NCBI GenBank assembly: GCA_964304625.1
Contig: OZ199840.1
Coordinates: 4,440,490 to 4,504,489, forward strand
Length of the DNA stretch: 64,000 bases
Reading direction: 5' to 3'
DNA from: Kudoa neothunni
Lineage: Eukaryota; Animalia; Cnidaria
Shown here: in pieces, positions 1-64,000 of the stretch
How the letters are laid out: each line of letters starts with the position of its first letter
Position numbering within the stretch: position 1 is the first letter of the stretch
The notes under the pieces: generated by a model
Databases searched by the model: none
Told to the model about the DNA's origin: nothing
The model's input: only the letters and a program-made list of their open reading frames with translations
Program-made: the position numbers and the translations under genes

Positions 1-98
1 TGGTTAGAATTTTAATAATTTCTAAAAAATTACTCAACATAAATAAGCTCATTTAATTGTCTTAAATCATAAACTTGATATATCTTTCGCTGGTGTTG

Positions 99-1278
99 AG
101 AACTAAATTAAATTAGAAGGCGCTGTTATATTTACACGCATGCGTCAAAAAAGTATAACTAAAAACTCTCATTTATAGGCTACGTATCTAGTTTATTTTT
201 GATAATAAATTTAATTTCACTAATTTTAATCTATTTCTAAGCTTTTTATAAGAGTCAGTTAATAATCAGTTAAAGTGAAAACAGCGCTAAAATGAGTTAA
301 ATTTAGGAAGTGGATTTTTCACCGGTACCTGATAATTCTCTCGCGGAACTGGCAATTCACATGCAATTAATATCTCTAAAATTAACCAATAGAATTTTTT
401 GAAATTTCATATATTTAAATAACTTGAATAAATATATTTTTTATAAATTTTCGCAAAATACGTACGTTATATTCTAATAGTGGTTAAATAAAAAAAGATA
501 CAAGTACGCAATTCAATAGATAATCCATTATTGAAAGCTCTCAATGCAAGTTGAAGCAAGACATTATTTTTGAATATTCCTTTATCCATTCATTGTGTGT
601 CTATTAGTATTACTGAAAATATATCGATATGTAATTTTGTAGTATCGAAAAATGGATTGGTTGGCCTAATTATTCTGCTTTTAATATTGAAGAGGATTCT
701 TTTCTAGCATTTATAAAAGTTACAATATGATGTCTACTAATAAATATTTATGGTACTTTCTAGTTGATCAAAAGAATTAAACTTCATACCAACGTTAAAT
801 AAATTCTGATTCATCACTTTGACGCACAAATTGATGAATAATTGTCATTGGAGATTTTTAATACATTTATGATTAAATATTTTGGTATTGAATGTGTTTT
901 TAAAGTTAAAAAACCTGTTCACACTCAGTCACGTGCTCTATTTTAAGGGCATCTATATAACATGTGTGTATGTTTACATATTTACATATCATTTTATTTT
1001 TATTATGGATTATGTTAATGCATAAATTTTAAACAAGTTTTACCTCATAGTTTTGGAGCTATTAATTGCCTGTATGATAACCAATTCTGCGGGAGATTAT
1101 CAAGTACCTGTGAAGTAGCCAAAACCTTAAATTTATCCGGATTCAAAGACGCTTTTAAAAATTGTTTGTATCTATCTCTTAATGATTTTTTAATCATTTT
1201 AAGATAAAGTAAATTTAGATTTTTACTTTTTTGACGCATATCGCAAATTCTTCATCTAATGAAATCTAATGAAATCTC
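99..1278. mobile_element. Decayed long-TIR (MULE/foldback-like) element, probably in an intron of the AP-3 delta gene
   Basis: Imperfect inverted repeats: ~139-157 (catgcgtcaaaaaagta) vs ~1224-1240, and ~311-353 (tggatttttcaccggtacctgataattctctcgcggaactgg) vs ~1080-1121. The minus strand near 800-730 reads FNVGMKFNSFDQLESTINIY, resembling a MULE/ZSWIM-type N-terminus. Ends are approximate and no TSD was seen. Confidence 0.45.
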
Positions 1279-1353
1279 ATTAAAAATGATTGAAAATTCT
1301 TTAAATAATATAATTATATTCTAATTTAAAAAACGCTAATTTTCGTCATTAAG

Positions 1354-4300
1354 TTGGGAATGTTTGGACTGGACACATCGGTGGCTTCGTTTACTATAGT
1401 GGAATTGATAGGATCTTCTGAGTATTTGGCCAAGGTATAACACGACCCCATCTAGTTTCATTATATTTTTAATTTTACCGATTAGAAAACTGGATATATG
1501 GCCGCAGGATTTTGTTTGAAACAAAACACCGAAGCGCTTACTTTGTGTGTTAATATGTTCAAGAAAGATATATTCAACCAAAATCATTACATTGTGGCGG
1601 GAGTGTTATCATCAGTGTGTCATTTTATGAGTGAAGATTTGGCCAGGAATATCTACAACGAAGTGCACAACCAGGTAAGCATAGCATATTAGGCGATTGA
1701 TAAAACTTGATTCTAATGCCTAAAATTAATTCCAAAGTTGATCTCGAATTCGTCTCACGTACGTAAACACGCAGTTGTAACCTTATATAAAGTCTACAAG
1801 AAAGTATTGAATTGTAATCTAATCCAACTATGAAAAATATGGAATTTTATAGTTTTCAGAAGCCATACCATCTACAATAAATCGATTGGTTGGTTGTCTG
1901 GAGGATAAAAGTTCAAGTATTTATGATGTGGATGAGAAAGTTTCTAAAATAACTCGAACTAAACATTAAGGTGTCAAAATGGTTACTATAAATGTGTTTT
2001 TGGAGCTGGTTTATGATTTTCCTGGAGAATTCTTTATACTAGTTCGACCGTTGTTGAAAATTTTAAAATCTTCAACCTCCGATCAATCTTCCTGGATGAC
2101 CATAAAATCGATTCAAATATTGAAGGAGTTTAGTTTTGTGGATTCAAATCTAAAGAAAACTTTTGTTCCTATTCTAGTTAATTACATTACCAAGTGATTT
2201 TATTAACTAATATTTGATTGATTTAAAATTCACATATAGTGGAAACACGACTTTGCCGGTTATTATTGAATCCTTGGGAGCTTTGTTAGACTGTATGTTA
2301 TTATTTGCTTAATTGATGTGTGAATAATTTATTAATATTAAAATTACTAATTTCATTTAGTATGCCCTGAGAATAAAAAGATTGTTCAGGTAAATTATGG
2401 CGTGTCATTTATATATTTGGTCTAATTGGCTGATTGTGGTAGTTGTGTTGTGATAAATCTGTTCATTTTTTCGAAAAAGATGATAACAATCGTATTTAAT
2501 TAAATTACTATTAAATCTAATATAATATAGTTAAATATTGTTCTCTTGAGCAGTTGAACAAAGTTGTCACAACCAATCCGGAGGTGGTTCTTAGGATAAG
2601 TTCGTCCCTACAACAACTTTTACATTCTAACGATATAAGCATTCAAACCCGGGTGGTTTCGATTTTTCTTGGTCTACTGAATAGAGAACAATTCGAAAAT
2701 ATAATGACATTCTTCAGCGGATTCATTCGAAAGTACGCCAACGACAATTCTGCTTCCAAAAAAAGATTCATCGATTTTGTGATCAAAAGCTGCATTGAAG
2801 CATGCTCAAAGAACAACTACAGTGTGGTTGGAAACCTTGAATGGTATGTGGATTTTCTATTTCAACTGGCCGAACTGTGTGTCACCAGACCAAGTTCCAA
2901 CAGTGAACTCATTTCCAAACAACTGATCGATTTGGTCATACGAGTCAAAGATTTACGTGGTTATATCATTCCACAAATGTCCAAATTTGTTCAAAATATT
3001 GTCCATATATTCGACAACCAACAACAACAGCATTCGATCCGAAAAAATCTCAATGATCCCTCCAATCACTTTATTGTTAGTGTTTGTGTGTTTTGTTGCG
3101 GAGAATATTTTGAATACTTGGATAATCCAATCACTTTTGTGGATATTATTGTCAGAAAAAATTGTCTCGAATTCTCAGAACAAATCCAATCTTCTATTGT
3201 GAACAGTGCGGGTAAAATTGTGAGCAAGCTGCTAGCAAAAGTGTTCGCCAAAGACAGTACTGCTGATGAGGTATTGTTTAGCTGATAAAAAATAGTTCCA
3301 TTACTTTCTCTATATCCATTATATAATTACTTTGTAATTTATAAGGGAGTAAAATCGGAAGTTTTATCCTATGTTGAAAATTGTTTCCTGGAAAAATATT
3401 CACCATTCGCAACCAGTTTCTATTTGAGAGTGTTGGATACAGTATGAGAGTTGTGGCGGATTCCAGTTGGTTATAATCTTTTTCAAATTAGGCTATGTGC
3501 TATAGCACACTGATTAAATTTTCTATTGATTCCTATCATCAAGGTAGCAATCATTCTCAGATGATAATTAATAATTATAGTCAATGATTGATTGTTATTA
3601 TGTATAGACAGTAGTTGTTTCGCAGAATTAGCAGGATTTTTCCAACAAGAGCTTCAATCAATCGCCCCGAATGTGCAAAGAAAAATTCTCGTCCCTAAAG
3701 GGTGCTTATTTTTATTTTTTCGTCTGTTGTGCATGTGAAAAATTTATTTTCCTCCTTTTGAGAGCTTATATTCAAACATGACTACACATTCACAGTCTCT
3801 AATTATATCTACAGATACATTAAATCATTTTAGGTTGAATTTGGATAAATGGATCAACAAAAGCGCAGACCCCGAGTTGAAAAAGAAAAGAAAAGCAAAA
3901 AAACTTGCTGTTTCGAGGTGCGCTATTAGGTTAGGAGGATGATGATTTTGTTGACTTTATTTTCAAAGTGCCAACAAATGCCAAGATAATAATTTAAATC
4001 TTAATCCAACCCCCACAAAACCAACGGAAACACCAAAAGACAACACTTTGGATAATCTTAATTTGTTCTCAGTTGGTATGCTTAAAAATAACTTCAACAG
4101 GGTTATCATTCAAATACTATACTAGAACCTACCAAAAAGTACGTAACTAAAACCTACGAGGTCGCACCATTGAATACCGGCGATCAACACAAAATCGCGC
4201 CAAATCCGATCTCTATTGATGTAACGAATCAATCCAATTTCATTCATGCATATTCTGTAATATAAACCACATTTCTTGACGTTATAATATAAAAATCAAG

Positions 4301-5319
4301 GGGTACAAAAATGGAGATGTGATCCATCGTGATAAACATGCCTACATCAATGATGGAATTTTTGAAATGGTATTTGAGGAAGTCGAATTAGTTGTTTTAA
4401 TTTACGAAAAAACTAGAGTTTCAGAGTGACTGTTAGCAAAAAAATTTCTACTCGTTATATTTTACATCTAAATATCAAGTAATTATTTTTTTGTTTAAAA
4501 ATAAACTAATGCAATCATACCTTCAGAAACTGCTCCGAAAACACTCTTACAAATTTGAAAGCAACGCCAACCGACAAGTACGCGGATTTTTCAATAGAAG
4601 CTGCTTCTAAGAAAGAATTAAATCTTAGTCCGCGTACGTGTTTTTATTGAAAATATGAATTATTTTCCAGTGTAGAAGAAACATGCAAAAAAAGATTTTT
4701 CGTTAATTCCGAAAAATCTCGTCCCCCTTTCGAATGGAACATCACTATACATTACAATGTAACCAATGGAATCTATTAATCGTTGATCTATGGATAAAAT
4801 TTAGGAAAATGACGGATCGAAATCGGATAATATTATATTTTTCGTTGCATTACCTTTGCATCTCTTTCTCCAACTAGAACCACCAACAAATGCCACGTAT
4901 TATTTAATTATATTTAATTATGTCAACTATTTTGCAGTGAGTCTTACAATGCGTTGTGTGAGTCTACTGATGATAGCATCGTAAACCAAACTATCATAAC
5001 TAAATTTGACACTCCGACCTCTTTTAAAAAATGCCTAGAAGAATTTTTTGCACCATTCTGTAATTCTGGATCTATTCTTTCTGAAATTTTCAATTTAATT
5101 AGATATTGATGACAATAAATACTTTGTTTCGTTAATAAACCCGTCAATAACTGCCGCTCTCACTTTAAAAGAGGTATTGTCGTTGTTATAGAACTGATTA
5201 TTGCTAATATGGCAATTTTCTAGGGAAATGACGCCAATGTTGATGTGGTTATCAAATCTTCATCAGCTGAATTCATATCTTGTCTTGATCGCTGGATGCG
5301 TTCAGTCGAAAAAAATTAA
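1354..5319 (+). CDS. AP3D1: AP-3 complex subunit delta (delta-adaptin), multi-exon, 5' exon(s) not found in window
   Basis: Spliced peptides LGMFGLDTSVASFTIVELIGSSEYLAK / KTGYMAAGFCLKQNTEALTLCVNMFKKD..SEDLARNIY / HVRKHAVVTLYKVY / SWMTIKSIQIL / NLKYCSL / NYSVVGNLEWYVDFL / QLIDLVIRVKDLR / QELQSIAPNVQRKILVPKG match delta-adaptin motifs. There are many short GT-AG introns. The last exon ends ..RWMRSVEKN* at 5319. Confidence 0.85.
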
Positions 5320-7705
5320 TTTATCATTTCTTAAAAACTTCTTTATTATTCTCAAATTTAATTTTTCATTATTTATTCTATCATTTTCTCTATAATTTTA
5401 TACTCATTGAATGATTGGTTGGCATCTATTTCATAAACCCCATTTATTAAACATAATTTAAATTGTTTCTATTTATTTAAAAAGAAATTATTGAAATACT
5501 AAATAGCATCGATTATATTTTCCTTCATTCTAATTTATCAACTTTGACAAAAATTTTTGTACACGACTATTCTAAAAATTTTTATTAATTATAATTTAGA
5601 TAATTCTCGATATAGATACTGGTAGAGGATGGATCGTTAGTAATCCCATTGAGACATCAAAAAAGTTACGAACCACCCGTCATCGACTGTATAACGTGTT
5701 GGATAGGGACTTGAGATTTACTACGCTACTGTTAATAATGATACCTAATATAATCGGACCTCGATCATCCGGAAGAAATTTGAAATTTTTTTTTCGGATT
5801 TTATTGACATTACGTGTCGTTAAATATTCAATTATCCGGAAAAACTATTTAATCACATTACCGTATAAAAGTAGCACCCGTCACCGTACGACATATACAA
5901 TGTAACATATATACCAATGCAAAATTTAAAACAAAAATATTTCTAGGTTATTTATTAATAAATTATTCTTATAAAACTTATGTTAAGCATCCAGTTCTTA
6001 TATAAATTTGTACTATATCTGAACGTATACCTTTATGTATATTAAACATACATTAATTACCAATTATTTAAAAAAGCAAATCACTCCTCTGTAGATGTGT
6101 AAAAACTGCTATAATTGTGTACTGTTTTTCCATTAAGTTAAAAATTTTAAAAACCGCTCTCGCACAAGACATTCTTTGTGTTCGATTAACTGGAACCTCA
6201 TTATTCGGAAAGAAAATCTCCGGTCCCAAATTTTCCGGGTAATCGAAGTTTTCACTGTAATTTGTGGTGCGCTTGCACGTTGAATTAAAACTTTTTAAGA
6301 AAGCCATTATTCTTGGAATTTAAATTTCTGATTGAGATTGCAGTCTCTTTTTAATCTATAGATCAATTTAGTGAGTGTATTGATCGGGGAATTTTAATAT
6401 TAAATGCCTTTAGAGTGGTAAAAATCGTGTATTTTATTCAAACTGTATTCATTTTTGACATTAAAATCTGTCTTCGTTATATTTTAATTAATACTCATAA
6501 ATTTTAATTTAAAGTGAATAATAGGATTCTTATTTTTATTTTGTTACAATTTTATTTTGAGATATTTTTGATAAGGTTATCTAATTATTATCAGAAAATA
6601 ATTAAGTTAGAATAAATATCGACTGAATCGTCTACTATATTTTTAAAAACGACGTAATTTTCCTCTGTAAACGTTATTTATATTTATGAATTCTCGAAAC
6701 AGTTTTTAATGGTTGTTGTTTCGACCAATTCATTGTAGGTATATTTAAATAATGTTAAATTGTAAACTTTAATATATTAAAATTCTGTTTTTAATTTTAT
6801 AGAGCTATTTAGTTATACTCTATAATGAACATTTTAAACCATAAATAAATCATTCTTATTTAATTATGAATCCTCCTTTTTCTTAATTATTTTTGATAAA
6901 CCTTAAAAATAAAATATGAGATTCAGTTTATCCCACAAAAGAAATGCAAATCTTATTTGGAGTTAGGAATTGTTGTCATACAATATACCTTGGCGCACTG
7001 ATGATATTCTGTGCTTAAGAAATGCCATAGATATTAATCTTTTGAAACATTGTTGTCTAAAATGAGAATATAGATCATCTATTAATTTTCTTAATAGTTA
7101 TTTTAGAAATCGACGATATGCTTTATAATTATCAATGAGAGTTGATGCTAAGCAATCATTTAGATAAAATGTGTTCATTAGCTATCATGTCACACTTAAT
7201 GCTCATCAGTCTTGTTGGATACTAATTCTTACATCTCAATTAATCAATGAATGGAAACTATTATATTACTTTTTTATAAATATATATGTTTATATTTGAT
7301 TATTTTAACGGTGATGGAAACTAATATATTCATGTTCGGATTAAATTAATGTTATTTTTTAGCGCTTTTTTAATTAAATTATTTACCTAATAAAGATTAT
7401 TTTAAATAATTATTTTTACTTCTTATTTCGAAGATAAAAAAGAATTAATTTAATATTTTTCTGAATATTTTTTGCTATATGGAATAATTGATTTGTAATA
7501 TAAACAATTTTACCTAATGAATACACTTATAATATTCCTATGAAAATTGATATGGTACAAATCAATATATCAGAAAATAATTATCGTTATTAACTATTTT
7601 TATATTTCTTAATTCAATTTCCCCTTCACCCGAAAAGCTTGGATCATAATATGCCATTCATAAGCTCGAATTTAATCATTGATTACTATAATACTATTTA
7701 TCACG

Positions 7706-10700
7706 ATGAAGGTTCAACTGCTGTTCTATTTTTCTAGTATTAAATTACTTTTATATTATTTATTTAATCAATATTAGTCTTTATTAAAGTATTATTTGCA
7801 AATGCAAGACAGACACATCCAGTAGCACCTGCGCCAGAAGCTACATTAACGTACCAGATTGATTTTGAAGAAAATACCAAAAAATATACTTTTAAACATA
7901 AACTCGGGGGCACAAAGTATGTAGCTGGAAAAAAGTGTCGTATAATGATATCAAATGAGGCAACAACAATTGTCACATCATCGGTCGCAGCTGCTTTCGT
8001 GGAAATAGCAAGTTGCCCTGGGCATGATTCTAATCAATCTGATAAATGTATCATCGATTGTAATAGTGAAAATAGTAAAGTAGAGTACAGTAAACTTTCA
8101 CCGAGGACAAAATATATATATGTAAAAGTTGGGGATGGTACAACTGCTGTTCAAGGGAATGAGTATAAACAAGGTGGAAAAGTGTTTGGGTTGGCAACAC
8201 GTAATGGAATGGAAAAAATGTTAATTTATTAATGCATAAAATTTTAGCATTGATAGTAAATCCACAAGCAACAATATCTGTTGATAATGATAAAAAACTA
8301 AAGCTCGCCGCAAAAACTTGCATTCCTGTTGCTTGCCCCATCTTTTACAATGATGCAAAATTTAATGAGGGCACAAAGGTTGCAGGATGCGACACGGATA
8401 ACGCAGCTGGAGCTTTGGAATTTGACGTGCTGATTCCTCATTATGAGATGAGATGTGAGAATTATCCCAGTTTCTTTTACCATATGCCAAACACATACAT
8501 GAAGACCAACATGGAAATTTACAAACCTCAATATTACGTTACCAAAAAGACAGAGGATAGTAAGAAGTTATTAATTAAATTCACAGGTTCAATGCTATCA
8601 TCGGAAATATGTGTGTTCAGTATTAAAGATGGACAAACTGCAGGCAATGATCAACAATTTGAGTCTAAATGTGGTAATACAGCAGGAAAATGCTATGCAC
8701 TTTGCAAGAACACTGAACTTACGGTAACTGAAGCAAAAGTAATTTACAAAGTCCTAATTCAAACCAGACATCATGACCTCACAAAAACTGCTGCTGATTT
8801 AGAGGGATTTCCTCAGAACAAATTTGGTATTTATAGCGCGAATAATATAATGTTATAATAGTTGTCATGATTAAAGCGATTGCAGAGAATGGAGAAGGAT
8901 TACTTTCTGCATACACCAAACATGGTGTAACTTTTGACGGGAAATTCTTAAAGACGGATGGAACTGGAACTACTAAATTTAATACTTGTACGCTCAAACA
9001 TTATGCTGCCGACAAAATCAAAACTGCATCGACCAGTACGCAATGTAGCACTGAAACGCGCGTTACTGGCGGATCCAATAATTGCAATACAGATTGTTCA
9101 AAGGTGGTAATTGAAGGACTTGCTGAGGGAAAACCTTATATTATTGAAATTGTATCTTCCGGCATCAGTAGCCCAGAAAATTTTAAGGAACAAATACTTA
9201 TATGGACGGGTATATATTTAATAATCCTAGAGTTCTTGAGTTAATAATTTATAAAGAAAAAAAAGACAACACGAAAACTTTCCAAACAACAACATCCGCT
9301 AAAACGGAGTCAACAACCACTCTAACAGCTATTGGAGGACAAGGCGAAGGTGATAAGAAGGATGAACCCAACTGTGAGTATTACATAAGTCCAACAGGAA
9401 AAAATACGTTTTACGCTGCTACATGCACTGAAACAAACCCTTGTAGAGGAAGATGCAGAGAGTCAATAACCATTATTGACCTTGAGCCAAATACTTCCTA
9501 TGATATTAAAGTTGTTGCTGACAAAGACTACAAAGAGCATGTTTATACAAATGTTTCAACAGGTATGCTTCTCATGTGAATAATATATTATTTTTGATTA
9601 GATTTGGCAATCCTTACAATAACTCCAAAATATACCCAACAAGGTTTGGAGTTAAATGCACAATTATCAAAAAAAGTTCCAGAAGCCATTTGTCATTATA
9701 CAATTCAAGTCAAGAAAGCCGGCCAGTTCGAAAATGTTTATACATGCGAGAGGCCCGAGACCTCAGCAGTTGCCCCAACAGTCCCAGAGACTCTACCAAA
9801 CACACCAACTGGATCCGAACCTAGCATCAATCCAGCAAGAATGAGTGTCATTCCATCTCATAACCAACAAATGGAAAAAACAGGTTTAAAGCCTGCAAGA
9901 GCTGAGGTAACTCCAACTGATGACGCAGAAACAACAACTACTACTCCTGCTACCACAGCCGCCACGGTGGAAATTCCTCAAAGTTCGGACATATGCACGT
10001 CATTTCCATTATGCAGTTCGATTGTATTCAATGATTATGATGCAAAAGAAGAATATAAGGTATTGGTTACTGCAGTTGGAAAATCTTCACCCAGTGAAAT
10101 CACTTTAGTAGCCAGTAATTAATATTTTTTAGGATATAAATATTAATATCATTAAATAGCTGCTCCAAAAGAAAATCCAGCAGATAGGGAAAAAACAATA
10201 TTTATAACCATAACAAGGGATGGAGAAATATTCAATATAGAAAATACCCTTCCATCTAGTCTTTCTGAAAATTCGAAATGCAAATGGGAATTACGTAATT
10301 CCAGTGCCAAATCAATGGCCATAGTGAAAAAATGTATGAGTCCGAGTGACGTTGGATGCAGAAAGTTCCCAAAATGCAAATCTTTTAGAATAAGTGGGAT
10401 AAAAGATGGTAATAGTTATCATTTGACTGTTTACAGCTCCAGAGATTCTTCCATTTACGGGACGACTGTAATTGAACAAGGTATAACCTGGTTTATTTTG
10501 TAATATTGTAATTTACGAATCTTAGGTGCAAAGAGCAGCTCAAGGTTTGTTTAATTATTAAAAAATCAGTTAATCTATTATTTAGTTCTAAAACCCTTAT
10601 GATGTATGATTTGAAAAATAACACATGATTGAAATAAAATGATTTAGACTAATAGTGGTAGCGGTTGTTGGAGTTTTGATTGCCGGTGCAGTCGGCTTCA

Positions 10701-10723
10701 TGATTTTCAAGAAGAAAAACTAG
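7706..10723 (+). CDS. Surface protein family copy A: type I membrane protein, signal peptide + Cys-rich FN3-like modules + TM, ~870 aa
   Basis: Ten exons, all GT-AG and in frame: 7706-7736, 7778-8200, 8248-8826, 8877(or 8862)-9209, 9257-9562, 9602-10114, 10160-10480, 10526-10544, 10586-10603, 10648-10723. Starts with signal-like MKVQLLFYFSIFIKVLFANA. FN3-type E-F strand motifs: KLSPRTKY, IEGLAEGKPYIIEI, IDLEPNTSYDIKVVA, ISGIKDGNSYHLTV. C-terminal TM is ILIVVAVVGVLIAGAVGFMIF followed by KKKN*. Confidence 0.85.
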
Positions 10724-11329
10724 GATTTACCATTTGAATGGAATCCATTATAAATTAATAGAATATTATAACAATATCTTCATTTAACCCAATAATATGT
10801 GATTGGTCACCTTACATCTTTATTTATTCTGAAGCCCCATTATTTTTAAATTCATATTTTTTCTAAAATACAATTTCAGAGTATAAAATTTAATGTTATC
10901 TTTAATTTCTAAACTAAATTAATTATGATCTAATAAAGTATGAAAATTTCTCCGCAAAATAAATGGATTTAAAAATATTGTCTTTTTAACTACAACAACG
11001 AAAAAGATTCATGAGCGGTATATTTTATTTGAAAATTAAGGGTGTCCAGTCTATTTACGAAATTTAAATACTACAATTAATGGAATAAGGATGAAAATAT
11101 TCAATATAATTAATTAGATAAATTTTTTTGGAAACAAATTAATTTCAGTGATCGCTCTTTAAGAATATTTTAAATCAACGCTTCCTAATTTTTAATTAGA
11201 AAATCTAATTTAGTCTAATACACAAGAAATTATCCATGTGCACAGAAGCTTGTTCAATTATACGACTAATATACAAACATCAGCTTAAAATTATTTTTTT
11301 AAATTTCTTCTTGAAGCATTGGAAAGAAA

Positions 11330-12855
11330 GGTAATGGTATAGTATATGACTCCAGAAAAACACCATCTTAAGTGCATTTTTTTCTCGTTGTTTCTTTTAC
11401 GATTATTAATAATAAATCAAAAGAATACTGAGTGATAATATTGAGCTCAAATAAATTACTTCTAAATTTTTGCCTAATTCCTATTTGACTACAGTCGAAT
11501 AAACGTGGAATCCACATCGTTTTGCAATAAACACAGAAAAGTAGCTGATTATTGCTTATTTCGAAAATTATCCAACATTTCTATTATATATTATTTTTAA
11601 TAAAAACGATATTAAATTCTTCTATATTTATTTATCACGTGTAACTCACGATAATGGAGCTTTAAGTTTTAGGGGGGGGAGATGACTTTTTCTGTCTAAT
11701 TAATGATCGTGATTGGTTATTTTACAAATTAGTAACAAAAAATTACTTTAAAACTGCTACAAAAAGATGTTTTAATTGTTGAAATTTTGAATACTTTACT
11801 TTAAAAAAGAGAAAATTAAATGTAAGGAGACCAATGATAGAAACTTCGTGCTACGAGAGACATCACATTGATTATTTCTTCACTTACATCTGTAAAAGTT
11901 ACTTATCTTGTGTGAAATAACAACTTAAGGTAACTAAGATGTAAAATTAGTGTTTACCGTTGAAACGGTACTTTTTTCTCTAGTATGGCTCCCGGTAGTT
12001 CAAAAAACAAATTAACGATAGGAAAATATACATACATTTAGAAAATGCTATATTAAAATTTGTAAAATAATTTGAAAGTGTAAATCTTCATAAAACTAGC
12101 CATACGTCCAATACATTGCATAACATTTCAGCGTCGCGTTAACAGCATGGTAATTGTTGCAAAGAATGATTTGGGCGTAACATACAGATAAAAATTATAA
12201 ATAATATTTGTAATGTTCATTAATTTTATACATTATGTCGTATTTAAAAAATAAATAGATAAAAAAACAATTTAATATCTTCAGATAAATAAAATACGTA
12301 TTGAAATATTTGTAAATAATGCTTTTCTTCATTTATAACAAAAATATCAATGTACGATTAATATAAGTAATGTTAGTTTCAATTTCGCAAGTAATTGGTG
12401 TATAAAAATTAATTTATTAATAATAATGTACTAACAAAAATTTATAAACTAAAATAAACAATTCTAGATGTTACCAAATGGTTTAAAAGTTAATTTGACG
12501 TTTAGAAATAAAGATAGATGACACATTATTTCTTAATATTAGACAGGCTTATTTAGAAGGTTTACTACGCTAAATTTGGTATGTAAATAATAAGAAAATT
12601 TAAATAATGGTTATAGTATACTTATTATGATAAATTATACAAATATTCAGCTATTTTTCGGTATTTATTACAAAGCGATGTGGTAAATATGTGTATCCTA
12701 CTGTAGTCGACTAGGAATTAGGCAAAAATTCAGAAGTTATTTATTCGAGATCAATATTTGCACCCAGTATTATTTTAATTTATTATTGATAATCGTAATG
12801 GAAAAAAACGCACGCAATGTGGCGTTTTTCTGGACTCACATACTTTACCATTTCC
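11330..12855. mobile_element. Non-autonomous DNA transposon with ~165-bp TIRs and 8-bp TSD (Merlin- or MULE-type)
   Basis: 11330-11495 is the imperfect reverse complement of 12700-12855. Termini are GGTAATGGTA...TACCATTTCC. Exact flanking direct repeat GAAAGAAA at 11322-11329 and 12856-12863. Confidence 0.8.
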
Positions 12856-15560
12856 GAAAGAAATTAGTGGTAAACAAAGCATAACAAATTAAATAATATT
12901 GAGTTTAAATTAGTAAGAATCAGTATAAGCAGGATAACTTTAATTGGTGGAATATAAAGAGATAATAGAAAAATAATTCTAACGGATAATTATATCTAAA
13001 AATCTATCCTAAATTTAATTGAACTTTGTTAATGTTTATGAAAGAATTTACAAAGAATAAGCATAATAACTTTAGAAAAAATTTAAACAATAACTTAAAA
13101 TAAACTCTCTGATTAGAAATAACTCAACATCCTTTAATTTTTAATTTTTTCGTTCTTAAATTCTTTTTCTACTTTAAAAAGTAATATGAAATTCATTGTA
13201 TCACTATTAGAGAGTAAACTACGATCATGGTTGAAAAGCGCTGTTAAATGATTGTATTGAATCTGCTGTTAGCGTCAGCTTTGAATTTTAGTAAGTAGAA
13301 ATCTATTTCTTCCAAATAGGTATAGAATGATTTATGTCACAGCCATAAGACAATAAATCAATATACTTATATAAAACTGTTTTATAAACTGAATAAGTTA
13401 ATTTTAACAAACTTTATATGTATATTATTTAATTTTTATAACAAAATAACCGGTTAATTATTACTTTAAACATAATCACTACTCAGTTATATATAAATTC
13501 AAATTCGATATAAAAAATTATACTCTTAAGAGATAATTGGATAAATAAAAATTAATTGTAAAAAAAAACTGTCGTTTGTATGCCCAAGTATGCATACACG
13601 ATCAAATTTTTTCCCTTATAGGAGAATATTTGTTGGAACTTTTTATAGCTTCTGATATTTATAAAATGATGATTTATTAAATTTAAATTTGTTAAGTGGA
13701 TTCCACTATTTAAATAATAGAATTAAACACCGTTGTTTTAGTGTTACAGTCAATTAAATTAATTTAAATTTATCGCTTATATGTTATTATCAAACATTAA
13801 TTCAACAATATCATCTATTCTTAATTATAAAATAGGTATTAATTTATACTTTGTCTTGGTTAGATGTAGCGCGTATACGAAATTATCCGGAGTTTTTCTT
13901 AAATATGAATCAAAACAAAATTCCCCTTAATATTCTTTAAGACTAAAAATAACCCTCCGATTATCAACCCCCTGTATAATATTTAAAAATATTAGATTGA
14001 TAAATTCACATTATTTCAGACTTACATTTCACAGATTATTCAAAAAATAAAATTTTGGAATTATATCCATAATAATTAATTATTATATTTATTGTTCAAT
14101 TTCCGATGATATTATTTTATTAGATATTTTATTTCAAAAAGTTGTATTTTAATGTACGATAAAAATTTGTTTGAAATTTTATTCCACATTAACCCTTCAA
14201 GCATAGTTTACTCTTGTAAGATATGAAAATTTACATTTTTTTAATTTCCTGTTGGCCACAAACCTAATAGATAACAGCTTATATATTCGATAGTAGACTG
14301 CGTGGAAAAAAAATGGATGAGAACAAAATAAACGTTATCTTTTGTTCTGTAATAGATTAAAACAAAAATAAATACTTTTTAAATACAGTGAATGTACGCA
14401 TACTAAAGATTTTTGCTGGTTAAATGTAAGCTCTTGGTTTGTCAGACTTACAAATAGAAATCTAGCCTCATTTAATACAACATCATTAGAACGATAAAAT
14501 TTACCCAATATTTAGATCACTTATTAAAAAATTAATTAATAATTTAATAAAAAGTTTATTATTAGATTAATATATAATAATGTGGATAACTTTGGGTGCG
14601 AACCTTAATAAAATGATTCAATCATATTTTTCCTGTACTTAAAATTGATGATAAATCCGGTAATATTATCAGTAAAACGATAATTTTAGAATAAAAGGGA
14701 CGAAAACAATATTAGTATCATTCGGATTGTCTAAACATTAAATTTTCCGAATTTACAATTAATGATAAAAATCCGACCTAAGAATATTACAGATGTGATA
14801 AGTTACTACAAAATACACTATCGGAGGCAGTATTAATTTGACTTCAAGATCCGACGAGATGTTATCATTTTAATGTATCTCAAGGGATTCCTATGTTATA
14901 ACAAATGCGTCATTGTCGAGTTTGAGTAATTGTTTCAACCATAAATCTCTTAATGTATTCTCTATCGTTAATCCTAAGAGTAGGCACAAACGTGAAAAGT
15001 CTACGTGCATTTTATATTGCTTAGACCAACTACATTTTACTGCTTAAAACGTGCAGTTCACATTATTGAACATTATATCGTATTAAGGCATCATCTAATT
15101 TTCTCAATTATATACATTTGAGTATTATCTTTACAGTGTATTCACTCAAAAAATATTTTATATGAATATAGGGATTAAGAATAGTTGTTATTTCACACGA
15201 AGCGAAGAAACTTAAGCTCAACTGAGAGCTAATTCATCAAAATCAGCCCTTAAAATAACTTAAAATTTTAGTTGAATTTCAAGGTTGAATTGATAGAGCT
15301 AATTTTTTGATAAAAATTCAGTAACCATTTTGCCAACTGGCTACAAAACAACCAACCAAATTCCACAACTAACACATATGTGATAGCTTTAAATTTAGGA
15401 ATTAAGCACGTCTATTGATCAATAAAATTGAGATTTGGTGCGATGCACATGAATGTGTGAAAAATATTCACGGTGACAAATCCTTTCGATATGTTGGGCA
15501 TGCGCGGATTTAAAATCCACAGATAATCACTACACTGTAAACTATCCTATTGATACAACA

Positions 15561-18107
<2,547 letters not shown>

Positions 18108-18460
18108 GATACATTTTATGTGAATTAATGTAATGATTTTTTTTCTAATTTCAATTTTAGTTTCTATTTAATTAATATTTTTCCCCATCTGAAAAATTGT
18201 ATATAATACTTCCAGGCGTACTTGTCTTACATTTGACATCCTTATTGACGTCGTTACCCTTTCTTACTTTATTCAAGCTTAATCTGTGGCTATTTTAATT
18301 TAATACTTATTGTGTCTTCATTAAATTTAATTATTTAGAATATTAATTTATTTGATTCTTTTCGAATTTAATTATATTTTCACTATGGGTCGCCGTTTTC
18401 GACGTTAATTTTTTAAAAATTCGACGGCTAAAATCAACGTTTATTTTGGTTATTTTAGTT

Positions 18461-21445
18461 TAGTGGTTCCCAACCTGGGGTCCGTGGGAAGGGCTTGTGC
18501 CTTTAAGAAATTTTACACCCAGAAGTCGTTCTATCGTAAATTCCTATTTATAAGAAAAGCCGATCTCAAAAAATTCCCTTCGATATACAATTATACACAT
18601 ACAATTTTCAAAATTATTTAAGTTTAATACATATTATGTCTATTTTTATGATACATCATTTAATTTCTACTTGCGCTTATTTAAAAAACAAAACAATTTT
18701 ATCGCTTTAATGCTGTTAGTTACAAACAGCGTGTTGTTTGTTGCGTGTGCGATTCGTTTACGGACTTAGTTTGAAGTTAAAAGAAAAATTAGTCGTTAAC
18801 AATTTTGGATGGTTCGTTTTAATATCCATAATATTTTATGATTTTTTTCCGATGGTTTTAAAACATGAATTTTTATGCTTGCCATGAATTTTGTAATAAT
18901 TTTGTTTCGCTCTATTAAAACATAAAAATTATAAAATTAATTGAAGTTTTTATAGCATTTCTTTTTTACTTTAAAGAGAAAGAATGTATCAAACGGGGTT
19001 TACGTTAAAATATTGACAAATAAACCTCGAAAATCTATTACAAACGACGTGTCAGTTTAACATCCATATATACCTTTTTAAAATAAGTTAATTTATTTAA
19101 CGTTATAATTATTATTATTATAGACGATAACAATGAATTATCTAAAGAAGCGACAATATAACGAAAAATATATTTCATTTGGTTTTACATATATTACCAA
19201 AAAGGATGGCATACATAAACCACAATGTTTCTTTTGTGAATAAATTTCACTAAATACAAGTCCAAAACCGTCAAAACTAAAGGAAAATTTCAATTCAATC
19301 CACGCAGCTCTCATTAATTGTTCTATCGATGACCTTCACAAAAAAGGAATATTTTGATAATTCAAAACCATTAGATACTCTTGGATTTGTAAAGTCAACA
19401 AAACCATGTCTAGGAGCATCATATAAAATTACTTACGACGTAGCAAAACAAAAAAAGAGCACACAATTGCTGAAACATTGATAAAACCGTGTGCGCTGGA
19501 AATGATGGAGTTGGTCTGAAAAAAAAACAAAGGAAACTAATTGAAGCCATCCCTCTATCTAATAACAATTAAAAATAGAATAGTTGATATGTCTCAAAAC
19601 ATTTTGAATCAAGTGATCGCGGAATTACAGAACACTCCGTTTACGTAGAGTTTACAACTTAATGAATCCACCGATGTATCTCAGTGCAGCCAACTTATAG
19701 TTTTTGCCCCCTATGTTCACGAGAATAAACTCAAAAATGAGTTTTTATTTTGTCACCCAGTGATAAAAGAAGTAAAAGCCTCTGATATTTTTTATTTGTT
19801 GGATGATTTTTTTAAGAAACAAAACTTTGAGTGGACTAAGAAGTAATGTAGCATATGCACAGATGGTGCACTTGTTAAACAAAAAGTACCAAACCTTTTG
19901 GTAACACATTGTTTCCTTCATAGATATGCATTAGCTTCGAAAACTCCCTCATCGACATTAAAAGATTTTCTTGATATTGCAATGAAGGTGGTGAAGGAAA
20001 TTCAATCCAAGGCATCTAACTATCTACTTTTTAAAACTCTTTGTCAAGAAATGAACAAAGATTATGATGTGCTACTCTACCATACCGAAGTTCGTTGGTT
20101 ATATAAAGGTCAATACTTCAAACGATTATTTATTCTGAAAGATTAAGTTGCTATGTTTCTTAGAGAAAGAAATTATGATCTTTATAAATATTTTGACGAC
20201 AACATATTCATTTATGTAAGGGCATATCTCTCTGATATCTTTGAGCATATCAATAACTTAAATTTGTATATCTAGTGGAAAACGGTTACTTTGATTGACG
20301 CTTCTGAAAAATGCACTCTTTCACAGCAAAACTAACGCATTGGAAGAATAGTATTTTATCCGAAAATTATGTGAACTATGTGAACTTTCCACAATTTGAA
20401 GATTTGCTACAAACTGATGCCATTAAATTGCCAACATTAATGCCAGAAGAAATTTTAAACCACCTCACAATATTAAAATCCTCAGTTGAATGTTATTTTC
20501 CAACCACCAGAAATCTTCACCTTGATTCATGGATTCGAAATCCATTTATATATGACATCAGCACCATGGCCGACAACGATCCTTTGAAAAAACTGATTGA
20601 GCTGCAATCAATAAAAATCCTGCATCATGAAGTTAAACTAAAAAATGTTGTAGAATTTTGGTGTTTCACTAGAAAACTTTTCTCAAAACTCACAGAAAAG
20701 GCCTTAAAAAATAATACCTTTCACAACAACGTCCTTGTGCGAAGCTGGATTTTCCACACTGGTTCATATCAAACACAAATTCTGCAATAGACTAAATCCA
20801 GAACATAATATGCGAGTTTCTATTTCAAAAGCAATTCCTCATTTCGAATCACTCTTCGAAATTAAATAAAATCAAAATTCTCACTAATTGTAAGTTATAT
20901 TGTATAATATTAGTAAATCACTCATCCGTTTTAGTCATAAAGATGATGATATCGCGGAGTTCTTTAAAAATAAATACCATTTTTGTATATTAGAAATTTT
21001 AAAACATTAATTTATTTTGTTAGTAGCAAAGACTACGTTTTAATGAAAAACATTATTTTTTTCAATAGTTTCTTTTTTATTATTTTTGTTATTACTGTAA
21101 TTTTATTTCAACTAAGTTGTAAAATGTCGCTTCAGTATTAATCAAGACATGCATGTAGGTTCCTTATTCCTAAAATCGCTATTACATTTTAAATGCTAGA
21201 CGAAATAAAAATTGTATTTCAATATAATTACCTCAGGAACATTTTTAATAAAACTCGCTTTTAGTGAAAAATTTTTTTAAATAGAGCTAAAACTCGTAAA
21301 TGTATGTGAAAATTTAGCATATAAATTCATCTTTTTTAACAAAAATATTACTAGCAAACATTTACATGAAATGAAATGCTTGAGGTTCGTATTCGTTTGG
21401 CTTAGCTAATAGGGGGTACGCGTGTCAAAAAGGTTGGGACCACTG
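18461..21445 (+). mobile_element. Decayed hAT (Buster/Charlie, ZBED5/SCAND3-like) DNA transposon
   Basis: TIRs TAGTGGTTCCCAACCT (18461) and AGGTTGGGACCACTG (ends 21445). Fragmented transposase at ~19135-20885 with HTIAETLIKPCA, QLNESTDVSQCSQL, THCFLHRYALASK, LLYHTEVRWL, WIRNPF and CEAGFS motifs, plus stops and frameshifts. Confidence 0.9.
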
Positions 21446-22409
21446 ATATACAGTTATGATCGAAACAAAGTAGACTCACATAAGACTCATCTTTTCTCAG
21501 ATTTTCGACTGCTAGTCAATCTCATATTTTCATTTTGTTATTTCTGAGACAATACATTGATTAAAGTTTTTAAAATTCTTTTAATTTTGTTCAGTTATTG
21601 TTTTAATCCTCTGTATTTTATCAATTACTATAGTTAATTATTTTCATATCTTCATTATGAAACTGGAAACCATTCCTTTATACTATGTAGAATAAATATG
21701 ACCTACAAATGTTTATGATTTAAGTTTCGAAAGTATATAAAATATATTTTAGAGCAAAATTTGAAGGAATCATAAATAATCTGATGATAACATTAAGTCT
21801 TAAAATTAATTGATTTATTATAAATTAAAAAAGTAATATTGATTTTAAATAATATTTCCTCAATTAGAATTACTCTACGAAAATTGTCAAACTGTTATTG
21901 ATAATTAGAAAGTACGTTAATAATGTCAATTTTTAAATTACTCGTATATTTAGACAAAATGATAAGTTTTACTTTTAATTTAAAGAAAGATAAATTACTA
22001 AAAAATTCTACATTATAAAAAATGTAGTGAATATGAAATATAATTACGGTTTAAAGTTACATCGACTTAATTTCTATCATTAATAAAAAAATTATCTTAT
22101 TTTATTCTATATTTAAATTACCTTATTAATTTATAAAATTTTCGGCTAAAGTGAGTCACGAAAAAGATTTTACATATTTAGAAAGAATGAGTGAGCACAT
22201 TTGAGAAACTTTTTAAGAATATTCAGATTAAATTATATTAATTTTTAAATATATTTAAATATTGTTAGCGTTAAATCATAGATCAGAACTACTAAAAGTC
22301 GATGCATGTAATATTCAAGTTATTTTTAAAAAATAATTAAATAGCTAAATTAATAAAATTCAACCACTGTAGAGACAATCAAAACACAATATTAAACGAA
22401 AAATATATA

Positions 22410-23455
22410 CAGTTATGCAGAGATACTACGCATTATTCTGGGGCAAAGACACGAGTGCGTAATAACCCTGCACTATTTAATATCCATGTGCCAGAGCTTG
22501 CGCGACCACTTTTCTGCTTTTTTTGTTTATTCCCAACTAGCACTAATGATAACTTAAATAGAGAGATGTGATAAATTATCGTAATAATTATTTTATTGTT
22601 CACAGGTTATTTTTAAAATAAATAAAATAGTTTAAGACAGAATTATTTTTTCAACGAGAAATTTGTTATTTCTCTTGTTTTAACAGAGTTTATTTTATTT
22701 TGCAAAAGGTAAAATTTAACGTTGTAATGTGTTCCAGCATTTCGGCGTGACAGATCTTGAATAGTTTCTTTATTTCTTTCAGATTTTCTAATTTATTTGT
22801 TCATTTTTAGACTAACTCTCGAAGCAAACTCATGGAACCGTCATCGATCGACAGTTATAGAAATGTTGTCTTTCGTATGGTCTTTTATGCCATTGACCAA
22901 TTTATTTTCCTATTATTTTGTACTCTCTGGACAGCTTTATATTTCTCGCTCTCAAATGTTCGATCCATTTTTTCATCCATTCGTATATAGAATAGTTTGA
23001 TCTTTTTACAAGAGTTTTGCGATAAAATCGTAAATCATTTGAAATAAAGTCTACAAATATTTTGGATTTTATTAATACGATTGTATTAAATGAGGTGACT
23101 GATTTAAGGCCGGAGTGCCTAACAATTTTCATTTTAGAGTCACGCTTAGTTCCTAATTTTTCCAATTATTTAATAATCTACACGTTTTCTTCAAGTAGTT
23201 GATAATTTTCACTGTTTTCCGACTGCGCACTAACTATGCCAATTGAATCAAACAACAGATTTAAGATGCGAAATAACCATGAACTTCTATTTTTCCCAAC
23301 AAAAAAAATATTTCTTAATTCGATAATTATATTAGTCGACGTATTTTACTCTTATCTCAAGATTCATATCTGTAGTTAATTCGTATATTTTGAATTTTCG
23401 GCACTATTTCTAAAAGTGCGCAATAACCAAGCTATGTAATAACCCTGCACTACTG
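22410..23455 (-). mobile_element. Deleted pogo/Tigger-like element
   Basis: TA-flanked ends CAGTTATGCAGAGATACTACGCA and TGTAATAACCCTGCACTACTG. CENP-B-like HTH remnant on the minus strand (IYEWMKKWIEHLRARNIKLS). The end sequence at 23250-23455 recurs at ~45050-45240. Confidence 0.65.
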
Positions 23456-23841
23456 TATATGCTCTGAAATGATGAATAATATTCAATTACATATTATGAA
23501 TAATGGTGCTTTCATTTTTTATTAGTTATTTGGAAAAAGTTAATATATTAAGTAACATATAATTCACATAAATAAATATAATATTTATAATTATTAAAAT
23601 TATTCTAATAATATTAGTGCTGTTATAATACGCCTTAAATTCTTAATGAGCAATCGTTGACGATCAAAAAAATTCTCTATTTCGTTTGAATTAATTATTA
23701 CCATATTAATAACCATTCATAAATAATGAATAATCACTCCGATTAATAAATTATGATTCATCGAAGTATTATACATAATTTAAGGAATTGAATTCGTATT
23801 TAATATCTATCATTAACGACTGTTTTATATTATTTGGTTTG

Positions 23842-25230
23842 ATGTTGGTATTTTCATTATTTCCTATTTTTATAACAATTGTTACAGCAGGTAATTCAAT
23901 CAATTTGTTATATATTTGTATATAATTATTTACTTTATCAAGAGAGAGCTTTACCTTCTTACGAAAAAGATGAAGGTCAAGCACCAGTTTGGTTGGCAAG
24001 TAAAGAGCTAAAAGATAAGGCTGCCGTCGAGAGATGGTATATTGACAAATCTGACGCCACATGCAAACCTTTCATTTATCTTGGATCTCTCGGAAATTTC
24101 AACAACTTTGTTTCAAGAGCTGCTTGCAACGAGCATCGTACATTGCGTTTAATTTATTTAAGCGTTTAATATTGAAATAGTAAAATTTAAACCAGAGGAA
24201 CAGGCAGATGCATGTGAGTTAGGCAAATCAGAAGGAGTTTGTGGCCTAACTGGCGATAAAATGCTGACAAGATGGTACTTTAGCAAAGATGCTGTTGACA
24301 GCAAGACGAACTCTTGCCACAGCTTCAAATACAACGGTTGTGGTGGAAACGCGAACAATTTCGAATCAAAAAAAGAATGTGAACAGGCTTGCCAAAGTAA
24401 TTCTCTCATTATTTCTTGTAGATTTTAAAATCAATAAAAATCATCCAACATATTTTTAAATTATATTGATAGATACCAAAAATGGCAAAATACCGGGATC
24501 ATTCGTCGCTTCCACAATGACAGCAACTCCAAATGAATTTGATTGCAAATTTGTACCTGAAGTAAAAACTGAGAGACCCAAAATGGGGATAATTCCTCAC
24601 AAAGATGGAAATAGATGTGTTTATGCTGCCGTTGGGACGGCTGCCAATAGGGGATTTTTTGACGATTTACCAACTTGTGTCAAGACTTGCATAAGTATAT
24701 AACTCAAAGTAGTAAATAATTTATTGATCTCAAATAGAAAAGACAGTTGCAGCCTGCAATGCTGAAGGTCCATACCAAGTTGTATCACAAGAAGCAGACA
24801 TAACTACGGGAGATGAATACTTCTATTTCAATAAAACTCTTGCATTATGTCTGCCCTTTTTGTCAAAGGCGCCAACTGAAAATACCCCCAAAATTGACGA
24901 TGGTACATTGAACATATTTAGCTCCGCTGAGCTATGTGCAAGTTTTTGTCCTGCAAGTATTAATTAATTTAGAATAAAACGCATAATATTAATTCAGCTG
25001 CTCATATTGGCCAATTAACTGCAGTTGAAGCTTGTAAACTGCCAAAAACTGGAGTGTCAGGTGATAATGATAAATACAAAATTGAGAGATTCTACTACAA
25101 TCATTCCGCAGAGGAGGGCAATAAATGCACATCGTTTAAATTTAATGGAAAAGACATGAACTTAAATAATTTCAAAGATAGTACTGCTTGCGAAAAAATT
25201 TGCAAGGAACCCATGTCAAACACAGGCTAA
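23842..25230 (+). CDS. Secreted protein with five Kunitz/BPTI-like domains
   Basis: Signal exon MLVFSLFPIFITIVTA, then five phase-1 exons each encoding one domain: ERWYIDKSDATCKPFIYLGSLGNFNNFVSRAAC; CELGKSEGVC..RWYF..CHSFKYNGCGGNANNFESKKECEQAC; CKFVP..RCVYAAVGTAANRGFFDDLPTCVKTC; YFYFNKTLALCLPF..NIFSSAELCASFC; CKLPK..ERFYYN..KCTSFKFNGKDMNLNNFKDSTACEKIC. Stop TAA at 25228-25230. Confidence 0.9.
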
Positions 25231-25791
25231 TTTTTCGATCACATATCAGCGAACAAACATTTTATGAGTTTTAACCACTTAAATATAAAAAAAACTTGGT
25301 ATTTTATTGCTCTCTGAGTATATATTTCTTATAACCATTTGAATTTGGCATAAAACAGTGTTTTAAATATAAATACATAACAAAATTATCAGAGAGAAGT
25401 ATTTGTGTAATACACGGCTAAGAATAAGGCAGTGTCTATTTTTCCAAAAACGATTTTTCTTCTAGAATAATATTTCAATCGTTATCATTGTTTCCAAAAA
25501 ATATCTGTTATAAATGCAGAATATAGATTTAGTTTCATTGGTTCAAGGGGTTACTATAACATAGTTAATTGTTATCAATAGAATTCAAATGAAACCAAGG
25601 TGCTGTAAAACTATTTGACCAATTCACTTTTTACAATTCTTACAAAAAGAAAAATATTCCCACGAAATGATTTATATATCACTAAAATTTAATAAAATAT
25701 TGAATTTTCTACTTTTTAATTTGTAACCAATTGGTACTGTGTAACTTCATATAGAGTTATTTGGATCCTATATATCGACTTTGTTGTTATA

Positions 25792-26980
25792 GCGGGTTTT
25801 ACATCCAAAACCGAACAGGGCGTTATTAAGCATAGGAAAGCGAGGAAACAAATAAATTTAAATACAAAAAAATGTCAAGAAATAATATTTCAGATGACTT
25901 AAGAAAACGCGCCATTAAGCTTGTGGTTGATGAAGGAAAATCTTTCTCCGTGGTAGCTCACGATCTAGGAATACCAAAATCTACCCTGCATGGCATGGTT
26001 AAAAGGTATTAAACATTCGAAACCTATACAAAAGGTGTAAGAGGAGGCCCAAGGGAAATTAAGATTATTGAGGAAGTCAAACGCCAACTTCTCCAGCTTA
26101 TTGAGTTCAACTGTACCATAACTTAACAGTCTATGATCCAAAAACTCAATTTGGATGTGATTCAAACAACCGTTTGGAGATGGATCAAAAAAATGAACAT
26201 ATTTAAAATGATAAGACAGATACCTCAAAGCCGCAATTCACCCGATGTAAAGCAAGAACGGAGAGAATACGCCAATTGTTACACAAACTTTCCAATAAAT
26301 GTACGGTATGAAAGGGTGATATTCGTCGATGAAAGCCCCTTTTCCTTCCATTTACTACGCTCTCATGGGCGCGTTCCTGTTAAAATAACTTCCAATCCAG
26401 TGGTGACTAACAGTAGAGGGCCGAACGTAACCATGATCCTGGCTGTCAGTGCTATCAGCGTAGTTTACTGTGAAGCCATTACCAGGGGCGTAAATTGCGA
26501 AATTTTTAAACAATTTTTAAACCAGTTAAAAAATGTGTTGGGCAATGGAGACCACATTATTGTCATGGATAACGTCAGATTCCATCATTCTAATATGGAA
26601 TTTTTTGACGACTATCCGTATGAGATAAAATATCTACCTCGATACTCGCCATTTTTTGAACCCTTTTGAGGTGGTATTTTCTCAAATTAAATCGAAAACT
26701 AGAAAAGATAGCCCTATCTGTGGACATATTGATTTAATACAGGGAATGACAACTTCCTCTCAATCTGTAATTGAGGAAAATTTAAAGAATTACTTTCAAC
26801 GTAGTGAAAGTTTTCTTAGATTGTGTCATACCTTACATGACATTCCTAGAAATTAAAAACTATTATAATCTTCATTAATTTTTATAAATTATATTTGAGT
26901 TTTTTTTTAATTTTAAATGCAGCATAAAATAAATTTTTGCTTAAGTATATACAGCGTCCGGTTTTGGATGTTAAACCCGG
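25792..26980 (+). mobile_element. IS630/Tc1-like (DDE_3) transposon, disrupted transposase
   Basis: TA-flanked TIRs (G)CGGGTTTTACATCCAAAACCGAAC and GTCCGGTTTTGGATGTTAAACCCGG. Motifs IFVDESPF, IIVMDNVRFH and YLPRYSPF-NPFEVVFSQIK, with frameshifts, at 25872-26856. Confidence 0.9.
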
Positions 26981-27641
26981 TAGAGGGTTAAAGATAAATT
27001 TTGTAATGTTACATTTAAACAAAATTATAAACTTCAATTATTACTAAAAAATTAAAATAATTATTTAAATATTTTTAAGAAATGGTAAAATAAATATGTA
27101 TGAATTTATATATATGTTATGATATTTTTCCATACCATCGAATAGATAATCAGTCGTCTCGGATCCAATCAGAGGGTTAAATAGCCCCAAAAATGTTTAA
27201 TGTTAGTGTAATTAAAAATAATTTGAGTAGAAGTCATTTTATTTGCAGGAATACACAAGAATGAAGGTTGTTGTGTTAGTGATTACAAATCCTCTTCGAT
27301 TCCATTAAACTAAAGTGTTTCATTTGTATACAATACGTATTCATTTATTTAACTGATTAATACACTAGGAGATATGAATGCATTAGTTTGTCTTTAATAC
27401 TTTGAATTGATTCATTGGTTTATAGTCTACGCGTACACTCATTAAGTTTAGAATTTCATCTCTAATTTTCCTGCGATACTCTTTACATAATATATTCCTA
27501 TTTTTATTTTCTAAATATTTTATTTGATATTTAATGATAAGGCCGGTTATATCCAGCGTATTGAACCGAATGAAATTTATTCGCGATTTACTTGGTGCTC
27601 ATTAATTCCGATAATAGATAATAACGAAGAATTAATATAAT

Positions 27642-30270
27642 ATGAGGTTGCTATTTTGGTTTTTATTTTCAACTATTCTTACAACGAGTAAATTATTACT
27701 TTTTATCTTCCTTTAGATCTTTTATTCATATTTAGTGTGTTGTCATAAGTATTTTATCAAACAAATCGAACGACCTGTACCTGTAGTACAACCAACAGAA
27801 GGAAACGTACAAGGAACTATTGTTGGCCAGAGCAACATTTTAAAGTCAAATATTCCCTTGATACTGATGAAATCCGTTGGAGCTGAAAGCACTGATATTA
27901 GTGTTCCTGTTCCTGCTGCTGAACCTGAACCTGAAGATACAGACGGTCATGATGATGATGATGGTGGTGATACTGATGGTACAGAGCTAGAGACTGGTAC
28001 TGAGACAGAGAGTAATACTGACTCTTCTAATGACTCTTCCTCGCCAACTGAGGATACAGAATCAACTACCACTGCCGCCCCCATTGAAACCACAATAAAT
28101 CCACAAGATATACCTATGGTTGATCAAGAAATCTCAAAATACATGGATGAAATCACAATTCATTTGAAGGGAGAGGAAGCAGATAAGTGCAAAATAGAAC
28201 ATTTGATTAGAGATGGAGATAGAGCCAAATTCAATGAAACCATGTGCACTATAGGCACTGAAACCAACGAAGTCGTTTGCGAACCTAAATGTAACGAGAA
28301 GGTTGTGATTAAAGTTAATAGTGGAAGGTCGATGCACTATTTCAGAATCACTGAAGGAATCAAACTTAATATACTAGCGGTTCCAGCTGGTAAATAATAA
28401 TGAATAATTAGTTGTGTTAATTTTTTGGTAGATATGTCCAGGCTTCCTGAAACTAACGTTACACTTAGTGAAGAAGAAGCTCAATTCAGTGTCAACAATT
28501 TCTGCACGGACAACTACAAATGCCGAGTTAAAAGCACTAACCAAGATACAACTTTGATCAAGGTGGAAAATAACAATTGTTCTGCATATAATATCACTGT
28601 ACCCATTCGCTACTCAATGTCCAGTGCCTACTACTCTTATTGTGGGGCTACTCAAGCTAAAGTCATGTTCTATGCTAACAAATCTTTCTATAATAAAGAT
28701 AATAAGTATAAATATGTTCCATTCACCGTATCACAAACAAGTACATCAGACAAATTTCCATTAGAAATTCAAAATCCCCATATGGACTATGAAATCTGCA
28801 ATTTCCAAATAATGGGTGGTAGTAGTAGTAGTTATGTAGATAAATGTAGTGAAGTTAAAATCCCCGATGATAAATGCTACAAATACTGTGGAGGATCTAC
28901 TACTCTAGAACTGACGGGACAAAATGGAAATCTTAATGATTATACTGTCAAAATTTCTACTAGGCATGGAGATAAAGAATATAAAATTAACGGTATATTC
29001 TTAATAACTAAAAATAATAATAAATAATACAATATAGCCGGGAAAAATACCGTTACTATATCTGATATTACAACAACCTCAGCTAGTTATCAAGTTACCA
29101 ACGTTGAGACTCCTAAGAAATGTTATCCGTCATTGGTACACGCAAAACTTCCAGGTATTCCAATGAGCAAAATATGCGGTGACGGAAGAAACGAAGCGTG
29201 TACTGAAGCGTGTGCCACAAAAACGACATTAAAACTATTAACTCCAAACACAGCATATATACTTGAGATGAAAATAGGAACTAATTTAGAATCTGCGGAT
29301 CACGCTGTTAATAAATTTTTTGCAACAAGTATAAACGTATTTATATATTATAAATACTAAAAGTGATTAGCTCCAATTAAATTCGATGGAACGCAAGCCC
29401 TGTTTTTCGGTGACACAATGATTATGACTCCAAGAACAGAGAGTGAATTTGAGTCTTATCTTCCAAAAATGAAATGCTATGTGAGATATAGAATTCCCAG
29501 AAGATCTCGAACAAGAATAGCAACCTGTTCGAATGGAAAACCATGTTGGGGTTTGTGTTCTCAAAGATTTAATGTGATAAATTTACCCGTTAATATAACC
29601 CTAAGTATCGAGTTGGTTCATGCTGGTCACATTAATCATCCAGTTTATCAAGTGTCACAATTAATAAGTGAATACATATTGATTTAAGAACACTAAAACC
29701 CAAAATTTAGGACCACTTGATAATAAAGCAAAACCAGAAATAACATTTGACCTTAATGAAAGAAGATTAACAATCATACCAGACAAGACTCAACCAGGGA
29801 ATTTATGTGACGTTGTGATCTACGCAGTCGATCCCGCAAATCCAAAGGACAAATTCTTGTTTGAGAAAATTGGAAAATCAACTGATGATGATATTGATTG
29901 TGCCAATTCGGTTGTCTTCGACAATATAGATATAAATTACAGGTATCAGTTATCGTCAGGTGATGGACAAGCTGCAGCCCTCATTGAAGAAATTGAAGTT
30001 GGAAGTAATTTATTAATTACTATTTATATTTTGTGATTTAATTTTTTAGAGCAAGGAACTGGGTAAAAATAATTATTATATAAATTACGGATTTTCACTA
30101 TTTATTTTATATATAGTGGTTGGATGAAAAAGAACTGGTGGATGTAATTATAATATGTAAATATAATAGAAAATAGCATAAAATTTTTATTTAGTATCCT
30201 CGCGGTGTTAGGTGCTTTGGGTGTGGTTATCGGAGGAGTGGCCTTTATGACAAGTAAATCCAAGAACTAA
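27642..30270 (+). CDS. Surface protein family copy B: type I membrane protein with acidic/mucin stalk and Cys-rich FN3-like modules, 752 aa
   Basis: Nine exons summing to 2259 nt in frame: 27642-27687, 27736-28389, 28432-28992, 29038-29328, 29371-29667, 29711-30004, 30050-30062, 30117-30143, 30195-30270. Signal MRLLFWFLFSTILTTMCC. FN3-like VTISDITTTSASYQV...LKLLTPNTAYILEMKI. TM WWIILAVLGALGVVIGGVAFM followed by TSKSKN*. Confidence 0.9.
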
Positions 30271-30578
30271 ACATCTCACTTCATTCTACTGGAAAAAAAG
30301 TTATATTATTTCTTATAAAACGATGATTATTTTTCATACTTTCAGCAAAATTACTTGATTTTTATTTCAATAACCAATGTCTAGAATTTTTGTAGAAATT
30401 AAATATTTTACTTTTTTATGATGAACATATCTTAAAGTAGTATATTATTCTCCGGAAGTATATTTTATTACTAATACTACTATATCCCTATATTCGTATT
30501 GAAGCAAAAAATATCCTATTATTATTTTTTAAATACAAAATATTTGAATTATTTGTATAGAAGTACAAAATCTTAATA

Positions 30579-31861
30579 CGGGGTATTTCATAATAAATCG
30601 GACACATTTCAAAATTAATCAAAAGCGCAATAGACATAATTTGAAATAAAGAGAAAATATTGGTTATATCTATAAACTCGAAATTGGAGAAAATAGCTAA
30701 TCCTGTTTTATTTAATTGTTTAACCATTCATATACATTGTCCCACATTTTTCTGAAAAAGTTCAAAAAATTAGAGAGTCGTTTTGGTTAAACTCCTCCAT
30801 GGATTTTAAGATATAATCAACCAAAACATCTCTACTTTGCGCTCTTAGGTAGTAACTTGAGACTTTTTCCTTCAAAAAAGAAAACACGCTCTCAATAGGA
30901 TTTAGCTGAGGAGAATACGGCAGCAAATATAGGCATTCAATTGAGTTAGTACTCATCAGACTTTTTGCCTCTTATACGTGATGAAACCAAATGTTATCCC
31001 TGACAAGAACAACTTCAGAAGAGATTTTTCGTTTTAAAATCATTTTTTCGAGGAATTTAAGAAATTGGGTCCTATCGAATCCATTATCCCGAATTTTATG
31101 GCCAATTATTCCTTTAATGGAAAAAATAGCGTATAACGATATATTTCATCCTTTAGAAGGGCGTACGGTAGTGATAACGTCTTTGTTGGGTTCCGAGTAA
31201 CCGTAATTATTCGATACGTGGAGATCGAATCAGCATTCGTCCAAAAAACAATGTTTTTTTCTCCTCACACTTATAATCTTGGAAGCATATTCTGCTACCA
31301 TTCTTTTGTGAGAATCCGTCAAAATAACGGAAGTCATTAGTTGAAGCCGTTTTCTCGTTACGTTAGTCCAGCGGATTTTATCAGTCGGCAAACAGTATTG
31401 TTGGACAGGTTTACATCATCTCTCGCGAGTGGTTTTTTTATGCCGACACTTGTTAGGCTGTTATCTCGTCCAACGATTTCTCTCACTTTGTTTTCGAGAA
31501 TCGTGTTATTTTTCGGATGACGCCCTTTTTTGTGCAAATGCACCGTAGCTGTGGGTTTCTGGGTTGGACTTAATAAAAGATTTGATTTTGTATATTTGGG
31601 ACCTTCCCAAATCAGTAACTTTGGATATTTTTTGCGGACTCTTGTTTTAGGAGTCTTTCAATTGGATCATATAAAGTTTGGTCGATCGCTTTATATTTTT
31701 TTCTTTCGTCCATTATGCCTTAATAATATATTAACAAAACTATACCATAATTTCATAAAATTAATTAATCAGAAATACAATAAAAAATAAATTATTTTAG
31801 CCTGATTAAAAACAATTCCTTCTGTTTACGTTGATGTGTCCGATTTATTATGAAATACCTG
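30579..31861 (-). mobile_element. IS630/Tc1-like transposon, disrupted
   Basis: TA-flanked TIRs CGGGGTATTTCATAATAAATCGGACACAT and ATGTGTCCGATTTATTATGAAATACCTG. Minus-strand VLVRDNIWFHH and YLLPYSPQLNPIESVFSFLK. Confidence 0.88.
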
Positions 31862-33023
31862 TAATATGAATCATTTTACTTTTAATTAGACAACCAAAAT
31901 TTATAATTTTCATATTATTAAATTAATAGTTAAAGATGCGTAATTACCCAAAGATATTTCTTTTTCGTTTACAATATAATTATATTTTAAGCAATATTAT
32001 ACTTTTAAAGTGTTCAAATTAGAAATTGATCAAATAAACTTCATTCTAAATACTGATGTATATAAAAACGTAAAATATATTATAATTTTGATTTTTAAAG
32101 TTATTTATACATTAATATAGCTTTTTTATTATATAAGATCTCGATATAACTAAAAATTAATGCATCCAAGTTTTAAAATTATTATTTTTGATAACATAAA
32201 AATATTAATCCCCATTTTTGTTGCAATAAATTTAAGTCTAGTGCGACTTTAAGTGAACATTGAACTAATAAAGTATAAAATAATTTTTAAATTTTCTGAA
32301 GATTTCTTACGATTATTCAAAATAATCAAATAAATTTTGAAATAAAAAATTTCATAAAACAAATACTTGGATTTAAATTTATGAATGATTATATTATTTT
32401 CATAAAATTTGCCGTTTATGACTCAAATAAACATGTTATATACATTAAATAATTATAAAATGATGACAGAAAAAAATATAAATACTTTTTCTCGCTTTGT
32501 ATTATTAAACACAAGTAGATATTGGTCACAAGTTGTCATGTTAATTATTATTCTGGCCCTTTCGCACTGGATGTCCGGCATAGGGGACAGCAATTTGTCT
32601 TTAAATCGTAAACTTACTTAAGCGAAATTTCTTAACGTGATGAATTTAAGTATAATATATTAAATTAGGCATTTAAAATTGGATCCACCATACCACTGTA
32701 GCATTCAAAAGAATTTGAGCATAACAACTAGGGTATTCATGATTTTTCAAAATAAAAATTTTACATAATGTGAATAATTAATTTCGTTAAATCAATAGAT
32801 TTATAAACGAGTCAGACTCAAAATGTTTGAAATAATACAATGTTTAACGCGTGTCCGTGTGCCGGACATTCGGCACTCGTGGACTGAATTTGGATTGATC
32901 ACAATGGATCATAACATTAAAACTAATAATGATGAAAATTAAAACGAACGTTTAGAAATCACTGTTCTAACTGATGCTTACATATCTGAGCCAGATTCGT
33001 ATTCTGACGACGATCCAGTGATT

Positions 33024-34341
33024 ACAGTCGAGATTGGATATTATGTAATTCCAAAATTTCGACGTTATTCTTTTTAGAGAGTGTTACGTTTCTTAAATGC
33101 GCTCACCCGACTACAGAATAACACACGCGGCCCGACTGAGTCCAATAAACTAATAATAATCAGGGCTTTTTAGCGAGGCGGATAGGCCGCCAATAATACG
33201 CAGTTATGGCTAATCCTTAACCGAGAGAAACCTTATTTTTGGTATTGTTATTATTTTATCATTTGTGAACATCATTAACATAAAAAATAAAAAAAATTTA
33301 ATTTATATGTAAATTCTCGTTATTGCGTGGTTTCAGTAACCAATCTATTTAAAAATATAAGTGTTTTTTTCATTATGTCCCGTTATAAACGTAATAAATA
33401 GGAGAAAAGAGATATCATTGATTGTTACAGTTCGATAAAAATATTGTAAGTCGTCGAAAAGGTGACAATTTCTAAGTATAAATTGAATGATATGGTTATC
33501 TATGTTGAATATTAATACATTGTCACGTTTAAGGTTATTTAAAAATTGATAGAATTCTTTCACACGAATATAAATTCAAAAATAAGGATATCGAAACTAA
33601 AAGGAGGACATATTTTTCGGGAAAATTTAAAATATAGATTGTGAGCTGTATGATTGGCTCGTTAAACAATATTCGAATGATAATGTTCCGCTGAGATATG
33701 TTATTGTCGAAATTGTTCTATATATTGCAAATAAAAAAGAAATTTCCATTTTAAAGTCTGGTTAAGGTGGTTTTCAGAGTCCACGTCAAAATATGGGATA
33801 ACTTTCGAAATGTTTTATGATGAGATTGTGAGTACAGATATTTCATCTGTTGACTCATGGACTGTTGGAAACATTAATTTGTTTGAAGCATATAGTCCTA
33901 AAGACATTATGAACATTGATGAAATTTCCTTTCTTCTATGAACAGTTATAAAACATTAGTTATGATTTAAGGGATGAAGTCCGAATATAAAGCGAAAAAT
34001 ATCCAAAAAAGTGAATATTTCACTGTTACTCTTTTTTGAATAGGGGTAAACTTCCATCAGTTTCTACTGGTAAATTTTAGGATCCTAGACGTTACAACTA
34101 ATTTAAACATTACCGCGTGAATATTATTCAAAAAACACACGGACGATGTGTAGTAGATTTATTAACGTAATTAGAAAATTGAATCAAAGAATGATAGATG
34201 AGAACAGAAAAGTTTTAATTTTTTTGGATCAATATCCTTTTTATTCCAAAAATATTGATTTTCTTAAAATATCGAAATTCTTTTCCTACAAAAAAAACCA
34301 CTAATACCCTTCAAACCTTAATTCACGCATCATCAAATCCA
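33024..34341 (+). mobile_element. Truncated Tigger/pogo remnant (copy 1)
   Basis: Begins TA|CAGTCGAGATTGGATATT. Decayed DDE_1 coding (YSPKDIMNIDE, RKVLIFLDQ). 33300-34340 is an inverted copy of ~47995-49050. It is cut at the TTAA of the next element. Confidence 0.75.
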
Positions 34342-34345
34342 TTAA

Positions 34346-36223
34346 CCTTCTGAAGCACGCGTGGGGTCTTTTAGACCTCACCTGGTTTTAATATCGCTTT
34401 AATATTTTGTTGGTTTATGTCAGTGGCTCGTAATTAATTTTATTCCCATATTTTTTACAAGAATTATAGAGATTTAACAGATATGGATTTTTAAAATTTT
34501 GTACATTGTGATAGCAATGATACGTTTTGGTCGGATACGGAGACATATAGCTCTGACTCCTATTTGGATAACATACAATCAGAAAACAGTGATATATCTG
34601 ATTCTGATATGTCAAAAGACATTAGCGATGATGAATTGATTGTTGACTGTTCAAATATTAATAAGGAAACATTACATGGAAAGAATTATGAATGGTCGCC
34701 TAATCCAGTCGGTTTGTTTGGCAAAAAAAGAAAACATGATATTATTCAAGAAAAACATCAAATCAATCTTCCTGATAATATTAATACTAAGTCTGAGATA
34801 TGGAGCTTATTTATTACAGACGGAATACGTTACGACATACTACATTTTACAAATGACCACCTAAAAAAATACAAACTAATTTCAAACGAAAAAGAGCTTG
34901 CGTTGAATTTGATTTACGTGAACTAAAAGCGTTTATAGGTTTACATTATTTTCTTAGCATAAAAAAAGTTAATTTAACCAATATGAATAAACTCTGGACA
35001 GACGAAATTTTTGGATTTTTCATTTGCAATAAAGTATTCGGCCAAAATAGATTGGAGTTATTAAAACGTTGTCTACGTTTTACGAATGATTAAATTCATA
35101 ACTATGAATCATTTGAAGCTGATACGGATTTAGACAATTTGATAAATTACGCAGCCAAACCAAAAAAGTCAAAATATTGTTCGGATTCCAACGAAATTAC
35201 CAATTTTGTTAATCATGGTGTGATGTCAGATCGTTTAGAGAGAGCTCATAAAACTCTTTCTAACATAAGACCTACAATTATTGACCCAGAAAGATGTTTT
35301 CCCGATGCAACCGAGTTATTTCCATGTTGAGAACGAAACTGAGTGATTCGAAACTTGAGACCATTGTGTTAATTTATGAGAATAGAAATAACTAAATTGA
35401 ATTTGAATTATAGAATTTTTTATAGTACGTTTGAAACAATTTAGGCTTAAAATATATATAATCGTTTTTAAAGGTAATTACAAACAATTTTAAATGATAA
35501 AATTAATTATAACAATAAAAGCTTATATAAATTGGATTCCATTGTAAAATAATTCAAAATTTGGGTCGGAAAAGTATATTTAATCAAAGAGTTACTAAAA
35601 TAAAATTTCATTCTATTTCATTTCAAAATTTTTTTTGCTTGACGAAAATTTACAATGATAATTAAAAAAATTATTTACAAAACCGAAAACCGTTATAGAA
35701 ATAACCGAACTGTCTTAACCCCTAGTTACAACTCATATATCAGCAATTAAAGAATTTTCTAAATCTTTAAAGTATTATGGGGACACATATTAAAACTCAA
35801 GAAAAACAATAAATTAATAACAAATTTTATTACTCCAATATGCGCAAGCGAAAATAAATGGAATAATTAATTGGATTAATTATCGTTAATCTATTGTGGA
35901 TTAAATTCAAAAATAAATATTGCTTTCACGGTTCGGGTTTTTGTTTGGATCAAAAATTTTGATTTTAATGAAAGAAAATCATATTTATAATAAGTATATG
36001 AGGTTTAGATAATAATACAACAAATATTAAATGAAATTTGAAAAAGAATGTCCTATTATATGCATAAATTATTAACCGATAAATTATAAATTTTATTTTC
36101 AGATAGACACACTCTTAATATAGGAACTTGAGAATTTTAAAAGTAAATAACAACGAATACGTCAATGTTGAAACAAAATAGTCAATTTGGGGTCTTGAAA
36201 TACCCCAGTCAGTACCGGCAGGG
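34346..36223 (+). mobile_element. Internally deleted piggyBac element containing a hAT 3' fragment
   Basis: TTAA|CCTTCTG...GGCAGGG|TTAA ends with a subterminal TGGGGTC..GACC(T/C)CA motif at both sides. PGBD-type N-terminus at 34564-35090 (acidic start, WSLFITD, ELKAFIGL). 35100-35725 holds a hAT dimerisation remnant (LSNIRPTIIDPERCF) and AACCG subterminal repeats. Confidence 0.75.
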
Positions 36224-36508
36224 TTAAAAAACAATTATAAGATTTTCTTTGTTTAAACCCAAATAAAGGGATTTATTAGGATTATTAATAAAATTAAATC
36301 TCAAAAGTTGCACAAAATTAACTTAATGAAAAAATACAATATTTTAAGATAAGTTTATCCTAAAAAAATAAATTATTTAATTTCTACAAAAATTCTAGAC
36401 ATTGGTTATTGAAATAAAAATAAAGTGAATTTATTGTAATTGTGAAAAATAACCATCGTTTTATAAGAAATAATATAACTTTTTTCCTAGTAGAAGGAGG
36501 TGAGATGT

Positions 36509-39148
36509 TTAATTCTTGGATTTACTTGCCACAAAGGCCACTCCACCAATAACCACACCCAAAGCACCTAACGCCGCGAGGATACTAAATAAAAATTTTA
36601 TGCAATTTTCTATTATATTAACATATTATAATTACATCCACCAGTTCTTTTTCATCCAACCACTATATATAAAATAAATAGTAAAAATTCGTAATTTATA
36701 TAATAATTATTTTTACCCAGTTCCTTGTCCTAAAAAATATATATTACAAAATATAAATAGTACTTAATAAATTACTTCCAATTTCAATTTCTTCAATAAG
36801 GGCTGCAGCTTGTCCATCACCTGACGATAACTGATACCTGTAATTTATATCTATATTGTTGAAGACAACCGAATTGGCACAATCAATATCATCATCAGTT
36901 GATTTTCCAATTTTCTCAAACAAGAATTTGTCCTTTGGATTCGCGGGATCGACTGCGTAGATCACAACGTCACATAAATTCCCTGGTTGATTTTTGTTTG
37001 GTATGATTGTTAATCTTTTTTCATTAGTGTCAAATGTTATTTCTGGTTTTACTTTATTATCACTTGGTCCTAAAATTCTGTGTTTTAATGTTCTTAAATC
37101 AATGTTTATTCACTTATTAGTTGCGACACTTGATAAACTGTATGATTAGTGTGACCAGCATGAACCAACTCGATACTTAGGGTCATATTAACGGGTAAAT
37201 TTATCACTTTAAATCTTTGAGAACACAAACCCCAACATGTTTTTCCATTCGAACAAGTTGCTATTATTTTTCGAGATTTTCTGCGCATTCCATATCTCAC
37301 GTAGCATTTCATTTTTGGGAGATAAGACTCATATTCACTGCCTGTTCTCGGGGTCATAATCATTGTGTCACCAAAAAACAGGGCTTGAGTTTCATCAAAT
37401 TTAATTGGAGCTAATGAGATTTAGTATTATAATATATAAATATGTATATACTCGTAGCAAAGAATTTATTAACAGCATATTCTGGAGTTTCGGAGTTTGT
37501 TCCTATGTTCATTTGAAGTATATATGCTGTGTTGGGAATTAGAAGCTTTAAGGTTATTTTTTCTCCGCATTCAGCAGTACATGCTTCGTTTCTTCCGTCT
37601 CCGCATATTTTACTCATTGGAATACCCGGAAGTCTCGCGTGTACCAATGATGGATAACATTTATGAGAATCTTCAGGATTAGTAACTTGATAACTAGCTG
37701 AGGTTGTTGTAATATCAGATATAGTAACGGTATTTTTCCCGGCTACATTGTATTATTTTTTATTTATTTAGTTATTAAGAATATACCTTTAATTTTATAT
37801 TCTTTTTCTCCATGTCTAGTAGCAATTCGGACAGTATATTCAGTAGCAGCTTGACTTTGGTCAGTCAATTCTAGAGTGGTAGCTCCACCACAGTATTTGT
37901 AGCATTTATCATCGGCGATTTTAATTTCACTACATTTATCCTTATAATCACCAGTACTACCTTTTATTTGGAAATTGCAGATTTCATAGCCCATGTAAGG
38001 ATTTTGCACTTCTAAGGGGAAGTTCGCTGTTGTACCTGATTGAGTAACGGTGAAAGGAACATATTTAAATTTGTTATCTTTATTATAGAAAGATTTATTG
38101 GCATAGAACACGACTTTAGCTTGAGTGGCACCACAGTAAGAATAATAGGCACTCGATATTGAGTAACGAATTGGTACAGTGATATTACATGCAGAACAAT
38201 TGTTATTTTCCACCTTGACCAAAGTTGTATCTTGGTTAGTGCTTTTAACTCGGCATTTGTAGTTGTCCGTGCAGAAGTTGTTAACACTAAATTGAGCTTC
38301 TTCTTCACTAAGTGTAACATTAGTTTCAGGAAGTCTGGGCATATCTATCAAAAAATAAGTTAAAAAATTTAGTATTATTATTATTTACCGGCTGGAACTG
38401 CTAGTATGTTAATGTTGATTCCTTCAGTAATTCTGAAATAATGCATCAACCTTCCACTATTAACTTTTATCACAACCTTCTCGTTACATTTAGGTTCGCA
38501 TACAGATTCATTTTCTGCGTCAGCTATTGTGCACATAGTTTCATTGAATTTGGCTTTAACTCCATCTCTAACCAAATGTTCTATTTTGCACTTATCGGCT
38601 TCTTCTCCCTTCAAATGAATTGTGACTTCATCCATATATTTTGAGATTTCTTGATCAACTATAGGTATATCTTTTGGATCTATTGTGGTTTCAATAGGGG
38701 CGGCAGTGGTAGTAGATTCTGTACTCTCGGTTGATGGGTCGGAATCAGTAGAAGGGTCACTAATACTCTCCGTCTCAATATCAGTGTCAGTCTTAGTACC
38801 ATCAGTATTAGTCTCAGGTTCAGGCTCATCAACTTCAGCTTCACCACCACCACCAGCAGCAGCAGCAGTATCACCATCGACATCACTAACAACTTTATCA
38901 CCTTCAGTGGATTTCATCAATATCAAGGGTATATTTGACATTAAAGTGTTGCTCTGAATAGCATTAGGTTGTTGTTCTGCTCCTGGTTGGTTTACTACTA
39001 CTACTGGTACAGGAGGTCGTTTGATTTGTTTAATAAAATACTTGTGACAACATACTAAATATGAGTAAAATAATTAAAGGAAGATTAAACATAACAATTT
39101 ACTCGTTGTGAGAATAGTTGAAAATAGAAACCAAAATGGCAACCTCAT
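36509..39148 (-). CDS. Surface protein family copy C (apparently intact)
   Basis: Same nine-exon structure as copy B on the minus strand. ATG at 39148 (MRLPFWFLFSTILTT). Ends ..GGVAFVASKSKN*. No disruption was seen in the reading frames. Confidence 0.88.
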
Positions 39149-39892
39149 ATATTAATTCTTCGTTATTATGTATTATCGGAATTAATGAGCACCAAATAAA
39201 TCATGAATAAATTTCATTAAGTTTAATATATTGTATATACCCGGCCTTATCGTTTAACACCAAATAAAATATTTAGCAAATAAAAATAAGAATATATGAT
39301 GTAAAAATTATTGTAGGAAAATTATATATGAAACTCTAAACTTAATGAGTGTATGTGTAGATTATAAACCAATGTATATATTCAAAGTATTAAAGACAAA
39401 CTAATGTATTCATATCTATTAGTGTATTCATTGATTGAATAAATGAATCACGTATTGTATACGAATGAAACATTTTAGTTTAATGGAATCGAAGAGAACT
39501 TGGAATCACTAGCACAATAACTGTTATGTATTAGTTAATAACAAACGACTAATTTGTCGTCACACTCGGCAACGAACGTGCGTAACACATTTTATGATGA
39601 TTCTTCTGCTCTCTTTCTCGCGTTCGAACACAACAATAACCTCTGTTTTTATCTATTTAAATCTATGATCAGTTCCTGGATGACTTCTTACCTATTTCAT
39701 GGTATGAAAAAAGAACCCCACATAAGTTCTTTTATATTTGTTCTAACATTATTTAGTAATATTTTGCTAGTTATTTTAATTTTTTTTAGTAATAATTAAA
39801 ATTTATAATTTTGTTTAAATTTAACATTACAGAGTTTATCTTTAAATTTAACGGATTTTTTCTTGACTATATACTCCGCTTAATTATTGGTA

Positions 39893-41215
39893 TCGTATTT
39901 CATGACCAAGATGCAAAATGTCGTGCGCTGGTCAAATATTAAGAATTCAGATTCAGATATGCCTGTTGAACAAGAAATTATCAATAGAATCAAAAGAAAA
40001 TACGAAGTTGTAAGTAAGAAAGATAGGGGAAAGATTTTCCGCAACAACGAACGTTCATATTTTGAAATAAATACTAAAGCCATTCAGAATGAGAAGATCA
40101 ACCGTCAGATTTCTGAGTCCCTTGGCATTCACGAATCTACGATAATTAGAAATGCCAAAGAGATAAATGAAGCCGGAATAGAACACAACTTGTATACAGA
40201 TGGAGATCGTCGTTCATCTTTGAATGTTGATCAAAAACAATTTATTATTAATGAGATGGATGACAATTGTACACTAACCCTTAAACAATTACCTGAAAAA
40301 GTCTTCAAGAAATACTTTATTCAGGGTTTTCTACAAACTCTCTTCAGGTTTTTGAATGAATTCCACTATACCCTTAAAAATATCATTAATACCAATGGAC
40401 AGGAATTCCTTTAGAACCATTTCATTAAGATACGAGTATAAAATAAATTTTTATAATTGACTTATGATTTTCTTAGTTGTGTGAACGAATACATACATCT
40501 GGGACCAAAATATTCTCATATTCTATTTGTTGACGAATCTGGATTTTCTCTGCCAACTCGACGCTCTCGAGGCAGATCACTTACGGGAACTAGAGCTAAT
40601 TTAAAAGTGAATACATTAGACCCCAAAATAATACATTAATAGCAGCCTAAGCAGTAAAGAGATTTGCGGATTTAAAATTCATACAGGCGGTGTGGACCAA
40701 TTTGTTTTTTCCTCAAATTTATCGGATCTATTCGAAAATTTGAAATTGAACTCAATAAAAAAAGCTATTTTTATAATGGATACCGCCACATTTCAGAAAA
40801 CTGAAAGTGAATAGGCATTGATTGAAAACAGACCACAAAAATTATTGCTGTTACAACCCTATTTGCTATACCTTAATCCAACTGACGAGGTATTCGGATA
40901 GTTTAAATCCGTTGTGAAACGGATAGGATCCAAAACACATTCAGAGCTACTCGAATGTATCAGAAAAAGCCCAGAAGAAATAGTAGAGGCGAACTGTGTG
41001 AATTATGTGAAGCATTCAAAATCATAATTCTCGGCTTCCTTGCACAAGGAAGAAATTAACAATTAGAAACACAAAAACATATACGATTAAAATTTATAAC
41101 ATCTGTTTTTCAAGGTTACATAGCTATTTTTAAATTTTAATTGATATTTTTAAACGAAAGTTTAACATTTTAATAGATTTACGTCGTGTTCGTATCTTGG
41201 TCATGAAATATGTGA
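39893..41215 (+). mobile_element. IS630/Tc1-like transposon, disrupted
   Basis: TIRs CGTATTTCATGACCAAGATGC and GTATCTTGGTCATGAAATATG. Motifs ILFVDESGFSL, IFIMDTATFQK and LQPYLLYLNPTDEVFG. Confidence 0.85.
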
Positions 41216-41299
41216 TAGGTCAGCAGCGTTATACAAATACAAATGTGTAAACGACAACAGATAATTACTACTATTGATAATAACTTCGCGCTCATGTGT

Positions 41300-44200
41300 G
41301 CGTATCAGACAATGCCCGTTCGATCGTGTTCGTGTCCTCTTTTAGTTACACTATGTCAGGCTGGAGTGTAGAAAGTGTTGAAGAGGCTTTGAAAACTAGC
41401 AGACTTTTCTCTTGGAAAAAATCTACAACGCGTTCTAAAGAATGGGACAGTTTCTGTTCCATCTTTACTAAAAACGGGGATGAAACATCCCAAATTGATT
41501 TTATTGTTTGCACAAAGTTCAACAAAGCATTCCCGCATAAGTCGTCTTACGGGAATAGGAAGCTTATTAGTCATAATAAGTTACATGCTAAAACAAATAT
41601 AAAAATTAATGAATTATTTGTTTCACCTCCCTCCATTGTTAATTTAAGCCTATCAGATCAGGTAATGTTTGACACTAAAATTGCTAATTTTGTAGCTGAA
41701 ACAATCTCCCCGTTTACAATAACAGAAAGTGCATCGTTTACGGAGAGGATAAACTTCGCATTTAACTTAGGCAAAAAGGTCAATGAACCTAGTGCTAGAC
41801 TTAAGATTTTATCCAAAAAATGTGTTAAAAAAATAATCATGAATGAGTATGAGCGCATATATTTAAAAATGTAAAAATTAATTGCAACAATAAGTCACAA
41901 TAGTATGTGCCTAACCATTGATATTTGGACTGATAATGTCAAAACCAACTCATTCATTGATATATTAGTGTTGTTTGTTAAAAATTTCTCCCTTCAACAT
42001 TTCCAATACGACATGATCTATTTTCCTGTAAAACACACTGCCGAAAATATAAATAAAATCTGCACGGAATTTTGTATTAAATTTTCACTTAGCAAATCTG
42101 ATCTAAGAATTGTTTGTGACTCCGCAGCAAACAACCTATCTGGTCTAAGAGAGTTCAACACAACCAAATGTGCTGCTCACCGCCTTCACACTATTATATC
42201 TCAAGGTATTTTATGTATTAAGTTTATGTTAAAATTTTGATGAGTAAATAATTGTAAAAGTGATATACTTAACGATATGCTATCTTGATCTCTCATAATT
42301 CTGTTTGGAAAATCAAGATAAAACTGTTATAATCTAAATTTAAATAGTTTATATTTATGTATTTTAATATATTGATTGCACTTTTTTATCACTAAGTTTA
42401 TAAATAAATTTTACTTTCGCTATAATATCTAATTTCGATTTTTTTATTATGTGTAGCTTGGGATCTTAGTACAAACAGCACATCCGATTTATCCATACTA
42501 AGGGTGAATGTTGACAAACTGTGCGGATCTGTTCATAAAACGGCGGATTTACAGTCAAAATTACCAATGAAAATACAATGGGGCTCAGCTACGCGACCAT
42601 GGAGAGGCCTCAGCGATCGATATAGGACGTTAGTGGCGTGTTTCGATAGTTTGGAGGATGTGCTAAAAAATCATCCAGCTAAAAAATACTTTGACGGATT
42701 GGACAAGAAAGAATGCGTTGTTGTAGCTGAATTTTTCAAAATATTTTCCGATTTCTTTGATCAGTTGGAGCAGGTGAAAAGGCCATCGTCACATTTTGTA
42801 ATTCGTTTAAGTTTCGTTTTTTATATTATCGTTAGGTGTTTATTGTATTTCATCGTATCAAAGCAATGATTCAAAAACAACGTGAAACTTTTATGGGCGA
42901 TTATTGTATGCATTTGGAAAGTTTATTGGACGAAAAATACACACAATGTATTGATATCAACCATAAAATCGCAGCTTTTCTCCATCCAAATTTTAAAAAA
43001 TTCAAATTTATTGAGTGTAAGTCTGCAAAATAAAGAATTAAATTTTGTGATAAATCACGTTGAGTCGCTTTTGTCTGGCATGGCTGAACCAAATTACCTA
43101 TATAAAAAAAAACAAATTTGATGGTAAATCTTTTCCTGTAACAAATATTTAAAAAAATTAGAATTAATCCCAAAGAGCTCGGAACTTCTGAAAACCCACT
43201 CAATATGTTATGAACTGGATAGTGCCTCAGAAGATTTTCAATCAGAAATTCAACTGTACATCCGAGAAAAAGTCAACCAAGTTTACGAAAATCCGCTCGT
43301 TTATTGGGAAAACTTCAAGAATGAAAATCTTAAAAAATTGCAACTAACATGTACAGCCGACCAGCATCCAGCTCAATGTCAGAACGGGCGTTTTCATACG
43401 CTGGAAAAATTTTATCCAAGTCTAGATATAGACTTGAACCGAACACATTAAGAAAATTAGTAGTTTATACTAATAATATTAAAAATAAGACACTTCTGGA
43501 GTGAATTTAATTCACTCCTTCTCTTTATTATGTTTTATTTTGCATTATCTCAAAAGAAAACTGAACAGACCTAACTTAGCCACTTCAAAAATTCACTTCT
43601 AACTATTAGACTTATAAAATTAGGGTTTGAAAGTATTTTTATCATTCTAAAAAATGTTTAGGCAGATTTGACTATAGCGGAACTTAATATAACGAGGTTC
43701 TGTTTCCTAAATTAATTTGATTATCTTTTAAAAAAAACTGATATCAAATTTGTATTTGGTAATAAAATATGAAATTGTGACATGAGGTAACATATCTCAA
43801 AAATTCCAGTAAATCAAGGTAAAGATCGTAATTGCTTACATTCAATGCCTCATATTTTTCTTCGCTTAAAATTTAATAGTAATTTCATATCTAAGATCTT
43901 TTTGGTAATGGTAAAGTATGCGCCACCTAAAAACGCCCGCTTGTGCATGTTATTCGAATATCTTTTTTTCAACAAACATTGAATTGTTGTCTAATTCGTT
44001 TTGATAATCACTCATAAGTTGGTTATTCTTCATATTTTTTAGCATATAAACATAAATTATACAATATCAGATTTATTTATACATGTTTTTATTAGTTTTA
44101 ATTACGAATAGTTCAAAAACGAGGACAACTACGTACTCTCAAAATGCATTTTCTTAATATTCTTAGTACTGATGAGTTTTTTAAAAATAAATAAATAAAT

Positions 44201-45031
44201 ATTATATTTTAGATAAACATTTAATTTCAATAGGTAAACAATTAAGGGTTGATTATATGAAGTTATTACTTTATTAGAGGAATTTTTACGTGTGTGTTTA
44301 GTATAACATTCGATAAAATTAAAAATGTTATTAGAAATCAAAAAATTGTTTTCTATACATTCATTAGTTTTAGTTAATTATATGTATAGATCAAAATAAT
44401 AACCTTAGTTAAAATATTGGGTTTACACTTAGTAATATTCCCAATTCGTACATTGGCCCGAATTTGTTGTTACAAATTTTGACATACACAAAAACTTACA
44501 AAACAATTAAAATATAGCTTAATATTTTTTTTTCGATATAATACAAATACTGCAATGTAAAACAGTTTTTTATTGTCATTTTAAAAAATTATAAACTAAA
44601 AAAAATCGTACGACATCAAGATCTATTTTTTTAAATTTGAAAAGTATTTTCATTATAGTGAAAAATGAGATCTTTTTGTGAGACACGCAATAAGTTAATA
44701 TTTAAAGTTAGTCCATATAAAATCGTTATATAACAATAGTAAAAAATCAAAATAGTAATAATAAATAACTTTCTCATTAATAACTAAGAAAGAAACGAAA
44801 AAAATTCAGTGTTTGTTGAAAAAATATGGAGATTACATGTGTGTTCGACCCTCGTCCGCTACACTACATACTTCATCACCATCCTCGCACACGAAACGCA
44901 CGAATGGTTTCGTTCGTGTTTCGTGTCAAAAATTTTAAGATCAGAAAAGTTCATTCGTGTTTATAATTATGAAGAAAACTTCGTTCGCTCATGACACGAA
45001 CGAACACACGAACGGACATTGTCTGGTACTA
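41300..45031 (+). mobile_element. hAT (Ac/Hermes-like) transposon with intron-containing, disrupted transposase
   Basis: BED-finger remnant (WDSF..FIVCTK..H), Hermes-type IANFVAETISPFTITES, CLTIDIWTD, IVCDSAANN, CAAHRLH, TRPW, IAAFLHP and PASSSMSERAFSYAG, spanning 41353-43504. Ends GTATCAGACAATGCCCGTTCG and CGAACGGACATTGTCTGGTACTA with CACGAA subterminal repeats. Confidence 0.85.
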
Positions 45032-45244
45032 ACCATGCCAATTTGATCAGACAACAGATTTCAGGTGCGTAATAACCATGAACTTCTATTTTTCCCAACG
45101 AAAAAAATATTTCTTAATTCTATAATCATATTAGTCGACGCATTTTACTCTTATTTCAGGATTTATATCTGATGTTACTTCGAATATTTTGAATTTTCGA
45201 CACTATTTCTAAAAGTGCGCGATAACCATGCGCCACTGTATATA

Positions 45245-48200
45245 CAGTGGGTGAAGGGTAATACGTAATCCCTATGGGACCGGAGGAAAAGGGCAGATTA
45301 TCCATCATTGTTGGGCAATCAGCACCTTTTTGGTGCGCGCATTAAAAAAACAAATTATTCTCCTATAGAGATATTATTTGATCTCCGTTAAAAAAAAATT
45401 GTAATTTTAGTTTGTTTGATTTTTTGCTGAGATCGCAAAAATTTCTTCCTCGGTTATATGTAGGTATTTACATACATTAGAATAACTTTTTGTAAAATAA
45501 CCTTCAAGGTATTCGATGAATTTGAAAGCTTCTTCTGAACTATAAGATTCTTCATGGTTTTTCACGCAATCAGATTCAGATGATTTTTCCATCATATTTG
45601 GAGTATTAACGCTTTTATTGTCATAATTTCAATCAAATTCGCAGACTCTAATGAAATTTTCTTCACTTATAGATTCGAGGAAATCAGAGCAATTATCTTC
45701 ATCCGATGTGACCAAAGATTCCTCTATACTTTCTTTCATTTCTTAATGGTATTTGTTTAATAAAAACTTTACGTTGGTCAATTTACCACCAATTTCGGAA
45801 ATAAATCCTGCTTTTTTTAAAACAGTTAGATATAGTTTGTCTTGTTATATCCTCTCAGGGTTCTTTAATCAACACTAATGCATCTAGAATATTCAAGGGT
45901 TTCAATTAAAAAGTTGATCCTTGTATCAGATGTCTTTTGTAAATGGACTTAAATGAGATAATAACATCGTAATCCATGGGTTGTAATACTAAAGCAGCGT
46001 TTCTGGGGGAAAAATTAATTCGATATTGGATAACTCTAGCGGTGGATGACAATTAGCATTATCAAGAAATATTAATATTTTCTTGTTTTGTTTTTTAAGG
46101 TTGTTATTTAATTTGGTTAAATAATTGATAAATATATCAGAACTCATCTAGGCTTTTTTGTTTGAATAATATGTGACTGGTATTTGCGTTAGGTTTTCAA
46201 AACATCTTGGATAAGCATAACAACCAATTACAACGGGTTCAAGTTTTTCACCTAACATTGAGGAACCTAATAAAAGTGTGACTCTTTTTTTGACCGTATA
46301 GAGCATTTAACAATTGTCTCGTTAGAAAGAACATAAATTCTTCCTAAATAATAAATTTAACAAAATAATATATTCCGATTGAATTAAGTTTCATTAATCA
46401 TACTTGGCTGCGGCTGATAACATAAAGCTGTCTCATCTAGATTATAAAATTGCTCAACTTTATAATTCTTCAAGGGTTTTTTCAACCGCGAGTTCCATTC
46501 ATCAATAGTTTTTGTTTCAACAATGTTCCCTTCTCCGTGAAAGTTTAATCTGAGTAAATTGAACCGCCCTTTGAAACCACGGAACCAATCGTAGCTAACA
46601 TCTTCATCGTCTTTATTAATTCCTTTTTGTATTTCATTTCGTTTGGCAATTATTTACACTGAAGAAAGCTCAACATTTTTTGTTCTCATCCAAGAAATCC
46701 ACTCATATACCTGCTGATTTATTTCCTTTTTTAACCTTCTTTTAATCTTACAGGACTTTTTTGCCACTCCACTTTCAACAGCTTGTTTAATCTTAGCTTT
46801 CTTTGATAATATACTATTTAATGTTGATAAAGATTTAAAAATGAAATGTTTAACAGTCTGTCTTTTTGCACCCTGAGGTTGTTGATTCTCAAAATACTTC
46901 AATATGTCATATTTTTCATCCGGTGGACGCCATTGATGTATGAGATTTTTTTCCAGTCATGTTATTGAGCAGGCTAAAATCGGCGCGCATCTTTGAGGCG
47001 ACAGCGCAGAAAAAGATGCCGATTGTCCATCAATGGACCATAATTGCGTTTTTATAAGATACTTTAACAAAATAAATATTTCTAAATATACTTTAAGCCT
47101 TAATTATTACATCAGTATAAATAGATAAGAAAAATCAACTCAAAATAGGCGTAACTTACGCGGAAGATAAAAAGTGCGGATTAGTCATACATTCGAGATT
47201 GTATATTGCGTGGTTTTTTGCTAGTCCCAAAAAACCACGCAATAAAAAGTTTTCACGCAATATCCAGTTTTGTGCGTGCGCATCACATTGTAAAATACGA
47301 TTTTCTTGTACTTATGTTTGATGACTATTCCTACAAATAAACACAGTTAAAACACAACTAACATAGAGTTCAATTAAGGAAGAGTTATTAAATTTTGTCA
47401 AAAAATCTTGTGGTTATTGTGGGTCGAAATCTTTCAATTGATATTTTTTTTATTCTTTTTTAAATTCTGTACGTTTTGAGATATAAATCAAATAATCCAG
47501 ATGGAGATTCTTGAATTAAAATTTTCACTAAAATGTTAACGCTATTTTTTATTTATTTTATTAAAATTTTGACTTCTTTAATAATTGGTTCGACATCATC
47601 AGATTAACCATTGTGGGCAATAAGTTGGCATGATTTTGATTCTCACATGTTGCAACATTACCATCGTCAAATATACTTTCGTAAACGTCGAATTAATTTA
47701 AAAAGATTCATTATATATACATAAAATACTACCTTGTGAACTGTTTCTGAGTCTGGATATCTTACTTAAATCTTCTTGTTTTATAAACTGATATAACTTT
47801 TTTATTAAAGTTTTATATACTACTGCCAAACATTTTTGATTTTTAAAACAATTAAATATAATTGTTGGTATAATACTCTCCCAAAGTTTAGTTAATGGCG
47901 TGATTGAATTTAGTAATGTTTATTTTTCGATGATAAAAGCTTCACATAAAACCGTGTGCTTAGTCAGTGTATCCCTGCCTTACTTTTTAATGCATTTGAT
48001 GATGCTTAAATTAAGGTTTGTAGAATATTAGTTGTTTTTTGGTGGGGAAAAAAATTAATATTTTTAGGATGAAAAGGATATTGATCCAACAAAATTAAAA
48101 CTTTCCTGTTCTCATCTATAATTCTTGGGTTCAACTTTCTCGTTATGTTTATAAATATGCTACACATCATACATGTGTGTTTTTGAATAATATTCACGCG

Positions 48201-49179
48201 GTAGATGTTTAACTTGGTTGACACGTCTAGGATTCTGAAATTTACCAGTAGAAACTGACGGAAGTTCACCCTTATTTAAAAAGGAGCGACAGTAAAATAT
48301 TCACTATTTTTTGGATATTTTTCGCCTCATATTCCGACTTCATCCTTTAAAACATAACTAATGTTTTGTAACTGCTCACAAAAGAAGGAAAGTTTCATCA
48401 ATGTTTATAGCGCCTTTAGGACTATATGCCTTAACCAAATTAATGTTTTCAACAATTCATGAGTCAACAGATAAAATATCTGTATTCGCGGCCTCTCCAT
48501 GAAACATTTTGAAAGCTATCCCATATTTTGACGTGGACTCTGAAAACCACCCTTAATTAGACTTTAAATTTGAAATTTCTTTTCATTTACAATATATAGA
48601 ACAATTTCGATAACTGCATATCTCAGCAAAACATTATCATTCCACCATTGTTTAACGAGCCAATCATATAGCTCACCATTTATATTTTTAGTTTTTCCGA
48701 AAAATGTGTCCTCCTTTTAGTATAAATATCCGTATTTTGAAGTTATCTTCGTGTGAACGAATACTATCAGTTTTTAAATGATCTTAAACGTGACAATGTA
48801 TTAATATTCAACATAGGTCACCATATCATTCAATGTAAACTTAGAAATTGTCATTTTTTCGACAACTTTAAATATTTTTATCGAATTATAATAATCAATG
48901 ATTCATTTTTTCTCTCAAGTATTACATTTTTAACGGGACGTAATGAAAACGCTTCTATTTTTAAATTGTCGGATTACTAAAACTACTCAATAACGAGACT
49001 ATATATATAAAATTTTTATTTTTTAATGTTAATAATGTTCACAAAACAATAAAATACTAACAATAACAAAAAACTATATTTCTCCCTAAAAAGAATAACT
49101 TCGAAATTTTGTGATTACGCAATATCCAGTCACGCAGTATCCAATCTCGACTGTACTGCCGATTATCCGTCACCCACTG
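45245..49179 (-). mobile_element. Tigger/pogo (CENP-B-like) transposon with a nested second Tigger
   Basis: TA-flanked TIRs CAGTGGGTGAAGGGTAAT and ATTATCCGTCACCCACTG. Minus-strand remnant at ~46960-45407 with VYEWISWMR, SYDWFRGFKGRF, FYNLDETAL, IFLDNANCHPP and LQPMD. Confidence 0.8.
47190..49153 (-). mobile_element. Tigger/pogo remnant (copy 2, both ends present) inserted at a TA near the end of the previous element
   Basis: TA|CATTCGAGATTGTATATTGCGTG ... CACGCAGTATCCAATCTCGACTG|TA. Homologous to 33024-34341. Confidence 0.78.
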
Positions 49180-50223
49180 TAGTAGCAGGGCATCCAACGA
49201 TACCATCGGAAAAACCCAGGGTAGAACTCTTAAAAAACCAAGGTCGCAAAGAGAATACAATAGTATTATTAAAATAACAAAAATTTTTATTTTAAACGTG
49301 TTTTCTAATTACTGTCGTCAACTGAATCGTCTTCACAACCCTCAGTTAAGAAGCTTGATCTATCTTTCAAACCCTCAAGGTATCGTTGGCTCACAACACC
49401 GCTGTTCACATAATGTATTAGTTCATTTGTTGGATGCGACATCAAACATATTATTATTTCTTCTGATCAACTGCTTTGCGATTAGTTTAAATTTTACAAT
49501 TTCAGCCTTTAATGAGTTAGTTTGTTTAGTTTTTACTGTGTTCATTAATCAATAAATTCGTGGAACTTTTACAGTAGCTGGAATTTCTGACCTAAGCATA
49601 TTGATCAAGCCATTATTCAAAACCTACTTTTAACCAATCTTGATTGGAGCACATATTATCCTACGCTCTTTTTTTAAGCTCCTTTTGAAATTTCACACAT
49701 ACTTTAAAATAATATACGTCAATAGCTTCAAAATATGTTATTAAAAAACTAGAAAATTTGAATGCGGCGTTGAAATATCCAAATACAATCACAGAATAAT
49801 AAGAACAATTGATTAAATAACAATTGTCCAGGGGTTGGAAAACAGCGCGTTGTCGACAACCGTGATATCTTTTTAAAATTTCGAATAATTTTAATTCTCT
49901 CCGTTATTAAAACAATAAATATGATTATTCTACCTAATTCTAAAATTTACTGTTTATAAAATGGTCTCAAAGAATCCAATAAATTAAAAGTATTGCAAAT
50001 AAATAAAAAGGCCCGAGGTTTGGACGCGCTGTGTAGTAGATTTATGGCGCGTGTGCATTTAGCAGATTCCGGCGAAGGTTCGCCGTATGACTTAATTCCT
50101 ACAAAAATTCTAGACATTGGTTATTGAAATAAAAATAAAGTGAATTTATTGTAATTGTGAAAAATAACCATCGTTTTATAAGAAATAATATAACTTTTTT
50201 CCTAGTAGAAGGAGGTGAGATGT

Positions 50224-52873
50224 TTAATTCTTGGATTTACTTGCCACAAAGGCCACTCCACCAATAACCACACCCAAAGCACCTAACGCCGCGAGGATAC
50301 TAAATAAAAATTTTATGCAATTTTCTATTATATTAACATATTATAATTACATCCACCAGTTCTTTTTCATCCAACCACTATATATAAAATAAATAGTAAA
50401 AATTCGTAATTTATATAATAATTATTTTTACCCAGTTCCTTGTCCTAAAAAATATATATTACAAAATATAAATAGTACTTAATAAATTACTTCCAATTTC
50501 AATTTCTTCAATAAGGGCTGCAGTTTGTCCATCACCTGACGATAACTGATACCTGTAATTTATATCTATATTGTCGAAGACAACCGAATTGGCACAATCA
50601 ATATCATCATCAGTTGATTTTCCAATTTTCTCAAACAAGAATTTGTCCTTTGGATTCGCGGGATCGACTGCGTAGATCACAACGTCACATAAATTCCCTG
50701 GTTGATTTTTGTTTGGTATGATTGTTAATCTTTTTTCATTAGTGTCAAATGTTATTTCTGGTTTTACTTTATTATCACTTGGTCCTAAAATTCTGTGTTT
50801 TAATGTTCTTAAATCAATTTTTACTCACTTATTAGTTGCGACACTTGATAAACTGTATGATTAGTGTGACCAGCATGAACCAACTCGATACTTAGGGTTA
50901 TATTAACAGGCAAATTTATCACTTTAAATCTTTGAGAACACAAACCCCAACATGGTTTTCCATTCGAACAAGTTGCTATTATTTTTCGAGATTTTCTGCG
51001 CATTTCATATCTCACGTAGCATTTCATTTTTGGGAGATAAGACTCATATTCACTCGCTGTTCTTGGGGTCATAATCATTGTGTTACCAAAAAACAAGGCT
51101 TGTGTTCCATCGAATTTAATTGGAGCTAATGAGATTTAGTATTTATAATATATAAATATATATGTACTTGTTGAAAAAAATTTATTAACAACGTGATCTG
51201 CAGTATTTAAACTAGTTCCTATCTTCATTTCAAGTATATATGGTGTGTTAGGAGTTAGTAGTTTTAATGTCGTTTTTGTGGCACATACATCAGTGCATTT
51301 TTCGTTTCTTCCGTCTCCACATATATCGCTCATTGGAATACCTGGAAATTTCGCGTGTACCAAGGACGGATAACATTTAGAAGAATCAGTATTAGTAACT
51401 TGATAACTAGCTGAGGTTGTTGTAATATCAGATATGGCAACAGTATTTTTCCCGGCTATATTATATTAGTTTTTATTTATTTACTGAAAATATACTTTTA
51501 ATTTGATATTCTTTTTCTCCATGCCTAGTGGAAATTTGCACAGTATAAGAATCTGCAGCAGCAGCTTGTCCCGTCAATTCTAGAGTAGTAGGTCCACCAC
51601 AGTATTTGTAGCATTTTTCGGTACCAGTTCCAGTCTGACTACATTTATCTATATAATCATTTATGCTGCCACCCTTTATTTTGAAATTGCAGATTTCATA
51701 GTCCATGTAAGGATTTTGCACTTCCAAGGGGAAATTGACATGTGTAGTACTTGATTGTGATACTGTGAATGGAACATATTTAAATTTGTTATCTTTATTA
51801 TAGAAAGATTTGTTGGCATAGAACATGATTTTTGCTTGAGTGGCACCACAGTAAGAATAATAGGCACTCGATATTGAGTAACGAATTGGTACAGTGATAT
51901 TATATGCAGAACAATTGTTATTTTCCACCTTGACCAAGGTTGTATCTTGGTTAGTGCTTTTAACTCGGCATTTGTAGTTGTCCGTGCAGAAATTGTTAAC
52001 ACTGAATTGAGCTTCTTCTTCACTAAGTGTAACATTAGTTTCAGGAAGTCTTGGCATATCTATCAACAAATAAGCTAAACAATTAATTCTTATTATTTAC
52101 CGGCTGGAACTGCTAGTATGTTAAATGTTGATTCCTTCAGTAATTCTGAAATAATGCATCAACCTTCCACTATTAACTTTTATCACAACCTTCTCGTTAC
52201 ATTTAGGTTCGCATATGACTTCTTCCTCGCCAGTAGCTATTTTGCATAAAGTTTCATTGAATTTTGCTCTAACTCCATCTCTAACCAAATGTTCTATTTT
52301 GCATTTATCGCTTTCTTCTCCCGTCAGGTGAATTGTGATTTCGTCCATGTACTTTGAGATTTCTTGATCAACTATAGGTATATCTTTTGGATCTATTGTG
52401 GTTTCAATAGGGGCGGCAGTGGTAGTAGATTCTGTACTCTCGGTTGATGGGTTGGAATCAGTAGAAGGGTCACTAATACTCTCCGTCTCAGTACCATTTC
52501 CACTCTCAGCATCACCATCATCATCATCAACAGCACCACCATCAATATCGGTTTCAGTGCTAGCAGCAGCATCAGGGTCGACACCTTCAGCAACAACACC
52601 AGCACCGGGACTTATAACACCATTGTTACCATCGTCAACGGATTTCATCAGTATCAAGGGAATATTTGACTGTAAAATGTTGCTTTGATGAACAATAGTT
52701 TCTTTTTCTTTCTCTTCTGGTATTGGTACCACAATTACAGGTCGTTCGATTTGTTTGATAAAATACTTATGACAACATACTAAATATGAATAAAAGAATT
52801 AAAGGAAGATAAAAAGTAATAATTTACTTGTTGTGAGAATAGTTGAAAATAGAAACCAAAATGGCAACCTCAT
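50224..52873 (-). pseudogene. Surface protein family copy D, with a +1 frameshift at the end of exon 2 (pseudogene/silent copy or sequencing error)
   Basis: Same nine-exon layout. At 52123-52125 it reads gttAAAtgttg where copy C reads gttAAtgttg, giving ..EGINI* instead of ..EGININILAVPA. The other exons and splice sites look intact. Confidence 0.75.
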
Positions 52874-53390
52874 ATTATACTAATTCTTCGTTATTATCTA
52901 TTATTGGAATTAATCAGCACCAAATACATTGAGAAAAAATTCAATTAGGTTTAATACAGTGAATATACCCGGCCTTATCATTAAACATCAAATAAAATAT
53001 TTAGCCACTAAAAATAGGAACATATCTTGTAAAAATTATTTCAGTAAAATTAGATATGAAATTCTAAATTTAATGAATGTATGCTTAGATTATAAACAAA
53101 TGAATCTATTCAAAATATTAAAGACAAACTATTGTATTCATTAGTTGAATAAATAAGTTAAGCATTGTATATGAATGAGGCACTTTAGTTTAATCAAATC
53201 GAAGGGGATTTGGAACTATTAGCACAATAACGTCCATTCTTCACTATTTCTTCAAAAAATGACTTCTACTCACATAAATTTATTTCCCACCAACACTAAA
53301 AAATTTTATCGTTATTTTACCCTCTGATCGGTCCCAAGATTGCTTCATACCTGTTTCATGATTAGAAAAAGATCCCAAGGTATAAACACA

Positions 53391-55091
53391 CTAGCCGTAA
53401 TACCTGGCTACGCTCGGGGTGTTTGGAATATCTAATTCAGGAAAAAAAATTGAAATTAAAATGTTTTAACTTACATTTTTTAATATAATAAACGTTTCAT
53501 TATGTTAATAGCATAAACATCTGCCGAAAATTTACTGCGCGAAATAAACAGTTATAAACGAGACATAACACAATTTTACTTAATAATGTAAGTAGTTATT
53601 ATATTTAAGAAGAAACAGAAAAAACCTAATATAGATAAATTTAAAAAATTAACACTAACAAATGAACCTTATTTCGTTTAAATCTCATCATCACTATTTG
53701 ATGCATCCGTGGTTTTATGAAACGAAGAAAAGCAAATAGAAATCGACGTATACGTGAAGCATTGCAACGGACTGCAACTATACAGTCAACGCATAAAGGG
53801 ATATAGAATCCGAAACTGAATTCTAACTTGAATTCTTTTATAGGTCTGTTCAGTTGAATCATACCTATAACAGTGTGATAGATTAAATTTTTAACATGAA
53901 ATCTTATAAACGCTTACCAAAGAAATTTCGTCACACGCAAAATCTTGAAAAATGCAGACAAAAAACTTCAAAATTCTTTCGCAAGCATATTCAAAGATAT
54001 AACAACACAATACAAAGCCATTTTTAAAACTAACGCATTCGTTTAATCAGGATTTGTGATTACTTTAAGATATGGGTTCAAATTGGCCATGGAATTGGAT
54101 TGTGGTAGCTTTAAAACGATGGCGAACCGACATTTTACAAAACTTATTTCTTGGAAGATTTTCATATGCAAGCTTAGAATTTATCAGTAACACGTTTTCA
54201 GAACAGGTACGTACTTTTCTAACACCCAAGATATGTTTAACAGGCAAAATAGCTATACCTACCATTTTAAGCTTGTTTGGAAATCCACCCAACTTCTGAT
54301 CTTAATACAATGATAGTAAATGACGGCATCCTTAAGAAGAAAATAGAGGTTGATATAACACTCCAAGTCACGATGAATGGTCCCCATAAAGTTAGATCAG
54401 CAGTATGAAGAATTAGACATTTTTGTGAAATAAACACAACACACTTCAAACAGTAAACTAAGCGCATAAATCGTATAACCTATTGCAACATACAAAAATA
54501 AATGTCGGGGATGGAGATTGTTGTTAGTTTCGCACCCAAAAATCGGCAAACAAAGTGTTTCATGTAAAGTTTCTACTCTTATCGCTTAATGATAATACAA
54601 TGTTTGAACATGCTGCAAAGAATTGGAATAATGTTCCACATAACATTGTAGATATATTCCCAAAAATAAATCTGAGAAATTGTTTCATATAAATAAATTT
54701 GAATGAAATTTATATAAACACTGAATTTACGTAGGCGAGTAAGATCCATTAAGATAAGAAAATGATAGCATAGCCAGTCACTTTAATACCTCCCTACAAA
54801 CTACATTTTTGGTCAGACCGTTTGAAGAAAAACCGTATAAGTTGTGTCTGGAACCCACCCTGAAGAGGGCTACATACGATTACCAATGAGAAAAACACGA
54901 TTCCTCCAATTTTAAACCGGCAACCTTGAAGGTTTTCCCCTGTGCCTTATTTATGTACATTGCGAAGCATATTTTGATGGGAAATTGCTGCCTTCTAAAA
55001 TTAAAGGTGGTTTCTGAAGGAATAATCGGAATATTTACATCTTCCCCTCTGGCACAACCTGTTACGATATTGGCCTCAATAAGATTAGACA
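53391..55091 (-). mobile_element. Helitron 3' portion (PIF1-like helicase C-terminus and CTAG 3' end)
   Basis: Minus strand reads NLIEANIVTG...FRRQQFPIKICFAMYINKAQGKTFKVAGL..CFSH. The minus-strand terminus ..CCCGAGCGTAGCCAGGTATTACGGCTAG|T (hairpin + CTAG) ends at 53391. Confidence 0.8.
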
Positions 55092-55095
55092 TTAA

Positions 55096-57333
55096 CCCTT
55101 ACAGGACAACCCTCTGGCGGTCACGTAAAGGATAACCAGGGGCTCCACGAGCACATATACACTAACCGGATTAATTATAGTATTAATGTGTTAATTAATG
55201 CATTACTTCGTGGTCTCTCTTAAAGCTAGCTGCGTTGTATAATAAAGCATTGATACGAAAAACAATAAGAATGAGAATAAATATTCTATTGATTCTTTGA
55301 AATACAATTCAAACAAGTAATATTCCTCGCGGAATGCTCGCTACATACACTTTTTTTGCAAAGGGAACAAACTTGCTTCTTCTTACGAATTATGTGGCTT
55401 GGACAAGAGTGACATCGCTTTTGTCTGTTATCTTTGCGGATTTGGATTAGATTTGGTTCATTATTGGAAAATTGATATCCAATAATTTCCATCGAGCATT
55501 TCAAAGCGGGTTGGGTAGAAATTAATGGATTTTCGAATCTTCTTTCTTGTTCATCTTTTATTAACGAATAAGATAAATCCAATAGGAATCTTTGTATTAT
55601 ACCAGTTTTATCAGTCCTCATGTAGGTAGGATTTCTATTTTTGAAAATTACATATGCGTTGAATGCAGCCACATCTATTAATTGGCAAAACACCGCGAAT
55701 GTCCAACGTCGACACTTTCTCTTGCAAGAATATGTTGAAACGCATTGATCTAATGTGTCAATGTCGCATTTTTTTTACTGTAATCTAACATTACCCGAGG
55801 TTTAGCATGGTATTCTTTACTTACATTTTGAGTGCGGGTGTTCTGATGAAAGAATAACTACTGCCTTTTTTTACGCGGAACATACGAAATAAGAAGGAAT
55901 ACTTTATAAAAACCAAACAGCGATGAAAATATCTTTCTTGATCTATGAGCCAAAAATTCTGGGGATATAAAAGTTCTGCATTTACGCACAGTTCCAAGAA
56001 TTGATGTTTTCCTTTCATACAAATATTCAGCCAGTTTCCACGAAGTAAAATAATTGTCGAAGGTGATACTACGACCAGCATCCAAAAGATGATGTGTTAA
56101 ATTTACCACAACATTAAAGGTAGATTGGATTCATGGTAACTGTCAATTTTACCCAAATATGGAATTATGTTTGAACATAAAATGTGTCGCCGTCGCAAAC
56201 AATCCAGAATTTTAAACCGTATTTCGATGTTTTTTTGGGCATGTACACTAAAAATGAAACTCGCCCTCGAAAAGGATTCAGCTGTTCATCAACAGTTAAA
56301 TTAGGACCTGGGATATAGCTAGTTCTACAGATGTCAGTAAATTCATCGAATATTTTTTTTATCGGTGGAAATTTATCTTGCGAGCTTGGATTATTGTTTC
56401 TGGTCCAGTACTCATCAATACATAATACACGTAGGATTTTTTGATTCTATCCCGACTCATCGTTGCGCGAAATAAGGGCCTCCCATGAATTTCATCCCAC
56501 AAAATTTTCGTACTTTCCAAATTGGATTTGTAGGCACCAGCTAACAACAATAATCCTAAAAAAGCTTTTAGTTCAATCAGATCGAGATGTTTCCATTTAT
56601 CTCCCATCTCATCGATGCCTTTGTGATTGGTGTACAACATGATTTCTTCCATCATTTGTTTAGTTATGAAATGATTGAAGCAATAACGTGGCGTCGTCGA
56701 ATCGAAAGAATCAATTGGCTTCCTTTGTACAATACTGCTGTCTATTATATTATGACAGGAAGTTCGTTCAGCAGTGGGCTGGGAAGTCCAAATAATAGAT
56801 GTCTCTTTCGACAAATAATTATTAATGGAATCTCGAGTGTTACAGTCATGTGAAACAATTTGTGAAGAAGAATCTTGATTGAGTATATTTAATTGTCCCT
56901 TAGACGAATCTATGAATAATGAAATGAAGATTTTATATTTTTTCGATAAACCAACCGTCAAATTCATGTAGTAAACTTTCGTTTAATTCGTTATCATCCT
57001 CCAAGAAATTTTTTAGCTCGTTTGAAGATATACTTTCAGTGTCAGATGATATATCAGTAAATAAATGGGAATCTTCCATTATAACTGTTTGGTGCAAAGT
57101 TGGGATCAAATTTTGTTATGTATAAACATAACATGGGCTTAATATATATCTCAAAAGATGAAAAAAGGTCTTAAAACGATGAAAAAATTTTTCCATGAAT
57201 AACATCAATTGATAGATAATTAATTTTTATGAATTTAAGTGAAATTTGAACCGAAAAAAAATTGGTCTAACCTAAGTAATTGACGATGTATCACGTGGGA
57301 GGGCTCGTGGAGTCCAGGGTTGTCCTTTAAGGG
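55096..57333 (-). mobile_element. Full-length piggyBac (PGBD4-like) with frameshifted transposase
   Basis: TTAA|CCCTTACAGGACAACCCT ... AGGGTTGTCCTTTAAGGG|TTAA. Motifs ELKAFLGLLLLAG, FRATMSRDR, LTVDEQL, SITFDNYFTS, LGTVRK, IDVAAFNAYVI and the C-terminal Cys-rich RCHSC..CSLCKKSVCSEH. Confidence 0.93.
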
Positions 57334-57675
57334 TTAATAACCCTGAATAACATAAATACCTAGAAATCCGGAAGTGCGTCACAAACCCATAATGCAAAAA
57401 TTCTCCCTATCTAATTTTGACGTTATTTAATTCATCCGTGTCATTTAGATTTTACCCCCGGTTGAGAACCCCTGCTGTAGTAGCATTTGAAAGAAATCCC
57501 ATAAAATTTAATTATTCTGATTTCTTATCACATTTTAAAAATAATTTAAAGGAGAAAAATCATTCATCAAAATAATGAAAAATTTTTAATCTAAGAAAAA
57601 GGAATAATTTTTTTAACGCTAACAAATAATTTCAATTTCTAATAAATAGTTAAATAAAGTGATGATCCAAAATTC

Positions 57676-58705
57676 GTGTTCTGTTCAAAAAGTATCGAGA
57701 TTTTTTAAATATACGAAAAAATATCTACAATTATAACCATTTAATTTACACCCTTCAAAATATTCACCTTCTCAATCAACATATTTTTTCCAACGATTTT
57801 CCCGTTTTTGGGAACTTAGAGAAAAGTCTGTTTTTTAAGAGAAAATAATCCATTCGTCGCATTTCGTTTAATTTCCGTAGTCGAAGAAAATCTTTTCCCT
57901 TTTAAGTGAAACTTTATCTTTGGGAACAAAAAAAGTCATAGGATGTAAAATCTGGAGAATATAGTTGATGTTGGAGTTGTTCAATATTAAATTTGGATAG
58001 AAATCGTTAAATTTTAGTGGACGAATGAGCAGGCGTATTATCGTGATGCAGAATCTAACTATCGTTGCTCCACATTTCAGGTCTCTTTAGGCGAATGACA
58101 TCTGTAAGGCGGCGTAGAACATTTGGATATTATTCACCAGTTACTGTTTGGCCATCAGGTGTATATTCATAATGAACAATTCCCATGATGTCGAAAAATA
58201 CAGTGAGCAAAACTTTTATTTTACTTTTAACTTGCCGCGTTTTTTTCGGTCGTGGGGTGATTGCGACTTGGTTTCTGGGTCATAGCCGTAAACCCACGTC
58301 TAATCACCGATGATGATAGAGGATATTAGTTTATCATATTCTGATAGTCTTTGGAGGTAATTCCTTGAAATTTCAATACGTTTTTCTTTCTGTTCTTTCG
58401 TAAGCAAACGTAGAACAAACTTTGCCGCATTTCGTCACATTCCAAGATCATCCTTTAAAATTGCGTGACATAACCCAAATAGAATTCCTGTTTCTTCACT
58501 AATTTCCTTTATGGTTAGTCATCTATTTGAATTAATTAAATTTTTTACAATTTCAATTAATTCAGTATTATTGCTCGATAAGGGTATTCCATTGCGATCA
58601 TTGCTTTCAACCGATATTCTTCCCTGTTTAAATCTTCTATACCACTCATAAACTCTAGATCGACTCATAGACTCATTTAGCCCTCGAAAGTCGGAACTCA
58701 AAATA
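57676..58705 (-). mobile_element. Mariner (DD34D) remnant, 5' truncated
   Basis: MSRSRVYEWYRRFKQGRISVES, WVYGYDPETK, KVLLTVFFD, LHHDNTPAH and YSPDFTSYDFF. End sequence CGTGTTCTGTTCAAAAAGTATCGAG. Confidence 0.85.
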
Positions 58706-59464
58706 CTTACGCTTGTGCCGGTGGGGTCGATAGGAGACCCCAGTGGGTTCCTATTATAATGATTGAGTATGGTTCTAACTTTTAGTATATAGATTAATTG
58801 ATTATTTGACCATTAAAATATATGTTTAAAATATCCAAGCGACAAGAGAATTTGTTAAAAATATCATAACCATGTCGACAGACATTACCAATTAAACTTA
58901 TCCAAACAAAACTTCAAATAGTGGATGTAACAGATATAATTTTTTCGGATTCGTTTTTTACTTAATCTAACAAAATAGAAACTTCTACGCCACTTTCAAT
59001 ACCAAAATTAGGCTGCTCGGCCACAGCACTAACAGGAGGTAACTCCGGTGAAGTTCGGTAATCCAATATTGATTTACATTGAGATACGTGTACAACCAGA
59101 TGGCGATATCTCGCCATCTGCACACATGCGCATGAGTTTTACATAGAAAAGTACGAATATATAGTGTTTATAATTTTAAAGTCTATTCTATTCTAAGTTC
59201 CAGGGCTAAAATGCTGAACAGGTCGGTGAATTAGACGGGATTATAAATTAATCCGGTCATAATCTCACCAATGCAACGAAGAACAAATATTGAAAAACTA
59301 ACTAAAGGTATATATTTCGCTGATTGTTTTTAGAGTTTGTGATAGTAGCTTCCCTCTAAATTTAAAATGGAACATAAATTCCACAATATAAGATGCTAGC
59401 ATTCCCTCTTTTTTGTTTGTAACCTTTCGATGAGCATACATATTATTGTTAGAAACATTATTAT

Positions 59465-60131
59465 ATCTCAACCATCTGTGACAATATTCGAACCTGGCAT
59501 TACATTGCGAGATATAATATCATCCAATATTATTGCGGTTCGGAATTTCGTTTGCTCCATAAATACGTTTCCGTTACTGTCGATGTCACCTACTATCCAT
59601 GTTTGTTGATTTCTCAACAAACGCCCAACATTTGCTTTCCTTTCACATACCAGACTTTCGTCTATTTGGACATTGACGCCTGGACCACCTATCATCATTG
59701 AATTTTTCAAAAAATAATTAACATAAATGTCTCGAATAACACTTTTCCAATCGCACGCAGTGTGATTGGAATCTAATCGTGCTTCTCGACAGAGCGCTTC
59801 TTGGGAATCGTTTTTATAGACAACAATAAATTATTATGAATATTCGGTCTAAATCCAGTTTGGCTTTCTCAAAAAAAGTCCCAGAGCGTAGCGATGATTC
59901 CTTTCTGCATTTTTTGCAATAGAAACAATAATTATCCCTGTATTTTTTTCTTCGTATAAAGTTCATTGGACTCCCACAGGAATGCACTTTTGAAGACGGC
60001 AGTAATTTGAGACGTTGCATCATCTTTACGAACCCTAGTTTGTTCTGATGAAAGTGTGGAATATCTCTCTCATTTATTTCATCTATGATATCAATATCAA
60101 AACGTTCCAAATCAAACTCATTGACGTTCAT
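59465..60131 (-). pseudogene. Merlin/IS1595 (ISXO2-like) transposase remnant 2
   Basis: Zn-ribbon CGSPM..CKKCRKESSLRSGTFFE; IGGPGVNVQIDES; TWIVG; IVTDG, then truncated. Confidence 0.85.
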
Positions 60132-60214
60132 TCTGAAGGTTGGCAGAAATCCCGCAACTTAAGGATTATTATTATTATTATTAATGCGGAAAATCTCATA
60201 AGGCGATTAAGGGC

Positions 60215-61018
60215 TAATCTACCGACCTGTTCTGCACTTTAACCATCGCTTCTATTTTGTTTGTACGGGCATGGACACCTTCATTTGAGACGAACCGGCG
60301 GTTGTGAATAACAGTTCCACGGGTGAAGCCTAAATATTTCAAACGGTTGTATCCACGCCAGCCATCAGTTCAGATTATCGTCCCTTCTTCCACATTATCC
60401 AGAATAATCTTCTCAAGAACTTCCCTGTTTCTATATTGGGATATTTTAAAGAAGAAATTCCTATCTTCGTCAATCCCACCGATTATCCAATATTGTTGGT
60501 TTTTTAATATGCGCCCAACATTATATTTTCTTTTTGTAATGGCAGTCTCATCAATTTGCACAATTCTACCGGGCCCTCCTATTTTTTAAAAATCTTCGTC
60601 TAATTTCAAGGCCATCAAATCCCAAATAATTGCTCTCCACTCATAAATAGTAGATGATGACGAAATCGAAAGATTTCTTTTGATAGATTCGTAGGTTAAA
60701 TTTGGTTCTTTTATTGTACAAACCACAAATAGAAACAATTTCCATAAAGGAAGTTTTGAAGATTCAAATATTGTTCCAATTCTAATTGACGTCCTTTTTT
60801 TTACATATTATACATTTATTTTGGAATCCATCACTAGTATCTTTCCTCGAAATTATTGCCAAACTTCCACCACAACGACATTTAGCATGTGAATCTATCA
60901 ACCCAAGAGATTGAACGTTCTTTAAGGAATATGATAGATCATCTCGAAAATAACTATAGCCCATAAATGTAATTTGATCAATATCCTCAAAAGTGAATAT
61001 TTTCTTGAAATTATTCAT
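60215..61018 (-). pseudogene. Merlin/IS1595 (ISXO2-like) transposase remnant 1
   Basis: CRCGG..CIICKKK.SIRIGTIFE; IGGPGRIVQIDETAITKRKYNVGR; WIIGGID; TDGWRGY; TNKIE. Confidence 0.88.
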
Positions 61019-61089
61019 TGTGCTAAATGACGAAGTGTGCCGAAAAATCACGAGAGCGTACACAGATATTGGACTTTAGCCCAAATCGT

Positions 61090-62409
61090 AATAAGACGGA
61101 TAATTATCACATATAGTTTTGATTGAATCCATTTTTCTTGTTGTTTCATAGGTTGGTTATTATTATTTGAATTTGTTAACTGAAGCCCGATATCTTGCTC
61201 AATTGAACTTTGCGCTTGCTTTAATTTGGCTATCAAACAATCAAGCCCAGCGTGTGATTGATCAAAGCGGTCGAAGAAATGTCGATTGAAGCTTTCACAA
61301 CTATTTGCTGTCAATGGAATATTTTTCATCACTCGTTCAAGCGAGTTCCAAAAAGTAGGAGGAAATTTTGAATTTTCTATATATATATGTTTCGGCGAAA
61401 TATTTAAAAAATATTCCAATTTTTTCATTATTGAAATTGTTTGAATATTTTTTCAATTTTTCAAATTCTTTTTGGACGAAATTAGGGGGTAGGAATGATA
61501 ACGATGTGACCATTTTGAATAAGCATCGAAACCTAATGTTTCTTTGTGCATCTTGTAATAAATCCATTTCTTGAATTTTCCTACAAACTGCTTGCCGAAA
61601 TGGAAGGTACAAAACTGGATATTAATTGTTTTTTATTATTTTTTAAAAGCATTATGCACTGCTTTTTCAAAATCAATTATTAAATAATTAGATAATTTAA
61701 AATGTAGAGTTTCTTTCATTATGTTGATCATAAGGTTATAACCCTCTTCAGTTTTTCCAGGCATTAAAATGAATACTAATGGAAATACCCTGTTAAAAAT
61801 TGCACCATGGATAACATAAAGTTGATAGAACCCTTTGGGTACAACCTTAAACGTTCCATCGGAGAGCCAAATATTTGAATTGTTTAAGTGGCTTATATCT
61901 TCCTCTGTAGAAAATATTATCATTCGTTTTGTGCAAAGGGGTCCATTATCGTAATAACAGAATTTTTTTCCCTCTTAATGTAAATATTCCATTGTTTAAC
62001 AAGTTGGTCTCATTTTACAACCGAGGTGCTCATCCTTTTTCTCGTGTTTCGATCAGTTTATAGACCGTTTTTTTGCTAAATATTGGGAGTTCCTCTAGTG
62101 GTTTTCGGTTGGTGCATTGACTGTAAACATTGTTCGCAGAATATATCGTTTCTTCAGCAATAGTCCTTATTTCACTATTTAATAACACTTTTTTATGTGA
62201 TTTTCATCAACAGTGTGATTATGCTCGTTAACGGTCACGATTCTACTAATATCCGGCAACAACGAAGTTTGCAACTTACCGCGACATTTTCTTTGCTGAC
62301 ACCTCCAAAATTGTGTATCATCATTTGATGTTGTCGTGACGTAAAAATGTTGCTTATAAAGTATTTTGTAGTTATTTCGTATAGCTTTCAAAAGTATAAA
62401 CTCCGTCAT
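61090..62409 (-). pseudogene. FLYWCH-domain MULE (Mutator) transposase remnant
   Basis: FLYWCH finger FWRCQQRKCRGKL..EHNH; WLSDGTFKVVPKGFYQLYVIHG; IIDFEKAVHNAF; FRQAVCRKIQ; FFKYFAETYI; TANSCESFNRHF. Confidence 0.9.
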
Positions 62410-64000
62410 TAAATCTTTGGTTACCAATTGCGTATGTGACGTTTCGTGGAGTTACAACCAAAAATAATACTTAAAAAGTAAAATAATTATTTGATAAAAA
62501 TGCAATTAAACCTAATGAAAACCCCCAAATTACAAAAATGCTTAAAAACAAGTCAAATAACACATGTATCGCGCACGCGCGCCGCTGGCGAAAACTAGCC
62601 ATGCCGTTTACAACACATCTTGAGAAATGAAGAATAATGTTGAATTTGTATAAGTAAAGATGAATTTATTTGAATTATGAGTGAAAATATTTTAATCAGA
62701 ATATAAATATAATTCAAAGAGTATTTCTTCCAACTTGGGTTTAATCGTTTCAATAGTTATAAGGAAATGCCCAACTTAATTTCACTAAAAATTAAAAAAA
62801 TAAAACGATTAATTTTTAGTCAAATATGACCACCTTTTAATTTACCACAGTTTAAATTTAATTCATGGAAAAACTAAATATTATGAAATATTTTAAAAGC
62901 ACATCAGGCAATCTGTTCGGTTTTCAACGCACAATAATCTGGACGACAATAATAGTGTGATTAATCTCTTTTAATCCCATTCCATCATTGGAATCTTATA
63001 ACAGATAACAAGAATGGTTACAAATTACAATATTCCTCAGTTTGGTCGTGACAATACATATTGGAATGATCACTTTTCTGATCATATAAATTAAATACAC
63101 TTGATACAGCCGTATAAAATAGTTGTAAATAACATATACAGTCAACAACGGTTATTGCGCATTTTTTTCGGGGAATAACAAAAAGGTACGCAATACACCA
63201 GGGGTTCCCAACTAAGGGTGCGAGATCCGATCAAAATTGACCATAATTTTTGATGAATTTTAAGTCAGTTACACCTTATTGTATGCAAAGGGGTGCAAAT
63301 TCCGATTTGTCCAAAAATGGGGGTGTGAGTCCAGTTTTAGCTGGGAAGTGCTGCAACACACATTCTGTGCGCAATATCTATCTAATCGCGCGCGCATGCA
63401 ATATAAAACTCAATTATTTTCTTTACAATAAATTAATTAACATTTATTTGTTGGAAAAATGGTTATAAAGTAAATTTCTAGGTATATTTTACAATTTTAG
63501 ATATTCTATCCATCACTGGGTAGAAATCATTGAATCCATTGGAGTCTTAAGTTAAAATGTTCAGCGTATTTCTGAAATAACATTCGTCAGTTTCTCCACA
63601 TTTGATGTATACGTGAGGTGGTCATTTTCAATGTGATTTGCATCATGTTGAGAATTTTCATTTCAAATAGATGGATTGATCTTATAAGACTAAAAACCAT
63701 ATTCTATAATTTCATATGTTTTGCACGATCTAACTGATTGATAATGATACAACCTTCTTGTCGGATTTATTAAAACTTTAAAAGTTGAGAATTAAAGCTA
63801 AGCTAAATAGTCTAGTGTATTTAGAAAGTTGTTCCTTCCAAATTAAGTATCGAGAAATTTTTCCTTTAAATCTAATTTTGTAAATTCGGTTATAAACAGA
63901 TTTGGTTTTACCAAGGTTTGGTCTGGTAAGAAAAAGCAAGATACATATATGAACCATGACATATACGGGTGCGCGAGTATTTAGAATGAAGTTGCTATTT

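Follow-up and report, generated by a model that had tools for sequence, protein, structure and literature searches.

Genes A, B, C and D, found in a 64,000-nucleotide stretch of the Kudoa neothunni genome (the window), likely belong to a lineage-specific superfamily of type I membrane glycoproteins, predicted to form a host-facing coat or adhesin with a variable patch. As read from the sequence, all four proteins are single-pass, with a predicted signal peptide and one TM helix.

Gene structure and relationship of the four genes

All homology searches and folds were done exon by exon. This exon-wise reading bears out the common plan proposed in the initial annotation, i.e. a signal exon, phase-1 modules of about 100 aa, two microexons and a TM exon. 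The features are as follows:

7706..10723, + strand: gene A, A-type, about 865 aa, start codon at 7706
7706-7736, + strand: gene A, signal exon e1, read from sequence
7778-8200 (e2), 8248-8826 (e3, double module) and 8862-9209 (e4), + strand: gene A, module exons
9257-9562 (e5), 9602-10114 (e6) and 10160-10480 (e7), + strand: gene A, module exons
10526-10544 (19 nt) and 10586-10603 (18 nt), + strand: gene A, microexons
10648-10723, + strand: gene A, TM exon, 76 nt, tail KKKN
27275..27641, + strand: upstream region of gene B, duplicated with B, C and D, 82-91% nucleotide identity
27642..30270, + strand: gene B, B-type, about 745 aa, start codon at 27642
27642-27687, + strand: gene B, signal exon e1
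27736-28392, + strand: gene B, e2, acidic low-complexity tip and module M1
28432-28992, + strand: gene B, e3, domain X and module M2
28734..28991, + strand: gene B, variable cassette, i.e. module M2, second half of exon 3
29038-29328 (e4, M3), 29371-29667 (e5, M4) and 29711-30004 (e6, M5), + strand: gene B, module exons
30050-30062 (13 nt) and 30117-30143 (27 nt, encodes GWMKKNWW), + strand: gene B, microexons
30195-30270, + strand: gene B, TM exon, 76 nt, tail TSKSKN
36509..39148, - strand: gene C, B-type paralogue, start codon at 39148
38704-38387, 38342-37791 and 37740-37453 (approximate), - strand: gene C, module exons
37408-37115 and 37067-36777 (approximate), - strand: gene C, module exons
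36584-36509, - strand: gene C, TM exon
50224..52873, - strand: gene D, B-type paralogue, start codon at 52873

In the A and B frames all module exons are in phase 1, with GT..AG introns of 40-54 nt. Each module of about 100 aa has four Cys, the exception being exon 6 of gene B with two. Both microexons of gene A are kept with AG/GT borders in seven paralogues, and a TM exon of 76 nt with a basic tail of 4-6 aa is the common ending in the plan of A, B, C and D. With a tail this short the protein does not signal on its own, and the claim that a signalling tail is missing holds for both KKKN of A and TSKSKN of B.

The B, C and D proteins are 64-97% identical when compared exon by exon. Their proposed homology with A was confirmed by the invariant Cys pattern and by hhalign, which gave 96% (e3C) and 91% (e5) for A against B; of the two alignments that express this homology, A1 has four Cys and one Leu invariant and A2 has 16 invariant columns. 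Between module types hhalign did not detect relatedness for most pairs. Subfamilies with only about 20% identity to each other have their splice phases, their microexons and the 76-nt TM exon in common.

B, C and D form a duplication unit of about 3.1 kb (27275-30400 at B) whose identity is mosaic: in its 3' part, from exon 6 to the TM exon, gene D matches C at 99-100% identity even in the introns, whereas in the 5' parts the two diverge. The region 27275-27641, which belongs to the unit, presumably holds the promoter. The three genes share a single chromosome scaffold, B on the + strand and C and D on the - strand, with unrelated flanks and in a mosaic unit, and are not uncollapsed haplotigs. 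Terminal inverted repeats flanking the unit were looked for and none were found, and a mobile cassette was rejected on this ground.

Family size and taxonomic range

A tblastn scan of the window found exactly four members. As the size of the whole family, which is how the initial annotation took it, this number is far too small. With the 192-aa exon of A the best 150 of 494 candidates in the genome all had E<=4e-49 and only two of these 150 contained stops (about 98% without a stop), and with the A e5 module the best 150 of 538 candidates were scored. The suggested genome-wide copy-number check by tblastn thus shows a large family, with at least 150 intact, full-length A-type copies on all three chromosomes, spread along the arms and not restricted to subtelomeres, several of their dense arrays being near chromosome ends. 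The B-type subfamily, B, C and D included, has about 15 copies. Pseudogenes exist among the copies (L004, L015, L016/L017). Judged from these matches, the family has at least 150 genes, possibly about 500.

The genome measures 40.26 Mb, with chromosomes of 17.15, 12.04 and 11.05 Mb and a tRNA-less mitochondrial contig of 18.2 kb; the (TAAACC)n telomere repeat was seen at one chromosome end only. Nematode SL1, nematode cuticle collagen and arthropod cuticle protein were looked for and were absent. The published assembly has 45.6% repeats and about 7x coverage, and its gene set of 5,316 proteins was predicted from protein hints alone (PMC12239612). The region of the window is rich in transposases (Tc1-like, piggyBac-like, MULE and hAT-like), in agreement with the transposon-rich setting described at the outset.

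Among 1.8 billion representative proteins, in a library without names, only unnamed metagenome fragments match the family; the long matches inspected (P0086, P0092, P0125 and P0130) are ordinary FN3-repeat proteins which match mainly in the E-F strand motif. No homologous proteins were found with the 192-aa A exon as protein query. Metagenome and Logan contigs contain collinear homologous exons with 27-49% amino acid identity. No named homologue was found. The family is lineage-specific, as was initially supposed. The K. neothunni genome paper (PMC12239612) does not mention it and no description was found; as in the initial annotation, which recognized no described family, it is apparently undescribed in the literature.

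FN3 fold of the modules

The module type of A exon 5 (9257..9562, + strand; EPxC..Y.vS, A.C, PCRG.C, LEPNT.YDIKV) is, by its predicted model, a divergent FN3 domain with the LxPxTxY motif kept, in which Cys is invariant at four positions and Trp at none. Its AF2 model (pLDDT 78.6, pTM 0.72) is the FN3 sandwich that the initial annotation had expected from AlphaFold and Foldseek. Nearly all Foldseek matches of the model were FN3, VIA gave Z up to 9.5 (rmsd 2.5-3.6, 83-94 residues), and in an unbiased VIA comparison with 48,161 PDB chains the best 50 were all FN3 (Z 7.8-9.1). Structural matches included the FN3 domains of IFNGR and IFNAR1. The A1 profile likewise matched almost exclusively FN3 among PDB sequences, and the LEPNT.YDIKV segment kept in A1 aligns to titin, fibronectin and tenascin. 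In Pfam, 29 of the 41 members of the A exon 5 family have a sub-threshold fn3 match (E<=0.1, best E 8.7e-6), the copy in the window reaching 16.9 bits with PF00041, below the cut-off of 25. None of the ten A and B module exons was above the Pfam threshold, and an fn3 match was absent outside A exon 5. A1 has no invariant Trp and instead has an invariant Cys in the B-strand region. The four Cys of a module would form two disulfides.

The double module of B exon 3 gave an AF2 model of pLDDT 48 (39 rows); the profile of its type, A2, had no match among PDB sequences and 0 of 39 A2 members had a Pfam match at E<=1. For domain X and M2, the putative assignment to FN3 is therefore based on the spacing of the four Cys and on predicted strands. 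ZP-N/CUT_N (PF23344, PF25057) was considered for domain X and rejected: the language-model lead reached only 0.84, below the 0.9 line, the Pfam and PDB searches with A2 were empty, and ZP-N is absent from the top 50 of the folded A module. Of the disulfide-stapled FN3-like modules originally proposed, the fold of A exon 5, the extra Cys and the lack of an invariant Trp stand, with confident folding limited to this one module type.

Comparison with known families

The modules, as modelled for A exon 5, resemble FN3 (PF00041, E-set clan) in being seven-strand sandwiches of about 100 aa with the LxPxTxY motif of the E-F/F-strand. A further likeness is that they follow one another in tandem along type I membrane proteins, each encoded by a phase-1 exon of its own. 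They differ from it by four invariant Cys, no invariant Trp and sub-threshold Pfam scores, and most module types are unrecognizable by sequence. Conserved disulfides, putative in Kudoa modules, are present in the FN3 domains of class I/II cytokine receptors. The oncosphere antigens EG95/45W/TSOL18 of cestodes form small multigene families and, like the predicted Kudoa proteins, are found on the surface of a parasite and encoded by a signal exon, FN3 exons and a final exon for a hydrophobic C-terminal anchor. They belong to a different phylum, however, their FN3 domains are classical and number one or two, and their genes fewer than about 10; the 4-Cys pattern is absent from them, as are microexons and a variable cassette. 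Large surface families of disulfide-stapled beta-sandwich modules are also known in apicomplexan parasites (SRS, i.e. SAG1-related, and 6-Cys), although these are GPI-anchored, of another fold family and from unrelated organisms.

With the variant-specific surface proteins (VSPs) of Giardia and Spironucleus, and with the VSP-like genes reported for the myxozoan Sphaerospora molnari, the Kudoa proteins share a type I topology and a cytoplasmic tail that is basic, conserved and very short. VSP repertoires, for which immune evasion has been proposed, reach about a hundred genes in diplomonads and number 18 in S. molnari. VSPs, however, have more than 10% Cys, CXXC/CXC repeats, a different fold and a CRGKA-like tail, whereas the Kudoa proteins have about 3-4% Cys, C-x3-C spacing and the tails KKKN and TSKSKN. 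Compared by description only, the Alr allorecognition proteins of Hydractinia, an unusual IgSF family, are similar in being clustered type I proteins of a cnidarian with tandem beta-sandwich domains that profiles miss, one of them hypervariable, and different in having Ig-like domains, long signalling tails and tens of genes.

Selection and the variable cassette

In 13 of 13 module sets dN/dS is 0.09-0.39, with dS of about 0.5-1.35, and on these sequence comparisons the modules are judged to be under purifying selection. Identity of B, C and D falls at the M2 cassette, and in other copies the variable patch extends into exon 4, over its first half. Each of the 13 copies compared has a cassette of its own (nucleotide identity <=85%), and no M2 cassette common to two loci was found among them in a donor search. 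Tandem twins are about 100% identical over about 2.5 kb and only 66-88% in a patch of 300-500 nt (Fisher p from 1e-11 to 1e-18). The acidic N-terminal tip likewise differs in every copy.

When loops are defined by predicted strands, they have dN/dS of 0.5-1.05, about 1 in two loops, and the framework has 0.06-0.19; the overall value is 0.3. Positive selection was rejected, since the value of 1.34 that had pointed to it is circular, its columns having been selected by their variability. As dS in the cassette is as high as dN and the loops do not exceed a dN/dS of about 1, relaxed constraint combined with old divergence could account for the variability, with no need of positive selection. A copy-specific cassette in otherwise homogenized genes fits selection that maintains diversity, and as far as sequence can tell, roles in recognition or adhesion fit equally well.

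Origin and function of the family

As read from the sequence, each protein begins with a signal peptide, followed by five to seven beta-sandwich modules of about 100 aa that make up a rod, a short Trp/Lys-rich juxtamembrane stretch encoded by the two microexons, one TM helix and the basic tail of 4-6 aa. The family has grown to hundreds of intact copies through tandem and dispersed duplication and is held by purifying selection. Within subfamilies the framework has been homogenized, introns included, probably by gene conversion. One cassette, which in the B type comprises M2 and the beginning of M3, has remained copy-specific, as has the acidic tip, a diversity that selection may maintain. We infer that the proteins form a coat or adhesin layer at the plasma membrane of the parasite, where ligands and/or antibodies of the host would encounter the membrane-distal variable patch, the conserved base serving anchoring and packing only. 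Alternatively, these could be membrane-bound proteins of internal membranes or spore structures.

If the copies were non-functional repeats, i.e. decaying fragments spread by transposons (e.g. Pack-MULE cargo), assembly artefacts or haplotigs, one would understand the transposase-rich region, the repeat content and low coverage of the assembly (PMC12239612) and the pseudogenes among the copies. Such an explanation is very improbable and largely refuted, as about 98% of the 150 best copies are stop-free over the 192-aa exon, dN/dS is 0.09-0.39 at dS of about 1, splice phases, microexons and TM exon outlast the loss of sequence identity between subfamilies, the unit has no terminal inverted repeats, and B, C and D stand in opposite orientations between unrelated flanks of one scaffold. 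True antigenic variation, with one or few members expressed at a time and switching or cassette exchange altering the exposed patch to evade fish antibodies, would accord with the large repertoire and its dense arrays, several near chromosome ends, with a unique cassette in every copy of a homogenized framework, with a variable membrane-distal tip over a conserved base, and with a presumed promoter region duplicated along with the gene. We nevertheless consider it unlikely, as the 13 copies compared yielded no instance of a cassette transferred from one locus to another, dN/dS in the loops does not exceed about 1, the copies extend along the chromosome arms, and Kudoa plasmodia grow within muscle fibres, a site of low antibody pressure. 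In its favour, signs of antigenic variation have been reported for myxozoans, and for S. molnari contingency genes that are subtelomeric (bioRxiv 10.64898/2026.02.11.705288). The wider proposal of a programmed system for antigenic variation or recognition diversity, with hundreds of genes, exchangeable cassettes (M2/M3 loops and acidic tip), restricted expression and new variants by segmental conversion, is equally improbable.

The copy-specific cassettes would also suit a recognition code between parasites, in which the proteins make homophilic or heterophilic contacts among cells of the parasite itself (cell-in-cell stages, sporoplasm fusion) or tell self from non-self among co-infecting clones in the manner of Alr. 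The organism is a cnidarian, and tandem Ig-like/FN3-like domains, one of them hypervariable, in clustered paralogues recall the Hydractinia Alr genes, which have been cited in a speculation on non-self recognition by IgSF genes of S. molnari (PMC11792419). Hundreds of copies, however, far exceed known allorecognition families. Alr proteins, moreover, have long cytoplasmic tails with signalling motifs as opposed to 4-6 residues here, and such a role is in our opinion quite unlikely.

Significance

With at least 150 intact genes, and perhaps about 500, the family would equal 3-9% of the 5,316-protein gene set and would probably be the largest in the K. neothunni genome; the 45.6% repeats of the published assembly may include these genes. 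The family illustrates FN3 drift, in which the Trp was lost, two putative disulfides were gained and the fold was kept, and it is a natural example of framework homogenization alongside retained copy-specific cassettes. Myxozoans are economically important fish parasites whose immune evasion and interaction with host cells are largely obscure, and the family members are candidates for surface antigens, diagnostics and vaccine targets. A programmed system for antigenic variation or recognition diversity, if true, would be the first reported for an animal parasite and would supply what is chiefly missing in the account of myxozoan persistence in immunocompetent fish. The family is thus a candidate basis of parasite-host interaction or immune escape in this fish-muscle parasite.

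Gene structure and neighbourhood

The DNA of the window is eukaryotic and AT-rich (~30% GC), with short GT..AG introns, and the start codons of the four family genes were read from the sequence at the first coordinate of each:

7706-10723 (+), gene A
27642-30270 (+), gene B
39148-36509 (-), gene C
52873-50224 (-), gene D

Introns of these genes are 40-54 nt long. A short first exon encodes a hydrophobic signal and is followed by module exons of ~100 aa each, one of ~190 aa, in phase 1 throughout, then by two microexons per gene and by a last, transmembrane (TM) exon. In both A and B this last exon measures exactly 76 nt; it codes for a hydrophobic helix with a basic tail of 4-6 residues (KKKN and TSKSKN). 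This reading of the sequence reproduces the exon plan of the initial annotation. Each ~100-aa module has four cysteines, and the last B module has two. In seven paralogues the last introns are conserved only at the two microexons of A (19 and 18 nt), whose AG/GT borders and reading frame are kept. The second microexon of B (30117-30143, +; 27 nt) encodes a Trp/Lys-rich juxtamembrane motif, GWMKKNWW, and is in phase 2 at both ends, so that its skipping would preserve the frame; it is a possible alternative-splicing switch. All searches and folds were run per exon, and tblastn of the window with all modules returned exactly four members, A, B, C and D.

The family members are interspersed with ordinary housekeeping genes, transposase remnants and other ORFs:

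2521-3282 (+), adaptin N-terminal region, housekeeping, E 4e-22
15734-18104 (+), AMPK/SNF1-like protein kinase, housekeeping, E 1e-25
19847-20787 (+), transposase remnant
23876-25227 (+), at least two Kunitz/BPTI domains in adjacent ORFs, Pfam E 4e-10 and 5e-10
26127-26666 (+), transposase remnant
33348-34301 and 48009-48977, inverted pair of related ORFs
41284-43448 (+), transposase remnant
55289-56982 (-), transposase remnant
59471-61974 (-), transposase remnant

The remnant immediately 5' of B is a Tc1/mariner-like DDE_3; a piggyBac-like DDE_Tnp_1_7 and a MULE are also present, and hAT-like ORFs were identified by visual inspection alone and had no match in Pfam. The Kunitz ORFs are probably one gene for a multi-Kunitz secreted inhibitor. 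The inverted pair, with one copy in the B-C interval and the other in the C-D interval, shows 64-71% aa identity across three ORFs; it is a repeated element or gene, and may belong to a larger inverted duplication which includes B, C and D.

Relationship among the four genes

Exon by exon, protein identity among B, C and D is 64-97%, and their common duplication unit is ~3.1 kb long, including ~370 nt upstream. It was considered that the three could be uncollapsed haplotigs of one locus, which the initial annotation had named as a possible objection; all three sit on a single scaffold, occur there in both orientations and have unrelated flanks, which rules haplotigs out. The unit is a mosaic of identity levels: C and D share 99-100% identity over exon 6 and everything 3' of it, introns included, ~50-75% over the acidic N-terminal region, and 72-80% over exon 4 and the latter half of exon 3.

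Identity between A and B is only ~20%. In the alignment of A exon 5 with its paralogues and B-type exon 5 (B-type being the subfamily of B, C and D) four cysteines and one leucine are invariant, and 16 columns are invariant in the alignment of the double-module exon. Two positionally equivalent module pairs of A and B were matched by hhalign at 96% (E 4.6e-9) and 91% (E 1.2e-6), while no relationship was detectable by hhalign between the remaining module pairs. A is thus a genuine homologue of B, in agreement with the homology of A to B/C/D first proposed.

Fold of the modules

No module exon matched Pfam above threshold; fn3 on the A exon 5 module was sub-threshold (E 0.008), and such matches were present in 29 of 41 family members. 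An AlphaFold2 model of this module, from a 41-row alignment, had pLDDT 78.6 and pTM 0.72. Its best Foldseek matches were nearly all FN3 (E 3e-3 to 1e-2, TM 0.5-0.63), with VIA-align Z up to 9.5 and rmsd 2.5-3.6 over 83-94 residues. In a search independent of Foldseek, over 48,161 representative chains, the top 50 were all FN3 domains (Z 9.1 at rank 1, 7.8 at rank 50), and the profile matched almost exclusively FN3 domains among PDB sequences, via the LxPxTxY region. Since structure and sequence matches agree on FN3, the predicted fold of the A exon 5 module is that of a divergent FN3 with four invariant cysteines and without an invariant Trp. The FN3-like assignment first proposed thus holds for this module; for the other modules the FN3 fold is putative. 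The B double-module exon was modelled poorly (pLDDT 48, 14 predicted strands) and had no match to Pfam or PDB sequences. Language-model features pointed weakly to ZP-N/cuticlin-N (0.84), a lead that was not supported.

Family size in the genome

The assembly totals 40.26 Mb, with chromosomes of 17.15, 12.04 and 11.05 Mb and an 18.2-kb contig. Nematode markers (SL1, cuticle collagen) and an arthropod cuticle protein were looked for in it and were absent. The published assembly of Kudoa neothunni (Weber, Paulini and Blaxter 2025, PMC12239612), whose properties it shares, has 40.2 Mb, an N50 of 12.0 Mb, three chromosome scaffolds, a mitochondrial genome that is circular, 30.41% GC, a median intron of 49 bp, 45.6% repeats, 5,316 proteins predicted from protein hints only and a (TAAACC)n telomere at a single chromosome end; that paper does not speak of surface proteins, gene families or fibronectin. 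In agreement with this non-canonical motif, ~89 tandem TAAACC units were found at the end of chromosome 2 (G000:C2:12039536-12040069) and at no other chromosome end. The mitochondrial contig (G000:C4, L078/L081; 18,219 bases, 44% GC) reads TGA as Trp, gave no tRNA by ARAGORN and no Rfam match, has no convincing ORF over ~10-16 kb of its length, and carries two recognisable genes:

L078:2629-4005 (-), cox1, very divergent
7805-8830 (+), cob, divergent

With the 192-aa A exon, the best 150 of 494 first-look candidates in the genome were scored; all had E<=4e-49 and only two contained stops. The A exon 5 module gave at least 150 matches from 538 candidates. B-type exons are present in ~15-20 copies, some of them broken. 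Copies occur on all three chromosomes, often as dense tandem arrays, several of them near chromosome ends. A family of four members, as initially annotated, is therefore too small by about two orders of magnitude. B-type pseudogenes with frameshifts or stops include L004 (G000:C3:4508001-4511294), L015 and L016/L017; the first lies only ~5 kb past the window end and adjoins an intact copy, L003.

Selection and the variable cassette

In all 13 module sets dN/dS was 0.09-0.39, with dS of ~0.5-1.35; the copies are old and have been kept as coding genes. At other places in the genome B-type genes occur as tandem twins that are ~100% identical over ~2.5 kb, introns included, outside one patch of 300-500 nt that is only 66-88% identical; the patch spans module M2, which forms the second half of exon 3, and runs into the start of exon 4. 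In one twin pair 0 of 288 nt differ in domain X, the first half of exon 3, versus 53 of 270 nt in M2 (Fisher p 1e-18). M2 cassettes were unique in 13 of 13 copies compared, with nucleotide identity of at most 85%, and their synonymous divergence is also high (0.33-0.62). The simplest reading of these patterns is concerted evolution of the framework, with old copy-specific cassettes retained; recent point-mutational selection fits them less well. With loops set from predicted strands, the framework had a dN/dS of 0.06-0.19, the M2 loops taken together 0.32 and two loops ~0.9-1.05; these values are relaxed or diversifying and are no proof of positive selection.

Relatives and possible role

Searched with the module profile, 1.84 billion representative proteins yielded 146 matches. 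Among those inspected, the four-cysteine pattern was kept only by short unnamed ORFs on ENA and Logan metagenome contigs, and the long matches were common repeat proteins, in most cases with FN3 repeats that aligned via the E-F strand motif. The lineage-specific, single-pass nature first suggested for the family is supported. Four metagenome or run-assembly contigs (GC 21-38%), which come from related organisms, were retrieved:

L079 and L083, ENA ERZ28624939, collinear A-type exons
L082, Logan SRR31175926, collinear A-type exons
L080, Logan SRR33849685, only two weak A-type matches

Three of the four hold several A-type exons in the order of gene A at 27-49% aa identity, so the gene plan is older than the species. 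L082 also has a 979-aa intronless ORF with a weak NopRA1 match.

In another myxozoan, Sphaerospora molnari, candidate variant-surface families (VSP-like, RIFIN/STEVOR-like and ETRAMP-like; bioRxiv 10.64898/2026.02.11.705288) and IgSF genes (PMC11792419) have been reported; the present family was not found described in the literature searched on myxozoans. From all these results we conclude that it is a lineage-specific superfamily of predicted single-pass surface proteins whose FN3-like modules are stapled by disulfides; the patch far from the membrane varies, and the base that anchors the protein is conserved. Exposure at the surface, a role at the host interface and the pairing of the module cysteines, expected to give two disulfides per module, are putative, and we infer gene conversion among the copies. 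As far as can be judged from sequence, antigenic variation is a possible but rather improbable use of such a superfamily, and recognition or adhesion is a possible one too.
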